DNA from: a virus
Virus record (IMG/VR): IMGVR_UViG_3300030328_002321
Coordinates: 1-64,000 of that record
Strand: one strand, 5' to 3'
DNA length: 64,000 nt
Part shown: positions 1 to 64,000 of the stretch, piece by piece
Position numbering within the stretch: position 1 is the stretch's first letter
How the letters are laid out: the number at the start of each line of letters is the position of its first letter
Position numbers and translations under genes: made by a program
Notes under the pieces: generated by a model
Databases searched by the model: none
What the model was told of the DNA's origin: nothing
The model's input: the letters and a program-made list of their open reading frames with translations, nothing else

Positions 1-67
1 GAAAGTTATTTATCTGACCAAGTCCGATAAAAGGTATTAATAATAATAGTAATAATAATTTTCTCAT
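1..67 (-). CDS. Secreted protein, N-terminus only (runs off the window edge)
   Basis: Manual translation from ATG at 67 gives MRKLLLLLLLIPFIGLGQINNF, a Sec signal peptide with Gln at +1, typical of Bacteroidota. Confidence 0.7.
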   Translation of the reverse strand, partial: MRKLLLLLLLIPFIGLGQINNF

Positions 68-68
68 T

Positions 69-587
69 TTATAATCTAATAAATTTTTTGTTTTTTCTGA
101 TATATATAGTATTGTTTTTTAAGTTAGTTATAACTTTACCATTAATATCATATATATTGTTGTCAGTAATTCTTAATGGAACTTCATTTACACTAAGAAC
201 ATTATTCCACTCTACCCATTCAATACCATTGTATACTATCCACTCACATACGTCACGACACTCGTATATTGTTTGCCAATTAGTATCTGTTACATAAGCA
301 CTGTAACATACTTTTACTGTGTCTGTAGTTTGTATTATTGGAAATGATGCCCATGCTCCATTACCAAGAAAGCAAAGTTGAAAATTACAAACTGCCCATG
401 CAACACTTACAGTGTCACAATAATTATCTAAAGAATCTGTTGTCTCAATCATTACACTGAAAACACCATTTGTATTTGGTAATACTGAGTATGATATTGA
501 ATCGCACCAATCAACTTGTGTATAACATTTCTTAGATGTTACACACATTATTAACCCAATTACTAGTATTAAAATAATCTTTTTCAT
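69..587 (-). CDS. Secreted Cys-containing protein with a T9SS-like C-terminal sorting domain
   Basis: N-terminal signal peptide; C-terminus LSVNE...IYDINGKVITNLKNNTIYIRKNKKFIRL resembles type IX secretion CTDs. Confidence 0.6.
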   Translation of the reverse strand: MKKIILILVIGLIMCVTSKKCYTQVDWCDSISYSVLPNTNGVFSVMIETTDSLDNYCDTVSVAWAVCNFQLCFLGNGAWASFPIIQTTDTVKVCYSAYVTDTNWQTIYECRDVCEWIVYNGIEWVEWNNVLSVNEVPLRITDNNIYDINGKVITNLKNNTIYIRKNKKFIRL

Positions 588-724
588 TTAATTCTAAATT
601 TATTATCTACCCAACATTTATAATAATATAAACCCATAAGTAGACTAACAGCTATTGCTCCGTCAATCCAATTAGCTATTTCTTTATATCCATGCTTTTG
701 CCATATATCTGCTAGTGCATCCAT
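584..724 (-). CDS. Small membrane protein, 46 aa (absent from the ORF track)
   Basis: Manual translation MDALADIWQKHGYKEIANWIDGAIAVSLLMGLYYYKCWVDNKFRIK; fills the gap exactly, overlapping the start/stop codons on both sides; one hydrophobic segment. Confidence 0.6.
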   Translation of the reverse strand: MDALADIWQKHGYKEIANWIDGAIAVSLLMGLYYYKCWVDNKFRIK

Positions 725-1053
725 TAAAAATCTGACATTATTTGTTCATTAATGACATTTTGTAATTCCTTTCTAGTAGCAAGCATCTTAAAACTAAGAT
801 CTGCTTGAAACCGTTCAATTTCTTCTCCATCCTTAAAAATAATAATAGTAGGTACTATAACTATTTTATGCTTTTTCTGCAGTTCTAGCTCTTTTGTAAT
901 ATCAACTTTTGATATATCACAATCAGATAATTTTTCTAACCACTCAACTTTATTAGCATCATTCCATTCTGCATTAAATTCTGTTACTACTATTTGTGAT
1001 TTAACACTTAAGGAAATTAAAATAAATATTACTATAGAGATTAATTTTCTCAT
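724..1053 (-). CDS. Exported thioredoxin-fold protein lacking CxxC
   Basis: Signal peptide ending KSQ; VVTEFNAEWN where WCxxC is expected; cis-Pro motif IVPTIIIFKDGEEIERF. Confidence 0.7.
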   Translation of the reverse strand: MRKLISIVIFILISLSVKSQIVVTEFNAEWNDANKVEWLEKLSDCDISKVDITKELELQKKHKIVIVPTIIIFKDGEEIERFQADLSFKMLATRKELQNVINEQIMSDF

Positions 1054-1334
1054 TACCTGTTATAAAGCTTATCCTCTATTTTTTCAAGAGTACCTTTTAT
1101 TTCTTCTACATCCTTTTGTGTAGTTATAATAGTATTACGAATCATCTGATCTTTCATGTCAAACTCCATTCTTGTTACTTCAGGATCTGGTGGTGCTGGA
1201 AGTTCTTTTGCTTCGTCTATATCTGCTTGCAGTGTAAACCACATACCAACTAAGGTAGCTATCAAGAAGGCTACCCCTCCTAATGTTTTTAGGCTTAATT
1301 GTACTGCTGTATCTTCGCTTAGTTCTTTTGCCAT
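1053..1334 (-). CDS. Single-pass membrane protein with a coiled-coil tail (holin/spanin-like candidate)
   Basis: TM segment LGGVAFLIATLVGMWFTL, Pro-rich linker, C-terminal heptads. Confidence 0.45.
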   Translation of the reverse strand: MAKELSEDTAVQLSLKTLGGVAFLIATLVGMWFTLQADIDEAKELPAPPDPEVTRMEFDMKDQMIRNTIITTQKDVEEIKGTLEKIEDKLYNR

Positions 1335-1546
1335 TATATTTCAAATCCTAAATTTAACACCATTAATCTAAATCTTTTTGCTGTACAATCATCATCACAA
1401 AATAAACAAGCTTTAAATTCTAAAACTGTAAATGTACCTAGTCTAAAATTAAACTCATATTTTTGCTTTTTATTTCCGGCAGCATAACCGTTTATCCAAT
1501 TTATCATATTATTTATTTTTTTTACCACCCCAGTATTCAACGGCAA
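1334..1546 (-). CDS. Hypothetical protein (true start probably near 1508)
   Basis: ORF in the tightly packed late operon; internal MINWING start lies next to the upstream stop. Confidence 0.5.
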   Translation of the reverse strand: MPLNTGVVKKINNMINWINGYAAGNKKQKYEFNFRLGTFTVLEFKACLFCDDDCTAKRFRLMVLNLGFEI

Positions 1547-1853
1547 AGCCTTCTTCTACTAAAGTGTCGTTAATATTAACATCATCTACTAATAAAGTAC
1601 CAAGTACTCTACCATATTTACCTACCTCTTTACTTTCTAATACAAAGTCTCCATCTCCTAGTAATTCTACTAGTTTATCTTTTGAAGCTAAACCTCTAGC
1701 TTTTTCTTCTAAATCTCTAGTTCTAGATTCTGGTGTATCTATACCTGCAAGTCTTATTCTTTTGTGTATAGTAATATCAAATCCTAAATCTATATGAGCA
1801 TCAATTGTATCTCCATCTACTACTCTGTCTAATTTTGCTTTGTATGTATACAT
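1509..1853 (-). CDS. Thermonuclease (SNase-like) family nuclease
   Basis: RVVDGDT, RIRLAGIDTPE, GKYGRVLG and INDTLVEEGFA motifs. Confidence 0.9.
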   Translation of the reverse strand: MYTYKAKLDRVVDGDTIDAHIDLGFDITIHKRIRLAGIDTPESRTRDLEEKARGLASKDKLVELLGDGDFVLESKEVGKYGRVLGTLLVDDVNINDTLVEEGFAVEYWGGKKNK

Positions 1854-2911
1854 TAGAATATTATATAGTTTATACCAAATTTAAAATCATACCATTCTCT
1901 ATTCCAATACTTATTATATTTTCCTTCTATAAAAGTACCTAAACTTTTATTATACTTATATCCAAATATTAAACCACCGCTATAATCTAACCATTGACCA
2001 TCATTATATGCATGATAAGAAAACTCTCCTTTATCATCATAATGGTATGGCATTAGATTAGCCCATGTATGTGCCCAAAAATTCTTTTTATAATAATAGT
2101 AATCAAATCCTAATACTATAGAATGTTGTATAGTATTTTCTAACTGATTTCTTTTTCTTTCTGAATAGTCATATAATACTTGTGGTATTACTACAGCTTC
2201 CCAGACATCTTTACTTGTTGCAACAACATTACCAGCTGGATCTTTATATTCACTATTATATACATCAATAGTATATCCTTCTTGGATAGCTAAATACGTG
2301 TAATGTAAATTACCATTACTTAACATCCATTCTTCTAAAGGATCATATCCATAAGGTTCAGATAATCTTTGCACAAGTCCAGCATTAAAAGATAATTTAT
2401 TGTTTACTTTATATCTATATCTTTCCGATGTTTCAAAGTATTTAATATCTGCAAAACCATCTTCTAAATATTCACCTTTTAATATATACTTGTCATCAAC
2501 AAACCTTATAAAGTGATGCTGATCTAAATAATCTATACCTTGTTGTCTTTTATAATTAACTTCAAATAAAAATTCTAAACCACTTACTTTACCAATATTA
2601 GCTCCATCTGACCAACTTGTTTCTGTACCATCATAAAACGTATTTGCTCTATTTTCATATCCAAATCTTGCTATTTTTCTAACTCCTAAAGATAAATTAT
2701 AATCATAAGGAGTTTCTATAATATTTTGTTCTAATATTCCTGTATTAACAGAGAATACATCTTCATTTGATAAAGATGTACCTCCGTTTACAGATGCATA
2801 AAACGTAGAAAATTTAAACGTTTTTTTAAGATCTAATTGCCCGCAACACTTTTTAGGTGCAACACAAGAAGTTATTATAATAACTATTAATAATGTAAGT
2901 AATTTTTTCAA
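1853..2911 (-). CDS. Putative outer-membrane beta-barrel protein
   Basis: Signal peptide or lipobox (ITSC); aromatic-rich alternating strands; C-terminal FKFGINYIIF beta-signal ending in Phe. Confidence 0.55.
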   Translation of the reverse strand: MKKLLTLLIVIIITSCVAPKKCCGQLDLKKTFKFSTFYASVNGGTSLSNEDVFSVNTGILEQNIIETPYDYNLSLGVRKIARFGYENRANTFYDGTETSWSDGANIGKVSGLEFLFEVNYKRQQGIDYLDQHHFIRFVDDKYILKGEYLEDGFADIKYFETSERYRYKVNNKLSFNAGLVQRLSEPYGYDPLEEWMLSNGNLHYTYLAIQEGYTIDVYNSEYKDPAGNVVATSKDVWEAVVIPQVLYDYSERKRNQLENTIQHSIVLGFDYYYYKKNFWAHTWANLMPYHYDDKGEFSYHAYNDGQWLDYSGGLIFGYKYNKSLGTFIEGKYNKYWNREWYDFKFGINYIIF

Positions 2912-2912
2912 T

Positions 2913-3326
2913 TTATATATTAAGTATTGTTAATCCTATTATTTGTTTAGCATTAATAGTTTCAGGATACATATCTTCTGTTATTGGTTCTACTTCTAGT
3001 TCAATCTCTTCTGCTAATAACAAATTAACATTGTCGATTTGTTCTTGTCTACTAGTAATAACATCTTTGTATTCTTTTTCTAATTTTTTTAATGCTGCTA
3101 CAGATTTTTTATCTGTTTTGTTTTCGTATGCTTTTGCTTTTTCAGCTAACTCTCTAAACTCTGGAGTAGGCATTAATACGCCTTCTAAGTCAGCTAACTT
3201 TTCTCTAAGAATAGCTACATTTTTAGCTACTGCTATTGCAAAAGTTTTACTTGGTACTTCTGTTAAAGTTGGTAAATGATTTGATAAATTTACCCACTCT
3301 CCTTTTTTTGCTTTAATTTTTTTCAT
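2913..3326 (-). CDS. Hypothetical helical protein (possible fibre chaperone)
   Basis: Charged helical protein directly downstream of the fibre gene. Confidence 0.4.
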   Translation of the reverse strand: MKKIKAKKGEWVNLSNHLPTLTEVPSKTFAIAVAKNVAILREKLADLEGVLMPTPEFRELAEKAKAYENKTDKKSVAALKKLEKEYKDVITSRQEQIDNVNLLLAEEIELEVEPITEDMYPETINAKQIIGLTILNI

Positions 3327-3352
3327 CGTCTATTATGATTTTAGTTAATAAA

Positions 3353-4798
3353 TTAATTGATCACTAAAAAGTGAATTTTGCTGGCTGTTGTTGATGTTGA
3401 TCCAGTAGCCGCTGGATTGTGTAATGATATTATAAAACTACCGCTTGCTATTGTATGCGTAGCTGCCGTTAACTGTGCATTATCAGTTGTATTTTCATCT
3501 TGCACTGTTAATAGAATAATTGAATTAGCAGTTACTGTACTATTAGTTACGGTAAATTCTGCATTAGTTGCTGCTGCTAAAGCTACAGCTGCTAATGTTA
3601 TTCTACCAGAAGTTGCATTAATTGTAACTCCTGATGTATGATTTGTTCCTTGTGTAACTGTTCCTGTGCCTGTATGTACAAGACCTTTAGCTGCTTGAGT
3701 AATAACTAAATTACCTGTATCAACTGTTACGTTTTGTCCTTCTGATTGAACAGTTAATCCGGCAGTAGCTGTACTTCCTGTATAAGTTTTTAATTGTACT
3801 GTACCATCAGTACTTCCAGAAGTATCTCTACCTCCTGTAAGAACTACATTACCTCCTGCTCCGTTTCCTGATGCTGTACCTCCTGTTAAATTTAAATGTC
3901 CAGCAGCCGCTCCTGCACTGCCTCCTCCTTCGATAGTTACTGATTGTCCAGCTGTACTAGAAGTTGTAGCTGTTGGTTTTATTGTAGGAGCATCTGTATT
4001 TGTAAATCTAATTCCTCCTTTTATATTTAAACTATCAGCAAATGCTGCTGTAGGAGTAGATTGTCCTATAAATACTTTACCATCATTATCTACTGTTAAT
4101 CCTTCTGCTGTTCCGTCTCCAGATATAAATGCTGTTCCTCCAACTAAATCTACATTATAAGTAGCATTGTCAGCAGCATTACGCATATCTATATTAGATT
4201 CTGCATTAGATATTGAAGCTGCTAAAGTAATTGATCCTGCACCATTAGTAATTGTCATTCCTGCTCCTGCAGTAAGTGTAGCTACTGATGGGTATCCATT
4301 AGTTGCATTACCAATAAGTAATTGTCCGTTTGTAGACATTGCTGCAGTAGCTGCTATTGTATCAGTAGCACTTGCATAAAGCATTGCGCCTTTAGCAATT
4401 GTAGATAAACCAGTACCTCCATTTGTTACTCCACATTCTCCTGTTACTGTTCCTGTAAAATCTACAGATGTTAAAAATCCTGATGTTGCATTATTACATA
4501 AACTTAAATCTATTCCAGCTTCTAATACTGTTAAAACTAAGTTGCTTGAAGATGTTTCTACAGTTAATAAACCTGTATCACCACTTTTTATTCCTTTAAA
4601 GGCTATTTGATTTTTATTTGTAAGTGTTGCACTATTATATAGTGTTTCACTACTAGATCCCGCTGTAGAAACAGAAGGAAATAAACTTTCTAATGTTATT
4701 TTTTTTGACTGTCCTGAAGCACTATTTGAAACAAGTAAAAAATCTGTACTTGCTGCGCTAGTTTTAGCTAAAGTTGTTAAGTCTGTTACCTTTGCCAT
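3353..4798 (-). CDS. Tail fibre / spike protein
   Basis: Gly/Thr/Ala-rich; GGTGL and TLTAGAGMTITNGAGSITLA fibre motifs; N-terminal KVTDLTTL...DFLLV anchor. Confidence 0.75.
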   Translation of the reverse strand: MAKVTDLTTLAKTSAASTDFLLVSNSASGQSKKITLESLFPSVSTAGSSSETLYNSATLTNKNQIAFKGIKSGDTGLLTVETSSSNLVLTVLEAGIDLSLCNNATSGFLTSVDFTGTVTGECGVTNGGTGLSTIAKGAMLYASATDTIAATAAMSTNGQLLIGNATNGYPSVATLTAGAGMTITNGAGSITLAASISNAESNIDMRNAADNATYNVDLVGGTAFISGDGTAEGLTVDNDGKVFIGQSTPTAAFADSLNIKGGIRFTNTDAPTIKPTATTSSTAGQSVTIEGGGSAGAAAGHLNLTGGTASGNGAGGNVVLTGGRDTSGSTDGTVQLKTYTGSTATAGLTVQSEGQNVTVDTGNLVITQAAKGLVHTGTGTVTQGTNHTSGVTINATSGRITLAAVALAAATNAEFTVTNSTVTANSIILLTVQDENTTDNAQLTAATHTIASGSFIISLHNPAATGSTSTTASKIHFLVIN

Positions 4799-4821
4799 AT
4801 TATATTTTTTTTTATTTTATT

Positions 4822-7800
4822 TTATATTTCTAGTCCGCTAATTCCGTCTATCTGTATTCCTCCTCTTCGAACGCTATTTTGATTTTGACTTCTCGGAGAT
4901 TGGATTACATTTTCATCTACAATATTACAATCTACACAAAACTTAGTTACAAATGTATTAAATTTATCTAAATAATTAATATTATTATTAAATGAAGTTA
5001 TTTGAGCTTGCGGCACACACTGCGCCCAATGTCCAGAATTTTGCCCTACAGATGTTTCTGGATTATAACATCCATTTGTACATGATACTCCAGATACAAC
5101 TTCATAAACTAAACCACTTGGCATTTTTATAACATCTCCTACATATAAAGTAGTTGCTTGTACAAAAAATAAAGTTGGGTTTGTTACTGTAGTTCCTTGT
5201 CCAGTTGTTATACTTGAACCTGCGTATGCAACATCATTAAGTCCTGTTGCAGGTCCTCCAGTTACCCATTTAGAACTACAACTAGTAAGTGAGCTTAATG
5301 ATGGTGATGCACTGTCTGCACAATTATAAATACAACTATTTCCTCTTTTACTTACAATATATTCTATTAATATTACTTTCCAAGCATTCATTACAGAACA
5401 ATCATCTGCTTGACCTGTAACTAATTTATTATAATATTGAAAACCATTTTTAGCTACACATGCTCTTAATAATTCTATTAAATCATTTGTATAAGCAGGA
5501 ATACAAGGATTTACTAATGGTGGGTATACACATGAACCATCATCTGTAGACGCATTAGGATTATAATTTGTAGCATTTGGATCTGTACATCCTGCATATA
5601 AACAAGATCCATCATCTGTTACTGCTGTAGGATCGTAGTTAGATGCATTAGGATCTGTACAACCACATTGTGCTACATTAGTTCCTATTGAAAAACTTAC
5701 TGTTTCTTCACATCCATAGTTATCTGTAATTGTAAAATAATAAACTCCAGCAGCAAATTGACTATATGTATATGTATTATAGTGACTTGGAGAAGTTGCA
5801 TTACTATGAACTGTTGGATCTGCATATACTAACACTCCTGCATTAGTATAATATGAAATAGTTTTACTTTGACCTGACATTACTCCTTGGTGGAAAAATG
5901 TTGTAACTGTTATACTTCCATCAGAATTTGATCCTCCACAGTTACCAGTAGCATCTGTAACAACAAAAGTACTTGGATTTCCTTGATTTTGTTGACTACA
6001 TGGATAAAAACAACATCCATCATCTACAGTTGCTATCACAGTTTGATTATTACAATTTTTATTAAAGTTATATGCAGATGTATCTGTACACCCTAAAACT
6101 CCATATAAACATGAACCATCATCAGTGTTAGCTGTAGGGTCATAATTTAAAGCTACTGGGTCTGTACATCCATATATAGGATAAATACATGGATAAGCTG
6201 AATTAGTACAAGTTGCGCTTGAATCATAATTAAGTGCAGTAGGATCCATACACCCGTATATACAATATGTACATGAGCCGTCATCACATGATGCGCCAGC
6301 ATAATAATTAGTTGCGGTTGGATCAGTACAACCATATATAGGACTTGTTATCGTAAATACACTACTAGTTTTTACACAATTTGATGCATTTGTATACGTA
6401 GATGTTAATGTTACTCTGTAATTTCCATCATAAAGAAAACTATTTGAATTAATAGTAGTTCCTTGATTATAAATATGAGTATGAGTAGTTGAGGTTGGTG
6501 TATGAGTATTTGTATTTATTACTGTCCAGACACCATTTTGATCTGCCCATTCTAAATCCCAACTTATACTACTAGGAACTGGATCACAATAAAAATCTGC
6601 TTGGATTTGATTAATAGTACATAATCCTGCATTTGGATTTGTTAATACAGGCACATTACAACAAAAATTGTTTATTACTTGACAAAGATTTGGATTTGAA
6701 TGCCATAATCTTGGATCATTAATAATTTGTGTTCCTGGAGGATTGCTTGTATTTGTAATTGCTGTAGCAAAAGCACCGCTTGGATCTTCACATACTTCAA
6801 TTGGTATTATAAAGTAAAATACTTGAAAACACTCTTCTATTTCTACTGCTGCATCTGGATCACTAACTGCTACCTGTAAAGCAAAATATCCATAATTTAT
6901 ATTTGCCCCTAAAGTAGTTGTATTATAAGTATACGCCCAACCCATATTACCATTATTATGAGCAGCAGCTTGAGCACTAAAGTTTGTTAAATCGTTAGGA
7001 GTTGAACTTGCTTGAGCATTATCCCAATCAACCATACTATTAGCTTTCCAAAGTCTTAATGTATAATCTACATTAATTACTCCCTGTGCATTAACAATAT
7101 TATTTATATAATTTTGAAAATTTGAAGTTGCAGTTAAATTTTGTATTAGTACAGAACCATCATTAGAATTTGTTCTTTGTGTAGGTGTTGCAATAAATGA
7201 ATTTGTTCCAGACTGTGCAATTTCTCCAGCTAAAGGAATAAGATTACCATTAGTATCTATTAATGTTCCATTAGAAGCATGACAATATTGACATGAACCA
7301 TTGTCTACTACTGCATTTGAATTATAATTTAAAGCTACACCAAAATTTGTACCTGCATTATTATCTGTACATCCTATAACTCCTACACCATCAGCAACAC
7401 AAACATCTATAGAGTCAAAACAAGGTGTTGTTGTACCTGATGCATTTACACTCGAATCATATACATAAATTCTATAACATCCTGCTATTAAACCTGTAGT
7501 AAATGTTCCATTATCAGTACTTGCTGGTACTAGATTATTTACATTACCACTAACTGTTACATTTAAAGCAGTACTACCAGCAAATGCTGAATTACCAGGA
7601 TTAAATACAGATACATCTTGAGCTAATTGAATTCCAAATCCATATGTAAAAGTACCACCATTACCCGGAACACCACCAACAGGGTGACCACTTGATCCTA
7701 CAACTACTGGGGTACTTACCGATCCTGTACCTAATCCTCCAATATTTTGCCCATTTAAGGCTTCCATAACATATGTGTAGTTTGCAGCCCCTGTAAGATT

Positions 7801-9405
7801 TCCATTACCGTCCATAACAGTAACCTGTATTGCTCCATCACTTCCTCCTTGTGTACTACAATCAGTGACAAAATCTAAACTTAATTGTAAATTGTTACAA
7901 TCTGTACAACATGGTCCAGGAATCCATTGTGCTAATTGGGGATTGCTAATATAATTAACTCCTCCTTGATTTGTTAAATCATTACTATCACAATCTACAG
8001 TTGTGTATCCATAATAATCAGAAGCATTTGGATCCATACAAGCTTCCCATGCTACAGGAGGTGGCGGTGCTGCAGTACAATTAGGAAGGTTATCTGCATA
8101 TATATGTACATTACTAAACCTAAATATTTGTCCTCCTCCTTGATAAGGATTAAGAGCTTGAATAGGGCTTATATATGGAAAAACTGATATATTGTTTGCT
8201 ACATAATCATAAGAATTTCCTTGTATATTTTTATTTAACCATGCTACTGGAGGATCGTTTCCAATTGTACTACCATTTTCAAAGTTTCCTATAATTCCTT
8301 TATAATATTGTTCTCCTGAATAATTATCTATAGGTTGTCCTGAATTTCCAAATAGAAAAGGTAAGTCATTTGTATCATAACTAAAATCGTAATATCTATT
8401 ATTATTCCATGTAGTATTATATACATAATCATTAGGTAAAGGCGATGATCCATTAGCAATTACTTCTTTAAAAAATCCTGTATAAGCATGCGTGTTATGA
8501 GAATTTCCATTATAGGTTACATAGTTTTCAGAAAGAGATGTAAATGGAGGAGAACTAGCTTGTACTCTATCTCCATGACAAGCATCTGCTCTAGTACCAA
8601 CAGGACTATAAGTGCTATGATTAGCATATCCCATTTCTAAATATGCAGCTCCTGGAAGTAATACCTCAAAAGTTTTATTATCACCACTTAACCATGTAAC
8701 TCTTATTTTACGATAAAATGCAAATTCTGGTAAAGCTCCTATATTATTTTCATACTCAATATAAAATTGAGCTGTATCAGGGTTAGTAGAAATTTTATTA
8801 ACAGTTCCAAAAGAAGGAGATAAAATTGCTACTTGAAAACCATCATCATAAATATTTCCTAGCGGTGCGTTAAAATAAGTTTGTTGACTAAAAGTAGTTC
8901 CTTGAGGATCTGTATAATAAGGAGCTCCTAATCCTGGTTCTGTAACATCTTCTAATGCTACTACTGCGTCGTAAGCATTATTTGCTATAAGTCCACCTGA
9001 ATTAAAATCTTCGTCAAGTACATATTTATTAACGTAAACTCGTATAAAAGCAGCATTTTGACTAACATTCATATGTGGGCCTGCCCATAAATGTATGTGT
9101 TTAGGTGAACCTAATGGTGGAGGACTTCCAAATGTTTGACTTTTCCTCCCCATAGTAGTTTGATTAGGGGGTCCTGAATAAGGTTTTACTCTTAAATATT
9201 TTCCTCCAGTTCCTTGTACTGCTTCAGGTTGTCTAGTATCTTGATAAGTAGGTTGTTGATTATCTGTTGTTCCACTACTACTGCTATCACCACCAACAGC
9301 TTGTCCTGTTTTAGTATCTGAAGATTCTTCTGCTGATTCTCCACCTTGTCCTCCTCCTTCTCCTTCAGGTTCAGCATAGTAAAATATTGGAAATTGTCTA
9401 AACAT
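4822..9405 (-). CDS. Large Cys-rich virion adhesin/fibre-like protein with GCTDP repeats and SprB-like domains
   Basis: 1527 aa; about 8 GCTDPxAxNYxxxAxxDDGSC repeats; DGxIxVT...AGxYxxxxxDxxGC segments. Confidence 0.65.
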   Translation of the reverse strand: MFRQFPIFYYAEPEGEGGGQGGESAEESSDTKTGQAVGGDSSSSGTTDNQQPTYQDTRQPEAVQGTGGKYLRVKPYSGPPNQTTMGRKSQTFGSPPPLGSPKHIHLWAGPHMNVSQNAAFIRVYVNKYVLDEDFNSGGLIANNAYDAVVALEDVTEPGLGAPYYTDPQGTTFSQQTYFNAPLGNIYDDGFQVAILSPSFGTVNKISTNPDTAQFYIEYENNIGALPEFAFYRKIRVTWLSGDNKTFEVLLPGAAYLEMGYANHSTYSPVGTRADACHGDRVQASSPPFTSLSENYVTYNGNSHNTHAYTGFFKEVIANGSSPLPNDYVYNTTWNNNRYYDFSYDTNDLPFLFGNSGQPIDNYSGEQYYKGIIGNFENGSTIGNDPPVAWLNKNIQGNSYDYVANNISVFPYISPIQALNPYQGGGQIFRFSNVHIYADNLPNCTAAPPPPVAWEACMDPNASDYYGYTTVDCDSNDLTNQGGVNYISNPQLAQWIPGPCCTDCNNLQLSLDFVTDCSTQGGSDGAIQVTVMDGNGNLTGAANYTYVMEALNGQNIGGLGTGSVSTPVVVGSSGHPVGGVPGNGGTFTYGFGIQLAQDVSVFNPGNSAFAGSTALNVTVSGNVNNLVPASTDNGTFTTGLIAGCYRIYVYDSSVNASGTTTPCFDSIDVCVADGVGVIGCTDNNAGTNFGVALNYNSNAVVDNGSCQYCHASNGTLIDTNGNLIPLAGEIAQSGTNSFIATPTQRTNSNDGSVLIQNLTATSNFQNYINNIVNAQGVINVDYTLRLWKANSMVDWDNAQASSTPNDLTNFSAQAAAHNNGNMGWAYTYNTTTLGANINYGYFALQVAVSDPDAAVEIEECFQVFYFIIPIEVCEDPSGAFATAITNTSNPPGTQIINDPRLWHSNPNLCQVINNFCCNVPVLTNPNAGLCTINQIQADFYCDPVPSSISWDLEWADQNGVWTVINTNTHTPTSTTHTHIYNQGTTINSNSFLYDGNYRVTLTSTYTNASNCVKTSSVFTITSPIYGCTDPTATNYYAGASCDDGSCTYCIYGCMDPTALNYDSSATCTNSAYPCIYPIYGCTDPVALNYDPTANTDDGSCLYGVLGCTDTSAYNFNKNCNNQTVIATVDDGCCFYPCSQQNQGNPSTFVVTDATGNCGGSNSDGSITVTTFFHQGVMSGQSKTISYYTNAGVLVYADPTVHSNATSPSHYNTYTYSQFAAGVYYFTITDNYGCEETVSFSIGTNVAQCGCTDPNASNYDPTAVTDDGSCLYAGCTDPNATNYNPNASTDDGSCVYPPLVNPCIPAYTNDLIELLRACVAKNGFQYYNKLVTGQADDCSVMNAWKVILIEYIVSKRGNSCIYNCADSASPSLSSLTSCSSKWVTGGPATGLNDVAYAGSSITTGQGTTVTNPTLFFVQATTLYVGDVIKMPSGLVYEVVSGVSCTNGCYNPETSVGQNSGHWAQCVPQAQITSFNNNINYLDKFNTFVTKFCVDCNIVDENVIQSPRSQNQNSVRRGGIQIDGISGLEI
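5530..8045 (-). repeat. Intragenic GC(T/M)DPxAxNY...DDGSC peptide repeats (about 8 copies)
   Basis: Recurrent plus-strand ggatc(t/c)(g/a)taca(t/a)cc-like and catgaaccatc-like segments near 5530-5665, 6080-6335, 7270-7375 and 8030. Confidence 0.85.
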
Positions 9406-9416
9406 AGTTTATGTAT

Positions 9417-9947
9417 TTAGCAATCACATCCGCAACTATTGTCACAGACTTCTCTTGCTTTAGTGTATTTATTATGTGCGTCTGTAATATAACCATTTGC
9501 TAAAGTTTGGTTATCTAGATTATTTGATTGGTTTACTGAATATTCTGCTGCTTTTAATAGCAACATAATTTTTTGAGCTTTTGCTAATGTTTTAGAACAT
9601 CTTGCGCAATCACAATGACAATCTATAAGTTCATTAGTTAATTTTGTAAGACAACAATCAATATCACAATTTAATATTACTGTCTGTCTGTCTTTTTCTG
9701 CTCCATTAATGTACGAAATTACAGTTATAACTCCTTTATCTTGTGTTAAACTAGATGTATACATAGGTATACTAAGAACACCACTAGTAGAAGTGATGTT
9801 AAAATTTGGTGATGTTATATTTAATATGTTAACTCCTTGTGCATTTATAACTCCAAATGTTAAAGTTGTAGAAGTACTCGCACTATAATAATCTGCAATT
9901 ATATTTATTTGATCGCATGAATTAGATGCGGATATTTGTAATCCCAT
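9417..9947 (-). CDS. Putative tail protein with a Cys-rich C-terminal domain
   Basis: CDIDCC, DCHCDCARC and CDNSCGCDC motifs; lies in the tail module. Confidence 0.5.
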   Translation of the reverse strand: MGLQISASNSCDQINIIADYYSASTSTTLTFGVINAQGVNILNITSPNFNITSTSGVLSIPMYTSSLTQDKGVITVISYINGAEKDRQTVILNCDIDCCLTKLTNELIDCHCDCARCSKTLAKAQKIMLLLKAAEYSVNQSNNLDNQTLANGYITDAHNKYTKAREVCDNSCGCDC

Positions 9948-9968
9948 AATGTATTTTTTTTAAATGTG

Positions 9969-10014
9969 AAAAAAAAGACTAACAGGGGGACTATTGCCCC
10001 CTATCAATCTTTTA
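9969..10014 (-). terminator. Rho-independent terminator
   Basis: AGGGGG-N7-CCCCCT stem with an extension and an A8 run on the plus strand (U-tract on minus). Confidence 0.75.
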
Positions 10015-10029
10015 ATAAGTTAGTATTTC

Positions 10030-10404
10030 TTAGCTTTCAATAGCTATGAAATATTTAACATAGAAATTAAGTACACCGGCAGTTAATGCTGCTGTAGCAA
10101 TTGTAAATGTTAAAGATCCTGATGAAGTTGTTTTGTCATTAATTTCAATTAAAGTAACATCCTCATCATCCCAATCAGCATGATCGAAAGCTTGTGCTGC
10201 ATGAACAGTTACACCTCCTATTGCTAAAGCAACAGTAGCTGAACCACCACTAGTCATAGCAGTACTTGTATGCATGTACACATCAGTGATAATTGCATTG
10301 TTTGGAATTGTAAAGTTACTAGCTGGAGTAATTGCTGAAACTGCTCCTCCATCAACTGAAAAGTCATATGTAGCTTTACCGATAAATTCTTGTATATGTG
10401 CCAT
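10030..10404 (-). CDS. Small beta-rich structural protein (decoration-like)
   Basis: Ala/Thr-rich beta-sandwich-like composition; in the capsid/tail block. Confidence 0.45.
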   Translation of the reverse strand: MAHIQEFIGKATYDFSVDGGAVSAITPASNFTIPNNAIITDVYMHTSTAMTSGGSATVALAIGGVTVHAAQAFDHADWDDEDVTLIEINDKTTSSGSLTFTIATAALTAGVLNFYVKYFIAIES

Positions 10405-10431
10405 TTTATTTTATTTTTTAAAGATTAATAA

Positions 10432-11382
10432 TTAAAGTGTAACCGGAGCAAATCCAGCACTACCTAAATATGCATTCATTCTATTTTCAAAAGATAATGC
10501 ATTAGCACCTGAACCAGTAGTAATTGCAACACTAATATCTATAAGATTGTCTACACCATGAATTTGAGAATTAGAACTACCATCTTTAGTAGATACTATA
10601 TTCCAAACATCATAATTTGTTGTTACCACAGCATTAGTATTAGGAGCCTTTGGTAATTGAACTCTGTTGTAATAACCAGAATTAACTCCCATAAGAGCTT
10701 CTTCCATATCTTGAACATACTCTCCATCTCCATACCCAGGAGTACCATCTTGTACACCATTAGCTGCTGTATAAGTTTGAGTAGTAGTTGGGTTGTCAGA
10801 TACCATAACATCAAATATAGCTGGAGCATAGTTCCAAGTTTCTCCTGCACCTGCTGTTTGAGCTGCACCTTTTAAAGTACCTGTAAATGTTACTGTTGTA
10901 GTTCCTGCCGCTGTATCTAACCATGCTGGTACTTTATCTAATGCATTAAATGCAGTAACAATCGCTGCTCCTGCAGTTGCTGCATTTGAGCTAAGTGCAA
11001 TAGTTGCATTAAACTTAAAGAATTCTGGTTGAGTACCATCTTTTCTTACCAATTTAACTTCTATATCTTTAGCTGCTGCTGCAGATGTTCCTGATGGAGC
11101 TAATGTACTAGTGTGTGCAGTTTGTGCTGCGTAGCTTGCTCCACTCCAATTGATTACATCTCTACCGTAAAACCACGGTGAAACAATATTTTTACCTGAA
11201 CCTGAACTATCACCTTGTACAATTCTGATTCTATCAGCGTCTGCTATAGTGTCTCCCATTACTAGGGAAGTTGCACCACCGGTACCAGCCGCTTCTTTTT
11301 GAATGTCGATAGAGCCAAAGTCTAATACATTATTAGTGTACGAAACTGCGCTCTCATCTCCAATTAACAAATGTCTTGCCAT
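10432..11382 (-). CDS. Structural protein (crAss-like auxiliary capsid protein candidate)
   Basis: About 316 aa, Ala/Thr/Gly-rich, GTPGYGDG motif; third gene after the MCP, as in the crAss-like capsid module. Confidence 0.5.
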   Translation of the reverse strand: MARHLLIGDESAVSYTNNVLDFGSIDIQKEAAGTGGATSLVMGDTIADADRIRIVQGDSSGSGKNIVSPWFYGRDVINWSGASYAAQTAHTSTLAPSGTSAAAAKDIEVKLVRKDGTQPEFFKFNATIALSSNAATAGAAIVTAFNALDKVPAWLDTAAGTTTVTFTGTLKGAAQTAGAGETWNYAPAIFDVMVSDNPTTTQTYTAANGVQDGTPGYGDGEYVQDMEEALMGVNSGYYNRVQLPKAPNTNAVVTTNYDVWNIVSTKDGSSNSQIHGVDNLIDISVAITTGSGANALSFENRMNAYLGSAGFAPVTL

Positions 11383-11406
11383 TTTTTCTAATTTTTTTAA
11401 TTAATA

Positions 11407-12531
11407 TTATTCGTTCTTATTTACCTCTATTTGGTGAGTTTGATACCTTGGATCAGAAATCCCTTCAAGTATACTACTCACTGTCATGTCCACTATCTCT
11501 TGATGACAATGTTCGGGTAATTCACAACTAATCCCCAAAGATAATGAAATCTTTGCGGGTTTTCTTATATACGTTATTTTAACTGCGTCTATTATAAATA
11601 TATCATTCGTGTAAAAGTCCATTGCGTTTCCACGTATGGTATATAATGGGTCTGTGTATTTTGTTGTATTAAAAGGATCTGTTAACAGTGTAAATATATC
11701 ATCATGTTGTATAAATGTACTGCTTGATGAAACCTCTGTTGGATCGTCTAAAATTCTTTTAGCTCCAAGAAATGCTTGAGAGTATTGTAAACCTACAGTT
11801 TGTAATTGTGCTCCTAAAGAACTTACATGTACTAATGATGTTACTGTACCTACTGATAGATCCCAATTTATCCAAGTATGTACATCTGGATTTGGAACTA
11901 CAATAAAGTTTCCTGGATAATTTAAATCTCCGTACTGTTCCCAATAAACTTGAAAACCTATTCCTGAATTTTGTATAATATCTTCTCTAGCTGCATTTAT
12001 ATCTTGAGGATAAACATAATTATTATCATTTTGCCATAATACAGCTTGTCCTTTAGTTAAATCAGTAGCATCTTCATACATAATAAGATAATTTGCTATT
12101 GAACTATTATTATTTAATACTACTTGTGATAAGTTTAATATAAAAAATTGTATAGGTTCAGCTTCTTCTAAATTGTATGAAATAGGTGTACAATTATCAT
12201 TAATGTGTGTTCTTGATAATGTACTTACTAAATATAAATAATCATAAGGTAAAGTAAAAGTATCTATATCAAACTTGTTTCCTAATTGTTCTTTATAGTT
12301 TACTGGAGCTTCATACTCTCTAACTAAAGATCTTAAGTCATCAATTCTTTTTTGACTTTCTTCAAATCCTTTTCTATATTTATTGTTTTTACCGTATTTA
12401 GTATTTATAAATCTCATTTGAGACTTATTTAATTCTATATCTATTTCTTGAGATAAAAGCATATCAGCTTGGAGTGAATTTATTTTATCCACTCCTTGCT
12501 GTATTGCCAAATGCATTTCGTTTACATTCAT
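11407..12531 (-). CDS. crAss-like neck/ring (head-tail connector) protein
   Basis: N-terminal EMH...EIDIELNKSQ and FEESQKRIDDL, C-terminal YIRKP...CELPEHCHQEIVDMTV, matching crAss ring-protein patterns. Confidence 0.75.
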   Translation of the reverse strand: MNVNEMHLAIQQGVDKINSLQADMLLSQEIDIELNKSQMRFINTKYGKNNKYRKGFEESQKRIDDLRSLVREYEAPVNYKEQLGNKFDIDTFTLPYDYLYLVSTLSRTHINDNCTPISYNLEEAEPIQFFILNLSQVVLNNNSSIANYLIMYEDATDLTKGQAVLWQNDNNYVYPQDINAAREDIIQNSGIGFQVYWEQYGDLNYPGNFIVVPNPDVHTWINWDLSVGTVTSLVHVSSLGAQLQTVGLQYSQAFLGAKRILDDPTEVSSSSTFIQHDDIFTLLTDPFNTTKYTDPLYTIRGNAMDFYTNDIFIIDAVKITYIRKPAKISLSLGISCELPEHCHQEIVDMTVSSILEGISDPRYQTHQIEVNKNE

Positions 12532-12532
12532 A

Positions 12533-13345
12533 TTATACTAATGATAATTCTTTTAGTTTAGCTCTTAATAAAGTTAATTTACCAGAATTCTTTTTATCTT
12601 TTAGATGAACAACAGTATCATCTGTTGTATCTCCAAGTACTTCATCAATAAAAATTATCTGATTTCCTATTTTTCTTAGAACTCCTGCTGATACCATTTC
12701 TTCAATTTCAGCTTTTAGTTCTAAATTCTTATCTGTAGCAATTCTAAAGAATTTTTTTGGATTTGAATTTTTAATTTCATATAAAGAATTTTCTATTTGC
12801 TCTGCTGTCATTCTATCAGGATTAGTATTAGACATTAGTCTTAATACTCTCTTCATAGTTTTTTCATTAGAAGACATTTTAATAAATTCTTTATCTGCAT
12901 CTTTTTTAACTTGAATTTCATTATTCTTAACTTTATCAGCTCGTGTAAGATCTTGAATATAAAATCTTTTGCTAAAATCAGCATCCATCTCTCCTTTAGT
13001 CATAGCTACATGTGGATGTTTAATAGCAAATCTATATTTGATATAATCCATTATATTAATAGGATTATCATCATCATCCATACCTATTTCTAATTCTACC
13101 CCAGTAAAACCTACTGGTATTGTAAGTTCAGCCCAGAATTGTTTAGAATGTTTAGGCCAATCATTATGTCCTGGACTAACATCTAATATTCCATTCATAT
13201 ACTTTTTTTCTTCTTCAGGGGTAAATCCTTTTAAGGGTTGTCTATTTACATAAACGCTACTGAGTTTCATAACGGCCTCAGCTCTTACCGCTTTAGGCAA
13301 ATGGTTTAATAATTCCTTTTGTCTAATTGTTACTTTTTTACTCAT
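12533..13345 (-). CDS. Conserved crAss-like capsid-module protein (gene immediately after the MCP)
   Basis: Synteny and size; FWAELTIP and YIKYRFAIKHPHVA motifs. Confidence 0.6.
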   Translation of the reverse strand: MSKKVTIRQKELLNHLPKAVRAEAVMKLSSVYVNRQPLKGFTPEEEKKYMNGILDVSPGHNDWPKHSKQFWAELTIPVGFTGVELEIGMDDDDNPINIMDYIKYRFAIKHPHVAMTKGEMDADFSKRFYIQDLTRADKVKNNEIQVKKDADKEFIKMSSNEKTMKRVLRLMSNTNPDRMTAEQIENSLYEIKNSNPKKFFRIATDKNLELKAEIEEMVSAGVLRKIGNQIIFIDEVLGDTTDDTVVHLKDKKNSGKLTLLRAKLKELSLV

Positions 13346-13430
13346 AATTTCAGTTCTTTTTTTAAGGGTTAAGTTTGTTAGGATATAAAGAATAACTCTC
13401 CTAACGGAGTTAGATTAAAGATCAAAGCTA

Positions 13431-13448
13431 TGGGGGATTGCTCCCCCA
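13431..13448 (-). terminator. Hairpin after the MCP gene (terminator or mRNA stabiliser)
   Basis: TGGGGGA-GCAA-TCCCCCA on the minus strand (GNRA loop); weak U-tract. Confidence 0.55.
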
Positions 13449-13495
13449 CAACCTTAATCAAAAACCAATATATAGACGCAAATTAATGCCTATAG

Positions 13496-14944
13496 TTATG
13501 ACGCTACACAAGTAATATCAAGCGAAGTATCAAATCTCTTAAGAGCAATACCAGCTGTCTTTAACATATGTACCGAAGCACCATCTACATCAGAAGCTCT
13601 AGATGAAGTTGAATCAAATCCTCTAGGGACTACAGATCCAGCTACACACCATCTTAATGCCTCACGACCTTTCTTAGAAATCATTTGAAGGTTATTTTGA
13701 CCATCATAATTTGATTGATCAACAAATACCATTCTGTAAGATTCTAAAGAATATCCTGTTGTAGGGTGTTTTGCACGAGCTTGCGCCACGGCACCATGAT
13801 CAAATAATGGTAATTTTACCACATTGATTGTGTGTCCATCTACATGCTCATAGGAAGTGAAGTATCCAGTTAATCCTAGGTTACGTCCTGAACCTGTGAT
13901 AAATCTGTTTTCTCCACCTACTTTCCAAGTATTACCTGAAAAGTGTGATTTTAAAGCCTCATCAAATTCTCTTGCTCCACCAGTACCTGTATATAAAGTT
14001 ACTTGCTTAACAGAAGCATCAGTCATTCCGTAGAATAAATCTCCGATGATGTTCTTTAATTTTGTTTCAGTCATAGTAGAGTAAGTGTCAGTATTAACAA
14101 TTTGCTCTAAAAGACCAGGACCAACGATTACAGGTTGTCCATTCTCATCTTTCATGTAAGTATGTCCGTTTGCATCGTAAGTTTTTTGACCATACCAGTA
14201 GTACATTTCACACTCTTCTTTAAAGTCAAGCATGTGTAAGTACTCTTCATAGTCCATCCAAAGTTTAGTAGTAGATCCTCCTTTAGTTGGTAAAGAAAAT
14301 TCTGCTACATAATCTTTAGCATTTCCAGACATATGGTAAGATTTTCTTACAGTTGTAAGTTTATTTCTTACTAATCCTGGAGATTCCCAGTTAGAAGCAT
14401 TACCTCTAGAGAAGTCTACTCCCACCGGTGCATACATTTGCGCCCAAAGCGCTCCTGCTACACAATCCGCTGCTGCAACTGTTGCTGTAGCTGCTGGGTT
14501 AACTAATTGTAATGTATATTTCCATGAAGTTCCTCCTGATACTTGCTCAGGCTCTTTCATAATACGTGCTTGAGTACCCGCTTGAGATACTAATACGTAT
14601 GGAAATACAAAATGTTTATCAGGAAATTCCAGCTCAAAAGCTGCTCCTCCTTGACCTATTGCTGATCCTGTTGGTCCTGCTACTGCTACTGGTCTCGTTC
14701 TCAATCTATGTGTTGCCACACGATATTCATACTCCAAGCGATCAATAGACTTTGTGTTACCAACACCTTCCGTTAAGAAAGATAAAGGGAATCTTTTGTC
14801 GTCTTTTCCTGCTAAATGAGTAATAATTGGAGACAGTTCAGTAGGTTTAGACAACAATGCATTTGAAAGACTGTTCATATCAGTCATTTGCGAATCATTG
14901 TAAAACGTTTTTTGAACGCTTATATTTGTTCCATTTACTGCCAT
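13496..14944 (-). CDS. Major capsid protein (crAss-like, HK97 fold)
   Basis: 482 aa; LVRNKLTTVRKSY, GPGLLEQI, LYTGTGGAREFD and GYFTSYEHVDGHTINV motifs; portal-scaffold-MCP synteny. Confidence 0.85.
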   Translation of the reverse strand: MAVNGTNISVQKTFYNDSQMTDMNSLSNALLSKPTELSPIITHLAGKDDKRFPLSFLTEGVGNTKSIDRLEYEYRVATHRLRTRPVAVAGPTGSAIGQGGAAFELEFPDKHFVFPYVLVSQAGTQARIMKEPEQVSGGTSWKYTLQLVNPAATATVAAADCVAGALWAQMYAPVGVDFSRGNASNWESPGLVRNKLTTVRKSYHMSGNAKDYVAEFSLPTKGGSTTKLWMDYEEYLHMLDFKEECEMYYWYGQKTYDANGHTYMKDENGQPVIVGPGLLEQIVNTDTYSTMTETKLKNIIGDLFYGMTDASVKQVTLYTGTGGAREFDEALKSHFSGNTWKVGGENRFITGSGRNLGLTGYFTSYEHVDGHTINVVKLPLFDHGAVAQARAKHPTTGYSLESYRMVFVDQSNYDGQNNLQMISKKGREALRWCVAGSVVPRGFDSTSSRASDVDGASVHMLKTAGIALKRFDTSLDITCVAS

Positions 14945-14991
14945 TTTTATAAAATTTTATAGGGTACCTATTTCCCTGTTCAGGTATGTTT

Positions 14992-16077
14992 TTAAATATT
15001 AAGATCTAAACTATCTAAATCAAAACTTTTAGTTCTTCTTGTTTGTTTACGAGCACTTTTTACAGTCTCTTCGTTTTTAGATATTTTTTCTCTCAATGTC
15101 TTCGTAGCCGTTGTTTTAGCTTTTTTGTTAATTATTTCCTCTAGATTAAATCCTTTATACATTAAATAATCTATAGCTAATTTCTTTTCCATTTCAGCTT
15201 GCGAGTGATCTAAATCACGTTGCGTGTAACCTTCTTTAGTTACCGGCTTCGAGAGATAGTTAAAGAATTTTGTTTTTTCTCTTTCTGGAACTTGCAATCC
15301 TGCAAACTCTTTTGATTCTTTAATTGTCTCTTGAACTCCATTCCAGAACTTTACTTGTTCTTCTTGTTGCCTTTTTTGTTCTGTTTTTTGTTGTTCTACT
15401 AATTGCTCTTTTTCCTGTGCCTGTACTTTACCTAAAGCTTGTCTAGCTGCTTCTGCTTTATTATGTAATTTTCCAGAATCTTCATAGTCTTCAATCATTT
15501 CTTTAATAAAGTCTTGATCATGACCTTTTTGATTAAAATAATCAGCTAAAATTGCTTTTTGACTTCTTGAATCATCTTCTGCAATCTCCATACTATTATA
15601 ATCTAGACTAGGATCATAAGCTTTCATAAATTTTTGAGATTCTCCTCCAGCTAATACATAATCTAAATGTTTTTTAACTAAAGGAAATTTTTCAAGAACC
15701 TCATCAATTCTATCATCTGCCATTTGAGAAGCTACATCTTTAGTCATTTCTGTTAAACCTTCTGCGGTATCTTCATACTCACCTTCATATCCTAGGCTAC
15801 TTAGTATTTCTGATACAACTGTAGGTTCAGAAGTTTCTTCTTCTGTATCTTCTTTTTCTTCTACTTTTTCCTCTTTTACTTCTTCTTCAACTTCCTCTTC
15901 GTCATTATCTTCAATGTCTTCAAGTTCTGCTTCAGGTTTTTCTACTTCTTCTTTTACTTCTTCTTTTACTTCTTCAATAGGTTCTATTTCATCGATAGTA
16001 TCTACTGCAACTCCATCACCTGCAATGACTTCGTCAAAGGTAATATCGTCTAATTGTATTTTTTCATTTGGGTCCAT
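14992..16077 (-). CDS. Acidic coiled-coil protein, putative scaffold
   Basis: Glu-rich N-terminus and coiled coil; directly upstream of the MCP as in crAss-like phages. Confidence 0.7.
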   Translation of the reverse strand: MDPNEKIQLDDITFDEVIAGDGVAVDTIDEIEPIEEVKEEVKEEVEKPEAELEDIEDNDEEEVEEEVKEEKVEEKEDTEEETSEPTVVSEILSSLGYEGEYEDTAEGLTEMTKDVASQMADDRIDEVLEKFPLVKKHLDYVLAGGESQKFMKAYDPSLDYNSMEIAEDDSRSQKAILADYFNQKGHDQDFIKEMIEDYEDSGKLHNKAEAARQALGKVQAQEKEQLVEQQKTEQKRQQEEQVKFWNGVQETIKESKEFAGLQVPEREKTKFFNYLSKPVTKEGYTQRDLDHSQAEMEKKLAIDYLMYKGFNLEEIINKKAKTTATKTLREKISKNEETVKSARKQTRRTKSFDLDSLDLNI

Positions 16078-16097
16078 ATATATATTGTTTTAATTTA

Positions 16098-16105
16098 CAA
16101 ATTTA
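16098..16105 (-). promoter_or_regulatory. Bacteroidota sigma-A -7 element (TAAATTTG) for scaffold/MCP
   Basis: Matches TAnnTTTG, about 20 nt upstream of ATG 16077. Confidence 0.6.
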
Positions 16106-16167
16106 ACATTTAATTTAATTAGTTTTTAATTTTCTATAGTTTTACTTTTTCTTTTATTATATAACAC

Positions 16168-18849
16168 TTACCAGCATCCATACTTACATTTTTTCTTAAG
16201 TCCTCCTTTTTTAAACATGTTTTTAGTTCTTTTATTCCATTTTTTCCTTTCTACATTTATTTCTTTTTCAGTAAGATCTTGTATATTCTTACCATTAACT
16301 TTTCCTTTATGATTATTAAGCCAATATATAAAAACATTTTCTTGTGTAGGATTTTTAAGCACTTCATCAAAGTTATCTCTTCGTTCTACTCCTCCGTATA
16401 ACTTATCTCCTAAAAATAATGCATCTTGATCATCTCTACTAAGGTTAGAAAAATCTTGAGATGGACTAGCTATATATTTCTCATATATATTTGTAAAATC
16501 TTTTATAGTTTTAGTTGAACCAAAATATGTTTTATTTGCTGAAGAAGCTAAAAAATTAGCAGTTCTATTCATAGCTGTATTAGCTCCTTTTTTATCTCCT
16601 ATTTCAAATTGATATGCACCTCTACCAGGCCCATCATAAAAAGTTCCATCGTCGTTTTGTGAAACTTGAATTTTATCATCTACATTTCCAGATTCATGTT
16701 CAGCTATAGCATTCATAACAAGATTTACATTAGTTGTATCACTGCCTCTAAAATCCATATAACTCATCATATGATCTCTAAGACCACCATCTTCAAACTT
16801 CATATCAAATTTTTCACCTGTAATTTTATGTACTCCAGTATCAGGATCAATTAGAGTAGATCCAACACCAACTTCTAAAGGTGATAACATAAGTGCAGAT
16901 CTACCTAACAAACGCATTAAACTTCTATCTATTCTTGTATCTGGATTCTTTTTTCTATAATTTTCTATTTCTTTTCTTTTAAACTCATCACCCCTAATAT
17001 ATGCATCAAAGTACTGTTTAACATTCAAACCTTTAGTTTTTATATATTGTTTCATTCTTTCAAGGTCATTCATTGTCATCTGATCGTTTGTATAGCCATA
17101 AAGAAATGTTGGGGTACCTTTTTCTAAATCTTTTTTTACATTTAGATTTAAAACAGACATTATATTATCTTTTGAAAAAGCATCTTCTTTTAAAAACTTC
17201 CCTGTTTTACCAAATGTACTCCATCCTCCATCTTTAAAACTTACTGTTTCTTCCTTGTTTTCTGACGTTGCTGCTCCTGCACTTACAGCAACTGGAGCTA
17301 TAGCCCATGCTTTTCCTATAACGTTTTTCATTTGTTTTGGAGTAGCATCTGCATATCTAATAAGCATTTCTACATCATGAGGAACTTCTGATTTTGATAC
17401 AGCTTTAATAAGTGAACGTATCATATCATCTGTTAAATTTTCTGGCTTTCCATCCCACTTTACATTTTGTTTTAACCACTCTCCAGCTCTTACAAGTCTT
17501 GGTTGTTGTTCTGCAGGATCTTTCATATAATTTATTGCATTGGTTCCTACTTCTTTTTTTATTTTAAGAGTAGGATAGTTTTTATAAACTTCTGGTCCAA
17601 TAAATTCATCATACTGATTAGCTATTGGAGCATCTGGATTAGCAACTTTCATTTTTCCTGTAGGACTCCCAGCATGTCCAATCTCATGTTTTAATACATC
17701 CATTGTTTCGTCACTTAAATTTATTCCGTAACCTCTTTTTACATACATTCTTCCAACCTCTCCAGATGGGGCTCCATAGTATTGTCCCCAAGCGCCTTTC
17801 ATCCGCAGTTGTGATATTTGATCGTCAAAAAACTCCATATTTATAGGAGCTTCATTTACTTCTTTTACATAATCATCAACATGTGCTTTAACTACTTTCA
17901 AACTTTCTCCTGTATTAGCCATTCTTTTAGATGCATACTCATCACTTTGTAAATATTTTATATGGCTTAGTTTTGCTTTAAAAACTTTTTCTACATCAGC
18001 TTTACTTAATTTACCAGGATTTAAAGGCCCAGCTGCTAGTTCTTCTATAGGCGTATCATCTAGTAAAGACATATCGTCGTACTTAGGAACTCTTGCATTT
18101 GACATATCTGTAGAAAGTGGATTTTTTTTAAATAAATCTTTTGCTTTACCATATGCTTTTCCAATAGGTCCTAATATAACATCATCTATAAGTCCTGGTA
18201 TTTTTGCACCTGATGCTGATACTTTCATACTATTTAAGAAAGGAATAGGTGCAGCAAGTCCTATAAAAGTTTCACCATAATCTTGAGCCCTTTGTTTAAC
18301 GTCACCACTAGCATACATTTGATTAGATGATCCTGAGATCCACTGTTTATTAGGATTATTACCTATATATTTATTTCTAGTGTCGTAAACAACTCCTGTT
18401 ACACTCTCTCTAGTACCAGTATTTTTTTCAGTTATTAATCTTATCATTTTTTCTTGATCAGTCTCAGATTCTATTACTGTTGGGATATTTACAGGAGCAA
18501 CAGCTGTAGAAGAAGCTTCTGCTGTATGTAATCCTCCATGAGATTTTTTTACTCCTCCTGTTTTTAATAATTGAGGTTCTGGAGATCCTGTTGGTAAATC
18601 TTGTATTTGTAGAGATGTGTTACTAGAACTATCTACTAAAGAATTTGCAGTTGATGGAATAGAATCCATACTTACATTTTGTACTGGTGGGGGTGATGTA
18701 GGTGGAAGCTCTACAGGTTGAGGAGTAGAAATTTGTTGTTCTTCTTGTTGAGGTAAAATTGGTTGACCTTGAAGAGCTGCTATTATATCTCCAGATCCAG
18801 ATGTTTTTACCTGTTCTAGTATTGCTCTTCTATCTTGGTTTGTTAGCAT
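16168..18849 (-). CDS. Modular virion cargo protein with a zincin-like (HEIGH) and a lysozyme-like domain
   Basis: VLKHEIGHAG; AIAEHESG...GPGRGAYQFE; repeated xxxGG linker motifs. Confidence 0.55.
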   Translation of the reverse strand: MLTNQDRRAILEQVKTSGSGDIIAALQGQPILPQQEEQQISTPQPVELPPTSPPPVQNVSMDSIPSTANSLVDSSSNTSLQIQDLPTGSPEPQLLKTGGVKKSHGGLHTAEASSTAVAPVNIPTVIESETDQEKMIRLITEKNTGTRESVTGVVYDTRNKYIGNNPNKQWISGSSNQMYASGDVKQRAQDYGETFIGLAAPIPFLNSMKVSASGAKIPGLIDDVILGPIGKAYGKAKDLFKKNPLSTDMSNARVPKYDDMSLLDDTPIEELAAGPLNPGKLSKADVEKVFKAKLSHIKYLQSDEYASKRMANTGESLKVVKAHVDDYVKEVNEAPINMEFFDDQISQLRMKGAWGQYYGAPSGEVGRMYVKRGYGINLSDETMDVLKHEIGHAGSPTGKMKVANPDAPIANQYDEFIGPEVYKNYPTLKIKKEVGTNAINYMKDPAEQQPRLVRAGEWLKQNVKWDGKPENLTDDMIRSLIKAVSKSEVPHDVEMLIRYADATPKQMKNVIGKAWAIAPVAVSAGAATSENKEETVSFKDGGWSTFGKTGKFLKEDAFSKDNIMSVLNLNVKKDLEKGTPTFLYGYTNDQMTMNDLERMKQYIKTKGLNVKQYFDAYIRGDEFKRKEIENYRKKNPDTRIDRSLMRLLGRSALMLSPLEVGVGSTLIDPDTGVHKITGEKFDMKFEDGGLRDHMMSYMDFRGSDTTNVNLVMNAIAEHESGNVDDKIQVSQNDDGTFYDGPGRGAYQFEIGDKKGANTAMNRTANFLASSANKTYFGSTKTIKDFTNIYEKYIASPSQDFSNLSRDDQDALFLGDKLYGGVERRDNFDEVLKNPTQENVFIYWLNNHKGKVNGKNIQDLTEKEINVERKKWNKRTKNMFKKGGLKKKCKYGCW

Positions 18850-21112
18850 TCTGTTTTGCTATTTCTTTTTTACTCTGTATATCTTCTCTTTTAACAGCAG
18901 CAGCTTCTGAATTTCCTTGCATTTTTAATTCTAACTCTTGCTCTTTTAATTCTAATTCTCGTTTTTTAAGTTCAAAATCTTGAATCATTTTTTCTAGATT
19001 AAGAGAATTAGCATCTGTTTGATCTTTAGACTCTGCAGCTATTAAAGCAATTTCAATATCTTTTTGTCTATCTTTTTCTCTTTCAACCATCTCAGCTTCA
19101 AGTTGCATTTGTTGTGCTTCTAACTCTTGTTGTTGCATTTCTTGCTGAGCTTGTTGTTGAGCTTGTTCTAATTCTTGATTAGCTTTATCTGCAAGTTTAA
19201 GATTCTTTTTAATTTCAGTGAAACTGTCTGAGTCTAACATTTCAGCTATATCTCCTGGCTTAGCGCCATTTTGCATCATAGCTTGTGTTAATCCTTTGAT
19301 GTTTTGTAGTTTTTCTTGATCTTTACCTGCATCAGAAACAAATATACCATAATTAGTTTCCATATGTTCCATACTATTTACATCTAAATAATCTGTAGTA
19401 CCATCAGGCATTACAAACATTCCTTTTTTACCTGTTAACCATGCTTCTTTAGAATAGTCTAATAATGCTTGGAAATCTCTTTGTTCCATTCTTTCAAACT
19501 TTCTAAATAAATCTTCTGTAATATGTGATGATTGTAATATAGCTTGTTGTGAAGATGCTTTACCTTCATATGCTCCAATTTCACCTTGTCTTTGTCTACT
19601 TACACCAGAAATCTTTTCCCATTCCACTAATATAGAATCTAATAATGTAATATACTGACTTATAGTTTTTATAGACATATCCATAACAGATTGATGCTGT
19701 GGATTTAATTGTATTCCTTCTTTATTATAATCTACCCAAGCAATACCTGTACCTTCTACATAGTACATAAATTTATCCATATCCCATTTTTTAGGGATCA
19801 TATTAATATCAAATTGTGCAATTATATCTTTACTTCTTGCAATAGCAAGCTCTAATCTATATTTATAAATATTATAATTTAATTGATAAGGTATACCAAG
19901 TTTAACTAAAGATATATTTTTAGAATTTGTATCTGAATATCTTCTACCATTAATAGGTAATTTACATTTAGAAGGATTGTCTATAGATAATCTTTGGTTA
20001 AGAATAGGATTAACATTTACATATATTCTACCATCTATTCTTGTACCTTCCCATACTTCATTTACCCATTTCCATTCTAATTGTGCTCCTTGTTCTTTTA
20101 ATTCTGCAGGCATTCTAAATCCATCTTCAACTTCCATTTCTTCTAAAGCTCCTGTGTCTGGATCCATATAAGTTAAAAATCCTATTCTCTTTCTAGATTT
20201 CCAATATACATTTACAACTTCAATTAATCTATTTCTAAAAGCATTAGTATCTTTATTTGCAGAATTAGCATATAAAAAAGAAATATCACCTTCAGAATGT
20301 TTTGGTTCTTCAAGTTCTAGTATTTGTTGTTCTGATAAACTATCATAATATGCATCAATAACTGTAGATGCATGTACATACTTTCTAACTAATGCCCAAT
20401 CACCGTCTTCTACAAATTCTAAATCTGGATCAAGGTCATAGTCTACATCTAAAGGATTTAATATAGAATAATATGGTTCTCCATCTCTTACTCCTCTTTG
20501 TGTGTATGCTTCACCAGTTACTAAATAATGAAACCAAGCTTTTTGAATTTTATCATAAACTTCTTGTTCTTGCATTACATAGTTTAAAGTTTTTTGTCCT
20601 AATATAGCTCTATTGTCTACATAAGAACTTTCAAACATGTCTGCAATATGTTTAGGAGTTGGTATTTCTTCCATATTAGCACCTATATCTACTCCTTGTG
20701 CTTGTACTTCTTGTAAAAATCTTTGTCTTAAATTTTGTGCTATTGCTTCAGACTTTTCCATTTCTTTTAAAGTAAGGGCATCTGAGTTTTGTACTGTAAC
20801 AGTATAATTGAGAGGTCGTTTTGATTTTTCCCCTAGAAGAAGGTCAATTATGGGTTTAATGATGGGGTAGTTACGCATTTCAGAAGGGAAATTCTTACGG
20901 GCTTTGCCATAAGGTTTTAATACGTAATTATAATCTGCCTCATCAATTACACCGTTATAGTAATCATATAATATCTTAAGGTCATTCTTTTGTTTAGAAT
21001 GTGTTTGACCAGAATTAGAAAGATCTATAAATGCCTCCACACATTGTTCTCCCCATTTCTTATTCTTCTTATTAATCGAGAGCTTTTGCCTCGGTATTTT
21101 ATCGTATCCCAT
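18830..21112 (-). CDS. Portal protein
   Basis: 760 aa; NYPIIKPIIDLLLGE, WVNEVWEGTRI and ISGVSRQRQG motifs of crAss-like portals; near TerL. Confidence 0.9.
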   Translation of the reverse strand: MGYDKIPRQKLSINKKNKKWGEQCVEAFIDLSNSGQTHSKQKNDLKILYDYYNGVIDEADYNYVLKPYGKARKNFPSEMRNYPIIKPIIDLLLGEKSKRPLNYTVTVQNSDALTLKEMEKSEAIAQNLRQRFLQEVQAQGVDIGANMEEIPTPKHIADMFESSYVDNRAILGQKTLNYVMQEQEVYDKIQKAWFHYLVTGEAYTQRGVRDGEPYYSILNPLDVDYDLDPDLEFVEDGDWALVRKYVHASTVIDAYYDSLSEQQILELEEPKHSEGDISFLYANSANKDTNAFRNRLIEVVNVYWKSRKRIGFLTYMDPDTGALEEMEVEDGFRMPAELKEQGAQLEWKWVNEVWEGTRIDGRIYVNVNPILNQRLSIDNPSKCKLPINGRRYSDTNSKNISLVKLGIPYQLNYNIYKYRLELAIARSKDIIAQFDINMIPKKWDMDKFMYYVEGTGIAWVDYNKEGIQLNPQHQSVMDMSIKTISQYITLLDSILVEWEKISGVSRQRQGEIGAYEGKASSQQAILQSSHITEDLFRKFERMEQRDFQALLDYSKEAWLTGKKGMFVMPDGTTDYLDVNSMEHMETNYGIFVSDAGKDQEKLQNIKGLTQAMMQNGAKPGDIAEMLDSDSFTEIKKNLKLADKANQELEQAQQQAQQEMQQQELEAQQMQLEAEMVEREKDRQKDIEIALIAAESKDQTDANSLNLEKMIQDFELKKRELELKEQELELKMQGNSEAAAVKREDIQSKKEIAKQNANKPR

Positions 21113-21118
21113 AATTTA

Positions 21119-21126
21119 CAAATTTA
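21119..21126 (-). promoter_or_regulatory. Bacteroidota -7 element (TAAATTTG) just before the portal ATG
   Basis: TAnnTTTG match 6 nt upstream of ATG 21112, in an intergenic gap. Confidence 0.5.
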
Positions 21127-21189
21127 CCTATTTTTTTGTTTGATTTTAACCTTAATACTAATTACTATTATAATATTATAGATATACCA

Positions 21190-21525
21190 CTATAAGTAAT
21201 TGCATATATCATATAAACTATATTTTAAAGTTAATTCTTCTCCTGCTTCTATTTTACGTAATGTTTTTATTACTTTATAATGATAATCATCATCTTTATC
21301 TAGTAATTCACAATTAGGATTATCATTATGATTAATAAATCCTCCTAATGGAGTTCTAATATAATCATGTTGAAAATTTGGATCATAAATGTGAGTAATA
21401 CCTATAACTACCTCTCCCGGAATATCTTCTTTTGCTAGGATCCCCGCTCCGTGAATATCTGATGGTCCAATCGCCAAGTATTCTGGTAGAGGGTTATAAG
21501 GTTTATTGTCTTTTTCTTTATTCAT
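21190..21525 (-). CDS. Minimal SET-domain protein (lysine methyltransferase-like)
   Basis: SDIHGAGILAKEDI (motif I), FINHNDNPNC (NHxxxPN) and IEAGEELTLKY (ELxxxY). Confidence 0.9.
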   Translation of the reverse strand: MNKEKDNKPYNPLPEYLAIGPSDIHGAGILAKEDIPGEVVIGITHIYDPNFQHDYIRTPLGGFINHNDNPNCELLDKDDDYHYKVIKTLRKIEAGEELTLKYSLYDICNYL

Positions 21526-21526
21526 A

Positions 21527-23491
21527 TTAATAATAGTTTTGTTCGAACCACTTATCTGTAGCTCTATCTTCTAATATATCTTTAACTTCCGCATTATAAA
21601 GTTCTCGTGTATGATACATTCCAATCATTAGTGACATTACACGGTCAAAGTTACCCTTGTGATTAAATTTAATTAATTCTGTTAATAAAGCAGGGTCATA
21701 TATTTTATGTAAATTTAGTAATTTTTTTCCTGACTCCTCTGTACTTCTAACAGTGTTTAGCCAGTCTCTTATATATATCTCACCTTGACGCTTCCTTGCT
21801 TCGGTCATATGCATACCATATTGACGTTTTACGTTCTTACTTCTTAACTCTTTTTTGTCTAACATCTCAAATTCTTCTTGCAACTTATGCATTTTTCTAA
21901 ATCTTTTTGCATAAGCTATTACCTCACCTCTATCATTCTCAAATCCTATTTTACACCCATAATAATCTGCTAACATAAACAAATTTCTGTTATAATCATC
22001 TTGTGTATGTGGTCTTCCTACATATGATGCTACAATTATATCATCTGGTTGTGATAAATTGTTAGGTCTTTTTAATACATATGCTGATCCTAAAGATGTG
22101 CTATCTGCAGATTGATTTTGACCATAAGGGTCATGGCATATTACATATAAATTTACTGGAACTTGTTGTTGTTCATTTCTATAAGGTGATTCATATATTA
22201 CAACTGCCCCTGTTTTATCATCATCTTTTCTGTGTGGAAATTTAGTAATAGGTTTTAAATCACCATCTATTTTAAACTTAACTTCTCCTTTTTCGTTATG
22301 ATATAATTTACCTGCAGTACCTATTGCTTGTAAATTTCTAGCTTTTACATTATTATATTGTTCTTGTAATGATGCAATATCAAATAGGTTAGCTGTTATT
22401 TGTAATGTAGCTTCTTGGGGAGAAAAGGGGTGCTCAGCTATATATTGGTCTAAAGATTTTGCATCTGCAGCCCCTTTTTTCTTTTCCCTCATTGTTTCTT
22501 CATATTCTATAGCTTCTTGTTGCTTAGAATTACCGTCATCATCTATAAATCCATCTAAATTCTTTTGTATTGGAATAAAGTATCCACATCTTGTACCTAG
22601 TGCTCCTTCATCCCATATATTTTCATAATCCATACAATCATATGCTGCTGGATTATAAAATATTTCTTCCATAGCTTCAAAATCAGATCCTTCTGTACCA
22701 CCTGTACCAAAAGCTACCATCATTCCTAAAGTTTTAGCACCTTGTCTCATTGTTGGCATTGTTACCTCCCATGCTTTTAATAATCCTGGAAATGATCCTG
22801 CTTCTTCAAAGAAAACTAATTCACCTGCCTTACCCCTTACTTTATCTGGATTATCTTTTAAAGATACCCCCATAATTTGAGACTTCATCCCCATTTCTAT
22901 CTCCATTCCATTTATCTTTTTCTTATATCCAGACATTTTATGCATTTCTCTATCTCTTAACCGAGGTTGAGCCCAAGCAGTATGATCATCTATAAAAGAT
23001 AAAAACTCCCAAGCTTTTGAGAGTAATCCATCACCAATTAAAAATTCTTTAGAGGATGCAAATACAAAGTTTTTACTATTCCTAACAAAAAAGTAATTTC
23101 TAGCAAGCATAGATCCGGCTTTATAGGAATATCCCTTACGCCTTGCTTTTAAAACTATCATATGCTTATTTTCTGCTCTAGCTTTATCTATTTCATGAAA
23201 ATATTCATAATCTCCATCATAAAATCTTGGGAATGTACGTTCACGTTTTGCTTGTATTGATCCATCAGGTAATACTTCATCTACAGCTCTATCGATAGGA
23301 CAATAGTTTAAATAAAAGTAATGAAAACCTGTGATATGTAATTCATCTATAGTATACCCATACATACATCTATTTTGTTCTTCATCCCAGAACTCATAGT
23401 ATTCTCTAGTTCCTGGAAGTGCAGATGTATAGTGTCCGTATTTTATAAAGTTAACGGCGGCAGGTCTGACTCTGTCTGTTTCTTTGAGCAT
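21527..23491 (-). CDS. terL: Terminase large subunit
   Basis: LKARRKGYSYK Walker A, FFEEAG Walker B, GTGG coupling motif, RNase H-like domain (CHDPY, NFDRVMS). Confidence 0.95.
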   Translation of the reverse strand: MLKETDRVRPAAVNFIKYGHYTSALPGTREYYEFWDEEQNRCMYGYTIDELHITGFHYFYLNYCPIDRAVDEVLPDGSIQAKRERTFPRFYDGDYEYFHEIDKARAENKHMIVLKARRKGYSYKAGSMLARNYFFVRNSKNFVFASSKEFLIGDGLLSKAWEFLSFIDDHTAWAQPRLRDREMHKMSGYKKKINGMEIEMGMKSQIMGVSLKDNPDKVRGKAGELVFFEEAGSFPGLLKAWEVTMPTMRQGAKTLGMMVAFGTGGTEGSDFEAMEEIFYNPAAYDCMDYENIWDEGALGTRCGYFIPIQKNLDGFIDDDGNSKQQEAIEYEETMREKKKGAADAKSLDQYIAEHPFSPQEATLQITANLFDIASLQEQYNNVKARNLQAIGTAGKLYHNEKGEVKFKIDGDLKPITKFPHRKDDDKTGAVVIYESPYRNEQQQVPVNLYVICHDPYGQNQSADSTSLGSAYVLKRPNNLSQPDDIIVASYVGRPHTQDDYNRNLFMLADYYGCKIGFENDRGEVIAYAKRFRKMHKLQEEFEMLDKKELRSKNVKRQYGMHMTEARKRQGEIYIRDWLNTVRSTEESGKKLLNLHKIYDPALLTELIKFNHKGNFDRVMSLMIGMYHTRELYNAEVKDILEDRATDKWFEQNYY

Positions 23492-23742
23492 TTATCTTTT
23501 ATTTTAACTAATTCTGAACATTTTTCATATTCTTCTGTACTTGTAAAATATTCTATTACAATATCTATTATATCTGGAGTTCTACCATCATCTATGATTG
23601 GATCAAAGGGTAAAGGAAAGCGATCTATGCTATCATTCTCTAAATCATAATAAATATCGTCAATAGTCTTTTTTTTAGTTATTATCATGTAAGCATTTTG
23701 CATTGCCTCATTATAAAGCTCTATATCTTCTAAATAATCCAT
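23443..23742 (-). CDS. Hypothetical protein
   Basis: IEYFTSTEEYEKCSEL, a UVR-like helical motif; overlaps terL. Confidence 0.5.
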   Translation of the reverse strand: MDYLEDIELYNEAMQNAYMIITKKKTIDDIYYDLENDSIDRFPLPFDPIIDDGRTPDIIDIVIEYFTSTEEYEKCSELVKIKDKCSKKQTESDLPPLTL

Positions 23743-24263
23743 TACATACTATATTTATTCACTTCTATTCCACCTCTATTTGTATTAGCGGCTTGTTCTT
23801 CTTTTTTAACTATTTCTTCTAAATTTCTAAGACCATCTACTACCTTACCCATTTTTTCTAAGTTATTAATTAGGTCTTTAGCATGAAAAATTGGTCGACC
23901 ATTATCATCTATTAAAGTTAAATCTATATCTCTAAAATATTTTTCTAATTTTATTACAGATTCTCTTGCAGCTCTTAATAATCTAACTGCAGATGTTTCT
24001 ATTAATTTATCATACTTTTTACACGCTGCTAATATTTTAGGGGTAGGTGTAAACTTACTTTCTGCTCCAAATATACTATTTTTTACTTCAACTATACGCT
24101 GTTCCCATTCATAAACAGAAAAAGGTGATTTATGATCTGTTGTAAAGTATACAAAAGCAAGTTCTTTTGGTTTTAATTCTTTGAATTCTAATATAGTTAA
24201 AGCATATCCACTAAGAACAGCTTTATTATCTACTATGTGTATTAAATCATCTCTCAGACTCAT
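23742..24263 (-). CDS. Putative terminase small subunit / crAss conserved protein
   Basis: Helical 173-aa protein ending NRGG..., two genes upstream of terL. Confidence 0.45.
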   Translation of the reverse strand: MSLRDDLIHIVDNKAVLSGYALTILEFKELKPKELAFVYFTTDHKSPFSVYEWEQRIVEVKNSIFGAESKFTPTPKILAACKKYDKLIETSAVRLLRAARESVIKLEKYFRDIDLTLIDDNGRPIFHAKDLINNLEKMGKVVDGLRNLEEIVKKEEQAANTNRGGIEVNKYSM

Positions 24264-24513
24264 TTTCTTTTTTTAAATTTTCTAAAGCTTGTAATATTGT
24301 AGGAAATTGCATACAATAATCATATAATATCTTTTCATCTTCTGTATGCTTTTTCTTATTGTTATGTATTAAAACATATTTAAATAAAGCTTCTATATTA
24401 TTTTGTAACTGTTTTTCTTGATTACGTATTAGCATATATGCATCATAATCAATTTTCTTAGGTGCTCCATTAAGGAAAATTTTTTTCTTAGTTTTCTTTT
24501 GACTCTTTATCAT
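24247..24513 (-). CDS. Hypothetical protein
   Basis: ORF in a packed operon, overlapping its neighbours. Confidence 0.55.
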   Translation of the reverse strand: MIKSQKKTKKKIFLNGAPKKIDYDAYMLIRNQEKQLQNNIEALFKYVLIHNNKKKHTEDEKILYDYCMQFPTILQALENLKKENESER

Positions 24514-24730
24514 TATTTTTTTTATTTTTTAAAGCAGTTAAATATTTAACTCTATTTGGATTCACAGAAAACTTACCAAAATAAGGAAGTCTTACCATTT
24601 CAAATTTTCCCTTTTTCATAACTTTCTCTACAAATTTAAACTGATGATTTACTATTTGTTCTATTTTTTGTAGAGGCAACTTATATTTAGTTGCTAGTAG
24701 CTGTATTATCGCCTTTTTGTCTTTGGCCAT
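24488..24730 (-). CDS. HU/IHF-like DNA-binding protein
   Basis: Lys-rich 80 aa; helix-helix followed by VRLPYFGKFSV, the HU/IHF VxLxGFGxF signature. Confidence 0.7.
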   Translation of the reverse strand: MAKDKKAIIQLLATKYKLPLQKIEQIVNHQFKFVEKVMKKGKFEMVRLPYFGKFSVNPNRVKYLTALKNKKNNDKESKEN

Positions 24731-25004
24731 CTAATATTTGTTTTTTCCATCTTTGTGGTTTATCTGGACATGTAGTTGTTTTCCACTTTGCTTTATGTTC
24801 TAATAAACATCCACATAATCCGCATCTCATCTGAGGCTTTAAAACATGTTCACAATTATTACACGCTTCTAATCTTTGTACATAATCTTCTGTTGTTACA
24901 TTTGGTGCTCCTTGTTTTACATATTCTTTTAGATCTCTTGCAAAAGAACTAATCATATTAAATAATGAAGGCGGTTGTATCTTAGGATCTTCTGGATTAT
25001 TCAT
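24687..25004 (-). CDS. Small Cys-rich (Zn-binding) protein
   Basis: RLEACNNC...RCGLCGC...KAKW...CP...W pattern. Confidence 0.65.
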   Translation of the reverse strand: MNNPEDPKIQPPSLFNMISSFARDLKEYVKQGAPNVTTEDYVQRLEACNNCEHVLKPQMRCGLCGCLLEHKAKWKTTTCPDKPQRWKKQILDGQRQKGDNTATSN

Positions 25005-25113
25005 AATAATTTATTTTAATCGTTAATAATTCTCCATTTCTATCTTGTAGTATTATTATTTCCATATCTCCTATTTCAAAATAGGATGGAACTATTTCTT
25101 CGAATATTCTCAT
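24997..25113 (-). CDS. Small hypothetical protein, 38 aa (absent from the ORF track)
   Basis: Manual translation MRIFEEIVPSYFEIGDMEIIILQDRNGELLTIKINYYE; fills the gap with coupled start and stop codons. Confidence 0.5.
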   Translation of the reverse strand: MRIFEEIVPSYFEIGDMEIIILQDRNGELLTIKINYYE

Positions 25114-25460
25114 TAGTCTTTCTTTATTATTACTTCTACAAAAGAAGTATCTGGATTTAAAAAAGGATTTAACGAATATATATTATTATTTTTATTCAAA
25201 ACTCCTTTATCCTTAAATCTTTTTACATAATTATTTAAAGTATTATAATCTTTTATTCCTACTATCCTTGCAACCTCTCTTTTATTTTTTACACTGCATA
25301 TATTTTCTTCACTAGTAATATTCTGTACATCTATAAATGCAGATAGTATTTGCATACCTTTTTCCGTTAAATTAAAAATACCATTCCATAATTGTACGTA
25401 TTTATACGTAGTATCTATATTAACAGTAATTTTTTTCCTATTTTCTTTTTTCTTTGTCAT
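25113..25460 (-). CDS. Winged-helix DNA-binding protein (RepL-like)
   Basis: LTEKGMQIL...REVARIVGI...LNNYVKRFKDKGVL...YSLNP. Confidence 0.6.
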   Translation of the reverse strand: MTKKKENRKKITVNIDTTYKYVQLWNGIFNLTEKGMQILSAFIDVQNITSEENICSVKNKREVARIVGIKDYNTLNNYVKRFKDKGVLNKNNNIYSLNPFLNPDTSFVEVIIKKD

Positions 25461-25641
25461 TTTCTAGTATTTTAATAAGACCATTTTGTGTGTTTAACGG
25501 TCTTGAGTTTTTAAATGTACGGTATTCTTCAGGATTAAATATAAGTTTAACTTCTCTTACTAATTTATTATCATCATATTTTACAATCCATCTATTTTTA
25601 TAGTGCATTTTCTTTCTTTTCAACTGTGCTAAATAACTCAT
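25438..25641 (-). CDS. Hypothetical basic protein
   Basis: ORF coupled to its neighbours. Confidence 0.55.
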   Translation of the reverse strand: MSYLAQLKRKKMHYKNRWIVKYDDNKLVREVKLIFNPEEYRTFKNSRPLNTQNGLIKILENDKEKRK

Positions 25642-25877
25642 TTCTTTTGCATTTTAACTGTTCCGTTTGTATCTATTTCAATAATAGAAGATTTAGATTG
25701 TTTATTAAACTCTGTAACATATGGGGCTATATCCGTACGAGTTACTAAAAATGATAAGAATACTTGTAATTCTTTTAATAATCTATCACTTTTTTCTTGT
25801 AACTCAATAGTTTTTATCTTAGCATCTAATAATGCATGATAATCTTCAAGTTTTAGAGTAACTTGGCCTTTTACCAC
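25638..25877 (-). CDS. Hypothetical protein
   Basis: VTLKLEDYHALL N-terminus, coiled coil; coupled to groES. Confidence 0.55.
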   Translation of the reverse strand: MVKGQVTLKLEDYHALLDAKIKTIELQEKSDRLLKELQVFLSFLVTRTDIAPYVTEFNKQSKSSIIEIDTNGTVKMQKK

Positions 25878-26140
25878 TTTCCTAATATTTGATGTTCTGA
25901 TATAATTAAATATAACTGACCATCAATCTCTGTTCTTGCAGCTTCTGATCTAGGATCTACCATAACAGTATCCCCTTTTTCTACAAAATGACAATTAGGT
26001 CCAACAGCTAGCGCCTCCAAAACGTTTGATCGCTTTGCATTTTCCTTAGCTGTAGCCTCATCTAAGATTATTCCTGATTCTGTTTCTGTAATTACTGGGT
26101 CTGGAAGGACAACCCACGATCCACTTGGTTTAAAATTCAT
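25871..26140 (-). CDS. groES: Co-chaperonin GroES-like protein
   Basis: FKPSGSWVV, ETESGIIL mobile loop, AVGP, VEKGDTV and YLIISEHQILG. Confidence 0.85.
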   Translation of the reverse strand: MNFKPSGSWVVLPDPVITETESGIILDEATAKENAKRSNVLEALAVGPNCHFVEKGDTVMVDPRSEAARTEIDGQLYLIISEHQILGKW

Positions 26141-26157
26141 ATCTATATATTTTTATG

Positions 26158-26190
26158 CAAATATATAAACAAATTTTTTATAGTTCCAAA
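26158..26190 (-). promoter_or_regulatory. Bacteroidota sigma-A promoter for the groES-terminase operon
   Basis: TTTG (26190-26187), 21-nt spacer, TATATTTG (26165-26158). Confidence 0.7.
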
Positions 26191-26199
26191 TATTTTAAA

Positions 26200-26468
26200 G
26201 AAAAGTTTTAATACGAGAGAATTAGATATAACTCTCCCCCTTGAGGATTCTATTTCAAGTTGTGATTTCACTCTAGCAGTGCTCCGTTTTACGGGACCCA
26301 AGGATACTAAAACTGGTGTTAATTCACCGCACTTACCTGTGTGCATTGTATCCTAACTAGAGCTTATACGTTAACTCTTTTGCAACTACCGGAGAAAACT
26401 CTATCTCTATTTGAGACTACAATCCGATGTCTAATCCCTTTTTTGTTTACCGGGGGATGATAATGTTG
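26200..26468 (-). ncRNA. Candidate structured non-coding RNA (about 250 nt)
   Basis: Raised GC, nested inverted repeats, its own promoter upstream and a second promoter downstream. Confidence 0.55.
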
Positions 26469-26473
26469 CAGTG

Positions 26474-26504
26474 CAAAATTAATAAAAATATATTACAATG
26501 CAAA
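26474..26504 (-). promoter_or_regulatory. Bacteroidota sigma-A promoter driving the candidate ncRNA
   Basis: TTTG (26504-26501), 19-nt spacer, TAATTTTG (26481-26474). Confidence 0.7.
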
Positions 26505-26745
26505 TAAAAACACACAAATCATTAATAAAATATATATGACAGGAGAAATATCAAATTTTTTCATACTACAAATATACCTACCCTGATCTCTAGGGATGTT
26601 AAGGAAATGTTAAATTTTAAAATAAAAAAAATTTTTTTTGATGGGTTTGTGAACGTGTGAACCAACACAATCAAAGACCCCCGCTATGCTACGCACTTAA
26701 AACACCCCGCATTGGGATTGTTAGTGTTAATACATAATTTGCCTT

Positions 26746-27000
26746 ATGGATAATCCAATTTTAGCGACGTATATACGTCCAACTCAATCACTCAACCACG
26801 TAATGGTTGCGTATCAACCTAATATATTCTCTACTAATAAGATTATTGCTTATGTAAAGAATAGTGACTTTTTTAAATCCTTTGTTAAAGGACAAGAGTT
26901 TAAATTACCAGCTAATCCTCGTCCTGAATTTCGTTTCACCGAAGATGGAGAGAGATATGAGTATTCTGATGGTACACCGCAAGTGTATTTAGAGTGGTAA
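26746..27000 (+). CDS. Hypothetical early protein
   Basis: First plus-strand ORF, followed by a terminator. Confidence 0.6.
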   Translation: MDNPILATYIRPTQSLNHVMVAYQPNIFSTNKIIAYVKNSDFFKSFVKGQEFKLPANPRPEFRFTEDGERYEYSDGTPQVYLEW

Positions 27001-27003
27001 GAT

Positions 27004-27024
27004 AAGGGACTTTGTCCCTTTTTT
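27004..27024 (+). terminator. Rho-independent terminator
   Basis: AAGGGAC-TTT-GTCCCTT followed by TTTT. Confidence 0.65.
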
Positions 27025-27179
27025 CTACCACAATCAAAACAATTACGCACACACGGTCAACAGACCTTTGCTAAACTTCGCAAGTTTGTAAGTGTGCAAG
27101 TCAGGTCGTATTCACCACTTTTTACCACAATCTGACACTCAATCAATTTAATCACATAACATAATATAACATTAGTAAT

Positions 27180-27536
27180 ATGAAATACGTTAGAACACAA
27201 CTAAAAGATGCTCACACTACAAGAGATGGTGTAGTATCTAAAATAGCTGACCTTACAACTAGTCATTTAAATAACATTATAAAGTTTTGGACAATAAGAG
27301 CATATCATGGAGTATCAGTATCATATCCACCAATGGATGATGGTAAAGGAAATGTATGTGAAGATGGTGGCAAGCTTTATTATGACGGAGTAGCTATATT
27401 AAGAGAAATAAGTTTATTATCATACATTATAGAATACAATAAAAGAGATAATTGCTTTGCTGATTACAATGCAATATGTAAAGAAGTTGGCGGTAATGGT
27501 AGTATTCGTGATGAATATCCTTATGACTGGGATTAA
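27180..27536 (+). CDS. Hypothetical early protein
   Basis: HTTRDG...IADLTTSHLNNII, a pattern common in small phage proteins. Confidence 0.65.
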   Translation: MKYVRTQLKDAHTTRDGVVSKIADLTTSHLNNIIKFWTIRAYHGVSVSYPPMDDGKGNVCEDGGKLYYDGVAILREISLLSYIIEYNKRDNCFADYNAICKEVGGNGSIRDEYPYDWD

Positions 27537-27562
27537 ATTATTAACTAAACATAAATAAAGAA

Positions 27563-27838
27563 ATGGAAACAATAGTATTTTTATTAGGCATTCTATCTGC
27601 CTACGCATTTGGCTTTATGTCAGGCATATTATTTGATAGATATAAATATAATAAATTAATAGAAAAAGATATAAAACTGCAACAAGCAGAAGAATTATCT
27701 AAAACTAGAAAGAATAAAACTCCAAGACCTATTAGTAAAAAGATAGTCTATGATTTAAATGATGATAGATTACCAACAGGTTTTGGCACATTTGGAACAG
27801 GGAACAGTAATGGTCCATCTAAAGAAGCAACAATATAA
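27563..27838 (+). CDS. Small membrane-anchored early protein
   Basis: N-terminal TM helix IVFLLGILSAYAFGFMSGILF. Confidence 0.65.
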   Translation: METIVFLLGILSAYAFGFMSGILFDRYKYNKLIEKDIKLQQAEELSKTRKNKTPRPISKKIVYDLNDDRLPTGFGTFGTGNSNGPSKEATI

Positions 27839-28079
27839 TAACTATGAGTAGGGTTTTTGTTAATGTCAATCTTATTTAGTCGTAAACTTAGACATTATTT
27901 TTTGTTTTCATAATACTTGTTCCTACTCATAGTTACCTTTAAAAAGACTCACAAACTCTACTTATCATCACTACTTTGATAGATGATGGGAGTATGATAA
28001 GAGTCTTTTATCCTTTAACAAGGTTTGTGATATACCTTTTTAAAATCACTAATTAATCCATTTAAAACCAATTAAACAA

Positions 28080-28745
28080 ATGGCAAATCAATTAAACAGT
28101 GGTAGTCTTAACACTTTAAAATTAGACGAAACTTTACTATCTCATGTACAAAAAGCAGCTAATGATTCATATCAAGCTTGTTTTGTCGAGAGAATTGACC
28201 GTAATGGTACACCACCAACAGATTCAGATAATGATGAAATAGATGCATTATCTACTCTAAACTATGGTGATTCAAGATTTCAAAGAGGCAGTTTAACTTA
28301 TGTGTATACAAGAATTACACCAGAGAGTATTGCTTTAATGAATATCAAGAATGCTGACGGTTCAAACTTTGACCTTGATGCAGCTGAATTTTCAGCTAAA
28401 ACTACAAAAGCAGGTAAAGTTGTACAAGCGTGTGATTTAAATATCTTAAATCCTACAATTCAAGAATCTACTCATCCAGCAATGGGAATGAGATACAGAG
28501 TTAAGCTTGTAGAAACTCATGAGCCAACACAATGGCAGTTAGACAACAGTGCACATAAAATTAATCCTTCAACTAAAGAAGAATTAACTGTAACTGACCC
28601 AGCAACTGGTGAAGTTAAGAGAATTTATAGTGGACATAAAATGGTATTTGCTACAGCTAACCCTAAACATATGCTTATTGCACATGATAGAGTAGCAGTA
28701 ACTAGTGAATCTAATGTTGTTCAAGAAGAAATGAGTATGATATAA
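28080..28745 (+). CDS. Hypothetical protein (possibly nucleic-acid binding)
   Basis: 221-aa ORF with a structured leader and the AACCAATTAAA motif. Confidence 0.6.
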   Translation: MANQLNSGSLNTLKLDETLLSHVQKAANDSYQACFVERIDRNGTPPTDSDNDEIDALSTLNYGDSRFQRGSLTYVYTRITPESIALMNIKNADGSNFDLDAAEFSAKTTKAGKVVQACDLNILNPTIQESTHPAMGMRYRVKLVETHEPTQWQLDNSAHKINPSTKEELTVTDPATGEVKRIYSGHKMVFATANPKHMLIAHDRVAVTSESNVVQEEMSMI

Positions 28746-28863
28746 CAGATAAGGCAATCTGTGTATTGATATAAAATGAGGGAGGAAAATCTGGTTTGTA
28801 CCTATAGGTGCTGTAATCTCAACCCAGTGCTCCCTTGTTTTGTATTTAATTTAAAATAAGTTT

Positions 28864-29112
28864 ATGGCAAAAAGATATGATATAGAGATACCATCAGTTG
28901 TGGAAAGGACTGTGGTACACGAAGAAATTATTTTTAAAGGAAAGAAAATAATTAGAGAAAGAATTGTAAAGAAAATAAAACTACCTAAAATAATCACGAA
29001 TGATTATAGTTATGAAATGTTAATGGGATTTAAGCCTGGTCTCCCAAGATATGGGAATAAAACTACAGGAATAGAATCAGTTAGTGTCAACATAAATAAT
29101 CATTCGATTTAA
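28864..29112 (+). CDS. Hypothetical protein
   Basis: ORF with an AT-rich leader after a hairpin. Confidence 0.55.
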   Translation: MAKRYDIEIPSVVERTVVHEEIIFKGKKIIRERIVKKIKLPKIITNDYSYEMLMGFKPGLPRYGNKTTGIESVSVNINNHSI

Positions 29113-29134
29113 TTTAGGATTTAAAAATTTAAAC

Positions 29135-29251
29135 ATGGAATTAGATACTACAAGAGAAATAGTTATTAATGTAGCAGAGGTAAAATTATTATGGTTATGC
29201 TTAGGTATAATGTTAGGATATGTGCTCTGCGAAATAAAAAATAGACAATAA
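29135..29251 (+). CDS. Small membrane protein, 38 aa (absent from the ORF track)
   Basis: Manual translation MELDTTREIVINVAEVKLLWLCLGIMLGYVLCEIKNRQ; TAATG coupling to the next gene. Confidence 0.55.
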   Translation: MELDTTREIVINVAEVKLLWLCLGIMLGYVLCEIKNRQ

Positions 29252-29508
29252 TGGGACAAATGAAATGGATAGTTAGTCTTGCAGAAGATGGGAGACTAGA
29301 AGAATACATGAAAGTGTATTATGAAAATTTAGCTAATAACTGTGCTGGCTTTACATATGATGGAAAGTTTTTAAGTATGATGAGAGCTACAGCGGTATTA
29401 AAGTTATTAAAAGAAGCTAGTTCAAAATATAATTCGTATCTTGAAGAGCGAGCTGAACAAGAGCAAGCACAACGAATATATAATAACGAAATAGACGCAA
29501 GAAAATGA
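29251..29508 (+). CDS. Hypothetical protein
   Basis: ORF coupled to polA by an ATGA overlap. Confidence 0.6.
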   Translation: MGQMKWIVSLAEDGRLEEYMKVYYENLANNCAGFTYDGKFLSMMRATAVLKLLKEASSKYNSYLEERAEQEQAQRIYNNEIDARK

Positions 29509-31403
29509 TTTATTTAGTAGATGGGTCAGTAGAAACGATACCTTCTCCACATTATCAGTTGGCAACGATTGATGATGTGGTTAAGTATTGTGAGAACAAA
29601 GAAATACTTGGTGTAGACACGGAGACTGAAGGTTTTGACTTTACTTGTAAAAAGATGATTATGTTTCAAATTGGTGACAATGAAAAACAATTTGTAATTG
29701 ATACTCGTATTATAGGTATTGAACCTTTACGCCAAATACTAGAAAATAAAACAATCACTAAAATATTTCATAACGCAAAGTTTGACTACAAATTTATTAA
29801 ACGATGGTCTAATATAGATTGTGAAGGTATTTATGACACCTTTTTAACTGAGCGTGTTCTTAATTGTGGTAAAGATAAGTATGGATATGGATTGAAAGAT
29901 GTATGCAAAAGATATTTGAATGTAGATTTAAATAAAGATGTGCGTAATCAGTTTATAGGACTTACAGGTCAACCATTTAAAGATGATCAAATTGTGTACG
30001 GTGCAAAAGATGTAGAATATCTTATTAAAATACGTACGCATCAACTACCTCTTATAGATAAGTATAAACTACATAATGTAGTTGAACTTGAAAATAAAGT
30101 AGTATCCTCATTTGCAGATATAGAATACAATGGTTTAGAACTAGATGTAGAACAATGGTCAAAGTTAGAAGCTCTTAACACTGACAATGCTAATAAATTA
30201 GAACAAGATCTAGATACCATGATTAGAAATGATTACAGAGTTAAACACTTTGTATCTAAATATGTGCAAACAGATATGTTTACTCCAATTGAAGAAATTA
30301 GAGATATAGATATAAAATGGACATCACCTAAACAAGTGTTAGAAGTTTTTAAATGTCTTATTCCTAATCTTGACAATGTTAATGGTAAACAAATGTATAA
30401 ATATAGATTTAAGTTTCCTCTTATTGATAAATATGTAAAATATAAGGAAGCTATGAAATTATGTACATCTTATGGTGATGCATTCTTTAAAAATCTAGCA
30501 AGTGATAACAAAATACATACAAACTTTCATCAGATACTAGATACTGGTCGTGTAAGTAGTAGTAAGCCTAACATGCAACAGATACCTGCAGATAATATGT
30601 ATAGAAATTGTTTTACAGCTCCAGATGATTGGAGTTTTGTAAGTTCTGACTACAGTTCACAAGAATTGAATGTAATTGCATTTGGCTCTAAAGATCCTGT
30701 ATGGCTAAAAGCTTTAGAACAAGAACAAGATCTACACTCAACATGTGCAGAGCTAGTTTATGGGGAAGAATGGATTAATGCAGCTGAAGACAATTGCCTT
30801 TATATGAGTAAAAAACAAAAGTGTAATTGTCCTTCACATAAAAAATTAAGAACAAATGTCAAAACTATTAATTTCGGGCTTGCTTATGGGATGGGCCCTA
30901 ATAAGCTTTCTGATACTCTTAACATCAGTTTGGATGCAGCTAAAGAGCTCATCGAAAAGTATTTCCAAGCGTTCCCAGCAATCAAAGGGTTCCTAGATAA
31001 GCTAGGTAACTTTGGTAAGAAATTTGGATATATTAAAACATTTCCTCCATATAATAGGAAAAGATGGTTTAGTAATTGGTATCCAAAGATTTGGAACAAT
31101 AAATCATCTATGATGGAGCTTGGTAGCATCGAGCGTGCTAGTAAGAATACACCTATACAAGGTGCATCTGCAGATATGACTAAACTTGCACTTATACTAA
31201 TGCGAGATTATATAAAAATAACTGATTGTCCTGTAAAACTAGTAATGACAGTGCACGATCAGATAGATACTATATGTAAAAATGATTATATAGATACGTG
31301 GACAGTTAAAATGCAAGAATTGATGGAACTAGCTGCAAATCAAATAGTAACAAACAATTTATTAAAAGCAGAAGTAACAGTTAGTAATTGTTGGGAAAAA
31401 TAA
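29505..31403 (+). CDS. polA: Family A DNA polymerase with 3'-5' exonuclease
   Basis: DTETEG (ExoI), HNAKFD (ExoII), YGAKD (ExoIII), TGRVSS, DYSSQEL (motif A), KTINFGLAYG (motif B), VHDQI (motif C). Confidence 0.97.
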   Translation: MIYLVDGSVETIPSPHYQLATIDDVVKYCENKEILGVDTETEGFDFTCKKMIMFQIGDNEKQFVIDTRIIGIEPLRQILENKTITKIFHNAKFDYKFIKRWSNIDCEGIYDTFLTERVLNCGKDKYGYGLKDVCKRYLNVDLNKDVRNQFIGLTGQPFKDDQIVYGAKDVEYLIKIRTHQLPLIDKYKLHNVVELENKVVSSFADIEYNGLELDVEQWSKLEALNTDNANKLEQDLDTMIRNDYRVKHFVSKYVQTDMFTPIEEIRDIDIKWTSPKQVLEVFKCLIPNLDNVNGKQMYKYRFKFPLIDKYVKYKEAMKLCTSYGDAFFKNLASDNKIHTNFHQILDTGRVSSSKPNMQQIPADNMYRNCFTAPDDWSFVSSDYSSQELNVIAFGSKDPVWLKALEQEQDLHSTCAELVYGEEWINAAEDNCLYMSKKQKCNCPSHKKLRTNVKTINFGLAYGMGPNKLSDTLNISLDAAKELIEKYFQAFPAIKGFLDKLGNFGKKFGYIKTFPPYNRKRWFSNWYPKIWNNKSSMMELGSIERASKNTPIQGASADMTKLALILMRDYIKITDCPVKLVMTVHDQIDTICKNDYIDTWTVKMQELMELAANQIVTNNLLKAEVTVSNCWEK

Positions 31404-31594
31404 GTATGAGTGAGGTCTAATTAATCGGGTGTTTAAGAGACATCCTTAATATTAAATGTTTGCCTCACTCATATTTAACAATACAAGTAATTACGGCGGG
31501 ACGGGCATAAAGAAAATAGAGCTGCACGAAGTGGTAACTAATTCATAACCCGTTAATACTATTGTCCGTCCCGTGGTAAATTAAATTTAAAATT

Positions 31595-31867
31595 ATGAAA
31601 GAAGAAACTAAATATTTTATAGAAGAACTAGAGCGTAGACAGCATCTAGAAGAATTATATAATCAAACTTATATTGAGTTTGATACTTATTTTAAAGATA
31701 GTGGTAAAATAGAAGTAAAAGCTAGAAATTATAGCTACGATGATACAAATTATAGTAAAATTGTTAAAGCTCCTGAAGAATATGTAGAGCCTCCAACACT
31801 TTTAACTATTAAAGAGGAGAATGATATGACTAAATATAAACTTAAAAAAGATAGAGTGGTATGGTAA
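31595..31867 (+). CDS. Hypothetical protein
   Basis: ORF with an A/T-rich leader. Confidence 0.55.
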   Translation: MKEETKYFIEELERRQHLEELYNQTYIEFDTYFKDSGKIEVKARNYSYDDTNYSKIVKAPEEYVEPPTLLTIKEENDMTKYKLKKDRVVW

Positions 31868-32124
31868 AGAAAATTAGACAGACTCAAGTAGAGTCTTTAA
31901 AAAAGACACAAAAAAATATAGGAGAAAAACAACAAACTGTTTACTCCGTAATAAAATCTAAAGGTGGGGCTACTAATAGAATGATTGCCAAGCATTTAGG
32001 ATGGGACATTAATAGAGTCACAGGTAGAGTAACAGAACTTGTAAATATGGGAATGGTTACAACTACAGGAACATTTAAAGATAAAGAAACTAATAGAACA
32101 GTTACATTATGGCAAGTGTTATGA
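31861..32124 (+). CDS. Winged HTH DNA-binding protein
   Basis: ATNRMIAKHLGWDINRVTGRVTELVNMGMV. Confidence 0.75.
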   Translation: MVKKIRQTQVESLKKTQKNIGEKQQTVYSVIKSKGGATNRMIAKHLGWDINRVTGRVTELVNMGMVTTTGTFKDKETNRTVTLWQVL

Positions 32125-33269
32125 GTAAAATAAATGCAATAAGAGATAAAGAACAAAAAGCTGCCTTAAATGCATGGGCTAAACAAAACTTTATTGGTTC
32201 TATAATTGCAGGTACAGGTTTTGGTAAGTCTAGATGTGGTGTATTAGCAGTAGAATATGCACTTAAAGATGGAGGAAATGCTTTGATACTTGTCCCTACT
32301 GTACAATTGCAAGAACAATTTGTAGAAGAATTTGAGAAATGGGGTGTATCTACAGATAATGTAGAAATACTTTGTTATCAAAGTGCATATAAATTAAAGC
32401 GTAAAAGTTACACTATAGTTGTATGTGATGAGATCCATTTAGGTTTATCTCCAGAATATCGTAAATTCTTTGAAAATAATGCTTCTAAAATGCTATTGTG
32501 TATGACTGCAACTCTTCCAGAAGAGCAAGAATACAAAGATATACTTTCTAAAATGGCACCAACAGCTTATAAAATTACATTAGATAGATGTGTAAAATTA
32601 GGATTTGTAAGTCCTTATAAGATTACTTGTATACCGGTTAAATTAACTAGCGAAGAAAAAGAAAATTATAAAAAAGTAAATAATTCTTTTGTTTATAATA
32701 AATATCAGCTGGGACAATTTGACGCTTTTAATGAGGCAAGTAGAATATTAAAAAGTAAAACTGCAACTGGTCCTCAAAAAAGAGCTGCAGTATTATTTTG
32801 GAAAGCTATTAGAGATCGTAAAGCTATTGTAGATTATGCAACAAATAAAATAAAAAAATTTAAGAGCATTTATTATAAAAATACAGATAAGAAAATACTT
32901 GTATTTGGAGGTGCTAATGATTTTACAGATCAATTGTGTGATTCTATAGCTCCTTATGCAATGGCCTATCATTCTAAAAAGACTAAAAAACAAAGAGATG
33001 TGGCCCTTGAATTATTTAAAACAGGAGATATAAATGTACTTTGTTCAACAAAAGCTCTTAATCAAGGTTTTGATGTTCCTAATGCAAATATGGGTATAAT
33101 TTGTGGTATTACAAGCAAAGCTTTATCTATGATACAGCGTGTTGGACGCCTTGTTAGATTTCAGGAAGGCAAAATAGGGGAAATCATAATATTGTATGTT
33201 GCTGATTCTCAGGAAGAAAAGTGGTTAAAGAACGCTACAAAAACATTAAAGAATGTTGTGTGGAAATAA
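32109..33269 (+). CDS. Superfamily 2 helicase (DExH)
   Basis: GTGFGKS, DEIH, TAT, GFDVP and QRVGR motifs. Confidence 0.92.
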   Translation: MASVMSKINAIRDKEQKAALNAWAKQNFIGSIIAGTGFGKSRCGVLAVEYALKDGGNALILVPTVQLQEQFVEEFEKWGVSTDNVEILCYQSAYKLKRKSYTIVVCDEIHLGLSPEYRKFFENNASKMLLCMTATLPEEQEYKDILSKMAPTAYKITLDRCVKLGFVSPYKITCIPVKLTSEEKENYKKVNNSFVYNKYQLGQFDAFNEASRILKSKTATGPQKRAAVLFWKAIRDRKAIVDYATNKIKKFKSIYYKNTDKKILVFGGANDFTDQLCDSIAPYAMAYHSKKTKKQRDVALELFKTGDINVLCSTKALNQGFDVPNANMGIICGITSKALSMIQRVGRLVRFQEGKIGEIIILYVADSQEEKWLKNATKTLKNVVWK

Positions 33270-33281
33270 TTATTTAAAATA

Positions 33282-33313
33282 TTTGTATATAATAACAGAA
33301 TTTATTATATTTG
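33282..33313 (+). promoter_or_regulatory. Bacteroidota sigma-A promoter for the initiator/DnaB cluster
   Basis: TTTG (33282-33285), 20-nt spacer, TATATTTG (33306-33313). Confidence 0.7.
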
Positions 33314-33365
33314 CTTTAGATTTTGAAAATAGTATAATAGAACTTTTTATAACCTTTACTGCCAT

Positions 33366-33917
33366 ATGAATGTTGATATAGATTTTGAAGTGTTAGAGCA
33401 GACAGGAATGTCTGCAGACGATTTTCTATATCTTTATATAATACATAAGGAAAGTTATACTAAATTAATCAATCTTAATCTTAAACCAAATTTAGAGAAG
33501 TTACAAGAAGAAGGATATATTAAGCTAGGCGAAGCACCTGATCAACATTTTATTAGACAAGAGTTTATAGATCTCTTTTCTTCTAATTTTGATCAGATGT
33601 TTGCTGAGCTTATAGGTACATATCCTATGAAAGTAATGACTACTGATAGAGGTATTAGAGTGTTACATGCTAAGGATCCAGATGCTAAGGCCAATGCTAA
33701 ATGTAAAGCAAAGTACAAAAAGATTGTAGGAGAAAAAGTATATAAACATAGACATATAATGAAATGTTTAGATACACAACTTACATTAGAAAAACATAAT
33801 CTTGCATACATGCAAAACTTAGAAACATGGATTAATAACCATACTTGGGAAAAGTATGAAAACTTAGACGAAAATGACACAAAACAAGAAACTAACAGAA
33901 TCACAAGATCCCTTTAA
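33366..33917 (+). CDS. Putative replication initiator / helicase loader
   Basis: N-terminal wHTH-like region; C-terminal ETWINNHTWEKY as in phage replisome organisers; precedes dnaB. Confidence 0.55.
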   Translation: MNVDIDFEVLEQTGMSADDFLYLYIIHKESYTKLINLNLKPNLEKLQEEGYIKLGEAPDQHFIRQEFIDLFSSNFDQMFAELIGTYPMKVMTTDRGIRVLHAKDPDAKANAKCKAKYKKIVGEKVYKHRHIMKCLDTQLTLEKHNLAYMQNLETWINNHTWEKYENLDENDTKQETNRITRSL

Positions 33918-34818
33918 GAACAAAGGGTTTAAAAGCATAAGAAAAGCAATTAGCGCATCGCTACATCAAGTAGCAGATGGAATGAATGGTAAACGTCAAG
34001 TTTATCCTACTAAATGGACAAGACTAAATAAAAATTTATTAGGTGGTTTGCAGCCAGGTAAAATGTATGTAATAGCTGGTCGTCCAGGTGTAGGTAAATC
34101 AGCGTTTAGTAATCAATTAATTTTTGACTTATTAGATAAAAATATAGGTAAAAACCTATTAGTATTATATTGGTCTTTTGAGATGCCGGGTTATCAGCAG
34201 ATACTACGTGCAGGTTCAAAAGGTATAAATAAACAAGTAGGAGAATTATTATCTGTAGGTAAAAAATTAGAAAACGAAGCATACCAAAGATTTAAAGAAG
34301 AAGTTATGAAATATGGGAACTATCCTGTTTATTTTAACAATGTTCCAAGAGATATAGAATTTATTAAAGAAGCTAATGTAGATATAGCTAACAGACGTCC
34401 AGACTCAGTTGTAGTTAATGTGTTTGACCACTCTCGATTAATTTTAAGTAATAGAGATATGGAATTACAAAAACTAAATGATGTGAGTAAAGGGTGTATG
34501 TGGATGCAAGCAAATTTAGGTTGTATTAATATATTATTATCTCAGCTTAATCGTAATATAGAATCTGAACATAGAGCTAAAGCACAATATCAGCCTTTGT
34601 TAACAGATTTATTTGGTGGAGATAGTATTGGTCAAGATGCACATGTAGTAATGATGCTTCAACGGCCTAATGATTTGTATGGTATTACAGATAAATACTG
34701 TAATGAAGATCCAATAGGATTATTAGCTGTACATATAGAGAAGAATCGTGATGGTTTATTAGGTATGATACCTTATCAAGCAGAAATGTCAACATTTACA
34801 ATAAAAGAAAGATTATGA
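33874..34818 (+). CDS. dnaB: DnaB-like replicative helicase (ATPase domain only)
   Basis: AGRPGVGKS, SFEM, LSQLNR, IGQDAHVV and EKNRDG motifs. Confidence 0.92.
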   Translation: MTQNKKLTESQDPFKNKGFKSIRKAISASLHQVADGMNGKRQVYPTKWTRLNKNLLGGLQPGKMYVIAGRPGVGKSAFSNQLIFDLLDKNIGKNLLVLYWSFEMPGYQQILRAGSKGINKQVGELLSVGKKLENEAYQRFKEEVMKYGNYPVYFNNVPRDIEFIKEANVDIANRRPDSVVVNVFDHSRLILSNRDMELQKLNDVSKGCMWMQANLGCINILLSQLNRNIESEHRAKAQYQPLLTDLFGGDSIGQDAHVVMMLQRPNDLYGITDKYCNEDPIGLLAVHIEKNRDGLLGMIPYQAEMSTFTIKERL

Positions 34819-34979
34819 TGTGGAGTAAATACTTATATGAACTATTTGTAAGAGAAAATACAGATGAAAAATTATTAAAAAATATAGAAAAATATGAGCA
34901 AAAGAAACGGGAGGAACAAGATAAAATTAGGAGTCTTAAACGAAATAAATCAGATAGACAAAAGAATGAAACGCTTTAA
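34815..34979 (+). CDS. Small hypothetical protein, 54 aa
   Basis: Manual translation MMWSKYLYELFVRENTDEKLL...; ATGA overlap with dnaB. Confidence 0.4.
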   Translation: MMWSKYLYELFVRENTDEKLLKNIEKYEQKKREEQDKIRSLKRNKSDRQKNETL

Positions 34980-35055
34980 AAACGATGAAGATAAAGTTTC
35001 ACAATTATTGTCTAGAAGAAATACTTTAAGATCTAAATTAAAAACTAAAAAATAA
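34894..35055 (+). CDS. Small basic protein, 53 aa
   Basis: Manual translation MSKRNGRNKIKLGVLNEINQIDKRMKRF...LRSKLKTKK. Confidence 0.45.
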   Translation: MSKRNGRNKIKLGVLNEINQIDKRMKRFKNDEDKVSQLLSRRNTLRSKLKTKK

Positions 35056-35062
35056 TATATAG

Positions 35063-35770
35063 ATGGAAATTATGGAATTACCAAAAGCAAAGGTTAAGGC
35101 GAGCCGTAAATCGCCTAAAAATATGATAATATATGGAGCACCTAAAATAGGTAAAACTACTGTATTGTCAAAATTAGATAATTGTTTAATTATTGATTTG
35201 GAAGACGGATCAGACATGGTTGATGCTTTAAAAGTTAAAGCTCATAGTTTGAAAGACTTACAAGCTATTGGTTCAGCAATTATAAAAGAAGGACGACCAT
35301 ATAAATATATAGCTATTGACACTATTAGTAAATTAGAAGAATGGTGTGAAGGGCATGCTAAACAAATTTATATGAAAACTCCTATGGGTAAAAACTTTGA
35401 TAAAAATAATCCTGGAGCATCAGTTCTATCATTGCCAAATGGCGCAGGCTACTTATACTTAAGATTAGCATATAAAGAATGGATAGACAAACTGAATAAA
35501 CTTGCGGATCACGTAATCTTAGTTGGACATCTAAAAGATAAAATGCTTGAAAAGAAAGGTAAAGAGGTTGCTGTTAAGGATCTTGATTTAACTGGAAAAA
35601 TTAAGCAAATTACTTGCACTAATTCAGATGCTATTGGTTATATTTACAGGGAAGGAACAGATACTATGATTTCTTTCGATTCCCTAGATGATATAGCTGC
35701 TGGTACTAGATGTGCACACTTAAAAGGTAAGGCCATGCCTTTAAAATGGTCAGAAATTTTTATAGACTAA
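35063..35770 (+). CDS. AAA_24 / Sak4-like P-loop ATPase
   Basis: IYGAPKIGKTT, IIDLEDG, IAIDTI and VILVGH motifs. Confidence 0.85.
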   Translation: MEIMELPKAKVKASRKSPKNMIIYGAPKIGKTTVLSKLDNCLIIDLEDGSDMVDALKVKAHSLKDLQAIGSAIIKEGRPYKYIAIDTISKLEEWCEGHAKQIYMKTPMGKNFDKNNPGASVLSLPNGAGYLYLRLAYKEWIDKLNKLADHVILVGHLKDKMLEKKGKEVAVKDLDLTGKIKQITCTNSDAIGYIYREGTDTMISFDSLDDIAAGTRCAHLKGKAMPLKWSEIFID

Positions 35771-35793
35771 TTATTAATTAAAACCAATTTAAC

Positions 35794-36162
35794 ATGATTG
35801 AAGCAAATGAACCAACTAATGGCACAGTTGTAAAACAAGCAACGCCACCAAAGATTACCACTACACAGATTATAGAAGATCTAGAAAATGGAATAAATAG
35901 AGATGGAATCAAAGAAAAGTATAGTTTAGAAACTTGGATGGTTACACAAATGTTTCAGCATCCTACATTAAAAGGTAGAAAAGCTAAGAAAGTTAGAACA
36001 TTACCTTTTGAGTTTGTAGATGATACTGAAAACACTATAGAGACTAGAATGAAGGAAACTGGTACAATTATAGATAGTAATCAAACTAGTATTCCTGTAG
36101 AAACAGTAGAAACAGTAGAAACTATAGAAGATACTACAAATACACAATTTACACAATTTTAA
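35794..36162 (+). CDS. Hypothetical protein
   Basis: HTH-like core (FQHPTLKG) and an acidic tail with VET repeats. Confidence 0.55.
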   Translation: MIEANEPTNGTVVKQATPPKITTTQIIEDLENGINRDGIKEKYSLETWMVTQMFQHPTLKGRKAKKVRTLPFEFVDDTENTIETRMKETGTIIDSNQTSIPVETVETVETIEDTTNTQFTQF

Positions 36163-36182
36163 TAACCAATAAATAAATAATT

Positions 36183-36956
36183 ATGGCAATACAAAGTAAT
36201 GCAAGTACCGAAGAGGTATCAGGAGGAGGAAGAGAATTCTACTCTGGTTTAACAAATATGAATGTTGTAGCGGTTAATCCTACAATGGCAGAATTACATG
36301 CACTAGATGTGAATGTAAAACAAGAACCTGCATATTCAGGAACTAGTAACGATCAAGCTTGGAATAAAGTAACATTTTGGCTAGCAAATGAAGATGGTAA
36401 ATTTAAATTAGATTTGTTTTTAAAGAATAATCACAAAGAATCTCAAACTGGAAAGTTTTTATGGCTAAATAATGTAGGTCAATCTACATGGTCAACTGAT
36501 GCACCAACTTATGACTGGTGGAAATCAGAAGGTCAAAGAAAAGCTTATGATGGTGAAAGAGAATTAATTGAATTTACTAAAGCTTGGGCTAATGTTGCTG
36601 CTGGCGGATCTGTATTTTATGATACAATGGCAGATATTGTAAATGGTAATGTAACAGAGATTAAAACTCTTGCTGCAGCGCTTAAAAGCAATCAACTTCG
36701 AGTATTAGTGGGTGTTAAAGATGATAAATATCAAGGTATTTATACTGGATATTTTGGCAGAGTTAAACCTCAAAGAGATGATTTATTTATTAAAGCGCTT
36801 AATGATGAGTATACTCAGTTCAAGAATCATGATTTTAATGCAGACCTTAAATGGGGTAAGCATGTATCAACAGCTAGTCTAGTTACACCGGACACTATTG
36901 ATGAAAATGAAGATTGGACAGTTCCTGCAGATCCTCAAGAAGACGCTCCCTTCTAA
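36183..36956 (+). CDS. Putative single-stranded DNA-binding protein
   Basis: Acidic C-terminal tail ending EDAPF; lies between the Sak4-like ATPase and primase. Confidence 0.6.
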   Translation: MAIQSNASTEEVSGGGREFYSGLTNMNVVAVNPTMAELHALDVNVKQEPAYSGTSNDQAWNKVTFWLANEDGKFKLDLFLKNNHKESQTGKFLWLNNVGQSTWSTDAPTYDWWKSEGQRKAYDGERELIEFTKAWANVAAGGSVFYDTMADIVNGNVTEIKTLAAALKSNQLRVLVGVKDDKYQGIYTGYFGRVKPQRDDLFIKALNDEYTQFKNHDFNADLKWGKHVSTASLVTPDTIDENEDWTVPADPQEDAPF

Positions 36957-37957
36957 TGGCTATTGATCGTAGAGATAGTAACGATCACCTACATACCGAT
37001 GTCATACTTAGTAAAATTACTGAGTATGACATTTTTAGGTATTATTGTCCCAGTTTTAAAATACTTGGTAAGAAATTTAAAAGTGATCTTAGAGAAGATA
37101 AATCACCTACGGTTTCTATAATACCTTACAATGGCAAATTATTGTATAAAGATTTTGGTTCTTCTGATCATACTTTTGATTGTTTTAACTATGTAAAATT
37201 TAAATACAATTGTGATTTCTACTCTGCGCTAAACATTATTGACAATGATTTTAATCTTAACCTCAGTTCTAAAAAAGCTGGTATAAAATTTACTATGGGT
37301 CTTATGGCTTATAGACAAAATAAAGTACCATCTTATACTAAGTCTGAGGTTATTATTAAAAAGAAACGTCGACAATGGACTAGAGATGATGCAAAGTTTT
37401 GGGTTCAATATTTGGTTAGTAAGAAAATATTAACTATGTTTGGAGTCGAACCTATAAGTCATTTCTGGGTAAACAGTACTAGATTTACTTGTAAATCAAT
37501 TACTTACGCTTTTAGATTCAAAAATCGATATAAAATTTATTCTCCTTATGAAGAAACAAATAAGTGGTTAAGCAATACAAAAAAGACAGATGTTCAAGGC
37601 TATGACCAACTCCCGTATAAAGGTGAGAGACTTATCATTACTTCATCTCTTAAAGATGTTATGTGTTTGTATGCAGCAGGCTATAATGCTATTGCGCTAC
37701 AAAGTGAGATGCAAATACCTTCAGAAAAATTAGTAAAAGATTTAAAAGATAGATTTACTATAATAGATATTTTATACGACAATGATTTCGACAAAGTAAC
37801 AAATCCAGGCCAGACAATGGCTAAAAAGATTTGTGACTTATATGGTTTTAATAATATCTGCATACCTGATTATTATCAGTCTAAAGATCCATCAGACTTA
37901 ATTAAACAGATGTGTAGTTTTAATGAACTTAAAAACATATTAAATGAATCGAGATGA
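36956..37957 (+). CDS. dnaG: DNA primase (TOPRIM); start at ATG 36956
   Basis: LREDKSPT...YKDFG (Zn-finger-like remnant), IITSSLKDVM, YDND and KDPSD motifs. Confidence 0.85.
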   Translation: MAIDRRDSNDHLHTDVILSKITEYDIFRYYCPSFKILGKKFKSDLREDKSPTVSIIPYNGKLLYKDFGSSDHTFDCFNYVKFKYNCDFYSALNIIDNDFNLNLSSKKAGIKFTMGLMAYRQNKVPSYTKSEVIIKKKRRQWTRDDAKFWVQYLVSKKILTMFGVEPISHFWVNSTRFTCKSITYAFRFKNRYKIYSPYEETNKWLSNTKKTDVQGYDQLPYKGERLIITSSLKDVMCLYAAGYNAIALQSEMQIPSEKLVKDLKDRFTIIDILYDNDFDKVTNPGQTMAKKICDLYGFNNICIPDYYQSKDPSDLIKQMCSFNELKNILNESR

Positions 37958-39113
37958 AATTATTGAAAAATTTAGAAAACAAAAAGGGTGGTTAAAAAAA
38001 GGAGCGCAATGGTTAGCTGATAAATGGGAAGTAGATATTGCTATTATTAAAGATTGTAAAAAAATTGTATCTTCTGAAGAATGGGTACAAGAACGCATGA
38101 ATAATGATAATGGTCATGAGCTTAGTCAAAGTCAAGCTTTTTCAAAACATTTACTAGATAATGGTTTAACAATGGCAGATGTAAAGTCTGTTAAGTTTTG
38201 GCAAAATTTTAACGGGGAACAACGTTACAGTATAGTAACACACAATCAGTGGCATGAACAGCCCCAAGTTAAAGAAGAATTGCTAAACTATATTAAATCT
38301 ATATCACATAAAGTACCTAAATATAAATGGAAAAAAGCTAAAGATCCTATATGCTATGAAATATCTTTACCAGATATACATTATGGTAAAATTACAGATG
38401 AATCACCTGATGCATTAGAAAAACATTATATGCAAGCTATTGTAGATCTACATAGAAAAGCAGATGGTCTTGATATAGAAAGATTTTTATTGCCAATAGG
38501 TAATGATGGTCTAAATTCAGAAGGTTATTCACGAGCTACAACTAAAGGCACACCTCAACAAGATAGTATGCTATGGCGTCAGTCTTTTAGAGGTTATTGG
38601 CATTTAGTTACCAAAGCTATTGATTATTTAACACAATTTGCCCCGGTAGACGTTGTTGTAGTACAAGGTAATCATGACTTTGAACGTATGTTTTATGCTG
38701 GAGAAGTTTTAGCTGCAGTATATAACAATAATAAAAACGTTACTGTAGATAATGGTTTAGATGCACGTAAATACTACGAGTATGGAACAAATATGATAAT
38801 GTTTACACATGGGGACAAAGAAAAAGCGCAAGAGTTACCACTTTTGATTGCTACAGAACAACCTGAAATGTGGAGTAGATGTAAAATTAGAGAAGTACAC
38901 TGTGGACATAAGCATAAAGAAATGCTTAATGAGTACATGGGTACTAAAGTTAGATTTATACCATCTATTTGTGCTAACGACGCTTGGCATAAAACAAAAG
39001 GTTATGTAGGGACACTTAGATGCGGACAAGCATTTATTTGGAATAAGAATAGAGGTCTGGAAGGGTACCTACAAACAAATATTATGAGCTATGGCTTGGA
39101 AGAGACGAAGTAA
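37944..39113 (+). CDS. Calcineurin-like metallophosphoesterase with an N-terminal extension
   Basis: DIHYG, GND, GNHD, THGD and GHKH motifs. Confidence 0.88.
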   Translation: MNRDEIIEKFRKQKGWLKKGAQWLADKWEVDIAIIKDCKKIVSSEEWVQERMNNDNGHELSQSQAFSKHLLDNGLTMADVKSVKFWQNFNGEQRYSIVTHNQWHEQPQVKEELLNYIKSISHKVPKYKWKKAKDPICYEISLPDIHYGKITDESPDALEKHYMQAIVDLHRKADGLDIERFLLPIGNDGLNSEGYSRATTKGTPQQDSMLWRQSFRGYWHLVTKAIDYLTQFAPVDVVVVQGNHDFERMFYAGEVLAAVYNNNKNVTVDNGLDARKYYEYGTNMIMFTHGDKEKAQELPLLIATEQPEMWSRCKIREVHCGHKHKEMLNEYMGTKVRFIPSICANDAWHKTKGYVGTLRCGQAFIWNKNRGLEGYLQTNIMSYGLEETK

Positions 39114-39531
39114 ATCTAAAACTAAAGTTAAAAATGCTAAAAAGTCTACATATAAAGGTTTAGATTTTAAATCTAACTTAGAATTACACTGTTATAAGAA
39201 ATTAGAAACAGCTAAAATTGAAGTTAAATATGAAGAAGAAACCTTTACAATTTTTCCAGCAACAATTTACCCACAAGCATGCTATGAAGGTACCTCTAAA
39301 AAGCTTTACAATAAAGGTAGTAAGATTAGACCAATTACTTACACACCGGATTTTGTAGATCCAAAAGGTAAATTTATTATAGAAACAAAAGGCTATGCCA
39401 ATGAGTCTTTTCCTTTAAGATGGAAGTTATTTAAAAAACATCTTAAAGATAATAATCATCACTATGTGCTTTTTATGCCAAGAAACAAAAAGCAAGTAGA
39501 TGAGGTTGTAGAATTAATAAAACAGTTATAG
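39091..39531 (+). CDS. PD-(D/E)XK endonuclease (T7 endonuclease I-like resolvase)
   Basis: FKSNLE, YTPDF and IIETKG motifs. Confidence 0.85.
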   Translation: MAWKRRSKSKTKVKNAKKSTYKGLDFKSNLELHCYKKLETAKIEVKYEEETFTIFPATIYPQACYEGTSKKLYNKGSKIRPITYTPDFVDPKGKFIIETKGYANESFPLRWKLFKKHLKDNNHHYVLFMPRNKKQVDEVVELIKQL

Positions 39532-39657
39532 AGTAAACCTAGGTGGTTACCCCTAGACGGGCATTATAGCGAATGATTGACAAAACAACGAGTTATATTC
39601 CGGTTATATGTAAGTCCGCGTTTATTCTATTTATTAACCAATTAAACACTTTAAATT

Positions 39658-39858
39658 ATGGCTGAAACCGTTAGCCCTTGCTGTGGCTATGAATACAGCG
39701 AAGTAACATTTCCATGTGGATGCGAAATGTACCAATGTAACAATCCCAAATGTAACGATCATTTTGATGAGCCTATAGATGACTATGAATATAGACAACA
39801 AAGGCTTGATGAAATTGCAGAAGCACGTGCAGATGAAGCTCGTGATATGGGATACTAA
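39658..39858 (+). CDS. Small Zn-ribbon-like protein
   Basis: SPCCG...CGC...CNNPKC; preceded by the AACCAATTAAA motif. Confidence 0.6.
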   Translation: MAETVSPCCGYEYSEVTFPCGCEMYQCNNPKCNDHFDEPIDDYEYRQQRLDEIAEARADEARDMGY

Positions 39859-39883
39859 TATAAACCAATTAAACACAAATTTT

Positions 39884-42628
39884 ATGAGTATTAAAACTAT
39901 TGATAAGCCTATGCAAGGTAGCGCCGGCATAGCAAAGAAAATTAACAAAGGCGCTGAGAAGATGGTATTTGACATTCTTCAATCTACACAATATTCTATG
40001 CCAATTCAGTCTACTATTAGAGAACTTGTTACCAATGCATGTGACTCTCAGCGAGAAAAAGAAGTAGCAATAGAAATATTGACAGGTAAAAAGAAAGTTG
40101 AAGACTATTACATAGAACGCCATGGTGCGCAGTATGAAGATAGTAATTTTAATAAAAATTATTATAATCTAGCACATTTACAACATGATAAAAATCATAT
40201 TGATTTATTATATACACAAAATGAAGGTGTTGGATATTGTGATATATTTTCAGTTACTGATTATGGTGTAGGTATTGGATCAAGACGTTTAGAAGGTATA
40301 TTGGAACTGGGTTATTCTACGAAAAGAAATACCAGTGAAAATTTTGGTGCCTTTGGTCTTGGAGCAAAAGCTGCATTATCAACCGGTGTAGATTTCTATA
40401 CTATAGAAACTATATACAATGGTATGAGATTTAAATGCAACTGTTATAATTACAAAACTGATTTTATTATACCAGCTTTTAATATAAAAACAGGAATGCA
40501 GAATAAATTTATAACTTTTAGTGACGGTAGTAAAGTATATTATGAGCATTCTAATGAAGTAAATCAAACTACTATATCATTTGGTGTAAAACGTCACAAT
40601 CGTAATAAGTTTGAAGAAGCTATTGAAGAACAATTAATGTATTTTGACAACGTTAATTTTAATATTAAGTATGAGGGTGGTGAGTCTAGAGAAATGCATT
40701 TTAAAACTGAAGTACTTTACAACTCTAAAAACATAATAATTGGTGACAGTTACTATTTTAGTAAACCACATATTGTTCTTGTTAAAGATACAGATGCTTC
40801 TACAGGTATTAACTATGGTTTTATTGATTTTAAAGAACTAGAAATGCAACAAATGTATGGTTGTGTTGCTTTCAAATGTCCTGCTAGACAAGTGGTCACT
40901 AATGAAGACGGTACAGAAACTGTATTACAAGAAGGTGTAGATGTTACTCCATCTCGTGAGAAAGTTATATGGAACGAAGCTACTAAAAAATACATTAAAA
41001 GTGTAATTGAGTCAGCTGCTCAAGAAGCTAGTGATATGGTGGAAGAGCAATTGGAAGAAACTGATTTCTTGAAATGGATTGATAAATGTAGATCTATTAT
41101 ATCTGGGGACTCTGGTGAAAATAAAATCTTAAGTAAGATTGCGCGGATTATTGATAAAGACTTAATTAAACCTAAGTTTGGTCCTGATCCTAGAATTAAA
41201 TATAGTTCTATAACTAAATTATTTGATGGTCTAAAACTTATGAGACCAGTTTTAATAAATAGTACTATGGAACGAGAACCAGTAAAAGATTGGGGTGGAT
41301 TTGATGCTAAACATTTTTATGAAAGAAGAGAACAGTTTAGTAAATATAAAGATTCTTATTTACAACAATTAGATATAGAAGATTCTTATCTATCTAATAA
41401 AGTTTGTACTTACACTTTAGAGGATTTAAACTCTAGATTTAGTGAGTCTATACTTAAAGCTACAGGTGATGCACAAGTTAAACTTTTGAATGAAAAAGCT
41501 AGAGTAACAGCTAAAAGAACAGCAGTTCTTAAGTTTATTGAAGCTTCTGAATGGTATAAAAACTATGATGAAGTAGAAGTACCTGAAGAGTTTATTACAA
41601 AATGTAAAGATATAGAAGAAGAGCAATTAGAAAAAGCTAAATATAATAATTTAACAGCTGCAGAGCGCCGTGAGATAGAAAAGCGGATGGTAGCATATAC
41701 TGTTAGATGGGATGATCGTAAAGATGATAGGCTTACATTAGAAAAAATTGAGCCTAAAGCTAAAGATCTTATGGGTAGCTCTAATAGCATTTATTATTGT
41801 ACTAAAGAAGATGAAGATAAAATGAAAGCTGCTGCTTTATTACTTAAAGAAGTTGTTCCACATTTTAAAGAAGTTTATCCAAATGCTAGTTGGCATGATA
41901 ATGGTAATCAAAGAGAGTCTTCAAGTTATCCTATTTATTGGTATGAACATCCGCCAGTTAGATTTTTACAGTGGCAGCACAAAGGTGAGTATTATGAATG
42001 GGCTAATCCTAAACAAGGATGGGATACACCACAATTAATACGTGTTAGTCAAAATAAGGTTAAGTTTATTACACAAAACCCTAATGTTAAACACATTGAC
42101 GAACTATTTTTACAATTAACAGATAATAACGGATATACTATGGACAATTCACTTATTAAATATTACACAGCACATAAATTAGAGAAAATAAATAAATTTA
42201 GATTTATGCAAGGTTTAAAATGTATACACCCTGAATTACAAGAAGATTATTGTGAACTCATGGATTTGAGGAATAATAATTATTCAGAATGGGAATACAG
42301 AGAGGTACGCAAAATGGCTCCCTCTATAATTAAGCATATGGATAAATTATATGAATTTCAAAAGTTTATAACAGACTGTGATGATTCAGATTTAATAGAA
42401 GAAAAGTCTAAAGAACTGTTTGTTTTGTCAGATATTAGTGAGGCTAAAGCTGCTGATTTGAATATATTAGCTAAGTATGATAATATAGTAGAATTTGCAG
42501 AAGAAGTTAAACCGCTATTAGATGAATTATCGTGTCTTGAGAGTAGAGAATGTGATATGTCTCCTGAACTTGAGAAAGAGGTTAGAGTTTATTTAAGAGC
42601 TAAATCTAGAGAAGTATGGGAAGATTAA
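39884..42628 (+). CDS. rIIA: rIIA-like protein (GHKL/MORC-type ATPase); start at ATG 39884
   Basis: IRELVTNACDS, DYGVG, GAFGLGAKA and VTPSRE motifs. Confidence 0.85.
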   Translation: MSIKTIDKPMQGSAGIAKKINKGAEKMVFDILQSTQYSMPIQSTIRELVTNACDSQREKEVAIEILTGKKKVEDYYIERHGAQYEDSNFNKNYYNLAHLQHDKNHIDLLYTQNEGVGYCDIFSVTDYGVGIGSRRLEGILELGYSTKRNTSENFGAFGLGAKAALSTGVDFYTIETIYNGMRFKCNCYNYKTDFIIPAFNIKTGMQNKFITFSDGSKVYYEHSNEVNQTTISFGVKRHNRNKFEEAIEEQLMYFDNVNFNIKYEGGESREMHFKTEVLYNSKNIIIGDSYYFSKPHIVLVKDTDASTGINYGFIDFKELEMQQMYGCVAFKCPARQVVTNEDGTETVLQEGVDVTPSREKVIWNEATKKYIKSVIESAAQEASDMVEEQLEETDFLKWIDKCRSIISGDSGENKILSKIARIIDKDLIKPKFGPDPRIKYSSITKLFDGLKLMRPVLINSTMEREPVKDWGGFDAKHFYERREQFSKYKDSYLQQLDIEDSYLSNKVCTYTLEDLNSRFSESILKATGDAQVKLLNEKARVTAKRTAVLKFIEASEWYKNYDEVEVPEEFITKCKDIEEEQLEKAKYNNLTAAERREIEKRMVAYTVRWDDRKDDRLTLEKIEPKAKDLMGSSNSIYYCTKEDEDKMKAAALLLKEVVPHFKEVYPNASWHDNGNQRESSSYPIYWYEHPPVRFLQWQHKGEYYEWANPKQGWDTPQLIRVSQNKVKFITQNPNVKHIDELFLQLTDNNGYTMDNSLIKYYTAHKLEKINKFRFMQGLKCIHPELQEDYCELMDLRNNNYSEWEYREVRKMAPSIIKHMDKLYEFQKFITDCDDSDLIEEKSKELFVLSDISEAKAADLNILAKYDNIVEFAEEVKPLLDELSCLESRECDMSPELEKEVRVYLRAKSREVWED

Positions 42629-43479
42629 TAACTAAAGATATAAGAAAAACATTTAAGATTCGTGCTTCTGGACGATCTACAGATTTTATATCTCCTAGTT
42701 TTGGACATGGCTGTTTATATAATTGTTCTTATTGTTATATGAAACGTCATAAAGATAAAGGTTTGTCTATTGCTGTAAATACCGGTGATATATTAACAGC
42801 GATTAATAATCATGTATATTTTACAACAGTAGATAAACCTAATCAAACTCATGCAGAATACACCACTTATGATATTAGCTGTAACGAAGATTTTGCGTTG
42901 CATGCTAAATATCATGATTGGAAAAGAATATTTGAATTCTTTAGAGATCATCCTATAGCTATGGGCAGTTTTGCAACAAAATTTGTAAATCCTGACTTAA
43001 TTAACTTTGATCCTCAAGGTAAAATACGTATTAGATTTAGTTTAATGCCTCAGCATAAAGCAGATCTACACGAACGAGGTACTAGTAAAATAATAGATAG
43101 AATAAAAGCTATTGATGCATTTATTGATGCTGGATACGATGTACATGTTAATTATAGCCCTATTATAGTATATGATGGATGGCTAAAAGATTACAAATAT
43201 GTATTTGATATGATGAACGATTATGTTACATATAAAGATCAAGTTTTAGCAGAATGTATATTTTTAACTCACAATTTTAAGAAGCATGTTATAAATTTAG
43301 GTAGACACCCAGATACAGAAGTAGATTTATGGGTTCTAGACAAACAAGAAATAAAGCGCTCTCAATATGGAGGAGAAAATATTAGATATAAACTAGGAAT
43401 GAAATCTGAATATATAAAACAATTTACAAAATTACATGAAGCAACAATACCGTGGAATACAATACGGTATATTTTTTAA
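42616..43479 (+). CDS. splB: Spore photoproduct lyase-like radical SAM protein
   Basis: GCLYNCSYCY (CxxxCxxC), FATK, RIRFSLMP, RIKAI...GYDVHVNYSPII and FLTHN motifs typical of the SPL family. Confidence 0.8.
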   Translation: MGRLITKDIRKTFKIRASGRSTDFISPSFGHGCLYNCSYCYMKRHKDKGLSIAVNTGDILTAINNHVYFTTVDKPNQTHAEYTTYDISCNEDFALHAKYHDWKRIFEFFRDHPIAMGSFATKFVNPDLINFDPQGKIRIRFSLMPQHKADLHERGTSKIIDRIKAIDAFIDAGYDVHVNYSPIIVYDGWLKDYKYVFDMMNDYVTYKDQVLAECIFLTHNFKKHVINLGRHPDTEVDLWVLDKQEIKRSQYGGENIRYKLGMKSEYIKQFTKLHEATIPWNTIRYIF

Positions 43480-43496
43480 CCAATTAAATTTAAATT

Positions 43497-44663
43497 ATGA
43501 TTACAATTAATGTTATTGAAAACAAAATCTGTGGAAGTTATGGTGATACGCCATTCACAGTTGATTACAGTAAAGAACTGTATGATAGTATGAATGCCCT
43601 AGCAGTAGCTAGTGCTACAGTAGATACAATAGAAGAATACAATGAAATATTGGCTGCATTTGCGCCTTTATGCGTTGTAGATTATACTAAAACTATTGAA
43701 ACACAATGTGAATATATTCACGTTAATAAGGTTACAGGAGAATTCTTTCTTAAGCATAATGGAGTGGTATCAACGATACCTATGCCACAAGCGTTAGTAG
43801 ATAGAATATTTGATTCCTTAGATAAAGATCTAGACTTTATGCCTTTAATTAAAATGTGGACTAGATGGTTGCGTAACCCAATCTTGTGGAGAAAAATGAA
43901 GCAAGGTCATGGGAACGATTTCTGTGAGAGGTTCTTTAATTTTGTAAATATGCAATATGTGCATCCAAAATATAAAGATGAGCTTATAGAACAAGGTCTT
44001 ACTGATGAAGCAGCTTCTAAACGAGCAACAATGTACCAGATGAAAATCACCCATGAGGGATTACTAAATGGTTATAAAGTCTCAAGAGAAGTGCTTCATA
44101 AGTATGACGCAGAAACCGGTGAACAAATTGATCGTTACAAAAGAACGTTTAATGTTGATACTGGTGAAATAGAAGGCAATGGATTACCAGAGCACGTAGA
44201 AGATAGATTGTTTGAACCAGCTGTTATGGGTAACGGTGGTGATGCATTTTTCTGTGAAGGTGCAAACGGTTACGCAAATCCAGGGCATTTTATTAAAGTA
44301 GGTTGTACCCATAGACTTGCAGATTGGAGTCAAGTTAACGTTAATGATACAGTATCTTGCGTTAAAGGTCTTCATATCGGTGGGTTAAAATATATTGCTT
44401 GGTATAGTGGAGAAATTCACAATATCTTTGTAGATCCTATGCATATCGGGGCAGTGCCTTGTGATGAAGACGGAGCTATTAGATGTAAGCAATATTTTGT
44501 TCATTCTTCCCTAGTGGGTGTGAATGGATCTATTTACCACAGCTCTAGCTATGCAGCTATGACAGACGCTGAATGGGATGACATGCGCGCAAAAGCAGTG
44601 CAAGAAAGGTCTGAACGTAAAGCTCAAAGTGACAGGGAAGTTGCAGAGATCAATGCTCTGTAG
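43497..44663 (+). CDS. rIIB: rIIB-like protein
   Basis: WLRNP, ITHEGLLNGYK, SCVKGLHIG and VDPMHIGAVP...RCKQY motifs; follows rIIA. Confidence 0.75.
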   Translation: MITINVIENKICGSYGDTPFTVDYSKELYDSMNALAVASATVDTIEEYNEILAAFAPLCVVDYTKTIETQCEYIHVNKVTGEFFLKHNGVVSTIPMPQALVDRIFDSLDKDLDFMPLIKMWTRWLRNPILWRKMKQGHGNDFCERFFNFVNMQYVHPKYKDELIEQGLTDEAASKRATMYQMKITHEGLLNGYKVSREVLHKYDAETGEQIDRYKRTFNVDTGEIEGNGLPEHVEDRLFEPAVMGNGGDAFFCEGANGYANPGHFIKVGCTHRLADWSQVNVNDTVSCVKGLHIGGLKYIAWYSGEIHNIFVDPMHIGAVPCDEDGAIRCKQYFVHSSLVGVNGSIYHSSSYAAMTDAEWDDMRAKAVQERSERKAQSDREVAEINAL

Positions 44664-44786
44664 CTAGTGTTTAATTGGTAAGATATGAGGGGAGGTTAGT
44701 AATTTAATTAATAACTTTCAGCGGTTATACTTTGTGATAATTACAATTCCTCCCCTTTATATCGTTTACCTTAAAATTTAAAAAAA

Positions 44787-45539
44787 ATGACTAGAGATGA
44801 AAAAACGGCTTTAATTGATGGAGATAGTCTTATATATTATGAGATGAATAAATCAACATTAGAAGAGGCTATAGATGGTATAGATATGAGAATTATTCAA
44901 ATGCTTAATATAACTGGATGTACACACTACGCAGGTTTTCTAACCCAAGGTAAATGCTTTAGATACAACATAGCAACTACAAGACCATATAAATATAATA
45001 GAAAACGTGGTGATAAACCAATTATATTTCCAGCACTTAAAGAATATTTAAAACAAAAATGGAAGTTTACATATATTCCTGAACTAGAAGCGGATGATTT
45101 AGTATCAGTATATCATGATCCTTTAAAGACTGTGATATGCAGTCCAGATAAAGATGTGTTATATCAAAATAAAGTACATAATTATAATTATGGTAAAGCA
45201 GAATTTGCAACTATAGATGAGAATGAATCTTTAAGTTTTTTATGGAAACAAGTACTAATGGGAGACTCGACAGATGGAATAACCGGTATACCTAAAGTAG
45301 GTACGAAAACTGCAGAAGCATGGTTAGAAAATTTACTACCTGTAGAAATGCCTACATTTGTATTAAATAAATATATAGAAAAATTTGGATATTCTGAAGG
45401 AATTCATAGATTTACAGAAACATTTAAACTTATTTATATACTAAAAACTAAACAAGATGTATTAAGAGAGACCGGTATAGAATTACCAGAGCTTGAAATA
45501 CATAAAGTTGAACTTACAAATCAAGAAGAATTATGGTAA
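44787..45539 (+). CDS. 5'-3' exonuclease / RNase H-like flap nuclease
   Basis: LIDGD, YKYNR, EADD, DKD and GDSTDGITGIPKVG motifs. Confidence 0.9.
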   Translation: MTRDEKTALIDGDSLIYYEMNKSTLEEAIDGIDMRIIQMLNITGCTHYAGFLTQGKCFRYNIATTRPYKYNRKRGDKPIIFPALKEYLKQKWKFTYIPELEADDLVSVYHDPLKTVICSPDKDVLYQNKVHNYNYGKAEFATIDENESLSFLWKQVLMGDSTDGITGIPKVGTKTAEAWLENLLPVEMPTFVLNKYIEKFGYSEGIHRFTETFKLIYILKTKQDVLRETGIELPELEIHKVELTNQEELW

Positions 45540-46306
45540 TACAATGTGATGAACTAATATATACGCCTGTAAATGCTTTAACATTTAAAATTACAGGAAA
45601 CACTGTATGTTTAAAGCCTGTATACAAAAATAAAAAAATAGTTGCATTACAAGGGCCTGATAATATACTCCTTGATTTAGGTATAACTGTACTAGTTAAA
45701 AAATTAAAATACAAAGTTAATATTATAGAGAGAATTCCTAATGAGGTTCTCTCTATAACTAACAAAGTAGAATATCATATATCGATGGCTAAAAGAACTA
45801 AAGCTTCTACATTTCTTATGCCTATGCTGCCAGGAAGTAAAAAACTTTATTTTTGGAATAAATTATTTATGAATTGCTTTATAGCAACAGATGAAGATCA
45901 CGATTGTATTGCTTTACTTTTTAGATGGTCTTCAGATTTAAGATTTATTAAATTTGAAAAATTACTTTCAACATTTAAAATGTTTAGACGTAGATATGAT
46001 CCAAGCCCAAATCTTGTAATGTTTATTTTTGATATACCAAAAGGTTATAGAAGAGATTATAGAGCATTTAGATTAGGTAAATATTCTAAATTGTCACGAG
46101 AATATAAAATAGATATTTTAGATTTTCATGACGCTGATATACAAGACGAAGTAGGACAAATATTGTTTAAAAGCGCTAAACGTAGAGAATTACTCGAAGC
46201 AAAATTAGATGCAGAGCTTCCAGAAGACTCGGAACTATTGAGTATTTTAGACGTTAAAACAGAAACATATGATCCTAAAGTTTATAAATTAAAAAAATTA
46301 TTATGA
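45533..46306 (+). CDS. Hypothetical protein
   Basis: 257-aa ORF coupled to its neighbours; FRLGKYSKLS motif. Confidence 0.6.
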   Translation: MVIQCDELIYTPVNALTFKITGNTVCLKPVYKNKKIVALQGPDNILLDLGITVLVKKLKYKVNIIERIPNEVLSITNKVEYHISMAKRTKASTFLMPMLPGSKKLYFWNKLFMNCFIATDEDHDCIALLFRWSSDLRFIKFEKLLSTFKMFRRRYDPSPNLVMFIFDIPKGYRRDYRAFRLGKYSKLSREYKIDILDFHDADIQDEVGQILFKSAKRRELLEAKLDAELPEDSELLSILDVKTETYDPKVYKLKKLL

Positions 46307-46782
46307 AAATAGATGAAATAGTAAAATTAATAAGACATTCAAATTCTAGTACTAGAGGTGTTATAGGAAATAGATATAAAATAGTAGAACTTAAAAAAAC
46401 AGAAGTTAAACTTTGTAGTGAAGAGACTGATGATCACTGTTTTTATACTCATCCTGATAATGTAGAGCCTTTAGTACAATGTACCATTCCAGATTGGGTA
46501 GAAACACGTACGAGTACTTTACTAGAAGGCTCTTTTGAGGATAAATTAGATGAGGCCTCTAGTAATATTATAGAATTATTGAAAAGTAAAAACAAAGCTT
46601 ATGGTAACACTGCATTAAATCCTGTTAAAATATTTAGTAGGCTTGATGCTACAGAAGCTTTATGTGCACGTATCGACGATAAAATTATGCGTATAAAAAA
46701 TAAAGGTATTAATGATCAAACTGAAGATACAGTTGATGATCTTATAGGTTATTTACTTTTATTAAAAATGAGTATGCAATAA
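46303..46782 (+). CDS. DUF1599-like (all-alpha nucleotide pyrophosphatase-like) domain protein
   Basis: KNKAYGN...RIDDKIMRI...DTVDDLIGY. Confidence 0.7.
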   Translation: MKIDEIVKLIRHSNSSTRGVIGNRYKIVELKKTEVKLCSEETDDHCFYTHPDNVEPLVQCTIPDWVETRTSTLLEGSFEDKLDEASSNIIELLKSKNKAYGNTALNPVKIFSRLDATEALCARIDDKIMRIKNKGINDQTEDTVDDLIGYLLLLKMSMQ

Positions 46783-46811
46783 TGGGTATTGTTATATGGC
46801 CATCATAAATT

Positions 46812-46838
46812 AAAAGAGGGGGCAATTCCCCCTTTTTT
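46812..46838. terminator. Bidirectional terminator where the two transcription blocks converge
   Basis: AAAAGAGGGGG-CAATT-CCCCCTTTTTT. Confidence 0.8.
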
Positions 46839-46849
46839 ACAGCCCCCTT

Positions 46850-47413
46850 TTACTCTTTTATTTTTATTTCTATATCATGTGGAGCATATTCATTCCCCCC
46901 AAAATATGGATATAAATAGTACCGCCTTATTAAACCCCAATAACCTTCTGGTCTTCTTCTAACCATTGTAGTATCACCATCTATAATTATAACATAGTAA
47001 AATGTTGTTATATCTATTACCGCATTATAAATTACATTTGGTTCTATAGTTCTTATTGTGGCAGAACTGTGTCTACCTTCTTCGTGCCTCAACCAACAAA
47101 GCTCTAATTCATTATTTAAATACCTCCAACCAAGACGTATAGAATAGTTTTGATGTCTTACACCAAAATCACTCATGCCGTATATTTTATTTACATCGTG
47201 TTGGTTTTCTGGGATCTCTGAAGTATAGATTGCAGATTCAGTTAATATAAAATCAAATTTTATTTTTGAATTAGTAGGATGACCAATAAAAGAACCAGAA
47301 CTATGCTTGCCTTGCGGTATAGTATAAGTTCTAAACCCTAAATCATCTACCTCTTTTTTACACGATGTAAAAGTTAAAATGAATACTAACGCTAATCTAA
47401 CGTAGTAAACCAT
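46850..47413 (-). CDS. Lipoprotein with a beta-sandwich (lectin/LamG-like) domain
   Basis: Lipobox FTSC followed by KKE; YLYPYFGGN motif. Confidence 0.6.
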   Translation of the reverse strand: MVYYVRLALVFILTFTSCKKEVDDLGFRTYTIPQGKHSSGSFIGHPTNSKIKFDFILTESAIYTSEIPENQHDVNKIYGMSDFGVRHQNYSIRLGWRYLNNELELCWLRHEEGRHSSATIRTIEPNVIYNAVIDITTFYYVIIIDGDTTMVRRRPEGYWGLIRRYYLYPYFGGNEYAPHDIEIKIKE

Positions 47414-50400
47414 TTATATGCTTCTTGTGGTGTTTGTGATTTAGTTAGTCCCCTAAATATAGGTAATAAGTCTTCAAAATCTTTTCTTATCTTACGATCT
47501 CCTTTTTCGTATCTACCTGTCTTTCTTTGATAAAAAATTTCTTTTTGGTCCCCTAGCCCTATTGCATATGCTCCTTCACTTAATAGTTGTGATAATAATT
47601 CTCCACCTTTTAGGATTGGTCTAGCTGTTGCTGTAGGAGACTGTAGTATTCTAAATGCTTCTTTTGTACCTACCAGCGGTGTCCATTGCATAATTTCTGT
47701 TTCATATCTTTTAGCTTGGTATAGTGCAAAATTAGATAGCCATGTTTCATCTTCATCGTCGAGATCTGCTAAGAATCCTACTAACACCATAGCTCCTAAT
47801 AAAGATGATAGTTCTACTGCAGTTCTTTTAACGTTTTGCTGTTCCATTTCAGTCATTCTGTTATAAGCAAAAGACTTATCTTCTATACTTTCTTGTATAA
47901 GATTCCAAAAAGATACATACATACCTTGTGTAACTGCTCCAAGTTCTTCGTCTATATGTATAGTAGAACCTCCTAGGCCCCCATGTCCGTATCTTCTTCT
48001 AAATCCAGGTACCATCCAGTTACGGAATAACATAAACAATTTACCCCACCATCTTCTTTGTAGCATGTTAGTATGCATTTTACTCTTTATCTGGTTAGTT
48101 CTTCTACTTAATCCTTGCAGTTTCATTATAAAATCTAATCTACTAAAGTTAGCTACTCTAGGATCTACAGACATTTTACCTGTCTTTTCATCTATTATAA
48201 GTAAATCATATAAATTAGCCGGTTTACCATTTTCATTCATAATAACATTTCCGTCACTGTCTTCTAATTTACCTTCTAAATTTTTCATTAATGCTAGCAT
48301 TCTTGTAGCAGATAATTCATGTTCAGCAGCTTGTTGTAAAAATAATAGATTACCACTACTTGCAAGTTTTCTAGTTTTACCACCAACAATTTGATTGCCT
48401 TCAGTGTCTGTAAATTCTGTCAATGCATCAAAAAATTCTACTGCTTTTCCTATTTTACTTTTTGGATCAAATCTACCTATATCTGTAACAGCCATCCCTG
48501 AACTCCAATATTCTCCTTTAGCCCATGCAAGATCTCCTTTTGACATAAATTGTCCCGCAACACTTTCTTGCATCATCATCATATTATCTAATATAGACTG
48601 GTTAGCACCTTGTAATAAGTTAAAAGATAAAGTACTTATTGCAGTAAAAGCATTTAACGTTCCTACTGCTTCATTAGCAGAAAATGTTTTACCAAATACT
48701 GTAAAGTCTTTTTGTAGATTAGTTTGTCCAAACATTACAGAATCAAGCCATTCTTGTACATGTTTAAAATTATAACTTTCTCCTTCTTTTAATTTAGCCA
48801 GAGGTATACCCATCTGCTTTGCGGCTTTTTGTAGTATTTGTATTCCTGCAGAGTTAGTTTCTAAAGTTTTTCTATTTTTTAAAATATCTTGGAAAAGCAT
48901 AACCTGTCCAACAATTTCACTTTTAGCTTTAAAATTGTGTGCCATATGTCTAAATCTATACAAACTACTAGCAACATCTTTAGAAACTTCCGAAGCTGGT
49001 ACTCTATTAACTGCATAAATTGGGACCCTTTTTTCTACATCTCTATTATTTTCATTATAAGTATAATAATCATGATTAGTGTCCTGTATAGTAAATCCAT
49101 CCTTTAGTTTATCATCTATTGTATTCCAAATACCTTTTTCTTTTAATCTATCAACATCTTCTTTTCTATACGTTGGCATTAAATACGAGTATTTGTCCCA
49201 CCCATTTTTATCCATTTGCTTAAGGCCAATCATTCTTTGCGCTGTTTGAAACTCTTGTATTATAAAGTCATAGTATTCTTTTAGTCTAGGATCATTTTGG
49301 ATAGCTGTATATCTTTCGTTTGTATATTTAGAAACTTTAGGTCTAATCCAATCCCCAGCTGGTTTCTCATTTATAAGATTTTTATTTAAAATTCCTTCTA
49401 ATGTATTTTTACGAGTACGCGCATTTGCTAAAGCTTCTGATGTAAGATCTTTTTTAGCTTTTAATTCTGAAATAATGCTAGCTTGTATTTTAATTTCTTT
49501 TTTTATTTGATCACGCTCTTTTTGCCATCCCGGAATAGGTTCTGTATTTTCTTGGTTCCATTCAGATAATTTTTGGTAATATCTACCTCCTTTAGACTCA
49601 TTATTTCCCCAACTGTTTAAATCTTTCTTAAAAGATGCATAATTAACTTCTCCTTTATCATTAGTATAATCTTCTTTTCTAGGAATACCATATTGTTCTC
49701 CTAATCTAATTTTTTCTTCTTCTAAATCTTTATAATATCTTTCACTGTCAATTGGATTAACTAGTGCTAATCTTTTCATACCATTTACTTCTACAACTTC
49801 TAAAACTGGATCATTTAACTCTTCTACATTTGACTCATTTTGACCGGCTGCAAATCTTTCATATATAGGTGCTAACTTAGATTTTAAATCTAATGTCATA
49901 TCGTTTGATTCTAAATTAGCTTGCTGTACTGCTTTAACTAATAACTGTATTCCTCGATCACTAGAGTATACAATTGGATCAAAATAATAAGAAGCGGCAC
50001 TTTTATCTTTATGCGCAGCTCTTAGTTCAACAACAAGATCTTTATAGTTTTTAAGGTCTTTTTGTTTTAATTGTTCAATATATAATTTTGATTTCTTAAG
50101 TTTAAATTCTTCTTTTGTAAATTCTCCCTTTCTATATCTATCTTGAAGTTCTATATACTTTAAATCCGTTGGATCAATTCCTTTAGATCTAGTAAATTCT
50201 CTTGCATTATCTATCTTTTTTTGTATATCTGCTGATAAATCTTTATGTGTAAATCCAATTAAACTTTGCGCTAACATAGGAAGAACGTTATCACTAAATT
50301 CAAGATCTAGTGATTTTGCTTCGTCTAAAATTGCATTTACTCTTTCTTCTAAAGTATTAAACTTTTCTATAGAACGTATCTCATCTGCAGATTTTTTTGC

Positions 50401-51813
50401 TTTTCTTCTTTTAGTAATTAATAAATCTTTTATACTTTGAAACATTTCTAAACTATCTAATTGTTTCTTAAGCTCCCACATTTTTTGTAGATTTTGTGTA
50501 GTACCTCTTTCATCTTCAGGTATTGACATAATCTCTTCATACTTACGTTCTGTTCTATTGAAAGCATCTCCCATAGCATTTACAAGATCTAATAAATCTT
50601 CTACTTGTGAAACTCTTGTTAAACTATTTTCTAGTCTTCGTAATGTTGTTAATTGATCTTCATCAATTTGATCTTCAGGTAATTTTTGTAATTCAAATAA
50701 CTCTTGTTTTATTCTAACACGAGCATTGTCAACTAATTCTTGTAGCTTGATTTCTTCTTTACTAGCTTGAACATACGGACTTAAAGGATTTATCATACCT
50801 TCAGCTCTTAATTTTCCTGCAAACATTTCTTCTGCAAGTATTGCAGCTGTATTAGGACTAACTCCAAATAATTTACCTATAGCTCTAAATAATTTATTAA
50901 GTAATCTTTGTAGCTTGTTAGGATTTTTTCTAACAATTTTAGCTCCTTCTAGTCCAATTGCAGTAGCTAATACTTCTTTATCTAACATTTCTCCTTGTAA
51001 TTCAGGATACCTTTGCTCTACTTGTTTATATAAATCTGTATCTCTTAGTTCTAGTATAGCTTGCGCAACAACAGGATCACTTACACCTAATAAATCTATG
51101 TATATATGTCCAAACTCATGATATGTTGTATCTTTTTTAACTTTTTCTGGATTAATTCTTATTGTAGGATTTTGGCCTTCTACATAAGCATCAACTTGTC
51201 CAATATTCTCTATACTAGTATCAAATTCTACTTCAACTGTAATTCCTGCTTTAGCAAATGATTCTTGTAATTCTCCCGCTACTCTATATGCATTTTTAAG
51301 TTCTTCCTCTTCTAAGTTAGAAAATTTACTATTACTAGTATTTTCTCTTCTTGCTAATTCATCTAAAAATGCATCATCACGTTCTGCTCCTGGGACTTGT
51401 TCTGGAGCTACAAACCTTAAGTACTGATCTATTTCTGTTTGATTATCACTAGTAATATCTGCATTATTTGGACCTTCAGCAGGTATCTCTTTTAAAAGCG
51501 CTTCATTTATAGTTAATACATGTAACTCTGCCGCTGGAGAATAAATTGTTTGAGGAGTCATTTTTACATACTCTGTAGAAATTAATCCTGGATACTTATT
51601 ATTTATTCTTTTAATATCTCTAAGCGCAGATCTAAAATTACTTTGTTGTACATAAATTGTACCTTTATGTTTTTTAGTAGCTATATTATGGTCTCTTAAT
51701 ATTCTATGTAGATTGTTTACAGTTTTCTTTTCTGGCGCAGTAGTATCCATATACCCAAATAAATCTGTGTATAATTTACTTTCAACTCCGTTTAAATAAT
51801 ATTTACATGCCAT
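47392..51813 (-). CDS. Giant virion (ejected) protein with a zincin-like HExxH domain
   Basis: TTYHEFGHIY...EVLATAIG; next to the virion RNAP as in crAss-like phages. Confidence 0.7.
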   Translation of the reverse strand: MACKYYLNGVESKLYTDLFGYMDTTAPEKKTVNNLHRILRDHNIATKKHKGTIYVQQSNFRSALRDIKRINNKYPGLISTEYVKMTPQTIYSPAAELHVLTINEALLKEIPAEGPNNADITSDNQTEIDQYLRFVAPEQVPGAERDDAFLDELARRENTSNSKFSNLEEEELKNAYRVAGELQESFAKAGITVEVEFDTSIENIGQVDAYVEGQNPTIRINPEKVKKDTTYHEFGHIYIDLLGVSDPVVAQAILELRDTDLYKQVEQRYPELQGEMLDKEVLATAIGLEGAKIVRKNPNKLQRLLNKLFRAIGKLFGVSPNTAAILAEEMFAGKLRAEGMINPLSPYVQASKEEIKLQELVDNARVRIKQELFELQKLPEDQIDEDQLTTLRRLENSLTRVSQVEDLLDLVNAMGDAFNRTERKYEEIMSIPEDERGTTQNLQKMWELKKQLDSLEMFQSIKDLLITKRRKAKKSADEIRSIEKFNTLEERVNAILDEAKSLDLEFSDNVLPMLAQSLIGFTHKDLSADIQKKIDNAREFTRSKGIDPTDLKYIELQDRYRKGEFTKEEFKLKKSKLYIEQLKQKDLKNYKDLVVELRAAHKDKSAASYYFDPIVYSSDRGIQLLVKAVQQANLESNDMTLDLKSKLAPIYERFAAGQNESNVEELNDPVLEVVEVNGMKRLALVNPIDSERYYKDLEEEKIRLGEQYGIPRKEDYTNDKGEVNYASFKKDLNSWGNNESKGGRYYQKLSEWNQENTEPIPGWQKERDQIKKEIKIQASIISELKAKKDLTSEALANARTRKNTLEGILNKNLINEKPAGDWIRPKVSKYTNERYTAIQNDPRLKEYYDFIIQEFQTAQRMIGLKQMDKNGWDKYSYLMPTYRKEDVDRLKEKGIWNTIDDKLKDGFTIQDTNHDYYTYNENNRDVEKRVPIYAVNRVPASEVSKDVASSLYRFRHMAHNFKAKSEIVGQVMLFQDILKNRKTLETNSAGIQILQKAAKQMGIPLAKLKEGESYNFKHVQEWLDSVMFGQTNLQKDFTVFGKTFSANEAVGTLNAFTAISTLSFNLLQGANQSILDNMMMMQESVAGQFMSKGDLAWAKGEYWSSGMAVTDIGRFDPKSKIGKAVEFFDALTEFTDTEGNQIVGGKTRKLASSGNLLFLQQAAEHELSATRMLALMKNLEGKLEDSDGNVIMNENGKPANLYDLLIIDEKTGKMSVDPRVANFSRLDFIMKLQGLSRRTNQIKSKMHTNMLQRRWWGKLFMLFRNWMVPGFRRRYGHGGLGGSTIHIDEELGAVTQGMYVSFWNLIQESIEDKSFAYNRMTEMEQQNVKRTAVELSSLLGAMVLVGFLADLDDEDETWLSNFALYQAKRYETEIMQWTPLVGTKEAFRILQSPTATARPILKGGELLSQLLSEGAYAIGLGDQKEIFYQRKTGRYEKGDRKIRKDFEDLLPIFRGLTKSQTPQEAYKWFTTLD

Positions 51814-51816
51814 ATA

Positions 51817-54800
51817 TTAACACTTTTTAATTATTGTATCTCCTTCTTCTACTTTTTGATCTTCTGTTTGCTGTTCAAAGAAAAAAGTATTTGGTAATCT
51901 TTCTGTGTTGGTAGCACTTAGATTAAAATCAAAGACACTTTTATTTTCTATTTTTGTTGTTCCTACTTCTAAAAGTTTATTAGGAACTCCTAAAGGTGAT
52001 AATTGTTGATAGGTAGAATCTCCTATATATACATACAATAAATCAGTTCCTTTTGCATTAAAATATTGTAAATATCTTCCACCTGTAAATACTTTAGGAT
52101 CTTCTGGGCTAAACTGTACCTTTCCTTCTGCTACATCTCTTGCCTTTATTTTTACTGCAGGTACAATAGGTTTTCCACCAATTAGTCTAGTACCATAGTT
52201 TCTTACAAACTCGTGTGTAAAGTTACTAAAACCTGAGTAATTAGGATCAACTAATTGCTGAATTTCTTGTTCAAAAAATTCTACAGGTGAGCCTTGGCCC
52301 GGATTTAATATATCTGTTGTAAATACTTCTGATGGTATTAAGTCTATATAACTACCATATGTAGGAGAAAATCCATTTGTTAAAAATTGGTTTGCTACTA
52401 AAAGTTTTCCAAAACTACTTATTTTAGGTATTGGACTATTTATCATCATAAGTAATCCATTACTAAGTTCATTTTTATCAGCTGTAGATAAATCTGTACC
52501 AGTATCTAATATTATACGTGCTATTTTTGTTTCTGGATTAGTAGAATCTTCTCTTAATAATCTATAAAATGGATTATTATTTAGTTCTGGATATTGTAAT
52601 CCTAAAGATCTCATTAATAGTACTATGTTGTTTGGATTACTAGGAGTATATAAATTTGATATAACTCCTCTAGAAAGTAAACCTACTTTTTCTCCTCGTT
52701 CTATCATTAAAGGACTGTGCGGTTGAGTCATAATAGATAAGTTTAATGCTCTATCTATAAATTTATGTTGAGCTGCAGTAAGAATATCTATGTGTAGTGC
52801 TTCTCTAATTTTGTCTTTAGCTTCTTTAAAAGAATTGCTATTTTGTATAAAACCTAAAGTACTCATATTGTCTAGTACAATATCAAGAATTCCTCTGTAT
52901 GCAACTCCTGTGTGATTTTGTGGTTCTGAAGTTCCTTGTTGATGTAATATATAGTCTTTTGCTCCTCGTACAAGACTTTCTCTCCCTAAATAAAAAGATT
53001 CTGTGTCTAAATGATTATTAATAGAAGAGATTTCATTAAGATTATCTAGATTTCCAGGTGTAATTATTTTATTTACCTTTTGTAAATGTTTACCTGCCAT
53101 ATAAAATTTTGCAAAATTTATTAAAAGTCTATTATCAGGAATACTGTTTGATGTTAAAGAATCAAAAGTCATATTAGTTACTACTTCATCTTTCATATCT
53201 ATAGAGTCTAATAATTTATTTTCCGAAGTATCTTGTCTAAAACCATCTCTAACTAATTTTACAATTGCTGGCTGAGTTAAAAACTCTACTACTGTTGGAA
53301 TTGGTACACCAACCATTAGCATTAATCCTGCAACAGGTATTGTATATTTATTATCATTTATATCTAATTGTATAGGAGATTTTGAAGCGTCTACAGCGGC
53401 AGATAAATACTCAGAAATATTTGCATCAGTATATTTACCTTCTAAATCTTTTGTTACAATTTCAGACATTGTTACCCCATCAATAATAGGAGAAAACGTT
53501 CCTTCTATTCCTAAGACTCCTAATACTTCTGCTACATTTCTACCTGCAAGCATGTTTGACCACAGACCTCTACCTGCAATACCTACTTTGTTTCTAGTTT
53601 CCATTCGTAGTTCTGATAAAGGATCGTTATAGTCTACAGCTTTACTAGATGTAGCTAATCTATCTAGTGTAGTATTTGACACAGGAGTCATAACTTCTTC
53701 TAAATGCTTTTTATCTAAAAGTATAGTCTTAAATACATTATATATAATGTTATTTCTTTCTTGTCTTTCACTAAGTTTACCTGTTTCTTTAAATATAAGA
53801 TGTAATTTATCTATATCAAAATCACTACCTTGTTGTATAGTTAAGGCCCCAGGAACCATAATAGCTTTTTCATACTCTTGTGGTAAAAAGTCTACAACTC
53901 TAAATACCATTGCAGAGCTCTTACCTTGTTGTGGTATACGATACCCTATAAACTCTAATCTAGGATCTCCTTCAAAGTCTGCAGGTGTTGCCTCTCTAGG
54001 GTTGCCTTCTTCATCTTTAAAACTTTCTAGTTCTTTTTTTGTAAATCCAAGAGTGCTAGCTTTTATTCTTACTTCTGCTCCTCCATTACTACCATTATAC
54101 ATTTGTAGTTCTCCACTACTAGCAAATCCTCCTAGTTCTGCTACTTGTACTGCTTCTACGCCTTTTAAATTTTGATTATAAATTTCTTTACGGAATATTC
54201 CTGCAACCATTGTTTCAAACTTAGATGTAAAGTTTGGAAAACTTAGTGGTATTCTAAATTTGTAATCAAATGGACCATTAGGCACTATATCTAACCCATC
54301 TAAATAGTTTTGAGGCAGGTCTTTATCTTTAATTTCTTGTTCTATCCTACTTCTAAGTTTCTGTAAATGTTCTAACTTAGCTTCTTTATGTTCTATACTT
54401 TCTTTATTTTGTATATTTAGTACTTTAGTTATCCCTAATTCTCTTTTTACTCTTTGTGTATCTTGCTTTATGTTTTCTGCTATAGCTTCCCCAAACAGTT
54501 CTTGTAGCATAGCCCCCGATATATTCTTTCCTTCATAAGAATACATTTCATTCTGAAACACGTTAGTAATAATATTTTTTCTTATTTGTCTATTAAATAC
54601 AACCTCATTCTTTTTTTCTGTAGGTATCATTTGTGGAAACCTAAGCTTAGTAGAATCCATAACCATTGGATTAGAAGTATCTAATATTTTAGAATTTTGA
54701 AAGTCTTGTATATTAATTCTTGCTCCTTTTGTAGCAGTTTCTGTATGTACTACATGTATATTATCTTTTGATTTAAATGCTTTAAGAATTTCAGATAAAT

Positions 54801-57800
54801 ATATATCGTTTTTTGCAAGTTGTGGAGTTACTACCATATATGAATTTTTATCCATATGCATAGTACTAAGATTATCTTTTACATTTGCTTGCTCATGATA
54901 TGGCTTTAAAGGTATAACTGGTCTATTAAAATCACCACCTTCTTGGTATATTTTATATGCAGCTTCATCTAAATTCATGTCCCATTTACCCATACCCATC
55001 ATAATCCCGCGGTACATTTCTACACTAATAAAAGATTGAGCATCTGATTTAACTGTATTTGCATATAACTCAGCTAGTTCTCTTTGTAGTCCATTATTAA
55101 TTAAAGTTTGTACAAAAGCATCTGATTGTTCTCTGTCTGTATAGTTAAAATCTCTTATTACTAATGCATTATATTGTGGCATCATACCATACTGCGTATT
55201 GTTTTGATCAAAACCTTGTATAGCTAGTTTGTTTCCAGGTGTATTTACAAGCCCCATACGCTTATAAAAATCTGCATCGTTTTTTGCAAATGAATATCCA
55301 CCTCTTATAAATTTAGTTATTTCTATTCTACTTACAAAGTCTTGAAAAACAAATTCTTTTATAAACTCACGTTGAGTATTGTTACTATTTAGATCATTAC
55401 TAACATCTTGTTGTAAATTAATATTATATTCTTTTATAGCTTCCTCTAGTTGAGTTTCATACTCTTTTAGTTTGCCTTTAACATATTGAACCTGTTCTGC
55501 TAATAATTTATTAAATGCTCTTAAATCTGTTTTATTTGTATCTACGTTTGGATCATTCTTACTTAAAAAATTCTCTAGTAAACTAGACATTCTATCACCA
55601 TTTACTTCTATATCTTGTAGTCCATATATTTGTGTCATAGTAAAAGCAGAACCATCTGCAGCATAAGGAGAACTTCCTTTTTTATAATGATAACCTTCTA
55701 TTAACTTTGAAAAATTATCTTCTTTTCTAGCTTGTTGTATTTGTTTATGTGCTTGGTCTATTCTAGCAAGATCTTGTATTATAAGTGCTTCTATTATTTC
55801 ATCATTTTTTAAAGTAATTCCAAATTGTTTTAGTTTATTTATTTTAGCTATTTGTGTAAAACTTAAATTTGGACGATCCGCTTGTATGTGTAAAGCAGAT
55901 AAAGAAAAATTACTACCTTTATTTAAAAATCCTATAAGTCTTCCTACTAAAGAATCTCTAGAATTTTGATCTTCATAGTCTTTGGCTTTAAATGTGTTTG
56001 ATTTATATGAGTCTAATATGTAATTTACAAAATTTTCTTTAGCATTTCCTTTAGACGTTAGTAAAGTTTGAAGTAATAAAGATCTATATTTATTGTTTTC
56101 AGGTCTATTATCAGGTACAAATAAAGGGTCTTTTTGTAAATTGTTTAAATAGCTATTTAATTCTTCTCTTTGTTGAGGATCATTAATTAATTCGACAAGT
56201 TCATCTAAAGAAGTTGGTGTGTTAATAGGATAGTAAGCTTTGTTTGTACCGCTAATAAAAGTTCCAAAAGGTTTACTGTCAAATAGTATAGACAATTCAG
56301 CAAGTTTTTTAATTATAGTAGTTTCTTCTATATGAAAGTTTTCATTAGGTGCATTTTCTAAATATAATAAGAGTTTACCTAAATTTTGATTAGGGCTAAA
56401 CACAAGCTCAGAAAAAAGATCTCTTCCAGTAAGTCCTACTTCATTACCATTTTCATAATATAGTTTTAAATTTTCTCTTGTAGAGTCTAGAGTAGGTCCA
56501 TAGTTTATTCCTAATTCCCATAAATATGTTCCTAAAGCATCTATTTGTGCATCGCTCCATTCAGATAAACTACCTTGCGCTTGTTTTACAACATTCCAAG
56601 CATTTTTAATACGGTCTAGTTTTTCAGGTTTAACTGTAAGCACTCCATTAATTTCTTTATATGGAGCTCTTTGGTTTTCTGTTATATATTCTACAGAATT
56701 ATTTCTAAAATCTTTTTGAGATCTTTTTGTAACACTACTTTGATTAGAATTAATAATTAAGTTTTTAAAAGAACCGTCTTCTTGTTTTACTTTTTTAAAC
56801 ATTACAAATGTTTTATAAGTATTTTTAAAAGCTGTAAATATAGCAGCCTTTTGTCCTGAATTTAATCCTACTAGTCTTTCTGTAATTGCTTTTACTTCAG
56901 GTTTGTATACTGAATAATAATCTAGCTTAGATACCATAGCTTCAAAATTTGGTTGGCCAACCGCTGCTTCTGAGATAATAGCTACTACTCTAGATAAAGG
57001 AAGAGTTTCAGGGTATCCTAAAATGTTAGTTCCTACTTTAATATTTGTTAAAATGCTTTTAGCTCTAGAAGATAGTTTCTTTTTAGGATCTTCTTGTACT
57101 TTAGATATATTATAGACTCTTATAAACTCTTCGTCTATTTCTTCTATAAGAGAACTTTCATCTCTTATTTTTAAATTTTGTGAAGATAAACTGTCTTTTA
57201 AAAGGTCCTGTACTCCTACTGTTTGTATATTTCCTAATGCATCATATTTAGTGTCCCATTGATCGTATGCACTTACAAAAACATCCCAACTTTGCCCTAA
57301 TTCTATATTTTCATCTTCTATCTTTTTTATAAATTTATCATAGCCGTTTTCTCCTGATGTTAGAGTGTCATACAATTCTTTTGCTTTTTCTATAGTAATA
57401 CTATTATTAAATGCTGCTAGCAAAGTTTTGTTTTTTATAGCAGTAATTAAATTACCACCCATTTTATATCCTACTTTTGTCTGTATACTATTTGCAAATC
57501 CCACTAAAGTATTTAGCAGTGCAGATTGTATCTCCATATTTTCTTTTTCAGATCTATTTAAATCAAGAATTTTATTTTTTTGTTTATTTGCTAAAGCTAC
57601 ATAAAATGATTTTTGCTCAATATTTATAAACTCGTATGTACCTATACCCTGAAATAATTTAGGCTCATTATTTTCATCTAAGTTATTAGAAAATTGTTCT
57701 ATTTGAGTTATACCTTCTTTTTCAAAGTCAAATTTATAAAACTTTTTAAACTCTTCTCCATATATACTTTCATACACAGCTTCTGCTTGTGCATTAGATC

Positions 57801-57885
57801 CTAAAGCATCTCTTAAATCTTTTAAAAGTTTTGAATCTTTACCATTAGGTAATATGGCTCTACCGTTTTCTATTCTACAACTCAT
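51817..57885 (-). CDS. Virion-packaged RNA polymerase (crAss-like, two-barrel)
   Basis: 2022 aa; DFYKR, SDAQ, GYRIPQQGKSS and catalytic GSDFDIDK (about 53804-53829), SAAVDASK. Confidence 0.92.
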   Translation of the reverse strand: MSCRIENGRAILPNGKDSKLLKDLRDALGSNAQAEAVYESIYGEEFKKFYKFDFEKEGITQIEQFSNNLDENNEPKLFQGIGTYEFINIEQKSFYVALANKQKNKILDLNRSEKENMEIQSALLNTLVGFANSIQTKVGYKMGGNLITAIKNKTLLAAFNNSITIEKAKELYDTLTSGENGYDKFIKKIEDENIELGQSWDVFVSAYDQWDTKYDALGNIQTVGVQDLLKDSLSSQNLKIRDESSLIEEIDEEFIRVYNISKVQEDPKKKLSSRAKSILTNIKVGTNILGYPETLPLSRVVAIISEAAVGQPNFEAMVSKLDYYSVYKPEVKAITERLVGLNSGQKAAIFTAFKNTYKTFVMFKKVKQEDGSFKNLIINSNQSSVTKRSQKDFRNNSVEYITENQRAPYKEINGVLTVKPEKLDRIKNAWNVVKQAQGSLSEWSDAQIDALGTYLWELGINYGPTLDSTRENLKLYYENGNEVGLTGRDLFSELVFSPNQNLGKLLLYLENAPNENFHIEETTIIKKLAELSILFDSKPFGTFISGTNKAYYPINTPTSLDELVELINDPQQREELNSYLNNLQKDPLFVPDNRPENNKYRSLLLQTLLTSKGNAKENFVNYILDSYKSNTFKAKDYEDQNSRDSLVGRLIGFLNKGSNFSLSALHIQADRPNLSFTQIAKINKLKQFGITLKNDEIIEALIIQDLARIDQAHKQIQQARKEDNFSKLIEGYHYKKGSSPYAADGSAFTMTQIYGLQDIEVNGDRMSSLLENFLSKNDPNVDTNKTDLRAFNKLLAEQVQYVKGKLKEYETQLEEAIKEYNINLQQDVSNDLNSNNTQREFIKEFVFQDFVSRIEITKFIRGGYSFAKNDADFYKRMGLVNTPGNKLAIQGFDQNNTQYGMMPQYNALVIRDFNYTDREQSDAFVQTLINNGLQRELAELYANTVKSDAQSFISVEMYRGIMMGMGKWDMNLDEAAYKIYQEGGDFNRPVIPLKPYHEQANVKDNLSTMHMDKNSYMVVTPQLAKNDIYLSEILKAFKSKDNIHVVHTETATKGARINIQDFQNSKILDTSNPMVMDSTKLRFPQMIPTEKKNEVVFNRQIRKNIITNVFQNEMYSYEGKNISGAMLQELFGEAIAENIKQDTQRVKRELGITKVLNIQNKESIEHKEAKLEHLQKLRSRIEQEIKDKDLPQNYLDGLDIVPNGPFDYKFRIPLSFPNFTSKFETMVAGIFRKEIYNQNLKGVEAVQVAELGGFASSGELQMYNGSNGGAEVRIKASTLGFTKKELESFKDEEGNPREATPADFEGDPRLEFIGYRIPQQGKSSAMVFRVVDFLPQEYEKAIMVPGALTIQQGSDFDIDKLHLIFKETGKLSERQERNNIIYNVFKTILLDKKHLEEVMTPVSNTTLDRLATSSKAVDYNDPLSELRMETRNKVGIAGRGLWSNMLAGRNVAEVLGVLGIEGTFSPIIDGVTMSEIVTKDLEGKYTDANISEYLSAAVDASKSPIQLDINDNKYTIPVAGLMLMVGVPIPTVVEFLTQPAIVKLVRDGFRQDTSENKLLDSIDMKDEVVTNMTFDSLTSNSIPDNRLLINFAKFYMAGKHLQKVNKIITPGNLDNLNEISSINNHLDTESFYLGRESLVRGAKDYILHQQGTSEPQNHTGVAYRGILDIVLDNMSTLGFIQNSNSFKEAKDKIREALHIDILTAAQHKFIDRALNLSIMTQPHSPLMIERGEKVGLLSRGVISNLYTPSNPNNIVLLMRSLGLQYPELNNNPFYRLLREDSTNPETKIARIILDTGTDLSTADKNELSNGLLMMINSPIPKISSFGKLLVANQFLTNGFSPTYGSYIDLIPSEVFTTDILNPGQGSPVEFFEQEIQQLVDPNYSGFSNFTHEFVRNYGTRLIGGKPIVPAVKIKARDVAEGKVQFSPEDPKVFTGGRYLQYFNAKGTDLLYVYIGDSTYQQLSPLGVPNKLLEVGTTKIENKSVFDFNLSATNTERLPNTFFFEQQTEDQKVEEGDTIIKKC

Positions 57886-60800
57886 TATTTACAATTCTTT
57901 TTATTAAATTTATCTTTAAAATTTTGTGGAGCAATCTCTTTTGGATCTTTAGCTGCTGGACCTTCTGTAGATGTTTCTAGTTTAGACTCTTCAATAACCT
58001 CTTGTGCAGTTTTACCCATTATATTTCCTTTTTCAAAAACAACTTTAGGATTATTAAATAGACTTTCATTTATACTTACAGTATCTACACTTAATATAGA
58101 ATAATGCCCTTCTCCTTGTACTCTATCTCCAACTTCGCTAGGAGCAAATAAATAGTCTTGGTATGTAGGAAATCTTGCTCCTGTAACAGGACTAATATAT
58201 TCCTCTGTAGTATTAGCTAATCCTCTATCTACGTGATACTTTTTATTATCTAAAAAAGCACTAAAATCTTCTTTAAGATTAAATTTTGAAGCTTCTGTAT
58301 CTCTTTTTCCTTTAGATGTAAAACCATCTTCAGATGGTTCAACAATGCTGTACACAGCTTTTTGATCATTTAAAGCTTTAATCATTTCACTTTCTGTAAC
58401 CCTTATTGTCTTTTCTAAATTTGGACTGTAATATACTAAATATTTTTCTCCACCTTTAAAGGAATCAAAAAATAAAAAGCTTGGATTTTTATCTGCATTT
58501 TGGGTTTGAGTGCTTACTGCTACTATTTTTGCAGCTTCATCATAGTTTTTATTCTTTATTAACTCTTCAACTTTTTTCTTAGCTTTTTCAGATAAATTTG
58601 CTGTACTAGTTAGTATGATTCTAGGCTTACCTCCAGGCACATTTTCAGGCCTTGCAATTACTGCTATTTGATCAATTCTACCTTCAGTTTGTTCTGTCTG
58701 TACAGCTGTTTTTATTTTAGGTAAATCTTTTTGGTTTTTATCAGGACTTACTTCACTTACTTGCCACTGTATTATATCTGTCTCTCCAGGTACTCCTGCA
58801 GTAAATGCTAATAATATATTGTTTGTACTACCACCTCCAACTTCTTCTTGTATATTATAAAAATAACTTGTGTTTGTTGCATCTGACAATACAGCATTAT
58901 TATAATTATTAGCAATTACTTCAGATATTTTTGTAGTTACTTTTTCACCAGCTTTTAGTTTTTCTAATATTGCTGCTCTTTCTGCACTAGGGCCTGCTGG
59001 GAGTTTTCCTATAAGTTCGCCTTCTAATCTTATATATATAGGAGTTTGACTATTTTCAGTAGATTTACCTTTATGCTCTTTTACAAAGAAATCATTTTCT
59101 ATAATTTCAAAAGTTACTTCTTTTCCTACAACGTCCCCAAGTAATACACTTTGATTAATAACAATAGGTTTTCCATCAAGTGTGTCTTCTTCTTGTAAGT
59201 TAGGAACTCCGTTTCCATCTACTCCTACTTTCTTTTTATTAGTTACCCATAGAGTAGGATTTTCTTTTAAACCAATACTTAACACTGGAGTTTCTTCTTG
59301 ATCTTCCATTGGTAATACGTCCTCAAGACTTAATTGTGCAGGGTCTGAGTCTGGTTTTACTTTAATTTCTCTTTTTGGAGGAGCGTCTTCTATTTCTACA
59401 TTTTTTAAATCTTGTACTGGTTCTTCATCTTCTTTAGTTTTTTCTTTTGCAATCTCTTCTGGATTTTTTTCTTCATACTCTAATTCTTCAATTGCTTTAG
59501 TTAAACCTGCAAGCTCAGTTTCTGAAAGGTCTGCATGATCAATACTTTTAAGATTTGTAAGACGCACATCTAGAGGAAGATCTTCATTTAATTTTAAGTA
59601 TCTATTTTTAGCTTCATCTTCTTTTTCTTTAAGCTCTTTTTTCTTTATTTCTGCATCAACTTTTGTTTCTCCTTCAGCATCTTTTGCATTATTTTTAATG
59701 TCTTCTTCTGTTTTTGCATCTCTAACTGCTTGTTTATCTTTAAGATCTTTTGCTGCTTTAGCAGCTGCTGCTTCTCTTTCTTTCCTTCTTTTTTGATATT
59801 GCTGTTGGAAGTATTCGTCTGAGCTAAGTTTTTTGTAAGCTTCTACAGCTACATTATTATTTGATAGTAATTGTATATAATCATTTGCCATATTTGCAAA
59901 TTCTTTAACTTTAATAGGATCTGCATTTCTTTTTATTAAAGTACTTAATATTTCTTGAAGCTTACCTTTAACTTTATCTACTTCTTCTTTAGCATTATAT
60001 TTTGCAGGATCACCTTCAATTTCAGGCATATTGTATAAACTAAGAACTCCGTCTCTCATAGGAACCCCATTTACAAGATCAACCATTTCTGACATAAGAT
60101 CATTCATGTTATCCTCTATTGATTTCATTCTACGATTACGATCTTTAATACCAAATAAACCTAAAGTAAGATCTGTTCTAAGCGCGTATTGTTCACCAAG
60201 CATTTCTTGCTCTGCTTTTACTTCTTCTTCAGACATTCTAGTTTTACTAAGCCCTTGTTTTGCTGGTATAGGAGGAAAAGCGTCATTTATATCTTGATAA
60301 GTTTTTTTAAAAGTTTTCATCTTGTCTTTATGCTTATCAATTATTTCTTGTTTAGTCAGTCCTGTTTGTTCTTTTATACTTTGCTCAGGATTATACCCAA
60401 ACTGTTTAGCAAATTCAGCGTCTTCCATTTGTGCTGCATCGTCTAGTTTTTGTAGATATACATCATAGCCTCCATTTTCTAATACATCAAAAGCACCAAT
60501 TGCTATTAAATCATTCTGTGCGTCTTTGTATGCTTTGTGATTACCTTCGAGTTTAGCTTTTTGCATTCTTGCTAAAGCATATATTTGGGCATTATAAGAA
60601 GCTCCTCTTCTTTGAGCATTTTGCATAAAACCTCCATTAAGTAAATCTGCTAAGTATTGAGCATTCTTTTTTCTTTGTGCATAAGGTTTACTTAATATAC
60701 TTCCTCCGCCTCCCATTCCTGTCCCTACAATAGCTCCTACAAGCATAGACTCTAGTCCTTCTTGTGTTCCAAACGTTTGTGAAAGGCCTTTATACAGAGA

Positions 60801-62006
60801 GGAAAGCATATCTTCAGATCCTCCATCAAAATATTTATTTGTGTGATAATCTGTTGTTCCTATTTTAGCGGCAAATTGCATTCCTTCTTGAAATGCTTCT
60901 GTAAGAGAGCTTTTGCCAGCAGGTGTTAATCTTGATAGCCCATTTCTAAACATTCCTCTTGCTCCTAATTGGCTTATTGCTTTACCAGCTGCGTCTAAAA
61001 CTACATCCTCATTTTGTTTTAATGCTGCTCTATATCCAGAAACTCTTTTTCCAAACATAAGTAAATTTGTAGGAGCTAATACAGCTATATTCGCTAGAAA
61101 GTCTGCGTTACCTGCATCATAAGATGCTTCTCTAATATCAGCTAGTATTTTTTCTCCTAATTGATATTCACTTTGTAAACCTCTTTCTTCTAACTCTTTA
61201 GCAACTAAAGAATCGTATGCATTTCTTTGTGTTTCTCTTGCCTCTACAGAAGATTCTGCTAAAGACATATATATTCCCACTTCTGCTGTATTTAACGCAT
61301 TAAGTAATCTTTTACCTTTACTTGCTTTAAAAGCTTTATCTGCTAATTGTGTACCAGTTGTCATAGCTTTTGATAAATCATACATTTTTTTCATCTTAGA
61401 AGCTTTTCCTACTAAACTAACTCCTTTCGCCATCATCCCTACTCCTCCGGTTAAATAAACTGTAGCTAAAGAACCTATACTATATCCAAATCCATTAGCT
61501 ACAGTATCTGCCCAAAAATTAGCTGTTCCAAGTTTTTGACCAATATGCATGTCATTTTCTGCTTGAGTTCTATAATTAGGCATAACCTCACGCATCCATT
61601 CATTTCCTTTATCTATACTTTTACCAACAAAATTATCATAGTATGCTCCTCCTGTAGCTAGCTCTCCTAGTCCAGCAATAACTCCTACTGTATTTTCTAC
61701 CAAAGCTCCTACAGTTGTAACTAATGCTTTACTTATACCATTACGCCATTTTTCTCCCGTACTTTGAAGCCTTGCTCTTTGCTCATCCCAATTAAAATGT
61801 CTAGTAGTAGGAACATTGTACTTTTTATATTTACTTAAATCATCTGTATAAATATTTGTAAAATTTATAGAGTCATAAGGATCTATATTTCGCTTAATTA
61901 TTGGAAGTCCTTCTATGTCTTCTGTTCTAATTTGAAAGCCTTTTTGCTTAGGTAGATTAGTTTTACTATCTAAATCTACATCGTTAGTCTGTAGTTGTAT
62001 AGCCAT
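57885..62006 (-). CDS. Giant virion (ejected) protein
   Basis: 1373 aa; Gly/Ala-rich hydrophobic N-terminal helices and coiled coils; directly upstream of the vRNAP. Confidence 0.7.
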   Translation of the reverse strand: MAIQLQTNDVDLDSKTNLPKQKGFQIRTEDIEGLPIIKRNIDPYDSINFTNIYTDDLSKYKKYNVPTTRHFNWDEQRARLQSTGEKWRNGISKALVTTVGALVENTVGVIAGLGELATGGAYYDNFVGKSIDKGNEWMREVMPNYRTQAENDMHIGQKLGTANFWADTVANGFGYSIGSLATVYLTGGVGMMAKGVSLVGKASKMKKMYDLSKAMTTGTQLADKAFKASKGKRLLNALNTAEVGIYMSLAESSVEARETQRNAYDSLVAKELEERGLQSEYQLGEKILADIREASYDAGNADFLANIAVLAPTNLLMFGKRVSGYRAALKQNEDVVLDAAGKAISQLGARGMFRNGLSRLTPAGKSSLTEAFQEGMQFAAKIGTTDYHTNKYFDGGSEDMLSSLYKGLSQTFGTQEGLESMLVGAIVGTGMGGGGSILSKPYAQRKKNAQYLADLLNGGFMQNAQRRGASYNAQIYALARMQKAKLEGNHKAYKDAQNDLIAIGAFDVLENGGYDVYLQKLDDAAQMEDAEFAKQFGYNPEQSIKEQTGLTKQEIIDKHKDKMKTFKKTYQDINDAFPPIPAKQGLSKTRMSEEEVKAEQEMLGEQYALRTDLTLGLFGIKDRNRRMKSIEDNMNDLMSEMVDLVNGVPMRDGVLSLYNMPEIEGDPAKYNAKEEVDKVKGKLQEILSTLIKRNADPIKVKEFANMANDYIQLLSNNNVAVEAYKKLSSDEYFQQQYQKRRKEREAAAAKAAKDLKDKQAVRDAKTEEDIKNNAKDAEGETKVDAEIKKKELKEKEDEAKNRYLKLNEDLPLDVRLTNLKSIDHADLSETELAGLTKAIEELEYEEKNPEEIAKEKTKEDEEPVQDLKNVEIEDAPPKREIKVKPDSDPAQLSLEDVLPMEDQEETPVLSIGLKENPTLWVTNKKKVGVDGNGVPNLQEEDTLDGKPIVINQSVLLGDVVGKEVTFEIIENDFFVKEHKGKSTENSQTPIYIRLEGELIGKLPAGPSAERAAILEKLKAGEKVTTKISEVIANNYNNAVLSDATNTSYFYNIQEEVGGGSTNNILLAFTAGVPGETDIIQWQVSEVSPDKNQKDLPKIKTAVQTEQTEGRIDQIAVIARPENVPGGKPRIILTSTANLSEKAKKKVEELIKNKNYDEAAKIVAVSTQTQNADKNPSFLFFDSFKGGEKYLVYYSPNLEKTIRVTESEMIKALNDQKAVYSIVEPSEDGFTSKGKRDTEASKFNLKEDFSAFLDNKKYHVDRGLANTTEEYISPVTGARFPTYQDYLFAPSEVGDRVQGEGHYSILSVDTVSINESLFNNPKVVFEKGNIMGKTAQEVIEESKLETSTEGPAAKDPKEIAPQNFKDKFNKKNCK

Positions 62007-62009
62007 AAA

Positions 62010-64000
62010 TTAATATAAATATTTTGCGTAGGTATCTCCTTCATTATTAATTGGTTGGTCTAGTAGCCCTTCAAGAATTTTTAAACCTTCTGCTTTCGCG
62101 TGTGCCGTAGTAGTTATAACGCCCTCACTATTCATACTAGTAATTATAATAGGTTTAGAATTTTCTGAACCATTATCATTTTGATATTTAAATTCAACTT
62201 TACTACTTTCTTCTCCTTTAGGTCCTACTGTAAATATTTCTGGAGACCAGCTAGTTACATTATGCGCTAAGCCTTCTGCATATAATCTATTTACTTTAAA
62301 TCCTGTACTATTTACGTGGTTATCTATTGTAGAGTCTCCGTCAGTATAAGCATTTATTTCTGATGCTGGTATAAATATATATTCAGTATCTCCTATATCT
62401 TTATCGTTTTTCTTTACTTTACTCTTTATAGAAACTGCAATCATAGGAACACCGCTTGGATTAGCTACATTTACAAGACCTGTTTGAGCTACATTTATTT
62501 CTACAACATCTCCTTCTCCATATGTTTCTCTTATATATTGCTTATACCCTATTTTCTCTTCACCTGCCATAGTAATAACAGCTATGTTATCATTAAGGCC
62601 TTCTTTAATTGCATTGTTTATAGCTGTTTTTGTTTCGTCTGTTGTATCTCCATAACTAGTATCTACAAGACCATCAAACTTAATAGTATCATTTTTTAAA
62701 GTAGTTTCTATTATGTCTCTATCTGACTGCATTGTTCGTCTAAACTCTTGTACAACATTACCTAAAAATTTATTTCTTGCTTTTAATATATTTGGATCAA
62801 CTTCTCCTTCGTCTCCATATAATGCATTTACAAACTCTCCATACCCTCGTCTTTTTATTGTAGTTCCAGTACCCCCAGTAGGAGCGTAACTAACAGCTAC
62901 ATCACTTTCTCCTGTAAATGCTTCTTGACCTTCAAGGTAAGCTAAAGCATCATATAGTGTTGCACCTTCTTCAAGTGCCCCTGCTTTAATCAACCCTGCT
63001 AATATATCTTCACGCGATAAGTACTGATTCTGTTCTTTATACGGGAGAGTTGTTCCAGGTAATCTTTCAGGTTCTACAAGATCTTTAGATTTACGTTCTT
63101 TATAAGCTTGCTCAGTTTCACCATCTTTATATACTGAATTTTTTGCTTCGTTTAATCTAATATTTGCAAGAGTTTGTTTGTCTCTTGCTCTTCTAAGATT
63201 TTTAATATCTCCAATTAAAGTTTCTTTACCAACTTTGTTATCTTCAGGCATTAAAGCTAAAATTTCTTCTATTTCTGCATCTGTATCTGCATTGTATAAT
63301 AGCTCAGCTGAAACATTTCTATCTGCATATTCTGTTGTAGTTTTATCTATGATTGAAACTTGTTCAGCTAAATGCTTTTGTATTTGTGGTGTAGTAGTAC
63401 CACCAATAACTACAGAAGTCATAGCACCGCTAACGCCTGTATTAAAAAATACTTGTGGTTTATCTTTATTGCTACCACCTGATCCTACACCATCTTCATC
63501 TAATACACTTGGAGTTTCTGAATAAGCTTCGTTTCTATAAACATATTTATTTTGTGCATCTTTTAAATATTCTTTCTTTAAGTCATCATGAGTTACACCA
63601 ACTAAAGTATTTCTAGCTCCGTTTGTTTCAACATTTTTTAGAATTCTTTCTTTATAGTCTTCATAGTATTGTACTGTTTCTGCTCTTTTCTCATCTGATA
63701 GATCTTTATCAGCAATTGTTTCATCTATTTTAGAATCTATACTAGCTAAAGAATTATTTATTTTTTCTTGTGCTTCTTCATCAGTAAGCATATAAGTACT
63801 AAGATCTGCTTCTTGTCTAAGATATGCGTGTACATCATCTCTTTTTAATACTGCATTAGTTACGTTTGCAACTAAGTTTGAATCTACTTCTCCTAGTATT
63901 TTTTTTCCTTTTTTAACTAGCCATACAGGATTTCCTGCTTTACTTTTTTCTACACCATCTAAAGGGTATCTATCTAAAACTATTTCAAAGTCACCATCAC
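62010..64000 (-). CDS. Large virion/cargo protein, 5' end beyond the window
   Basis: Manual reading shows the frame stays open from 63791 to the window edge, so the ORF-track start is internal. Confidence 0.7.
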   Translation of the reverse strand, partial: DGDFEIVLDRYPLDGVEKSKAGNPVWLVKKGKKILGEVDSNLVANVTNAVLKRDDVHAYLRQEADLSTYMLTDEEAQEKINNSLASIDSKIDETIADKDLSDEKRAETVQYYEDYKERILKNVETNGARNTLVGVTHDDLKKEYLKDAQNKYVYRNEAYSETPSVLDEDGVGSGGSNKDKPQVFFNTGVSGAMTSVVIGGTTTPQIQKHLAEQVSIIDKTTTEYADRNVSAELLYNADTDAEIEEILALMPEDNKVGKETLIGDIKNLRRARDKQTLANIRLNEAKNSVYKDGETEQAYKERKSKDLVEPERLPGTTLPYKEQNQYLSREDILAGLIKAGALEEGATLYDALAYLEGQEAFTGESDVAVSYAPTGGTGTTIKRRGYGEFVNALYGDEGEVDPNILKARNKFLGNVVQEFRRTMQSDRDIIETTLKNDTIKFDGLVDTSYGDTTDETKTAINNAIKEGLNDNIAVITMAGEEKIGYKQYIRETYGEGDVVEINVAQTGLVNVANPSGVPMIAVSIKSKVKKNDKDIGDTEYIFIPASEINAYTDGDSTIDNHVNSTGFKVNRLYAEGLAHNVTSWSPEIFTVGPKGEESSKVEFKYQNDNGSENSKPIIITSMNSEGVITTTAHAKAEGLKILEGLLDQPINNEGDTYAKYLY

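Follow-up and report, generated by a model that had tools for sequence, protein, structure and literature searches.

What is a stand-alone SET-domain gene doing between the terminase and portal genes of a crAss-like phage? The gene (Table 1) lies in a stretch of viral DNA of 64,000 nucleotides, the window analyzed here. The original prediction described a 111-residue protein with the three SET signature motifs, which starts one nucleotide after the terL stop codon and interrupts the usual terL-portal adjacency. It likened this protein to the minimal chlorovirus enzyme vSET, proposed a histone-code-like pairing with a Lys-rich HU/IHF-like protein encoded nearby, and called for a PF00856 profile search and a synteny survey across Crassvirales.

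Table 1. Features of the mini-SET locus (positions in the window)
Feature	Positions	Strand	Details
Mini-SET methyltransferase gene	21190..21525	-	111 aa, ATG start; no pre-SET/post-SET, shortened SET-I
Spacer, terL stop TAA to SET start ATG	21526..21526	-	single base, read from sequence
terL (terminase large subunit), upstream gene carrying the appended cassette	21527..23491	-	PHROG 6681, E 5.5e-137
Conserved spacer motif TGGTATATCTATAA (minus-strand letters), directly 3' of SET stop	21176..21189	-	junction sequences
TAAATTTG box, TAnnTTTG match, 6 nt upstream of portal ATG	21119..21126	-	putative promoter element
Portal gene, downstream neighbor	18830..21112	-	PHROG 6547, E 1.6e-122; Pfam P22_portal 30.6 bits
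HU/IHF-like gene	24488..24730	-	PF00216 27.8 bits; context only

The layout of the locus is as first described. The terL/SET junction reads TAA-A-ATG on the minus strand, so that the SET start codon begins one base past the terL stop; sampled relatives have either the same junction or a TAATG overlap. The portal gene begins 77 nt downstream of the SET stop. Direct adjacency of terL and portal is indeed usual: in crAssphage cr114_1, the best-matching gut crassvirus, whose terL is 42.7% identical, the portal follows 6 nt after terL with no SET between, and 80-95 nt separate the two genes in 30 close relatives that lack SET. The GC content of the SET gene (0.30) is similar to that of the neighboring genes and gives no sign of recent foreign origin. 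No near-identical DNA was found among GenBank phages. The HU-like gene is also as described, passing the Pfam Bac_DNA_binding cut-off of 22.4 bits and encoding a protein in which 18 of 80 residues (22.5%) are lysine.

The protein is a well-supported member of a known enzyme superfamily. The Pfam SET profile (PF00856) matches at 40.5 bits, above its cut-off of 22.4 (E 3.8e-10), though it aligns only residues 62-102; a six-frame profile search of the whole record recovers the same family at 35.9 bits. All three signature motifs are present: H-G-A-G at residues 25-28, F-I-N-H-x-x-x-P-N at 63-71 (F63-I-N65-H66-N-D-N-P70-N71), and E-E-L-T-L-K-Y at 96-102. In an alignment of 84 family sequences, with identities to the query of 36-85%, Gly28, Gly42, Arg57, Glu97, and Tyr102 are invariant, and Gly26, His45, Asn65, His66, Pro70, and Asn71 are at least 90% conserved. 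The tyrosine of the ELxF/YDY motif is catalytic in SET protein-lysine methyltransferases, and Tyr102 is the putative counterpart here. Leu100 sits at the Phe/Tyr-switch position, where it would allow multiple methylation.

The AF2 model (pLDDT 88.6, pTM 0.77) extends this assignment to the fold. Solved SET domains match model residues ~10-108, consistent with a SET β-fold that includes the C-terminal pseudoknot region. The 111 residues would constitute a stripped-down SET core, with N-SET strands carrying the GxG motif, a much shortened SET-I, and a C-SET in which NH..PN and EELxxxY are predicted to form the pseudoknot. The profile alignment and the secondary structure of the model reduce SET-I to ~9 residues and lack a post-SET; for comparison, KMT2D spends 119 residues on the 90 aligned profile positions. 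SET-I helps to form the peptide groove in larger SET enzymes. Given the short SET-I and missing post-SET, a peptide-binding groove is assumed for the mini-SET rather than seen.

The SET1/MLL (KMT2) enzymes are the best matches. KMT2A is found with the single sequence (E 2e-5) and KMT2D with the 84-member family profile (E 1.2e-11), Foldseek ranks the MLL1 SET domain first (E 5e-6), and VIA-align superimposes the model onto SET1/MLL1 with Z = 12.2 (rmsd 1.4, 84 aligned). The NH..PN and EELTxxY motifs align position by position, with the mini-SET FINHxxxPN stretch and 'EELTLKYS' lying opposite 'RFINHSCEPNC' and 'EELTYDYK' of KMT2A. Unlike the mini-SET, however, KMT2 enzymes possess a complete SET-I and a post-SET, depend on WRAD partners, and modify nucleosomes.

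The second close relative is vSET, the minimal viral SET protein and a histone H3K27 methyltransferase. Like the mini-SET, vSET (PBCV-1 A612L; 1n3j, 3kma) is a virus-encoded stand-alone core without pre-SET or post-SET, of 119 residues to the mini-SET's 111. The family profile matches it end to end (1n3j, E 8.4e-10; profile positions 10-97 to chain residues 4-106 of 119), and the folds agree (3kma, TM 0.66/0.69; VIA-align Z 11.7, rmsd 2.7, 90 of 105 residues aligned). The mini-SET is only 17-19% identical to vSET, however, and its SET-I is even shorter. Its host, moreover, is predicted to be a bacterium without histones, and the substrate must therefore differ from that of vSET. These comparisons uphold the proposed likeness to vSET in size and fold, and the model and alignments together identify a true SET-domain protein that is minimal, stands alone, and keeps its cofactor and catalytic motifs intact.

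The extreme truncation, with its short SET-I and missing post-SET, raises the possibility that the SET fold has lost catalysis here and functions through binding, as in many PR/SET pseudo-enzymes; the fold comparison also matches PR-domain structures (Z 10.4-10.7). We regard this as extremely unlikely, because GxG, NH, PN, Glu97, and Tyr102 are shared by all, or by at least 90%, of 84 divergent members, which is more than pure binding would require.

The mini-SET probably forms a symmetric homodimer, as vSET does. Three prediction runs gave ipSAE values of 0.77, 0.75, and just 0.21 (median 0.75), with 0.01 for the best of three controls; at least 60% of the contacts agree, and the partner pLDDT is at least 80. 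Of proteins solved as one-chain pairs, 20 of 30 reached the mark used for a dimer, as did 1 of 23 solved as single chains. Because vSET and other small SETs have been solved as dimers, part of this result may stem from resemblance to known structures. The predicted interface comprises residues 6-10, 12, 18-20, 27, 46, 48, 52-53, 56-59, 61-63, and 108-111, and would be built by two invariant motifs specific to this family, Y10-x-P12-L-P and R57-T-P-L-G-G62. In such an arrangement the partner subunit could supply the missing wall of the peptide groove.

How the gene behaves among relatives was followed in 80 IMG/VR loci gathered through terL alone. The gene is present in 47, terL abuts the portal in 30, and 3 are undecidable. 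A tblastn search with the SET protein gave no Crassvirales match at E<=1e-3 among 50,697 GenBank phage records, a set that contains crass-like genomes matching this terL. With 30 of 77 decidable relatives lacking it, the SET gene is not a core gene of the Crassvirales packaging module, and its role is dispensable. When the SET trait is placed on a terL tree (77 rows), at least 6 changes are required, at least 2 of them forced by starred branches, compared to a mean of 23.7 after shuffling. Junction sequences from 4 SET-bearing and 7 SET-less loci share a TGGTATAT..TATAA motif, which comes after the SET stop where the cassette is present and after the terL stop where it is absent, and so marks the 3' edge of the cassette. 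Where present, the gene is under purifying selection, with a median pairwise dN/dS of 0.146 (390 pairs, 49 unique sequences), compared to 0.084 for terL and 0.173 for the HU-like gene. This value and the 2932 homologues recovered at E<=1e-3 in a near-length search (the 120 listed span 106-133 residues) show that it is not a chance reading frame.

Taking these data together, we consider it somewhat more likely than not that the mini-SET is an optional 'moron'-like cassette, carried 3' of terL by one marine crAss-like lineage, and that it encodes an active SAM-dependent methyltransferase, most likely one acting on protein lysines. These relatives also offer a natural experiment, as close marine crAss-like phages differ by one 0.34-kb cassette at a fixed site.

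The same loci bear on the histone-code-like pairing, in which the enzyme would be a phage 'chromatin writer' that places methyl-lysine on a nucleoid or packaged-DNA protein, either the Lys-rich HU/IHF-like protein of the phage or host HU. The HU-like gene is found 3 kb upstream of SET, within one block of genes on the same strand, and host HU, being universal in bacteria, would suit the broad spread of the family. Prokaryotic SET enzymes acting on small basic DNA-binding proteins are known from organisms with no histones or atypical chromatin: Chlamydia cpnSET methylates Hc1, and Methanosarcina Go1-SET methylates MC1-α, as described in PMC3980110. Those are cellular genes, however, whereas the mini-SET is viral and shows no link to an HU-type gene. 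The HU-like gene was detected in all 24 SET-less and all 36 SET-bearing loci with room upstream, so the two do not co-vary. PF00216 matches none of the three other SET-bearing phage genomes searched (Kolga, P-RSM6, and P-SSM7), and the tblastn search of GenBank phages gave no Crassvirales record with the SET gene. We therefore reject the pairing as the leading idea and regard it as very unlikely; the SET gene is an optional cassette and not a fixed partner of the phage HU-like protein, and nothing in the analysis singles out HU-type proteins of phage or host as substrates.

Homologues in other genomes occupy varied positions. The other GenBank phages with a mini-SET are Pelagibacter phage Kolga, where the gene follows that of an AAA protein, and cyanophages P-RSM6 and P-SSM7, where it precedes gp25/baseplate genes and lies between nrdB and talC, respectively. 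In bacterial MAG chromosomes, the order fabA-fabB-SET recurs in 9 Porticoccaceae loci, and the Saccharibacteria homologues adjoin a tRNA synthetase or an ABC transporter gene. In one Flavobacteriaceae clade, the homologue is inside the arginine operon at 3 of 3 loci (L087, L094, and L098); in L098 and L087 it is flanked by a semialdehyde dehydrogenase gene (argC-like) on one side and a pyrroline-5-carboxylate reductase gene on the other, with gene ends nearly abutting or overlapping. No constant neighbor gene was seen across the phage and bacterial chromosomal loci.

The arginine operons and the metabolic-gene region of P-SSM7 (nrdAB, talC) are consistent with a small-molecule methyltransferase, that is, an auxiliary metabolic gene whose product uses a free amino acid or a related metabolite as its methyl acceptor. 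BurB provides the precedent: according to PMC12542666, this small bacterial SET-domain enzyme of 172 residues is a Met S-methyltransferase that converts methionine to S-methyl-methionine, assembles into a tetramer, and contacts its substrate through the main chains of Arg70, Thr73, and Met132 (structures 9L4T/9L4V). Furthermore, with so short a SET-I and a predicted dimer that is closed, little of a peptide groove is apparent. BurB and the Flavobacteriaceae operons keep a small-molecule substrate a live alternative, but we judge it unlikely. In the fold comparison, BurB (9l4t) ranks only 31st, with Z = 8.8, rmsd 3.0, and 20% identity over 95 aligned residues, whereas ~18 lysine-methyltransferase or PR-domain clusters score Z = 12.2-10; BurB is also absent from the best 60 of 133 PDB sequence matches. 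The tyrosine invariant in the mini-SET family corresponds to a non-catalytic residue in BurB, where the Y124F variant reportedly keeps >60% of the activity (PMC12542666). The fabAB, tRNA synthetase, baseplate, and terL contexts show no metabolic theme. In fold, the model places the mini-SET closer to protein-lysine SETs than to BurB. Were the target nevertheless a metabolite, the cassette would be a new auxiliary metabolic gene.

A rival reading places the target in the virion itself. The enzyme could methylate portal, capsid, or ejected proteins during assembly and so stabilize them or mask their lysines from host proteases and lysine-directed defenses. The location of the gene in the virion block, with terL on one side and portal on the other, fits this idea, as do the baseplate genes next to the P-RSM6 homologue and the best BFVD match, a 971-residue 'SET domain-containing protein' of an uncultured virus. 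Against it, SET-less relatives make virions with 60-80% identical portals, and for homologues on bacterial chromosomes there is no virion to act on. Furthermore, a count of the K-x(0-2)-GG motif over the 300 N-terminal residues of the cargo protein encoded after the portal, at 22 SET-bearing and 13 SET-less loci, shows that it occurs in both groups, and thus does not discriminate between them. We regard methylation of virion proteins, too, as improbable.

Because the family occurs in unrelated phages and on bacterial chromosomes without a constant neighbor, we infer that the target of the putative lysine methyltransferase is more likely a widely conserved host protein, or lysines generally on abundant proteins, than a crAss-specific partner. 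Lysine methylation of proteins in bacteria and their viruses is poorly charted, and a conserved host protein or defense component as target would represent a new mode of phage take-over.

The host is predicted to be a bacterium, and hence to lack histones, from the crAss-like terL, the TAnnTTTG box, and the habitat of the DNA runs; for this lineage of marine crAss-like phages it is probably a member of the Flavobacteriia. TAnnTTTG is the consensus of the Bacteroidota-type -7 promoter element. The TAAATTTG box, which is kept in both SET-bearing and SET-less relatives, is a possible element of this type for the portal gene, and as a promoter it would leave SET in the terL transcription unit and give the portal its own start. 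Co-expression with terL is also the natural expectation for a gene one base behind terL in a co-directional packaging/virion block. If SET is read with terL in this manner, it would be expressed late in infection. The terL/SET junction is spanned by contigs from three RNA libraries of two studies, which is weak evidence of joint expression because such libraries can contain DNA; these are Logan contigs of relatives, most of them <95% identical, and they report presence rather than level, strand, or ends. Scans of positions 18000-27500 were at chance level for both sigma-70 promoters (57 promoter-like sites versus 53.9 expected) and terminators (5 terminator-like sites versus 3.1 expected).

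In a further scenario, which we consider quite unlikely, the mini-SET would be a mobile phage 'lysine-masking' enzyme, made late together with virion proteins, that methylates exposed lysines on phage structural or cargo proteins or on a conserved host protein. The modification would block host attack on lysines, for example by ubiquitin-like conjugation, proteolysis, or ADP-ribosylation, or would reprogram a conserved host factor. If true, this would define a new class of enzyme for counter-defense or take-over that has moved among marine phages as a cassette.

The wider family is large, with 1026 clusters at 50% identity, most of them viral, and the nearest ESM Atlas clusters are 93-100% viral. 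A tree of 131 members is star-like (14 of 127 inner branches starred), and no donor of the crAss-clade gene could be named from it. Longer forms are rare: among 996 candidates, only 11 proteins were found at E<=1e-8. Their fusion partners are mixed (an unknown 240-residue domain, Amidoligase_2, a lamin-tail domain, and a PHROG 'hydrolase') and share no consistent theme that would serve as a functional clue. A search of IMG/VR for the amidoligase-SET fusion found nothing.

Existing annotations already point to SET. The mini-SET belongs to PHROG 28741 (E 3.1e-23, residues 10-107), UniProt has entries named 'SET domain containing protein [uncultured Caudovirales phage]', and phage proteins in BFVD and the ESM Atlas carry SET labels. 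These labels are automatic, and PHROG lists the function as unknown. In NCBIfam, neither the mini-SET protein nor two tested bacterial homologues have any family match; homologues L103 and L096 show weak T4SS_AnkI/LegAS4 matches (NF043024: 16.2 and 20.7 bits; cut-off 550). Our literature search, with supplementary tables outside its scope, found no study of a bacteriophage SET enzyme and no report of activity, SAM binding, or substrate for any member of the mini-SET subfamily. The words 'phage' and 'virus' are both absent from the text of the 2014 review (PMC3980110). In the crAss001 structure paper, the 'SET domain' hit refers to 'C2-set' immunoglobulin domains (PMC10172136). The sole phage mention that we found is a one-line annotation of ORF62 of Stenotrophomonas phage Ps15 (PMC9025141).

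The 111-residue protein encoded between terL and the portal gene is a SET domain, as the original prediction held. Pfam SET (PF00856) scores 40.5 bits against a cut-off of 22.4, with residues 62-102 as the only aligned part, and a profile built from 84 members of the family hits KMT2D (E 1.2e-11) and, end to end, chlorovirus vSET (E 8.4e-10). The AF2 model (pLDDT 88.6, pTM 0.77) retrieves MLL1 (E 5e-6) and vSET (TM 0.66/0.69) with Foldseek. VIA-align superimposes it onto SET1 (Z 12.2, rmsd 1.4, 84 aligned), the small Plasmodium SET PFL0690c (Z 12.0) and vSET (Z 11.7, rmsd 2.7, 90 aligned). Across the 84 sequences, P12, G28, G42, R57, E97, and Y102 are invariant, and conservation is 90% or higher at Y10, L13, P14, S22, G26, H45, T58, P59, L60, G61, G62, N65, H66, S67, P70, and N71, so that GxG, NH..PN, and EELxxxY are all intact. 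In KMT2A the counterpart of EELTLKY is EELTYDY, an alignment that places Y102 and Leu100 at the positions that we take to be the catalytic tyrosine and the Phe/Tyr switch of SET enzymes. Little is left of the SET-I insert relative to KMT2D (119 KMT2D residues span 90 profile positions), and post-SET is lacking altogether.

Two motifs distinguish the subfamily from other SETs: an N-terminal Y10-x-P12-L-P and, immediately ahead of FINH, R57-T-P-L-G-G62. A symmetric homodimer is predicted whose interface contains both, and the prediction of a dimer through these family-specific motifs is new here. The ipSAE values are 0.77, 0.75, and 0.21 (median 0.75; best control 0.01), the runs share at least 60% of their contacts, and the partner pLDDT is at least 80. 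Of 30 proteins with structures solved as one-chain pairs, 20 reach the mark applied, as does 1 of 23 with single-chain structures; because vSET and other small SETs have been solved as dimers, the pass may in part stem from resemblance to structures already solved. Homodimerization would stand in for the missing SET-I and post-SET walls, and the GxG/NH/Y102 site would carry out the methyl-transfer chemistry. This picture is coherent, and we therefore favor an active, homodimeric, SAM-dependent methyltransferase.

The gene sits in a long minus-strand virion block, directly behind terL and before the portal gene as first described; the junction reads TAA-A-ATG, with one base between the genes. 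The source record is a virus contig of 85,958 bp rated complete, identity of its terL to gut crassvirus homologues does not exceed 42.7%, and the phage DNA is detected in marine and seawater metagenome runs. GC is ~0.30 for the SET gene and its neighbors alike.

Features of the window and of related sequences discussed in the text
Feature	Position	Strand	Remarks
SET gene	21190..21525	-	111 aa
terL	21527..23491	-	PHROG terL, E 5.5e-137
Portal gene	18830..21112	-	PHROG portal, E 1.6e-122; start 77 nt past SET stop
HU-like gene	24488..24730	-	
Small Lys-rich ORF	24247-24513		88 aa, 18% Lys; between HU-like gene and orf173
SET-portal spacer	21113-21189		
Bridging contig, RNA library X16	21357-21565		
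Bridging contig, RNA library X17	21343-21583		
Bridging contig, RNA library X19	21368-21681		
Mini-SET gene, Flavobacteriaceae locus L087	4659-4952		97 aa; positions of the locus
Mini-SET gene, Flavobacteriaceae locus L098	5995-6288		97 aa; positions of the locus

A search of IMG/VR seeded with the SET protein returned 121 relatives, and 80 of them were retained. Where these loci reach past the gene, terL lies upstream in 77/77 and the portal gene downstream in 78/78. As this set is biased to carriers, a second seeding used terL alone; 47 of its 80 loci have SET, 3 end too early to tell, and in 30 terL abuts the portal gene across a spacer of 80-95 nt, which bears out the proposal that SET interrupts the usual terL-portal adjacency. 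The spacer opens with TGGTATAT(T/C)TATAA, directly past the terL stop in phages lacking SET and directly past the SET stop in carriers, and it ends with AAATTTGTAA(A/G)(A)TT immediately 5' of the portal ATG in both. Conserved spacer ends are seen in the window and in relatives L133, L140, L155, L160, L171, L172, L182, L187, L192, and L197. With start and end common to both groups, the 0.34-kb ORF is a clean cassette appended to terL.

The terL tree holds 77 rows (76 loci and the window); the three undecidable loci and one SET-bearing locus whose terL is truncated were left out. SET presence requires no fewer than 6 changes, and starred branches force at least 2 of these; shuffled traits average 23.7 changes, and 0/500 shuffles are as low as 6. 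SET identity is also out of step with terL identity (in L140, 77% and 92%). The gene has therefore been repeatedly lost, gained, or exchanged. Where present it is constrained, with a median dN/dS of 0.146 (terL 0.084, HU-like gene 0.173). The clean presence/absence structure and this selection estimate are new. The small Lys-rich ORF marks a variable slot in the same gene block: among the 80 SET-seeded loci, relatives were detected in just four (L031, L032, L033, L080).

The HU-like gene is genuine, with a PF00216 score of 27.8 bits, and its product is 22.5% Lys. The suggested histone-code-like pairing with SET is not supported: the gene occurs in 24/24 scorable relatives without SET and in 36/36 with it, and three other SET-bearing phage genomes contain no HU-like gene (PF00216). 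Nothing found here ties the two together. Methylation of nucleoid proteins by other prokaryotic SETs is on record (PMC3980110), which makes HU-type proteins candidate substrates among many.

Clustered at 50% identity, the family numbers 1026 representatives at E ≤ 1e-3 in an exhaustive HMMER search, with 419 of them passing E ≤ 1e-10; most are 95-130 aa long. The nearest ESM Atlas clusters are labeled SET and are 93-100% viral, and BFVD includes entries such as 'SET domain containing protein [uncultured Caudovirales phage]'. The subfamily is large, already labeled in databases, and functionally uncharacterized; the phage gene is one more member of a known enzyme kind. Only 6 GenBank phage records (4 phages) match, none a crassvirus. 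SET lies within nrdB...talC in P-SSM7, by gp25/baseplate in P-RSM6, and beside an AAA protein in Kolga. Among metagenomic proteins, P0271-P0273 (345-366 aa) carry SET relatives, 60-65% identical, fused behind a conserved ~240-aa domain that has no Pfam or PHROG match; P0208 joins SET to Amidoligase_2, and P0139 to a PHROG 'hydrolase'.

Species-representative genomes yield 47 matching loci, several of them clearly phage contigs binned into MAGs. These probably include two GTDB MAG contigs: the 'Pelagibacter' contig L110, whose SET is identical to that of pelagiphage Kolga, and the 'Methanobacteriota' contig L122, whose SET adjoins that of cyanophage P-SSM7 on the tree. Three bacterial groups look chromosomal and lineage-specific, homologues that are likewise new here. 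In nine Porticoccaceae MAG loci (L107, L116-L118, L120, L123, L126, L129, L131) the order is fabA-fabB-SET, with redoxin and ssb next on the opposite strand. These mini-SETs form a lineage-specific clade (support 98) whose place immediately after fabA-fabB, facing a redoxin-ssb-MFS block, is fixed; this suggests vertical inheritance of a cellular copy within an otherwise mostly viral family. Saccharibacteria have SET beside a class II tRNA synthetase or an ABC transporter. Flavobacteriaceae MAGs have it behind a PHP/Ig protein or, in L087, L094, and L098, in an arginine operon (GNAT, argG-like, argC-like, SET, proC-like, class-III aminotransferase, carbamoyltransferase), where its ends nearly abut or overlap the adjoining genes. 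No neighbor gene common to the three phages and three bacterial groups was found.

An arginine-biosynthesis operon is an odd site for a protein methyltransferase, and this position keeps a small-molecule substrate alive. To our knowledge, BurB, a SET-domain methionine S-methyltransferase, is the sole SET that methylates a free amino acid. Its activity is described in PMC12542666. The AF2 model scores Z 12.2-10 with lysine methyltransferases and Z 8.8 with BurB, so it is closer to the former, and we consider a small-molecule substrate unlikely.

Contigs of three RNA libraries from two studies bridge the terL/SET junction; they lend weak support to co-transcription, because they come from relatives and RNA libraries can hold DNA. 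Within the AAATTTGTAA(A/G)(A)TT end of the spacer, a TAAATTTG box (TAnnTTTG-type) 6 nt 5' of the portal ATG is kept in relatives with and without SET. It may be a -7 element of the Bacteroidota type, which would leave the portal mRNA nearly leaderless. Gene 14992-16077 has a similar TTAAATTTGTAAATT 20 nt ahead of it. Contigs of X16, X17, and X19 (window 20138-21095) all end at 21095, which is 17 nt into the portal ORF and weakly hints that a transcript may end close to where the portal gene starts. In these contigs, 20625-20699 is replaced by a diverged stretch of equal length.

Follow-up and report, generated by a model that had tools for sequence, protein, structure and literature searches.

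The window analyzed here, a stretch of 64,000 nucleotides, belongs to a viral record of 85,958 bp that is rated 100% complete, and the RNA element described below is present once in that record. The large terminase gene (21527-23491) and the portal gene (18830-21112), both on the minus strand, lie within the late arm, and between 69 and 24263 no ORF of 150 aa or more lies on the plus strand; the RNA therefore opens an arm that extends over at least 26 kb. The first gene of this arm is a groES-like co-chaperonin gene (minus strand, 25871-26140; Pfam Cpn10, PHROG GroES), and its identification in the initial annotation was upheld by a Cpn10 match of the product (E 3.3e-6) and by a match to phrog_3188. 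A plus-strand arm with a family-A DNA polymerase begins on the opposite side of the RNA. No GenBank phage has a terminase with more than 42.7% identity to the one encoded here, and the top matches are all to crAss-like phages; the source phage is assigned from its sequence to a marine crAss-like lineage that has no close relative among deposited sequences. Marine waters harbor crAss-like phages of Flavobacteriia in abundance.

The GC content is 0.40-0.43 over 26200-26349, compared with 0.23-0.27 in the flanks, as had been noted initially. Promoters and translation signals of Bacteroidota differ from those of textbooks, and both of the promoters proposed in the initial annotation could be read in the sequence. 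The putative RNA promoter (minus strand, 26474-26504) consists of a -33 TTTG (26504-26501), a 19-nt spacer, and the -7 box TAATTTTG (26481-26474). The second, for groES and the late arm (minus strand, 26158-26190), consists of TTTG (26190-26187), 21 nt, and the -7 box TATATTTG (26165-26158), which lies 17 nt 5' of the groES ATG at 26140.

The whole window was searched against Rfam 15 (4227 models) and scanned with ARAGORN. No Rfam match reached the gathering score, three matches obtained at E ≤10 scored 10.7-22.6 bits against thresholds of 52-100, and no tRNA or tmRNA was called in the window, in keeping with the earlier statement that the element is not recognizable as a tRNA, tmRNA, RNase P, or small self-cleaving ribozyme. 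In the literature surveyed as full text, no description of this RNA was found. The RNA family appears to be new, in that it is absent both from Rfam 15 and from this literature.

Relatives were collected from IMG/VR by a terminase search, which returned 134 relatives (the best 80 of the 134 were kept), and by an exact core pattern, which returned at least 119 further stretches. The sample comprised at least 158 copies, corresponding to 120 distinct 390-nt segments, 112 of which were full-length and formed alignment A2. The best-conserved intergenic part, determined using blastn among the terminase relatives, was 26462-26235, and the conserved RNA in its long phage form measures approximately 245 nt (minus strand, 26224-26470), from the first base before helix P0 to the end of a YUAUAUC block. 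It was carried by all 38 related terminase loci that had at least 3.3 kb of upstream flank. Among the 158 phage copies listed, the RNA was directly upstream of groES and on the same strand in 156, and the gene on its other side was variable, the 84-aa neighbor being found in only 10. The TAnnTTTG box was present at the equivalent position before the RNA in 101 of the 112 distinct copies listed, and between the RNA and the groES ATG, at 15-29 nt from the ATG, in 109 of the 110 copies listed. Median nucleotide identity to the window was 82% over 243 nt for the RNA, compared with 74.6% for groES. Two models of the RNA were used, and the window scored 175 bits with model R1 (3' domain) and 109.5 bits with model R2 (5' domain). 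A blastn comparison of 25800-27100 of the window with 50,697 GenBank phage records gave no match.

Folding of the minus strand gave a minimum free energy of -69.8 kcal/mol (z = -2.78; 1 of 200 shuffles equally good), and the plus strand gave z = -1.36, so that folding better than chance was confined to the minus strand. In the 112-row alignment, 89.4% of cells were paired, compared with 36-43% when the partners were slid, and there were 611 double-change cells compared with 231 ± 17 in shuffles, a number equaled by none of 500 shuffles. An extended 5'-domain alignment, which combined phages, 14 copies from bacterial chromosomes, and the insertion-group phages, gave 90.8% of cells paired and 226 double-change cells compared with 65 ± 8. 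For both the phage alignment and the phage plus bacterial alignment, none of 500 shuffles matched the observed double-change count or covariation score, and the slid controls over the two alignments had 27-49% of cells paired, compared with 89-91% observed. Compensatory changes support helices P0, P1, P2, P3, P5, P6, P6a, P6b, and P7 and the pseudoknot helix P8. G-U pairs were frequent (P2 alone has U-G in 66 rows) and fit the minus strand only, which identifies the minus strand as the RNA strand in agreement with the folding z-scores. This pattern of substitutions indicates that the RNA is under selection for its fold, and the initial proposal of a promoter-driven, multi-junction phage non-coding RNA was borne out by both covariation and conservation.

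The contrary reading, in which there is no RNA and the conservation reflects a small protein gene (the 67-aa ORF at 26143-26346) or a protein-binding region at the DNA level, can draw on the existence of a 67-codon ORF in the window and on translated similarity found by tblastn in 119 copies, as would be seen for any conserved DNA. Against it, the ATG is present in 26 of the 112 copies listed, the frame from the ATG varies from 18 to 70 codons, and variable-segment and indel lengths fall in all three mod-3 classes (44/50/18). The ORF was rejected as not conserved, and the initial judgment that the stretch contains no credible ORF holds. Together with the compensatory changes and the strand-specific G-U pairs, these counts make the reading scarcely credible, and for practical purposes it is refuted.

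The comparative data divide the predicted structure into two domains, a 5' junction (P0-P3) that is closed by the 5' end of the RNA and a 3' domain made up of P5, the P6 three-way junction, P7, and P8. All helices are given here on the minus strand. P0 (26382-26469) pairs GCAAC (26469-26465) with GUUGC (26386-26382) and closes the 5' domain around P1, P2, and P3. Because MAFFT misaligned P0, it was counted using a script: the full 5-bp complement was found in 64 of 72 distinct leader/partner combinations, with 14 pair-type combinations, compared with a mean of 6.4 for foreign partners, and the eight misses were rows cut at the 5' end. The P1 hairpin (26434-26458) pairs AUCCC (26458-26454) with GGGAU (26438-26434) and has a small GG/CC stem at its tip; 92% of its cells were paired (helix 2 of alignment A6), one pair occurring as UA in 36 rows, CG in 26, and GC in 4. 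Some lineages have an extra hairpin after P0 and a longer P1 tip that ends in a GNRA loop.

P2 (26388-26428) pairs AUCGGA (26428-26423) with UCCGGU (26393-26388), encloses P3, and was paired in 100% of cells both in 109 distinct phage rows and in the 67 rows that include bacterial copies. The last three bases of an invariant segment, UUUUCUCC (26391-26398), form the inner P2 pairs. This segment was unchanged in all 112 rows of alignment A2, and the inner P2 pair was invariably A-U in phages; in the 67 rows with bacterial copies, it was A-U in 59, U-A in 5, and G-U in 3, and one island lineage has GUUUCACC in place of UUUUCUCC with a compensating change in the partner. A UCUCC/GGGGA pairing suggested by RNAalifold from the first MAFFT alignment was rejected because its UCC sits in P2, where the inner pair is compensated in the island copies. 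The P3 hairpin (26403-26417) is formed by GUCUC (26417-26413), the loop AAAUA, and GAGAU (26407-26403), with two-sided changes in all 5 pairs; it is a site of expansion and carries a 63-nt insert in 11 phage copies.

In the 3' domain, P5 (26271-26362) pairs CUCUAGU (26362-26356) with GCUAGAG (26277-26271), encloses P6 and P7, and has two-sided changes in 6 of 7 pairs. The P6 three-way junction (26301-26354) is closed by AGGAUAC (26354-26348) and GUAUCCU (26307-26301) and contains the hairpins P6a (GCAC/GUGC, 26344-41 and 26332-29) and P6b (GGUG/CACC, 26328-25 and 26318-15). In the 112-row alignment, 100% of cells were paired in P6 and P6b and 96.6% in P6a. P7 (26283-26296), a hairpin of variable length, pairs UCCC (26296-26293) with CGGA (26286-26283) and encloses 5-25 nt across copies. 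P8 (26257-26377) pairs GAGUU (26377-26373) with AACUU (26261-26257); 81% of its cells were paired, and two-sided changes were found in 3 of 5 pairs (for example, AU in 48 rows and GC in 47). A tentative long-range helix, Plr (26226-26369), would pair GUAUAA (26369-26364) with UUAUAU (26231-26226); 90% of its cells were paired, with changes that were mostly one-sided and two-sided in 1 of 6 pairs. Since P8 crosses Plr, the RNA would be pseudoknotted. The loops and junction strands UUUUCUCC, GGUGAAUUAACA, GCACUG, and AAGGGGGA are near-invariant, and the G-run of AAGGGGGA (26235-26242) is invariant in alignment A2. A weak 3' hairpin (26215-26236) pairs GAGAG (26236-26232) with CUCUC (26219-26215), carries the 3' arm of Plr in its loop, and has no clear U tract; a similar 3' hairpin of -3 kcal/mol or better was found in 74 of 104 relatives.

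The pairings that the initial annotation had drawn from the letters of the window fared unevenly in these comparisons. CTCTAG/CTAGAG corresponds to P5, AGGATAC/GTATCCT to P6, GCAC/GTGC and GGTG/CACC to P6a and P6b, and CCGT/ACGG to P7, all of which are confirmed by covariation, and the 3' GAGAG/CUCUC hairpin is present in the window and has counterparts in relatives. Three proposals were not supported: the CCC run at the 5' side of the supposed TCCCCC/GGGGGA stem pairs locally as P1 with compensatory changes; in place of AGTTG/CAACT, GUUGC pairs with the 5'-terminal GCAAC (P0) and AACUU with GAGUU (P8); and of the possible GGAUU/AAUCC long-range pair, GGA belongs to P2 and the AAUCC region is variable.

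A terminator scan and a hairpin check found no intrinsic terminator after the phage RNA and before groES. The late arm contained 9 terminator-like sites, compared with 6.5 ± 2.5 in shuffles, and a strong 18-bp hairpin lies within it at 13459-13420. Sixteen RNA sequencing runs from 7 studies contained a fraction of 0.15-0.26 of the sampled words of 25900-26700. Low-depth contigs from four RNA runs in four studies covered 26240-26503, 25902-26460, 25938-26432, and 26240-26424, with DNA carry-over possible as a source; two of them (25902-26460 and 25938-26432) extend from the RNA into groES, and contigs of this kind carry no information on strand, ends, or level. Contig cover was missing upstream of 26503, which was given no weight, and the exceptional depth that one run reached at 26602-26655 corresponds to a low-complexity A/T tract. 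The description of the RNA as stand-alone is weakened, in that no intrinsic terminator follows it and RNA-library contigs run into groES.

Bacterial genomes were searched with both models and with sequence patterns. R2 identified copies in 1 of 151 genomes of a Flavobacteriaceae family sample, in 6 of 41 relatives of the positive genome (9 places), in 6 of the 33 genomes searched from its genus, and, when 150 other genomes of the class Bacteroidia were sampled, in one more. R1 gave no match in the 151 Flavobacteriaceae genomes because the bacterial form is without the 3' domain, and the exact P6b-P7 core pattern had no match in 185,579 species genomes. A looser 5'-domain pattern returned at least 120 stretches from all phyla; an outer P2 was possible in 8 of the 120 listed and the flanking conserved bases were present in none, so that these were rejected as chance matches. 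The bacterial copies retain P0, P1, P2, P3, and the UAUAA block and are without the P6/P7 junction, the P6 domain being confined to the phage form. P5 is retained as UCUGA/UCAGA, enclosing 20-30 nt; a 6-bp equivalent of Plr was present in 5 of the 9 bacterial copies scanned, these 5 belonging to a single lineage; and AAGGGG, which is followed by a GUAUCUAAUU-like block, was present in 8 of these 9 and was also recognized by eye in copy G304. Rfam gave no match at the RNA position in four bacterial short-form copies.

A same-strand ORF lies 3' of the RNA in all five bacterial contexts listed (G139a, G139b, G159b, G167, and G304), and the contexts scanned using Pfam contain integrases, an Xis-like HTH_17 protein, a NikA-like protein, and a ParB-methylase. 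The first island, an insert of approximately 7 kb between housekeeping genes, encodes a tyrosine integrase and a ParB-methylase and has the RNA at its edge; downstream of the RNA on the same strand come a 64-aa ORF, the Xis-like HTH_17 protein, a TRL protein, and a 154-aa ORF. That genome has a second copy, which precedes a 64-aa ORF, HTH_17, and cargo genes, and here too a ParB-methylase is present. In a different genome, the RNA lies just past the end of an integrase gene and is followed by genes for a NikA-like and an AAA_25 protein and by catabolic cargo. Near-identical copies, including their flanks, occur in five species, which indicates that the element is mobile. In the islands, the first ORF is separated from the RNA by a long hairpin with a U-rich tail. 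No consensus -7 box promoter was recognized before the island copies, and a promoter-proximal placement of the RNA there is thus only presumed. No capsid, terminase, or packaging family was found among the island ORFs scanned using Pfam, and because the short form heads bacterial island operons without a capsid or terminase family, the packaging or assembly role suggested in the initial annotation is unlikely.

The island hairpin bears on the possibility that the RNA is a riboswitch-like or protein-sensing attenuator, in which binding of a ligand or protein would set whether a downstream hairpin stops transcription. A compact multi-helix fold with a pseudoknot, and with GNRA loops in some lineages, would suit such a sensor, as would a U-tailed hairpin placed between the RNA and the first ORF of the islands and competition there between the 3' hairpin and the Plr arm. 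However, the island hairpin lies approximately 45 nt past the conserved RNA, with no interleaving of the two, and the 3' hairpin of the phage is weak, has no U tract, and overlaps no covarying helix. No terminator interleaved with a covarying helix, the arrangement by which a riboswitch would be recognized, was found in the phage or island copies; there was no match to an Rfam riboswitch, and the downstream genes (groES, Xis-like, NikA-like) share no common metabolism. An attenuator of this type is considered improbable.

A role in replication has to be weighed as well, since the RNA lies at the strand-switch beside the replication arm, where the cumulative GC skew is lowest (near 27.2 kb). 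An origin-associated RNA might form a persistent RNA-DNA hybrid, aided by its G-run, and prime or regulate the replication of both phage and island; the invariance of the GGGGG run and the island copy that precedes NikA-like and AAA_25 genes would be consistent with this. The skew minimum, however, also follows from the switch in gene orientation alone, most island copies stand before Xis-like genes and not before replication genes, and an elaborate covarying fold with invariant loops exceeds the needs of a primer. This role is accordingly rated as very improbable.

The reading tentatively preferred is that the RNA serves in cis as a leader governing transcriptional read-through, functionally like put, EAR, and conAn2 and unrelated to them, an assignment made by analogy that is possible and is held with somewhat less than even confidence. 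The host RNA polymerase would transcribe the RNA from its own Bacteroidota-type promoter, as the first element on the arm of late virion genes. The folded nascent RNA could then act in cis on its own polymerase or on a polymerase-bound factor, and transcription from the RNA promoter would pass downstream stop signals into the long operon. The presence of a short relative before island operons and of the phage RNA before virion genes suggests that it probably controls the reading of long operons, and a placement in the same orientation directly before an operon, in phages and in unrelated islands, is explained more easily by action in cis than in trans. According to PMC8191782, just three RNA types that cause RNA polymerase to disregard terminators have been described: put of phage HK022, EAR of Bacilli, and conAn2 of pLS20-type conjugative plasmids. 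All three act only in cis and lie at the heads of long operons, which contain mobile-element or surface-polysaccharide gene sets (PMC8191782), and a read-through leader is therefore favored here. The position shared by these three, as leader of a long same-strand operon, was found for the present RNA in the phages and in five bacterial contexts. The two RNA-library contigs that extend into groES give a read-through leader weak support.

Several observations count against a read-through leader. The groES gene has its own promoter in 109 of the 110 copies listed, so that the late genes need no transcription from the RNA promoter, and the promoter layout fits a separate RNA gene equally well. Terminator-like sites are not enriched in the late arm. 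Some of the island operons are short; one consists of approximately 1.6 kb of small genes, for which processive antitermination would hardly be needed. Nor was a consensus -7 box recognized before the island copies.

The promoter layout leads to the alternative of a stand-alone RNA acting in trans, which, as a sponge or scaffold, would titrate or guide a protein of the host or the phage, with the island copies serving the same purpose or interfering with the phage. A consensus promoter of its own (101 of 112 copies listed) with a separate groES promoter right behind it, near-invariance of its loops and junction strands, and conservation exceeding that of the groES gene are all in line with such an RNA, and abundant non-coding RNAs have been reported for the crAss-like phage phi14:2 (bioRxiv 10.1101/2020.03.07.982082). 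The near-invariant loops of the phage-specific P6 domain suggest a bound partner, which is equally possible in trans. Trans action, however, requires neither the orientation nor the place before a same-strand operon that are kept in unrelated elements, and no terminator is present at the end of the RNA. Complements of the invariant single-stranded motifs are also not enriched at gene starts in the window. GGAGAAAA, the complement of one such motif, occurs 14 times in the window compared with 3.25 expected, and was rejected as a target site, the occurrences being within coding sequence (purine-rich codons) except for two just before an ATG; TCCCCCTT and TGTTAATTCA, also complements of invariant motifs, showed no enrichment in the window. 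A trans-acting RNA is rated as rather unlikely, yet it is a serious competitor of the leader.

If the read-through leader is the correct reading, a bolder form of it, itself somewhat unlikely, is that the RNA represents a new polymerase-modifying (processive antitermination) class, the first in Bacteroidota, common to ocean crAss-like phages and to small islands of their likely hosts; the islands might be satellites that copy the leader and are switched on by the same machinery during infection. To our knowledge, no RNA antiterminator has been described from Bacteroidota. The RNA occurs throughout the phage clade under strong constraint at the head of the arm, a trimmed version heads island operons, and together these provide a testable handle on operon control in Bacteroidota mobile elements and connect, at the sequence level, uncultured phages with a candidate host genus. 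Were the RNA to act in trans, it would still constitute a new family, known from over 100 representatives and in two natural sizes, which should be useful for structural study.

Among known phage RNAs, the phi29 pRNA is a phage-encoded structured RNA of comparable size. The RNA of the window differs from it in having no Rfam match, in belonging to a phage with a classical large terminase, and in having a short form with no packaging family among the Pfam-scanned island ORFs. GOLLD and ROOL are large orphan structured RNAs that are often phage-borne, and both are Rfam families; they resemble the present RNA in being elaborate, covariation-supported folds carried by phages and found by comparative genomics. 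The phage RNA is far smaller (approximately 245 nt), does not match their Rfam models, is fixed in place before an operon, and also occurs in shortened form in chromosomal islands. No resemblance in sequence or structure to put, EAR, or conAn2 is apparent, the RNA having no match in Rfam, where EAR has a model.

The nearest published case from a crAss-like phage is that of Cellulophaga phage phi14:2, a marine phage of Flavobacteriia, for which abundant intergenic non-coding RNAs are described at the g004-g005 and g005-g006 junctions (bioRxiv 10.1101/2020.03.07.982082). The likeness is that these, too, are non-coding transcripts of a marine crAss-like phage; unlike the present RNA, those of phi14:2 go with early rightward genes and lie several kb from the strand switch. 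In the phi14:2 genome, the best R1 match was 16 bits (E 0.62), and R2 gave nothing at E ≤1, so that no homologue was found there.

Of the three RNA antiterminators, put and EAR are much smaller than conAn2, and conAn2 requires the protein ConAn1 (PMC8191782), of which no counterpart was identified for the phage RNA. The host phylum also differs, being Bacteroidota here and Firmicutes or Proteobacteria for the described antiterminators. The resemblance to put, EAR, and conAn2 lies in a folded RNA at the head of a long mobile-element operon, on the strand of that operon, and extends in the islands to a terminator-like hairpin after the RNA. In addition, conAn2 is of similar size (260-600 bp) and likewise has an internal promoter, P29, in its intergenic region (PMC8191782).

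In 11 phage copies of the RNA, the structured RNA gene at the head of the late arm, a structured insert of approximately 63 nt takes the place of the small P3 hairpin in the 5' domain (copies L031, L036, L052, L054, L057, L089, L100, L117, L140, L178, and L185). The enclosing helix P2 carries compensatory pair changes in these insert-bearing copies, and reads GUGGGA/UCCCAC.

Among the short-form copies located in integrative islands of bacterial chromosomes, a common block, CGTTTTCTAAA..TTTC.., was found just 5' of L321, L330-L333, L337, and L339, where it stands in place of the consensus -33/-7 promoter. In these copies, helix P0 begins immediately 3' of a TATA-rich box. A second copy of the RNA within one bacterial genome (L334; G172:C1:17397-17497, minus strand) has retained the 5' domain and P5, and has lost AAGGGG together with all sequence past it; L334 looks like a decaying copy.

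A second patch of raised GC content (0.43) was observed on the minus strand at 26618-26750, 5' of the promoter of the RNA. The patch is 81-90% conserved, this conservation being confined to a subset of the relatives, and it contains a hairpin (26718-26704, minus strand) as well as an A8 run followed by a T8 run. It could be a further small RNA, or it could be a control region for a solitary plus-strand ORF of 84 aa (26746-27000), which is followed at its 3' end by a clean terminator-like hairpin and T tract (27004-27020, plus strand). Family searches with the 84-aa ORF returned no match. Separately, the A/T-rich stretch at 26602-26655 reached a summed contig depth of more than 700 in one oligo-dT RNA run. 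This depth was built from many contigs of 32-50 nt, and its reading as expression was rejected in favor of a low-complexity artefact.

Genes near the start of the late arm specify, on the minus strand, a cysteine-rich DUF6171 protein of 105 aa (24687-25004) and an HU/IHF-like DNA-binding protein of 80 aa (24488-24730), and also a 115-aa protein with a weak winged-helix match. Within the same arm, a very strong 18-bp hairpin with a T-rich tail (13420-13459, minus strand) is located between a 482-aa ORF (13496-14944) and the following gene, where it may serve as an internal terminator or attenuator.

What the first reader, a model, noticed from the sequence alone, without database searches (positions are those of the whole stretch)
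27839..44770. Dispersed family of long intergenic hairpins with a shared ATGAG-N1-3-AGG arm and variable interiors
Seen: at least 7 elements of about 70-105 nt lie just after stop codons on the early/replication strand: 27839-27935 (15 bp), 27942-28009 (9 bp), 28768-28846 (17 bp), 31401-31477 (15 bp), 31491-31579 (17 bp, one mismatch), 39528-39630 (11 bp) and 44677-44770. Each has a long closing stem and a variable interior of roughly 45-80 nt, usually with further internal pairing. Four share a 5' arm sequence: ATGAGTAGG, ATGAGGGAGG, ATGAGTGAGG, ATGAGGGGAGG. Non-Watson-Crick positions are almost all G-U when read on the plus strand, which implies selection at the RNA level. They lack terminator U-tracts. 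Inference: a phage-wide RNA signal, either processing sites (like T7 RNase III sites) or fixed scaffolds that release variable small RNAs. A hairpin-promoter role for the virion RNAP (N4-style) is possible but fits the G-U bias less well.
Basis: partly seen in the sequence, partly recalled or inferred. Interest (0 to 1): 0.8.

Follow-up and report, generated by a model that had tools for sequence, protein, structure and literature searches.

The report
Terminator hairpins carrying swappable RNA modules
The flagged hairpins are real, but they are not one repeat family: they are terminator-like stem-loops between the replication genes of a marine crAss-like phage, and their loops hold different conserved folded-RNA modules that related phages swap in and out.

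Summary
All seven hairpins exist and are far beyond chance (4-5 long-stem, big-loop hairpins in 1,358 nt of intergenic DNA against 0.03-0.4 in shuffles, 0 of 200). They are not one family. Each belongs to its own homologous family in related marine crAss-like phages, with compensatory stem changes and G-U pairs that fit only the plus strand, so they act as RNA.

The ATGAG..AGG arm is not conserved in relatives. It reflects a general layout: A-rich then G-rich 5' arm, C-rich then U-rich 3' arm, as in an intrinsic terminator.

At three gene-end slots, relatives keep the same outer stem but carry either a plain GC hairpin with a T-run or many unrelated large interiors. One interior family occupies four slots. 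Twister ribozymes sit in equivalent gaps in relatives.

Best reading (about 0.5): terminator-type 3'-end hairpins whose loops carry modular structured RNAs. What the modules do is unknown. One element (31491-31579) is a widespread RNA motif that matched no Rfam family (84 hits, 54 distinct).

The scan noted similar folded-RNA spacers and swappable hairpin modules in other crAss-like phages (e1-5890340, e1-6038761). No expression data exist.

The parts
27839..27935 (+). E1: 15-bp closing stem, U-rich 5' junction, hypervariable central hairpin, conserved 3' junction containing AUAAUAC
   Evidence: Fold z -4.27. Homologues in L009, L010, L025, L028, L029 and L038/L039 keep the stem through 4 pairs changed on both sides, while the central hairpin differs in each.
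27942..28009 (+). E2: A4-GACUC ... GAGUC-U4 closing stem around a long irregular upper hairpin; terminator-like A-tract/U-tract
   Evidence: Fold z -4.16. 11 BLAST hits in relatives. 7 of 25 pairs changed on both sides. 6 of 8 T at the 3' base.
28768..28846 (+). E3: 17-bp closing stem with 4 G-U pairs and a U-rich 3' arm, after the 221-aa gene
   Evidence: Fold z -4.64. The same closing stem (5 of 17 pairs compensatory) encloses two unrelated interiors in relatives. Other relatives have a plain GC hairpin plus T-run at this slot.
31401..31477 (+). E4 (family A): 16-bp closing stem that includes the DNA polymerase stop codon, inner 8-bp hairpin, invariant 12-nt AU-rich 3' junction
   Evidence: Fold z -6.38. 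9-sequence alignment with 21 pairs, 3 changed on both sides. Present or absent after the pol gene among 80 relatives.
31491..31579 (+). E5 (family B): conserved RNA motif with a G-rich/C-rich stem, invariant CAUAAAGG and GUUAAUAC junction strands, and a size-variable inner hairpin
   Evidence: Covariance model R1 finds 84 hits (54 distinct) in viral contigs. 98.7% of cells are paired, 12 of 17 pairs changed on both sides, 0 of 500 shuffles. No Rfam match.
39528..39630 (+). E6: three-way-junction element whose closing stem includes the stop codon of the Holliday-junction resolvase gene; U-rich 3' arm
   Evidence: Fold z -2.55. Six-sequence alignment with 23 pairs, 10 changed on both sides. Relatives at this slot carry plain terminators, nothing, or other modules.
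44677..44770 (+). E7 (family C): closing stem, inner stem and small hairpin with invariant GGUUAUACUUUG, after rIIB
   Evidence: Fold z -4.42. 9 of 26 pairs changed on both sides. The same module lies after rIIB, pol and the HJ resolvase, and upstream of pol, in different phages.
27004..27020 (+). Classical small GC hairpin plus T-run in the same gene block, for comparison
   Evidence: Terminator scan and fold of the gap.
46818..46831 (+). Classical GC hairpin plus T-run at the convergent end of the plus-strand block, for comparison
   Evidence: Terminator scan, found on both strands.

Best explanation
The elements are gene-end RNA hairpins of the replication (early-type) operon of a marine crAss-like phage. 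Their closing stems are built like intrinsic terminators: an A-rich then G-rich 5' arm and a C-rich then U-rich 3' arm, starting at or within a few bases of the stop codon. The apical loop has been replaced by one of many independently folding, conserved RNA modules.

Inferred mechanism: the module folds first and brings the two arms together. The G/C stem then closes as the U-rich arm is made. This ends or attenuates the transcript and leaves a nuclease-resistant structured 3' end. Read-through transcripts carry the full A:U-extended stem, which could serve as a double-strand RNase site.

Shown: the structures, their plus-strand RNA-level conservation, the terminator-like polarity, slot equivalence with plain terminators, and the swapping of modules between slots and phages.

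Inferred: termination, 3'-end protection, and any role of the modules.

E5 (family B) fits the terminator layout least. It may be a separate intercistronic RNA of unknown role.
For: 1. Arm polarity in 60 unique intergenic plus-strand big-interior hairpins: 5' outer half 50% A, 5' inner half 38% G, 3' inner half 33% C, 3' outer half 58% T. The block background is 30% T.
2. rIIB-to-exonuclease slot, 80 loci (55 distinct gaps). The same outer arms hold a plain hairpin with loop <=12 nt in 37 loci, a 13-27 nt loop in 12, a >=28 nt interior in 20, and none or weak in 11.
3. HJ-resolvase slot, 78 evaluable loci: 37 big, 15 simple, 5 mid, 12 none, 9 weak. At least 6 T in 8 nt at the 3' base occurs in 33 of 37 big and 15 of 15 simple hairpins.
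4. After the 221-aa gene, many relatives have a GC hairpin plus T-run where the window has E3. The E3 stem is kept around two unrelated interiors.
5. RNA-level selection: compensatory pairs in all seven families. In family B, G-U cells greatly outnumber non-canonical cells, and 0 of 500 shuffles reach the observed values. The plus/minus asymmetry is 34 against 6.
6. Family B starts mostly 3-9 nt after a stop codon and ends mostly 15-17 nt before the next ATG, behind at least 10 different upstream gene families.
7. Bacteroidota use near-canonical intrinsic terminators (PMC13613805, passages).
Against: - Interiors of 45-80 nt lie far outside the 3-10 nt loops used to define intrinsic terminators (bioRxiv 10.64898/2026.05.29.728758, passages). 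Efficient termination is therefore uncertain.
- In this window the U-rich tracts are interrupted: 5-6 T of 8, and E1, E4, E5 and E7 reach only 5.
- E5 has no clear U-tract.
- Invariant unpaired nucleotides in the interiors are not needed for termination and point to a further function.
- Twister ribozymes in equivalent gaps of relatives point to cleavage rather than termination.
- By analogy with phi14:2, this block may be transcribed by the injected RNA polymerase, whose termination signals are unknown.
- There are no RNA data.
Confidence: 0.5

Rival explanations
1. Pure processing sites. The hairpins are cut, by host RNase III in the long closing stems or by self-cleavage of the interior. 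This divides a polycistronic early transcript into gene-sized mRNAs of different stability. Termination plays no part.
For: - Intercistronic position in the sense orientation.
- Closing stems of 9-17 bp with internal loops and upper stems, resembling T7 RNase III sites (recalled).
- A twister-P1 ribozyme (57 bits, E 4e-10) lies about 45 nt upstream of the homologue of gene 28080-28745 in L061. This is the slot of E1/E2.
- Twister cores also occur in L008, L014, L015, L036, L063 and L066.
- A review notes that ribozymes cluster near each other and near phage genes and may process polycistronic RNAs (PMC6765202, passages).
- Earlier scan note e1-5890340 reads a cattle-gut crAss-like phage the same way.
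Against: - This does not explain the A/G versus C/U arm polarity and the U-rich 3' bases.
- It does not explain why plain GC hairpins with T-runs occupy the same slots.
- No known ribozyme family matches in the window at E <= 5.
- No RNase gene was found among the 20 plus-block proteins scanned.
Confidence: 0.2
2. The interiors are the functional part: small RNAs or sensor domains. One version has them released from mRNA 3' ends and acting in trans, for example as regulators or decoys against host defences. The other version has them bind a protein or ligand and so gate closure of the stem.
For: - Invariant unpaired nucleotides across wide divergence. Family B has CAUAAAGG and GUUAAUAC invariant in 54 distinct sequences. 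Families A, C and E6 also have invariant cores.
- Accessory, patchy distribution with rapid turnover at fixed slots.
- phi14:2 makes abundant stable early intergenic RNAs of unknown role (preprint passages).
Against: - No target or ligand has been identified.
- Family B is linked to no particular downstream gene: 24 downstream protein clusters, 14 of them seen once. This argues against a classical riboswitch.
- Mutual-information analysis found no further structure.
- There is no expression evidence.
Confidence: 0.12
3. Selfish mobile hairpin elements (MITE/REP-like), or neutral loop expansions, that persist in terminator loops because insertion there is harmless. They have no function for the phage.
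For: - The same module lies at four different slots (family C). A second module, with a T-arm-like segment, lies at two slots.
- Presence/absence among close relatives.
- Earlier scan note e1-2072237 describes a hairpin element with a conserved tip and a new stem at each copy in another phylum.
Against: - Each family is single-copy per genome where tested. R1 gave 1 hit in each of 3 genomes and 0 in 2.
- Stems covary rather than being fixed terminal repeats.
- Interior helices show RNA-type compensation with plus-strand G-U.
- No transposase gene was found among the 20 plus-block proteins scanned.
Confidence: 0.08
4. DNA-level signals. Either a promoter is nested in the loop, so that transcripts starting inside lack the 5' arm and ignore the terminator, or hairpins/cruciforms expose single-stranded template for the injected crAss-type RNA polymerase (N4-style).
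For: - A TA-rich ...UAC/UAU ... UUG string, loosely like the Bacteroidota -7 box, lies just 5' of the 3' arm in families E1, A, B and C. An exact TATATTTG lies in the element that replaces E1 in L008.
- Relatives overlap terminators with TTTG-N20-TATATTTG promoters.
- The phage encodes a 2,022-aa protein with the DFDID motif. The phi14:2 homologue transcribes only single-stranded DNA in vitro, and its early promoters are unknown.
Against: - The motif mostly misses the -7 consensus by an inserted or changed base. The distance to any -33 box varies with the variable hairpins.
- In family B the UUG is part of a covarying stem.
- G-U pairs become A-C mismatches on the template strand, for example 4 of 17 in E3.
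- N4 promoters have 5-7 bp stems and 3-nt loops (recalled).
Confidence: 0.07

Closest known systems
Intrinsic (Rho-independent) terminators, including A-tract/U-tract extended forms
   Same: GC-rich stem with G on the 5' side and C on the 3' side, a U-rich 3' flank mirrored by an A-rich 5' flank, placement just after stop codons in the sense orientation, and plain versions at the same slots in relatives.
   Different: Loops of 45-80 nt (up to about 100 in relatives) hold conserved, independently folded modules, against the usual 3-10 nt. U-tracts are interrupted in this genome. Activity is untested.
Phage intercistronic RNase III sites (T7 R1.1-type) and the lambda sib/tI retroregulator (recalled, not read here)
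   Same: Irregular long hairpins (lower stem, internal loop, upper stem) between early genes. In lambda, a terminator hairpin becomes an RNase III site only in read-through RNA. The same could apply to the A:U-extended stems here.
   Different: There is no evidence of cleavage. The interiors are much larger and belong to many unrelated families. The hosts are Bacteroidota, not enterobacteria.
Clusters of self-cleaving ribozymes in phage and prophage operons (review PMC6765202, passages)
   Same: Small structured RNAs closed by a terminal stem in gaps between phage genes. Twister-P1 ribozymes occupy equivalent gaps in relatives of this phage.
   Different: None of the seven window elements matches a known ribozyme class. 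Self-cleavage is untested.
Abundant early intergenic non-coding RNAs of Cellulophaga crAss-like phage phi14:2 (bioRxiv 10.1101/2020.03.07.982082, passages)
   Same: Non-coding RNA from intergenic parts of the early, replication-side region of a marine crAss-like phage.
   Different: The phi14:2 regions are 0.7-1.7 kb and show no evident sequence or motif similarity to these elements. That phage is in a different family and uses PolB.
Co-transcribed palindromic repeats such as Correia/NEMIS and ERIC elements (recalled)
   Same: Hairpin-forming intergenic inserts that are transcribed with flanking genes and can alter mRNA processing.
   Different: Those are multi-copy elements with fixed terminal inverted repeats. 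Here each family is single-copy per genome and the stems covary.

Membership tests
Intrinsic terminator | GC-rich stem directly followed by a U-rich tract | tested here: inconclusive
   Window: 6 of 8 T for E2, E3 and E6, and 5 of 8 for E1, E4, E5 and E7. Relatives: 33 of 37 big-interior hairpins at the HJ-resolvase slot have >=6 of 8. Arm polarity is terminator-like.
Intrinsic terminator | Short apical loop (about 3-10 nt) | tested here: not met
   Interiors are 45-81 nt in the window. The loop criterion comes (passages).
Intrinsic terminator | Transcripts end in the U-tract | not testable with these tools
   No RNA run holds this phage.
RNase III processing site (T7 type) | About two turns of double-stranded RNA, often with an internal loop at the cut site | tested here: inconclusive
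   Uninterrupted closing stems are 9-17 bp. With the upper stems, the hairpins total about 25-30 bp with internal loops.
RNase III processing site (T7 type) | Cleavage by RNase III | not testable with these tools
   There are no RNA ends available.
N4-type virion-RNAP hairpin promoter | 5-7 bp stem with a 3-nt loop formed on the template strand (recalled definition) | tested here: not met
   Stems are 9-17 bp with 45-81 nt interiors. G-U pairs fit only the non-template/RNA strand.
Known RNA families (Rfam 15), including self-cleaving ribozymes | Match to a covariance model | tested here: not met
   Window 26000-47000 at E <= 5 gave only a chance-level Mu-gpT-DE hit at 33005-33036. Relatives' interiors gave nothing relevant, and the only relevant match in relatives' loci is the twister in L061.
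MITE / REP-like repeat | Many copies per genome with conserved terminal inverted repeats | tested here: not met
   Each element hits only itself in its own genome. R1 gave at most one hit per complete genome. Stems covary.
tRNA or tRNA-like gene | Cloverleaf detected by ARAGORN | tested here: not met
   0 genes in the window and 0 in 11 relatives' loci with T-arm-like interiors.

The most novel reading that the evidence does not exclude
The interiors are functional RNA domains that control whether the terminator stem closes, or that cut the RNA themselves. On this reading, marine crAss-like phages carry a toolbox of swappable 'sensor-in-terminator' riboregulators and/or new self-cleaving ribozyme classes. 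Family B, with two invariant junction strands in 54 distinct sequences, is the prime candidate.
Probability: 0.17. Interest if true: 0.85.

Novelty: new variant of a known kind. Interest (0 to 1): 0.6.

Why it matters
- It gives a concrete evolutionary account of how new structured RNAs enter phage genomes. Terminator loops act as landing sites where modules can be swapped without disturbing the flanking genes.
- It yields several RNA motifs that matched no Rfam family, with strong covariation, which can be tested directly for self-cleavage, protein binding or effects on termination. Family B alone has 84 instances.
- It bears on an open question: how the early genes of crAss-like phages are punctuated and regulated. 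The promoters and terminators of their injected RNA polymerase are still undefined.
- It is a caution for terminator predictors, which cap loop length and would miss this class.

Tried and rejected
- A permissive hairpin scan (stems >=10 bp) gave 287 plus-strand hits and did not discriminate. I replaced it with scored stems.
- tblastn of rIIA against cultured phages found nothing. The pol search found only distant crAss-like hits at 26-30% identity, so there is no cultured close relative.
- The phi14:2 early non-coding regions show tRNA-like pieces and no evident similarity to these elements. This lead went nowhere.
A tighter pattern gave 79 stretches.
- In bacterial genomes the same pattern gave 48 stretches but only 2 model hits, one of them weak. 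I dropped the idea of a host-genome origin for family B.
- A mutual-information search for a pseudoknot in family B found none. I examined a k-turn reading of its outer internal loop by eye and dropped it, because that loop is not conserved.
- A riboswitch reading of family B was rejected because the neighbouring genes vary.
- I considered integron attC-like sites by eye. The core-site consensus as I recall it is absent. No formal test was run.
- I read small peptides in the interiors by eye. The reading frames are not conserved between elements, so I dropped this.
- Host-type promoter search: only one well-formed TTTG-N-TAnnTTTG site lies in an intergenic gap of the plus block, at 33282-33313, and none lies inside the seven elements.
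- ARAGORN and Rfam on relatives' interiors found nothing relevant.
- No RNA holder is listed for this phage.
- Literature. Searches 'crAss-like / intergenic / stem-loop / terminator', 'intrinsic terminator / large loop / phage' (one paper, on general terminator rules) and 'Crassvirales / non-coding RNA / intergenic' listed no description of module-bearing terminators. I judged the listings by title and abstract start only. Supplements were not consulted. The phi14:2 preprint's supplementary promoter tables could bear on the early-promoter question.


Full report
**Context**

The window is bases 1-64000 of an 85,958-bp IMG/VR virus record (31% G+C, rated complete). Three results identify it as a marine crAss-like phage:
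- Its DNA polymerase matches cultured and uncultured crAss-like phages best, at only 26-30% identity.
- A 2,022-aa minus-strand protein (51817-57885) carries DFDID at residue 1355. This is the catalytic motif of the virion RNA polymerase gp66 of Cellulophaga phage phi14:2 (bioRxiv 10.1101/2020.03.07.982082, passages).
- An earlier scan note (e1-6119415) had already called it crAss-like.

One block of about 20 kb (26.7-46.8 kb) lies on the plus strand. It holds replication and recombination genes: pol, two helicases, primase, a Sak4-like protein, exonucleases, an HJ resolvase, and rIIA/rIIB. The rest of the genome is on the minus strand. All seven flagged hairpins lie in gaps of the plus block.

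Yes.
- Each element folds into the stated long closing stem with a large interior. MFE is -19.6 to -30.5 kcal/mol, z is -2.55 to -6.38, and at most 2 of 200 shuffles fold as well.
- In the nine intergenic gaps of the block (1,358 nt), such hairpins number 5, 4 and 4 at three stem-score thresholds. Dinucleotide shuffles average 0.4, 0.05 and 0.03, and 0 of 200 reach the real count.
- Read on the minus strand, the counts fall to 3, 2 and 1.
- Over 81 sources, the strongest intergenic hairpins number 34 on the plus strand and 6 on the minus strand.
- Hairpins in the virion-gene arms of five related complete genomes have long stems with loops of only 3-7 nt. Big-interior hairpins are confined to the replication block.

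**Not one family**

BLAST of the seven elements against the genome and 80 relatives' loci finds each element only once in its own genome. Each of six has its own set of homologues, and E6 has none within the pol-centred loci.

The ATGAG-N-AGG arm occurs four times on the plus strand, always in a 5' arm. In homologues it reads AAGGA.., GTGAG.., ATAAG.. or ATAGAG.., with matching changes in the partner arm.

All seven families show pairs changed on both sides:

| Family | Pairs changed on both sides |
|---|---|
| B (E5) | 5 of 13 in 12 sequences; 12 of 17 in 54 distinct sequences |
| A (E4) | 3 of 21 |
| C (E7) | 9 of 26 |
| E1 | 4 of 15 |
| E6 | 10 of 23 |
| E2 | 7 of 25 |
| E3 | 5 of 17 |

The interiors are not freely variable. 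Each family has invariant junction strands plus one hairpin that varies in sequence and length.

**Terminator-like closing stems**

Three lines of evidence changed my reading.

1. *Arm polarity.* In 60 unique intergenic plus-strand big-interior hairpins, the arms are polar. The 5' outer half is 50% A and the 5' inner half 38% G. The 3' inner half is 33% C and the 3' outer half 58% T, against a block background of 30% T. This is the A-tract / G-stem / C-stem / U-tract layout of an intrinsic terminator. It also explains why several 5' arms look alike.

2. *Slot comparisons.*
   - Between rIIB and the exonuclease gene (80 loci, 55 distinct gaps), the same outer arms enclose different contents. 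37 loci have a plain GC hairpin with a loop of at most 12 nt. 12 loci have a 13-27 nt loop. 20 loci have an interior of 28-78 nt, of more than ten unrelated kinds. 11 loci have nothing convincing.
   - After the HJ-resolvase gene (78 evaluable loci), there are 37 big, 15 simple, 5 intermediate, 12 empty and 9 weak. At least 6 T in 8 nt lie at the 3' base of 33 of 37 big and 15 of 15 simple hairpins.
   - After the 221-aa gene, many relatives have a GC hairpin plus T-run where the window has E3. The E3 stem itself encloses two unrelated interiors in close relatives.

3. *U-rich 3' arms.* The window's own elements do have U-rich 3' arms (6 of 8 T for E2, E3 and E6; 5 of 8 for the others).

Classical small terminators also exist in the block, at 27004-27020 and 46818-46831. 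Bacteroidota are reported to use near-canonical intrinsic terminators (PMC13613805, passages).

**Modules move**

- Family C (E7) lies after rIIB in the window and 3 relatives. It lies after pol in 5 loci and upstream of pol in 3. Its motif appears in 24 of the 78 HJ-resolvase-slot loci.
- A second module, with a T-arm-like segment, occurs at both the rIIB and HJ slots.
- After pol, relatives have family A, B, C or D, combinations of these, or nothing.
- Each family is single-copy per genome where tested, so these are not ordinary repeats.

**Family B (E5)**

- A covariance model found 22 plus-strand hits in the first 81 sources, all next to pol.
- After pattern scans of IMG/VR, it found 84 hits, 54 of them distinct.
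- 98.7% of cells are paired, and 0 of 500 shuffles reach the observed values. Sliding the partners drops pairing to 40-56%.
- Two junction strands, CAUAAAGG and GUUAAUAC, are invariant.
- It follows at least 10 upstream gene families and precedes 24 downstream clusters. It starts mostly 3-9 nt after the stop codon and ends mostly 15-17 nt before the next ATG.
- It is essentially absent from bacterial genomes: 2 model hits, one weak, among 48 pattern matches.
- It is not in Rfam.
- It lacks a clear U-tract, so it may be a different kind of intercistronic RNA.

**Processing evidence from relatives**

- A twister-P1 ribozyme (57 bits, below Rfam's gathering score of 67.2, E 4e-10) lies about 45 nt upstream of the L061 homologue of gene 28080-28745 (29% identity, E 2e-18). 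This is where the window has E1/E2.
- The same twister core, with the same flanks, occurs in six more loci. The window has none.
- A review notes that bacterial ribozymes cluster near each other and near phage genes, and that they may process polycistronic RNAs (PMC6765202, passages).
- This keeps a cleavage role alive. It fits a sib-like scheme in which only read-through RNA forms the full A:U-extended stem.

**What is not known**

No RNA run holds this phage. Termination, cleavage and small-RNA release are therefore all untested. If this block is transcribed by the injected polymerase, as in phi14:2, the relevant termination rules are unknown. The purpose of the invariant interior nucleotides remains unexplained.

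**Verdict**

- The elements are best described as module-bearing, terminator-type gene-end hairpins acting as plus-strand RNA (confidence about 0.5).
- Rivals are pure processing sites (0.2), functional small RNAs or sensors (0.12), selfish inserts (0.08) and DNA-level signals (0.07).
- The finding is a new variant of a known kind. It adds several uncatalogued RNA motifs and extends earlier scan notes on folded-RNA spacers in other crAss-like phages (e1-5890340, e1-6038761, e1-6038766).

Noticed in passing
window 28021-28050: A conserved hairpin lies in the 5' leader of gene 28080-28745. Five of its 6 stem pairs changed on both sides across 16 relatives. Its loop holds an invariant CCU(U) that could pair with an invariant upstream AAGG, giving a possible H-type pseudoknot. 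This resembles an autoregulatory leader, as recalled for T4 gene 32. The 221-aa protein has no Pfam or PHROG match.
   Followed up: partly
L061:3209-3260; also L008 ~2900-2975, L014, L015, L036, L063, L066: Minimal type-P1 twister ribozymes occur in intergenic gaps of the replication block of relatives. Each sits at the 3' end of a larger conserved non-coding stretch that contains the same GGUUAUACUUUG string as family C.
   Followed up: partly
window 51817-57885 (-): A 2,022-aa protein has DFDID at residue 1355, the catalytic motif of crAss-type virion RNA polymerase. It is flanked by 1,473-aa and 1,373-aa ORFs.
   Followed up: partly
It could pair with the leaders at 39637 and 39864.
   Followed up: partly
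window 33282-33313 (+): This is the only well-formed Bacteroidota-type promoter (TTTG, 20 nt, TATATTTG) in an intergenic gap of the plus block. It lies between the helicase gene and ORF 33366-33917.
   Followed up: no
L040, L057, L062, L063, L046, L037 and others, just after the homologue of gene 28080-28745: Overlapping terminator-promoter units. The -33 TTTG lies in the terminator loop, and a TATATTTG -7 box follows the T-run directly.
   Followed up: no
window 15248-15335 and 42759-42840: The two highest-scoring long stems in the genome (22 bp and 21 bp, with interiors of 44 and 40 nt) lie inside ORFs. One is in a minus-strand gene and the other in the radical-SAM gene between rIIA and rIIB.
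   Followed up: no
window 28747-28762: A small hairpin (CAGAUAAGGCAAUCUG) directly after the stop codon of gene 28080-28745 is conserved in many relatives. It sits upstream of whichever terminator or module follows.
   Followed up: no
L125, L219, L242, L278 (other viral contigs): In another phage group, family B sits directly after a 546-aa gene ending in a GroEL-like Gly-Met-rich tail.
   Followed up: no
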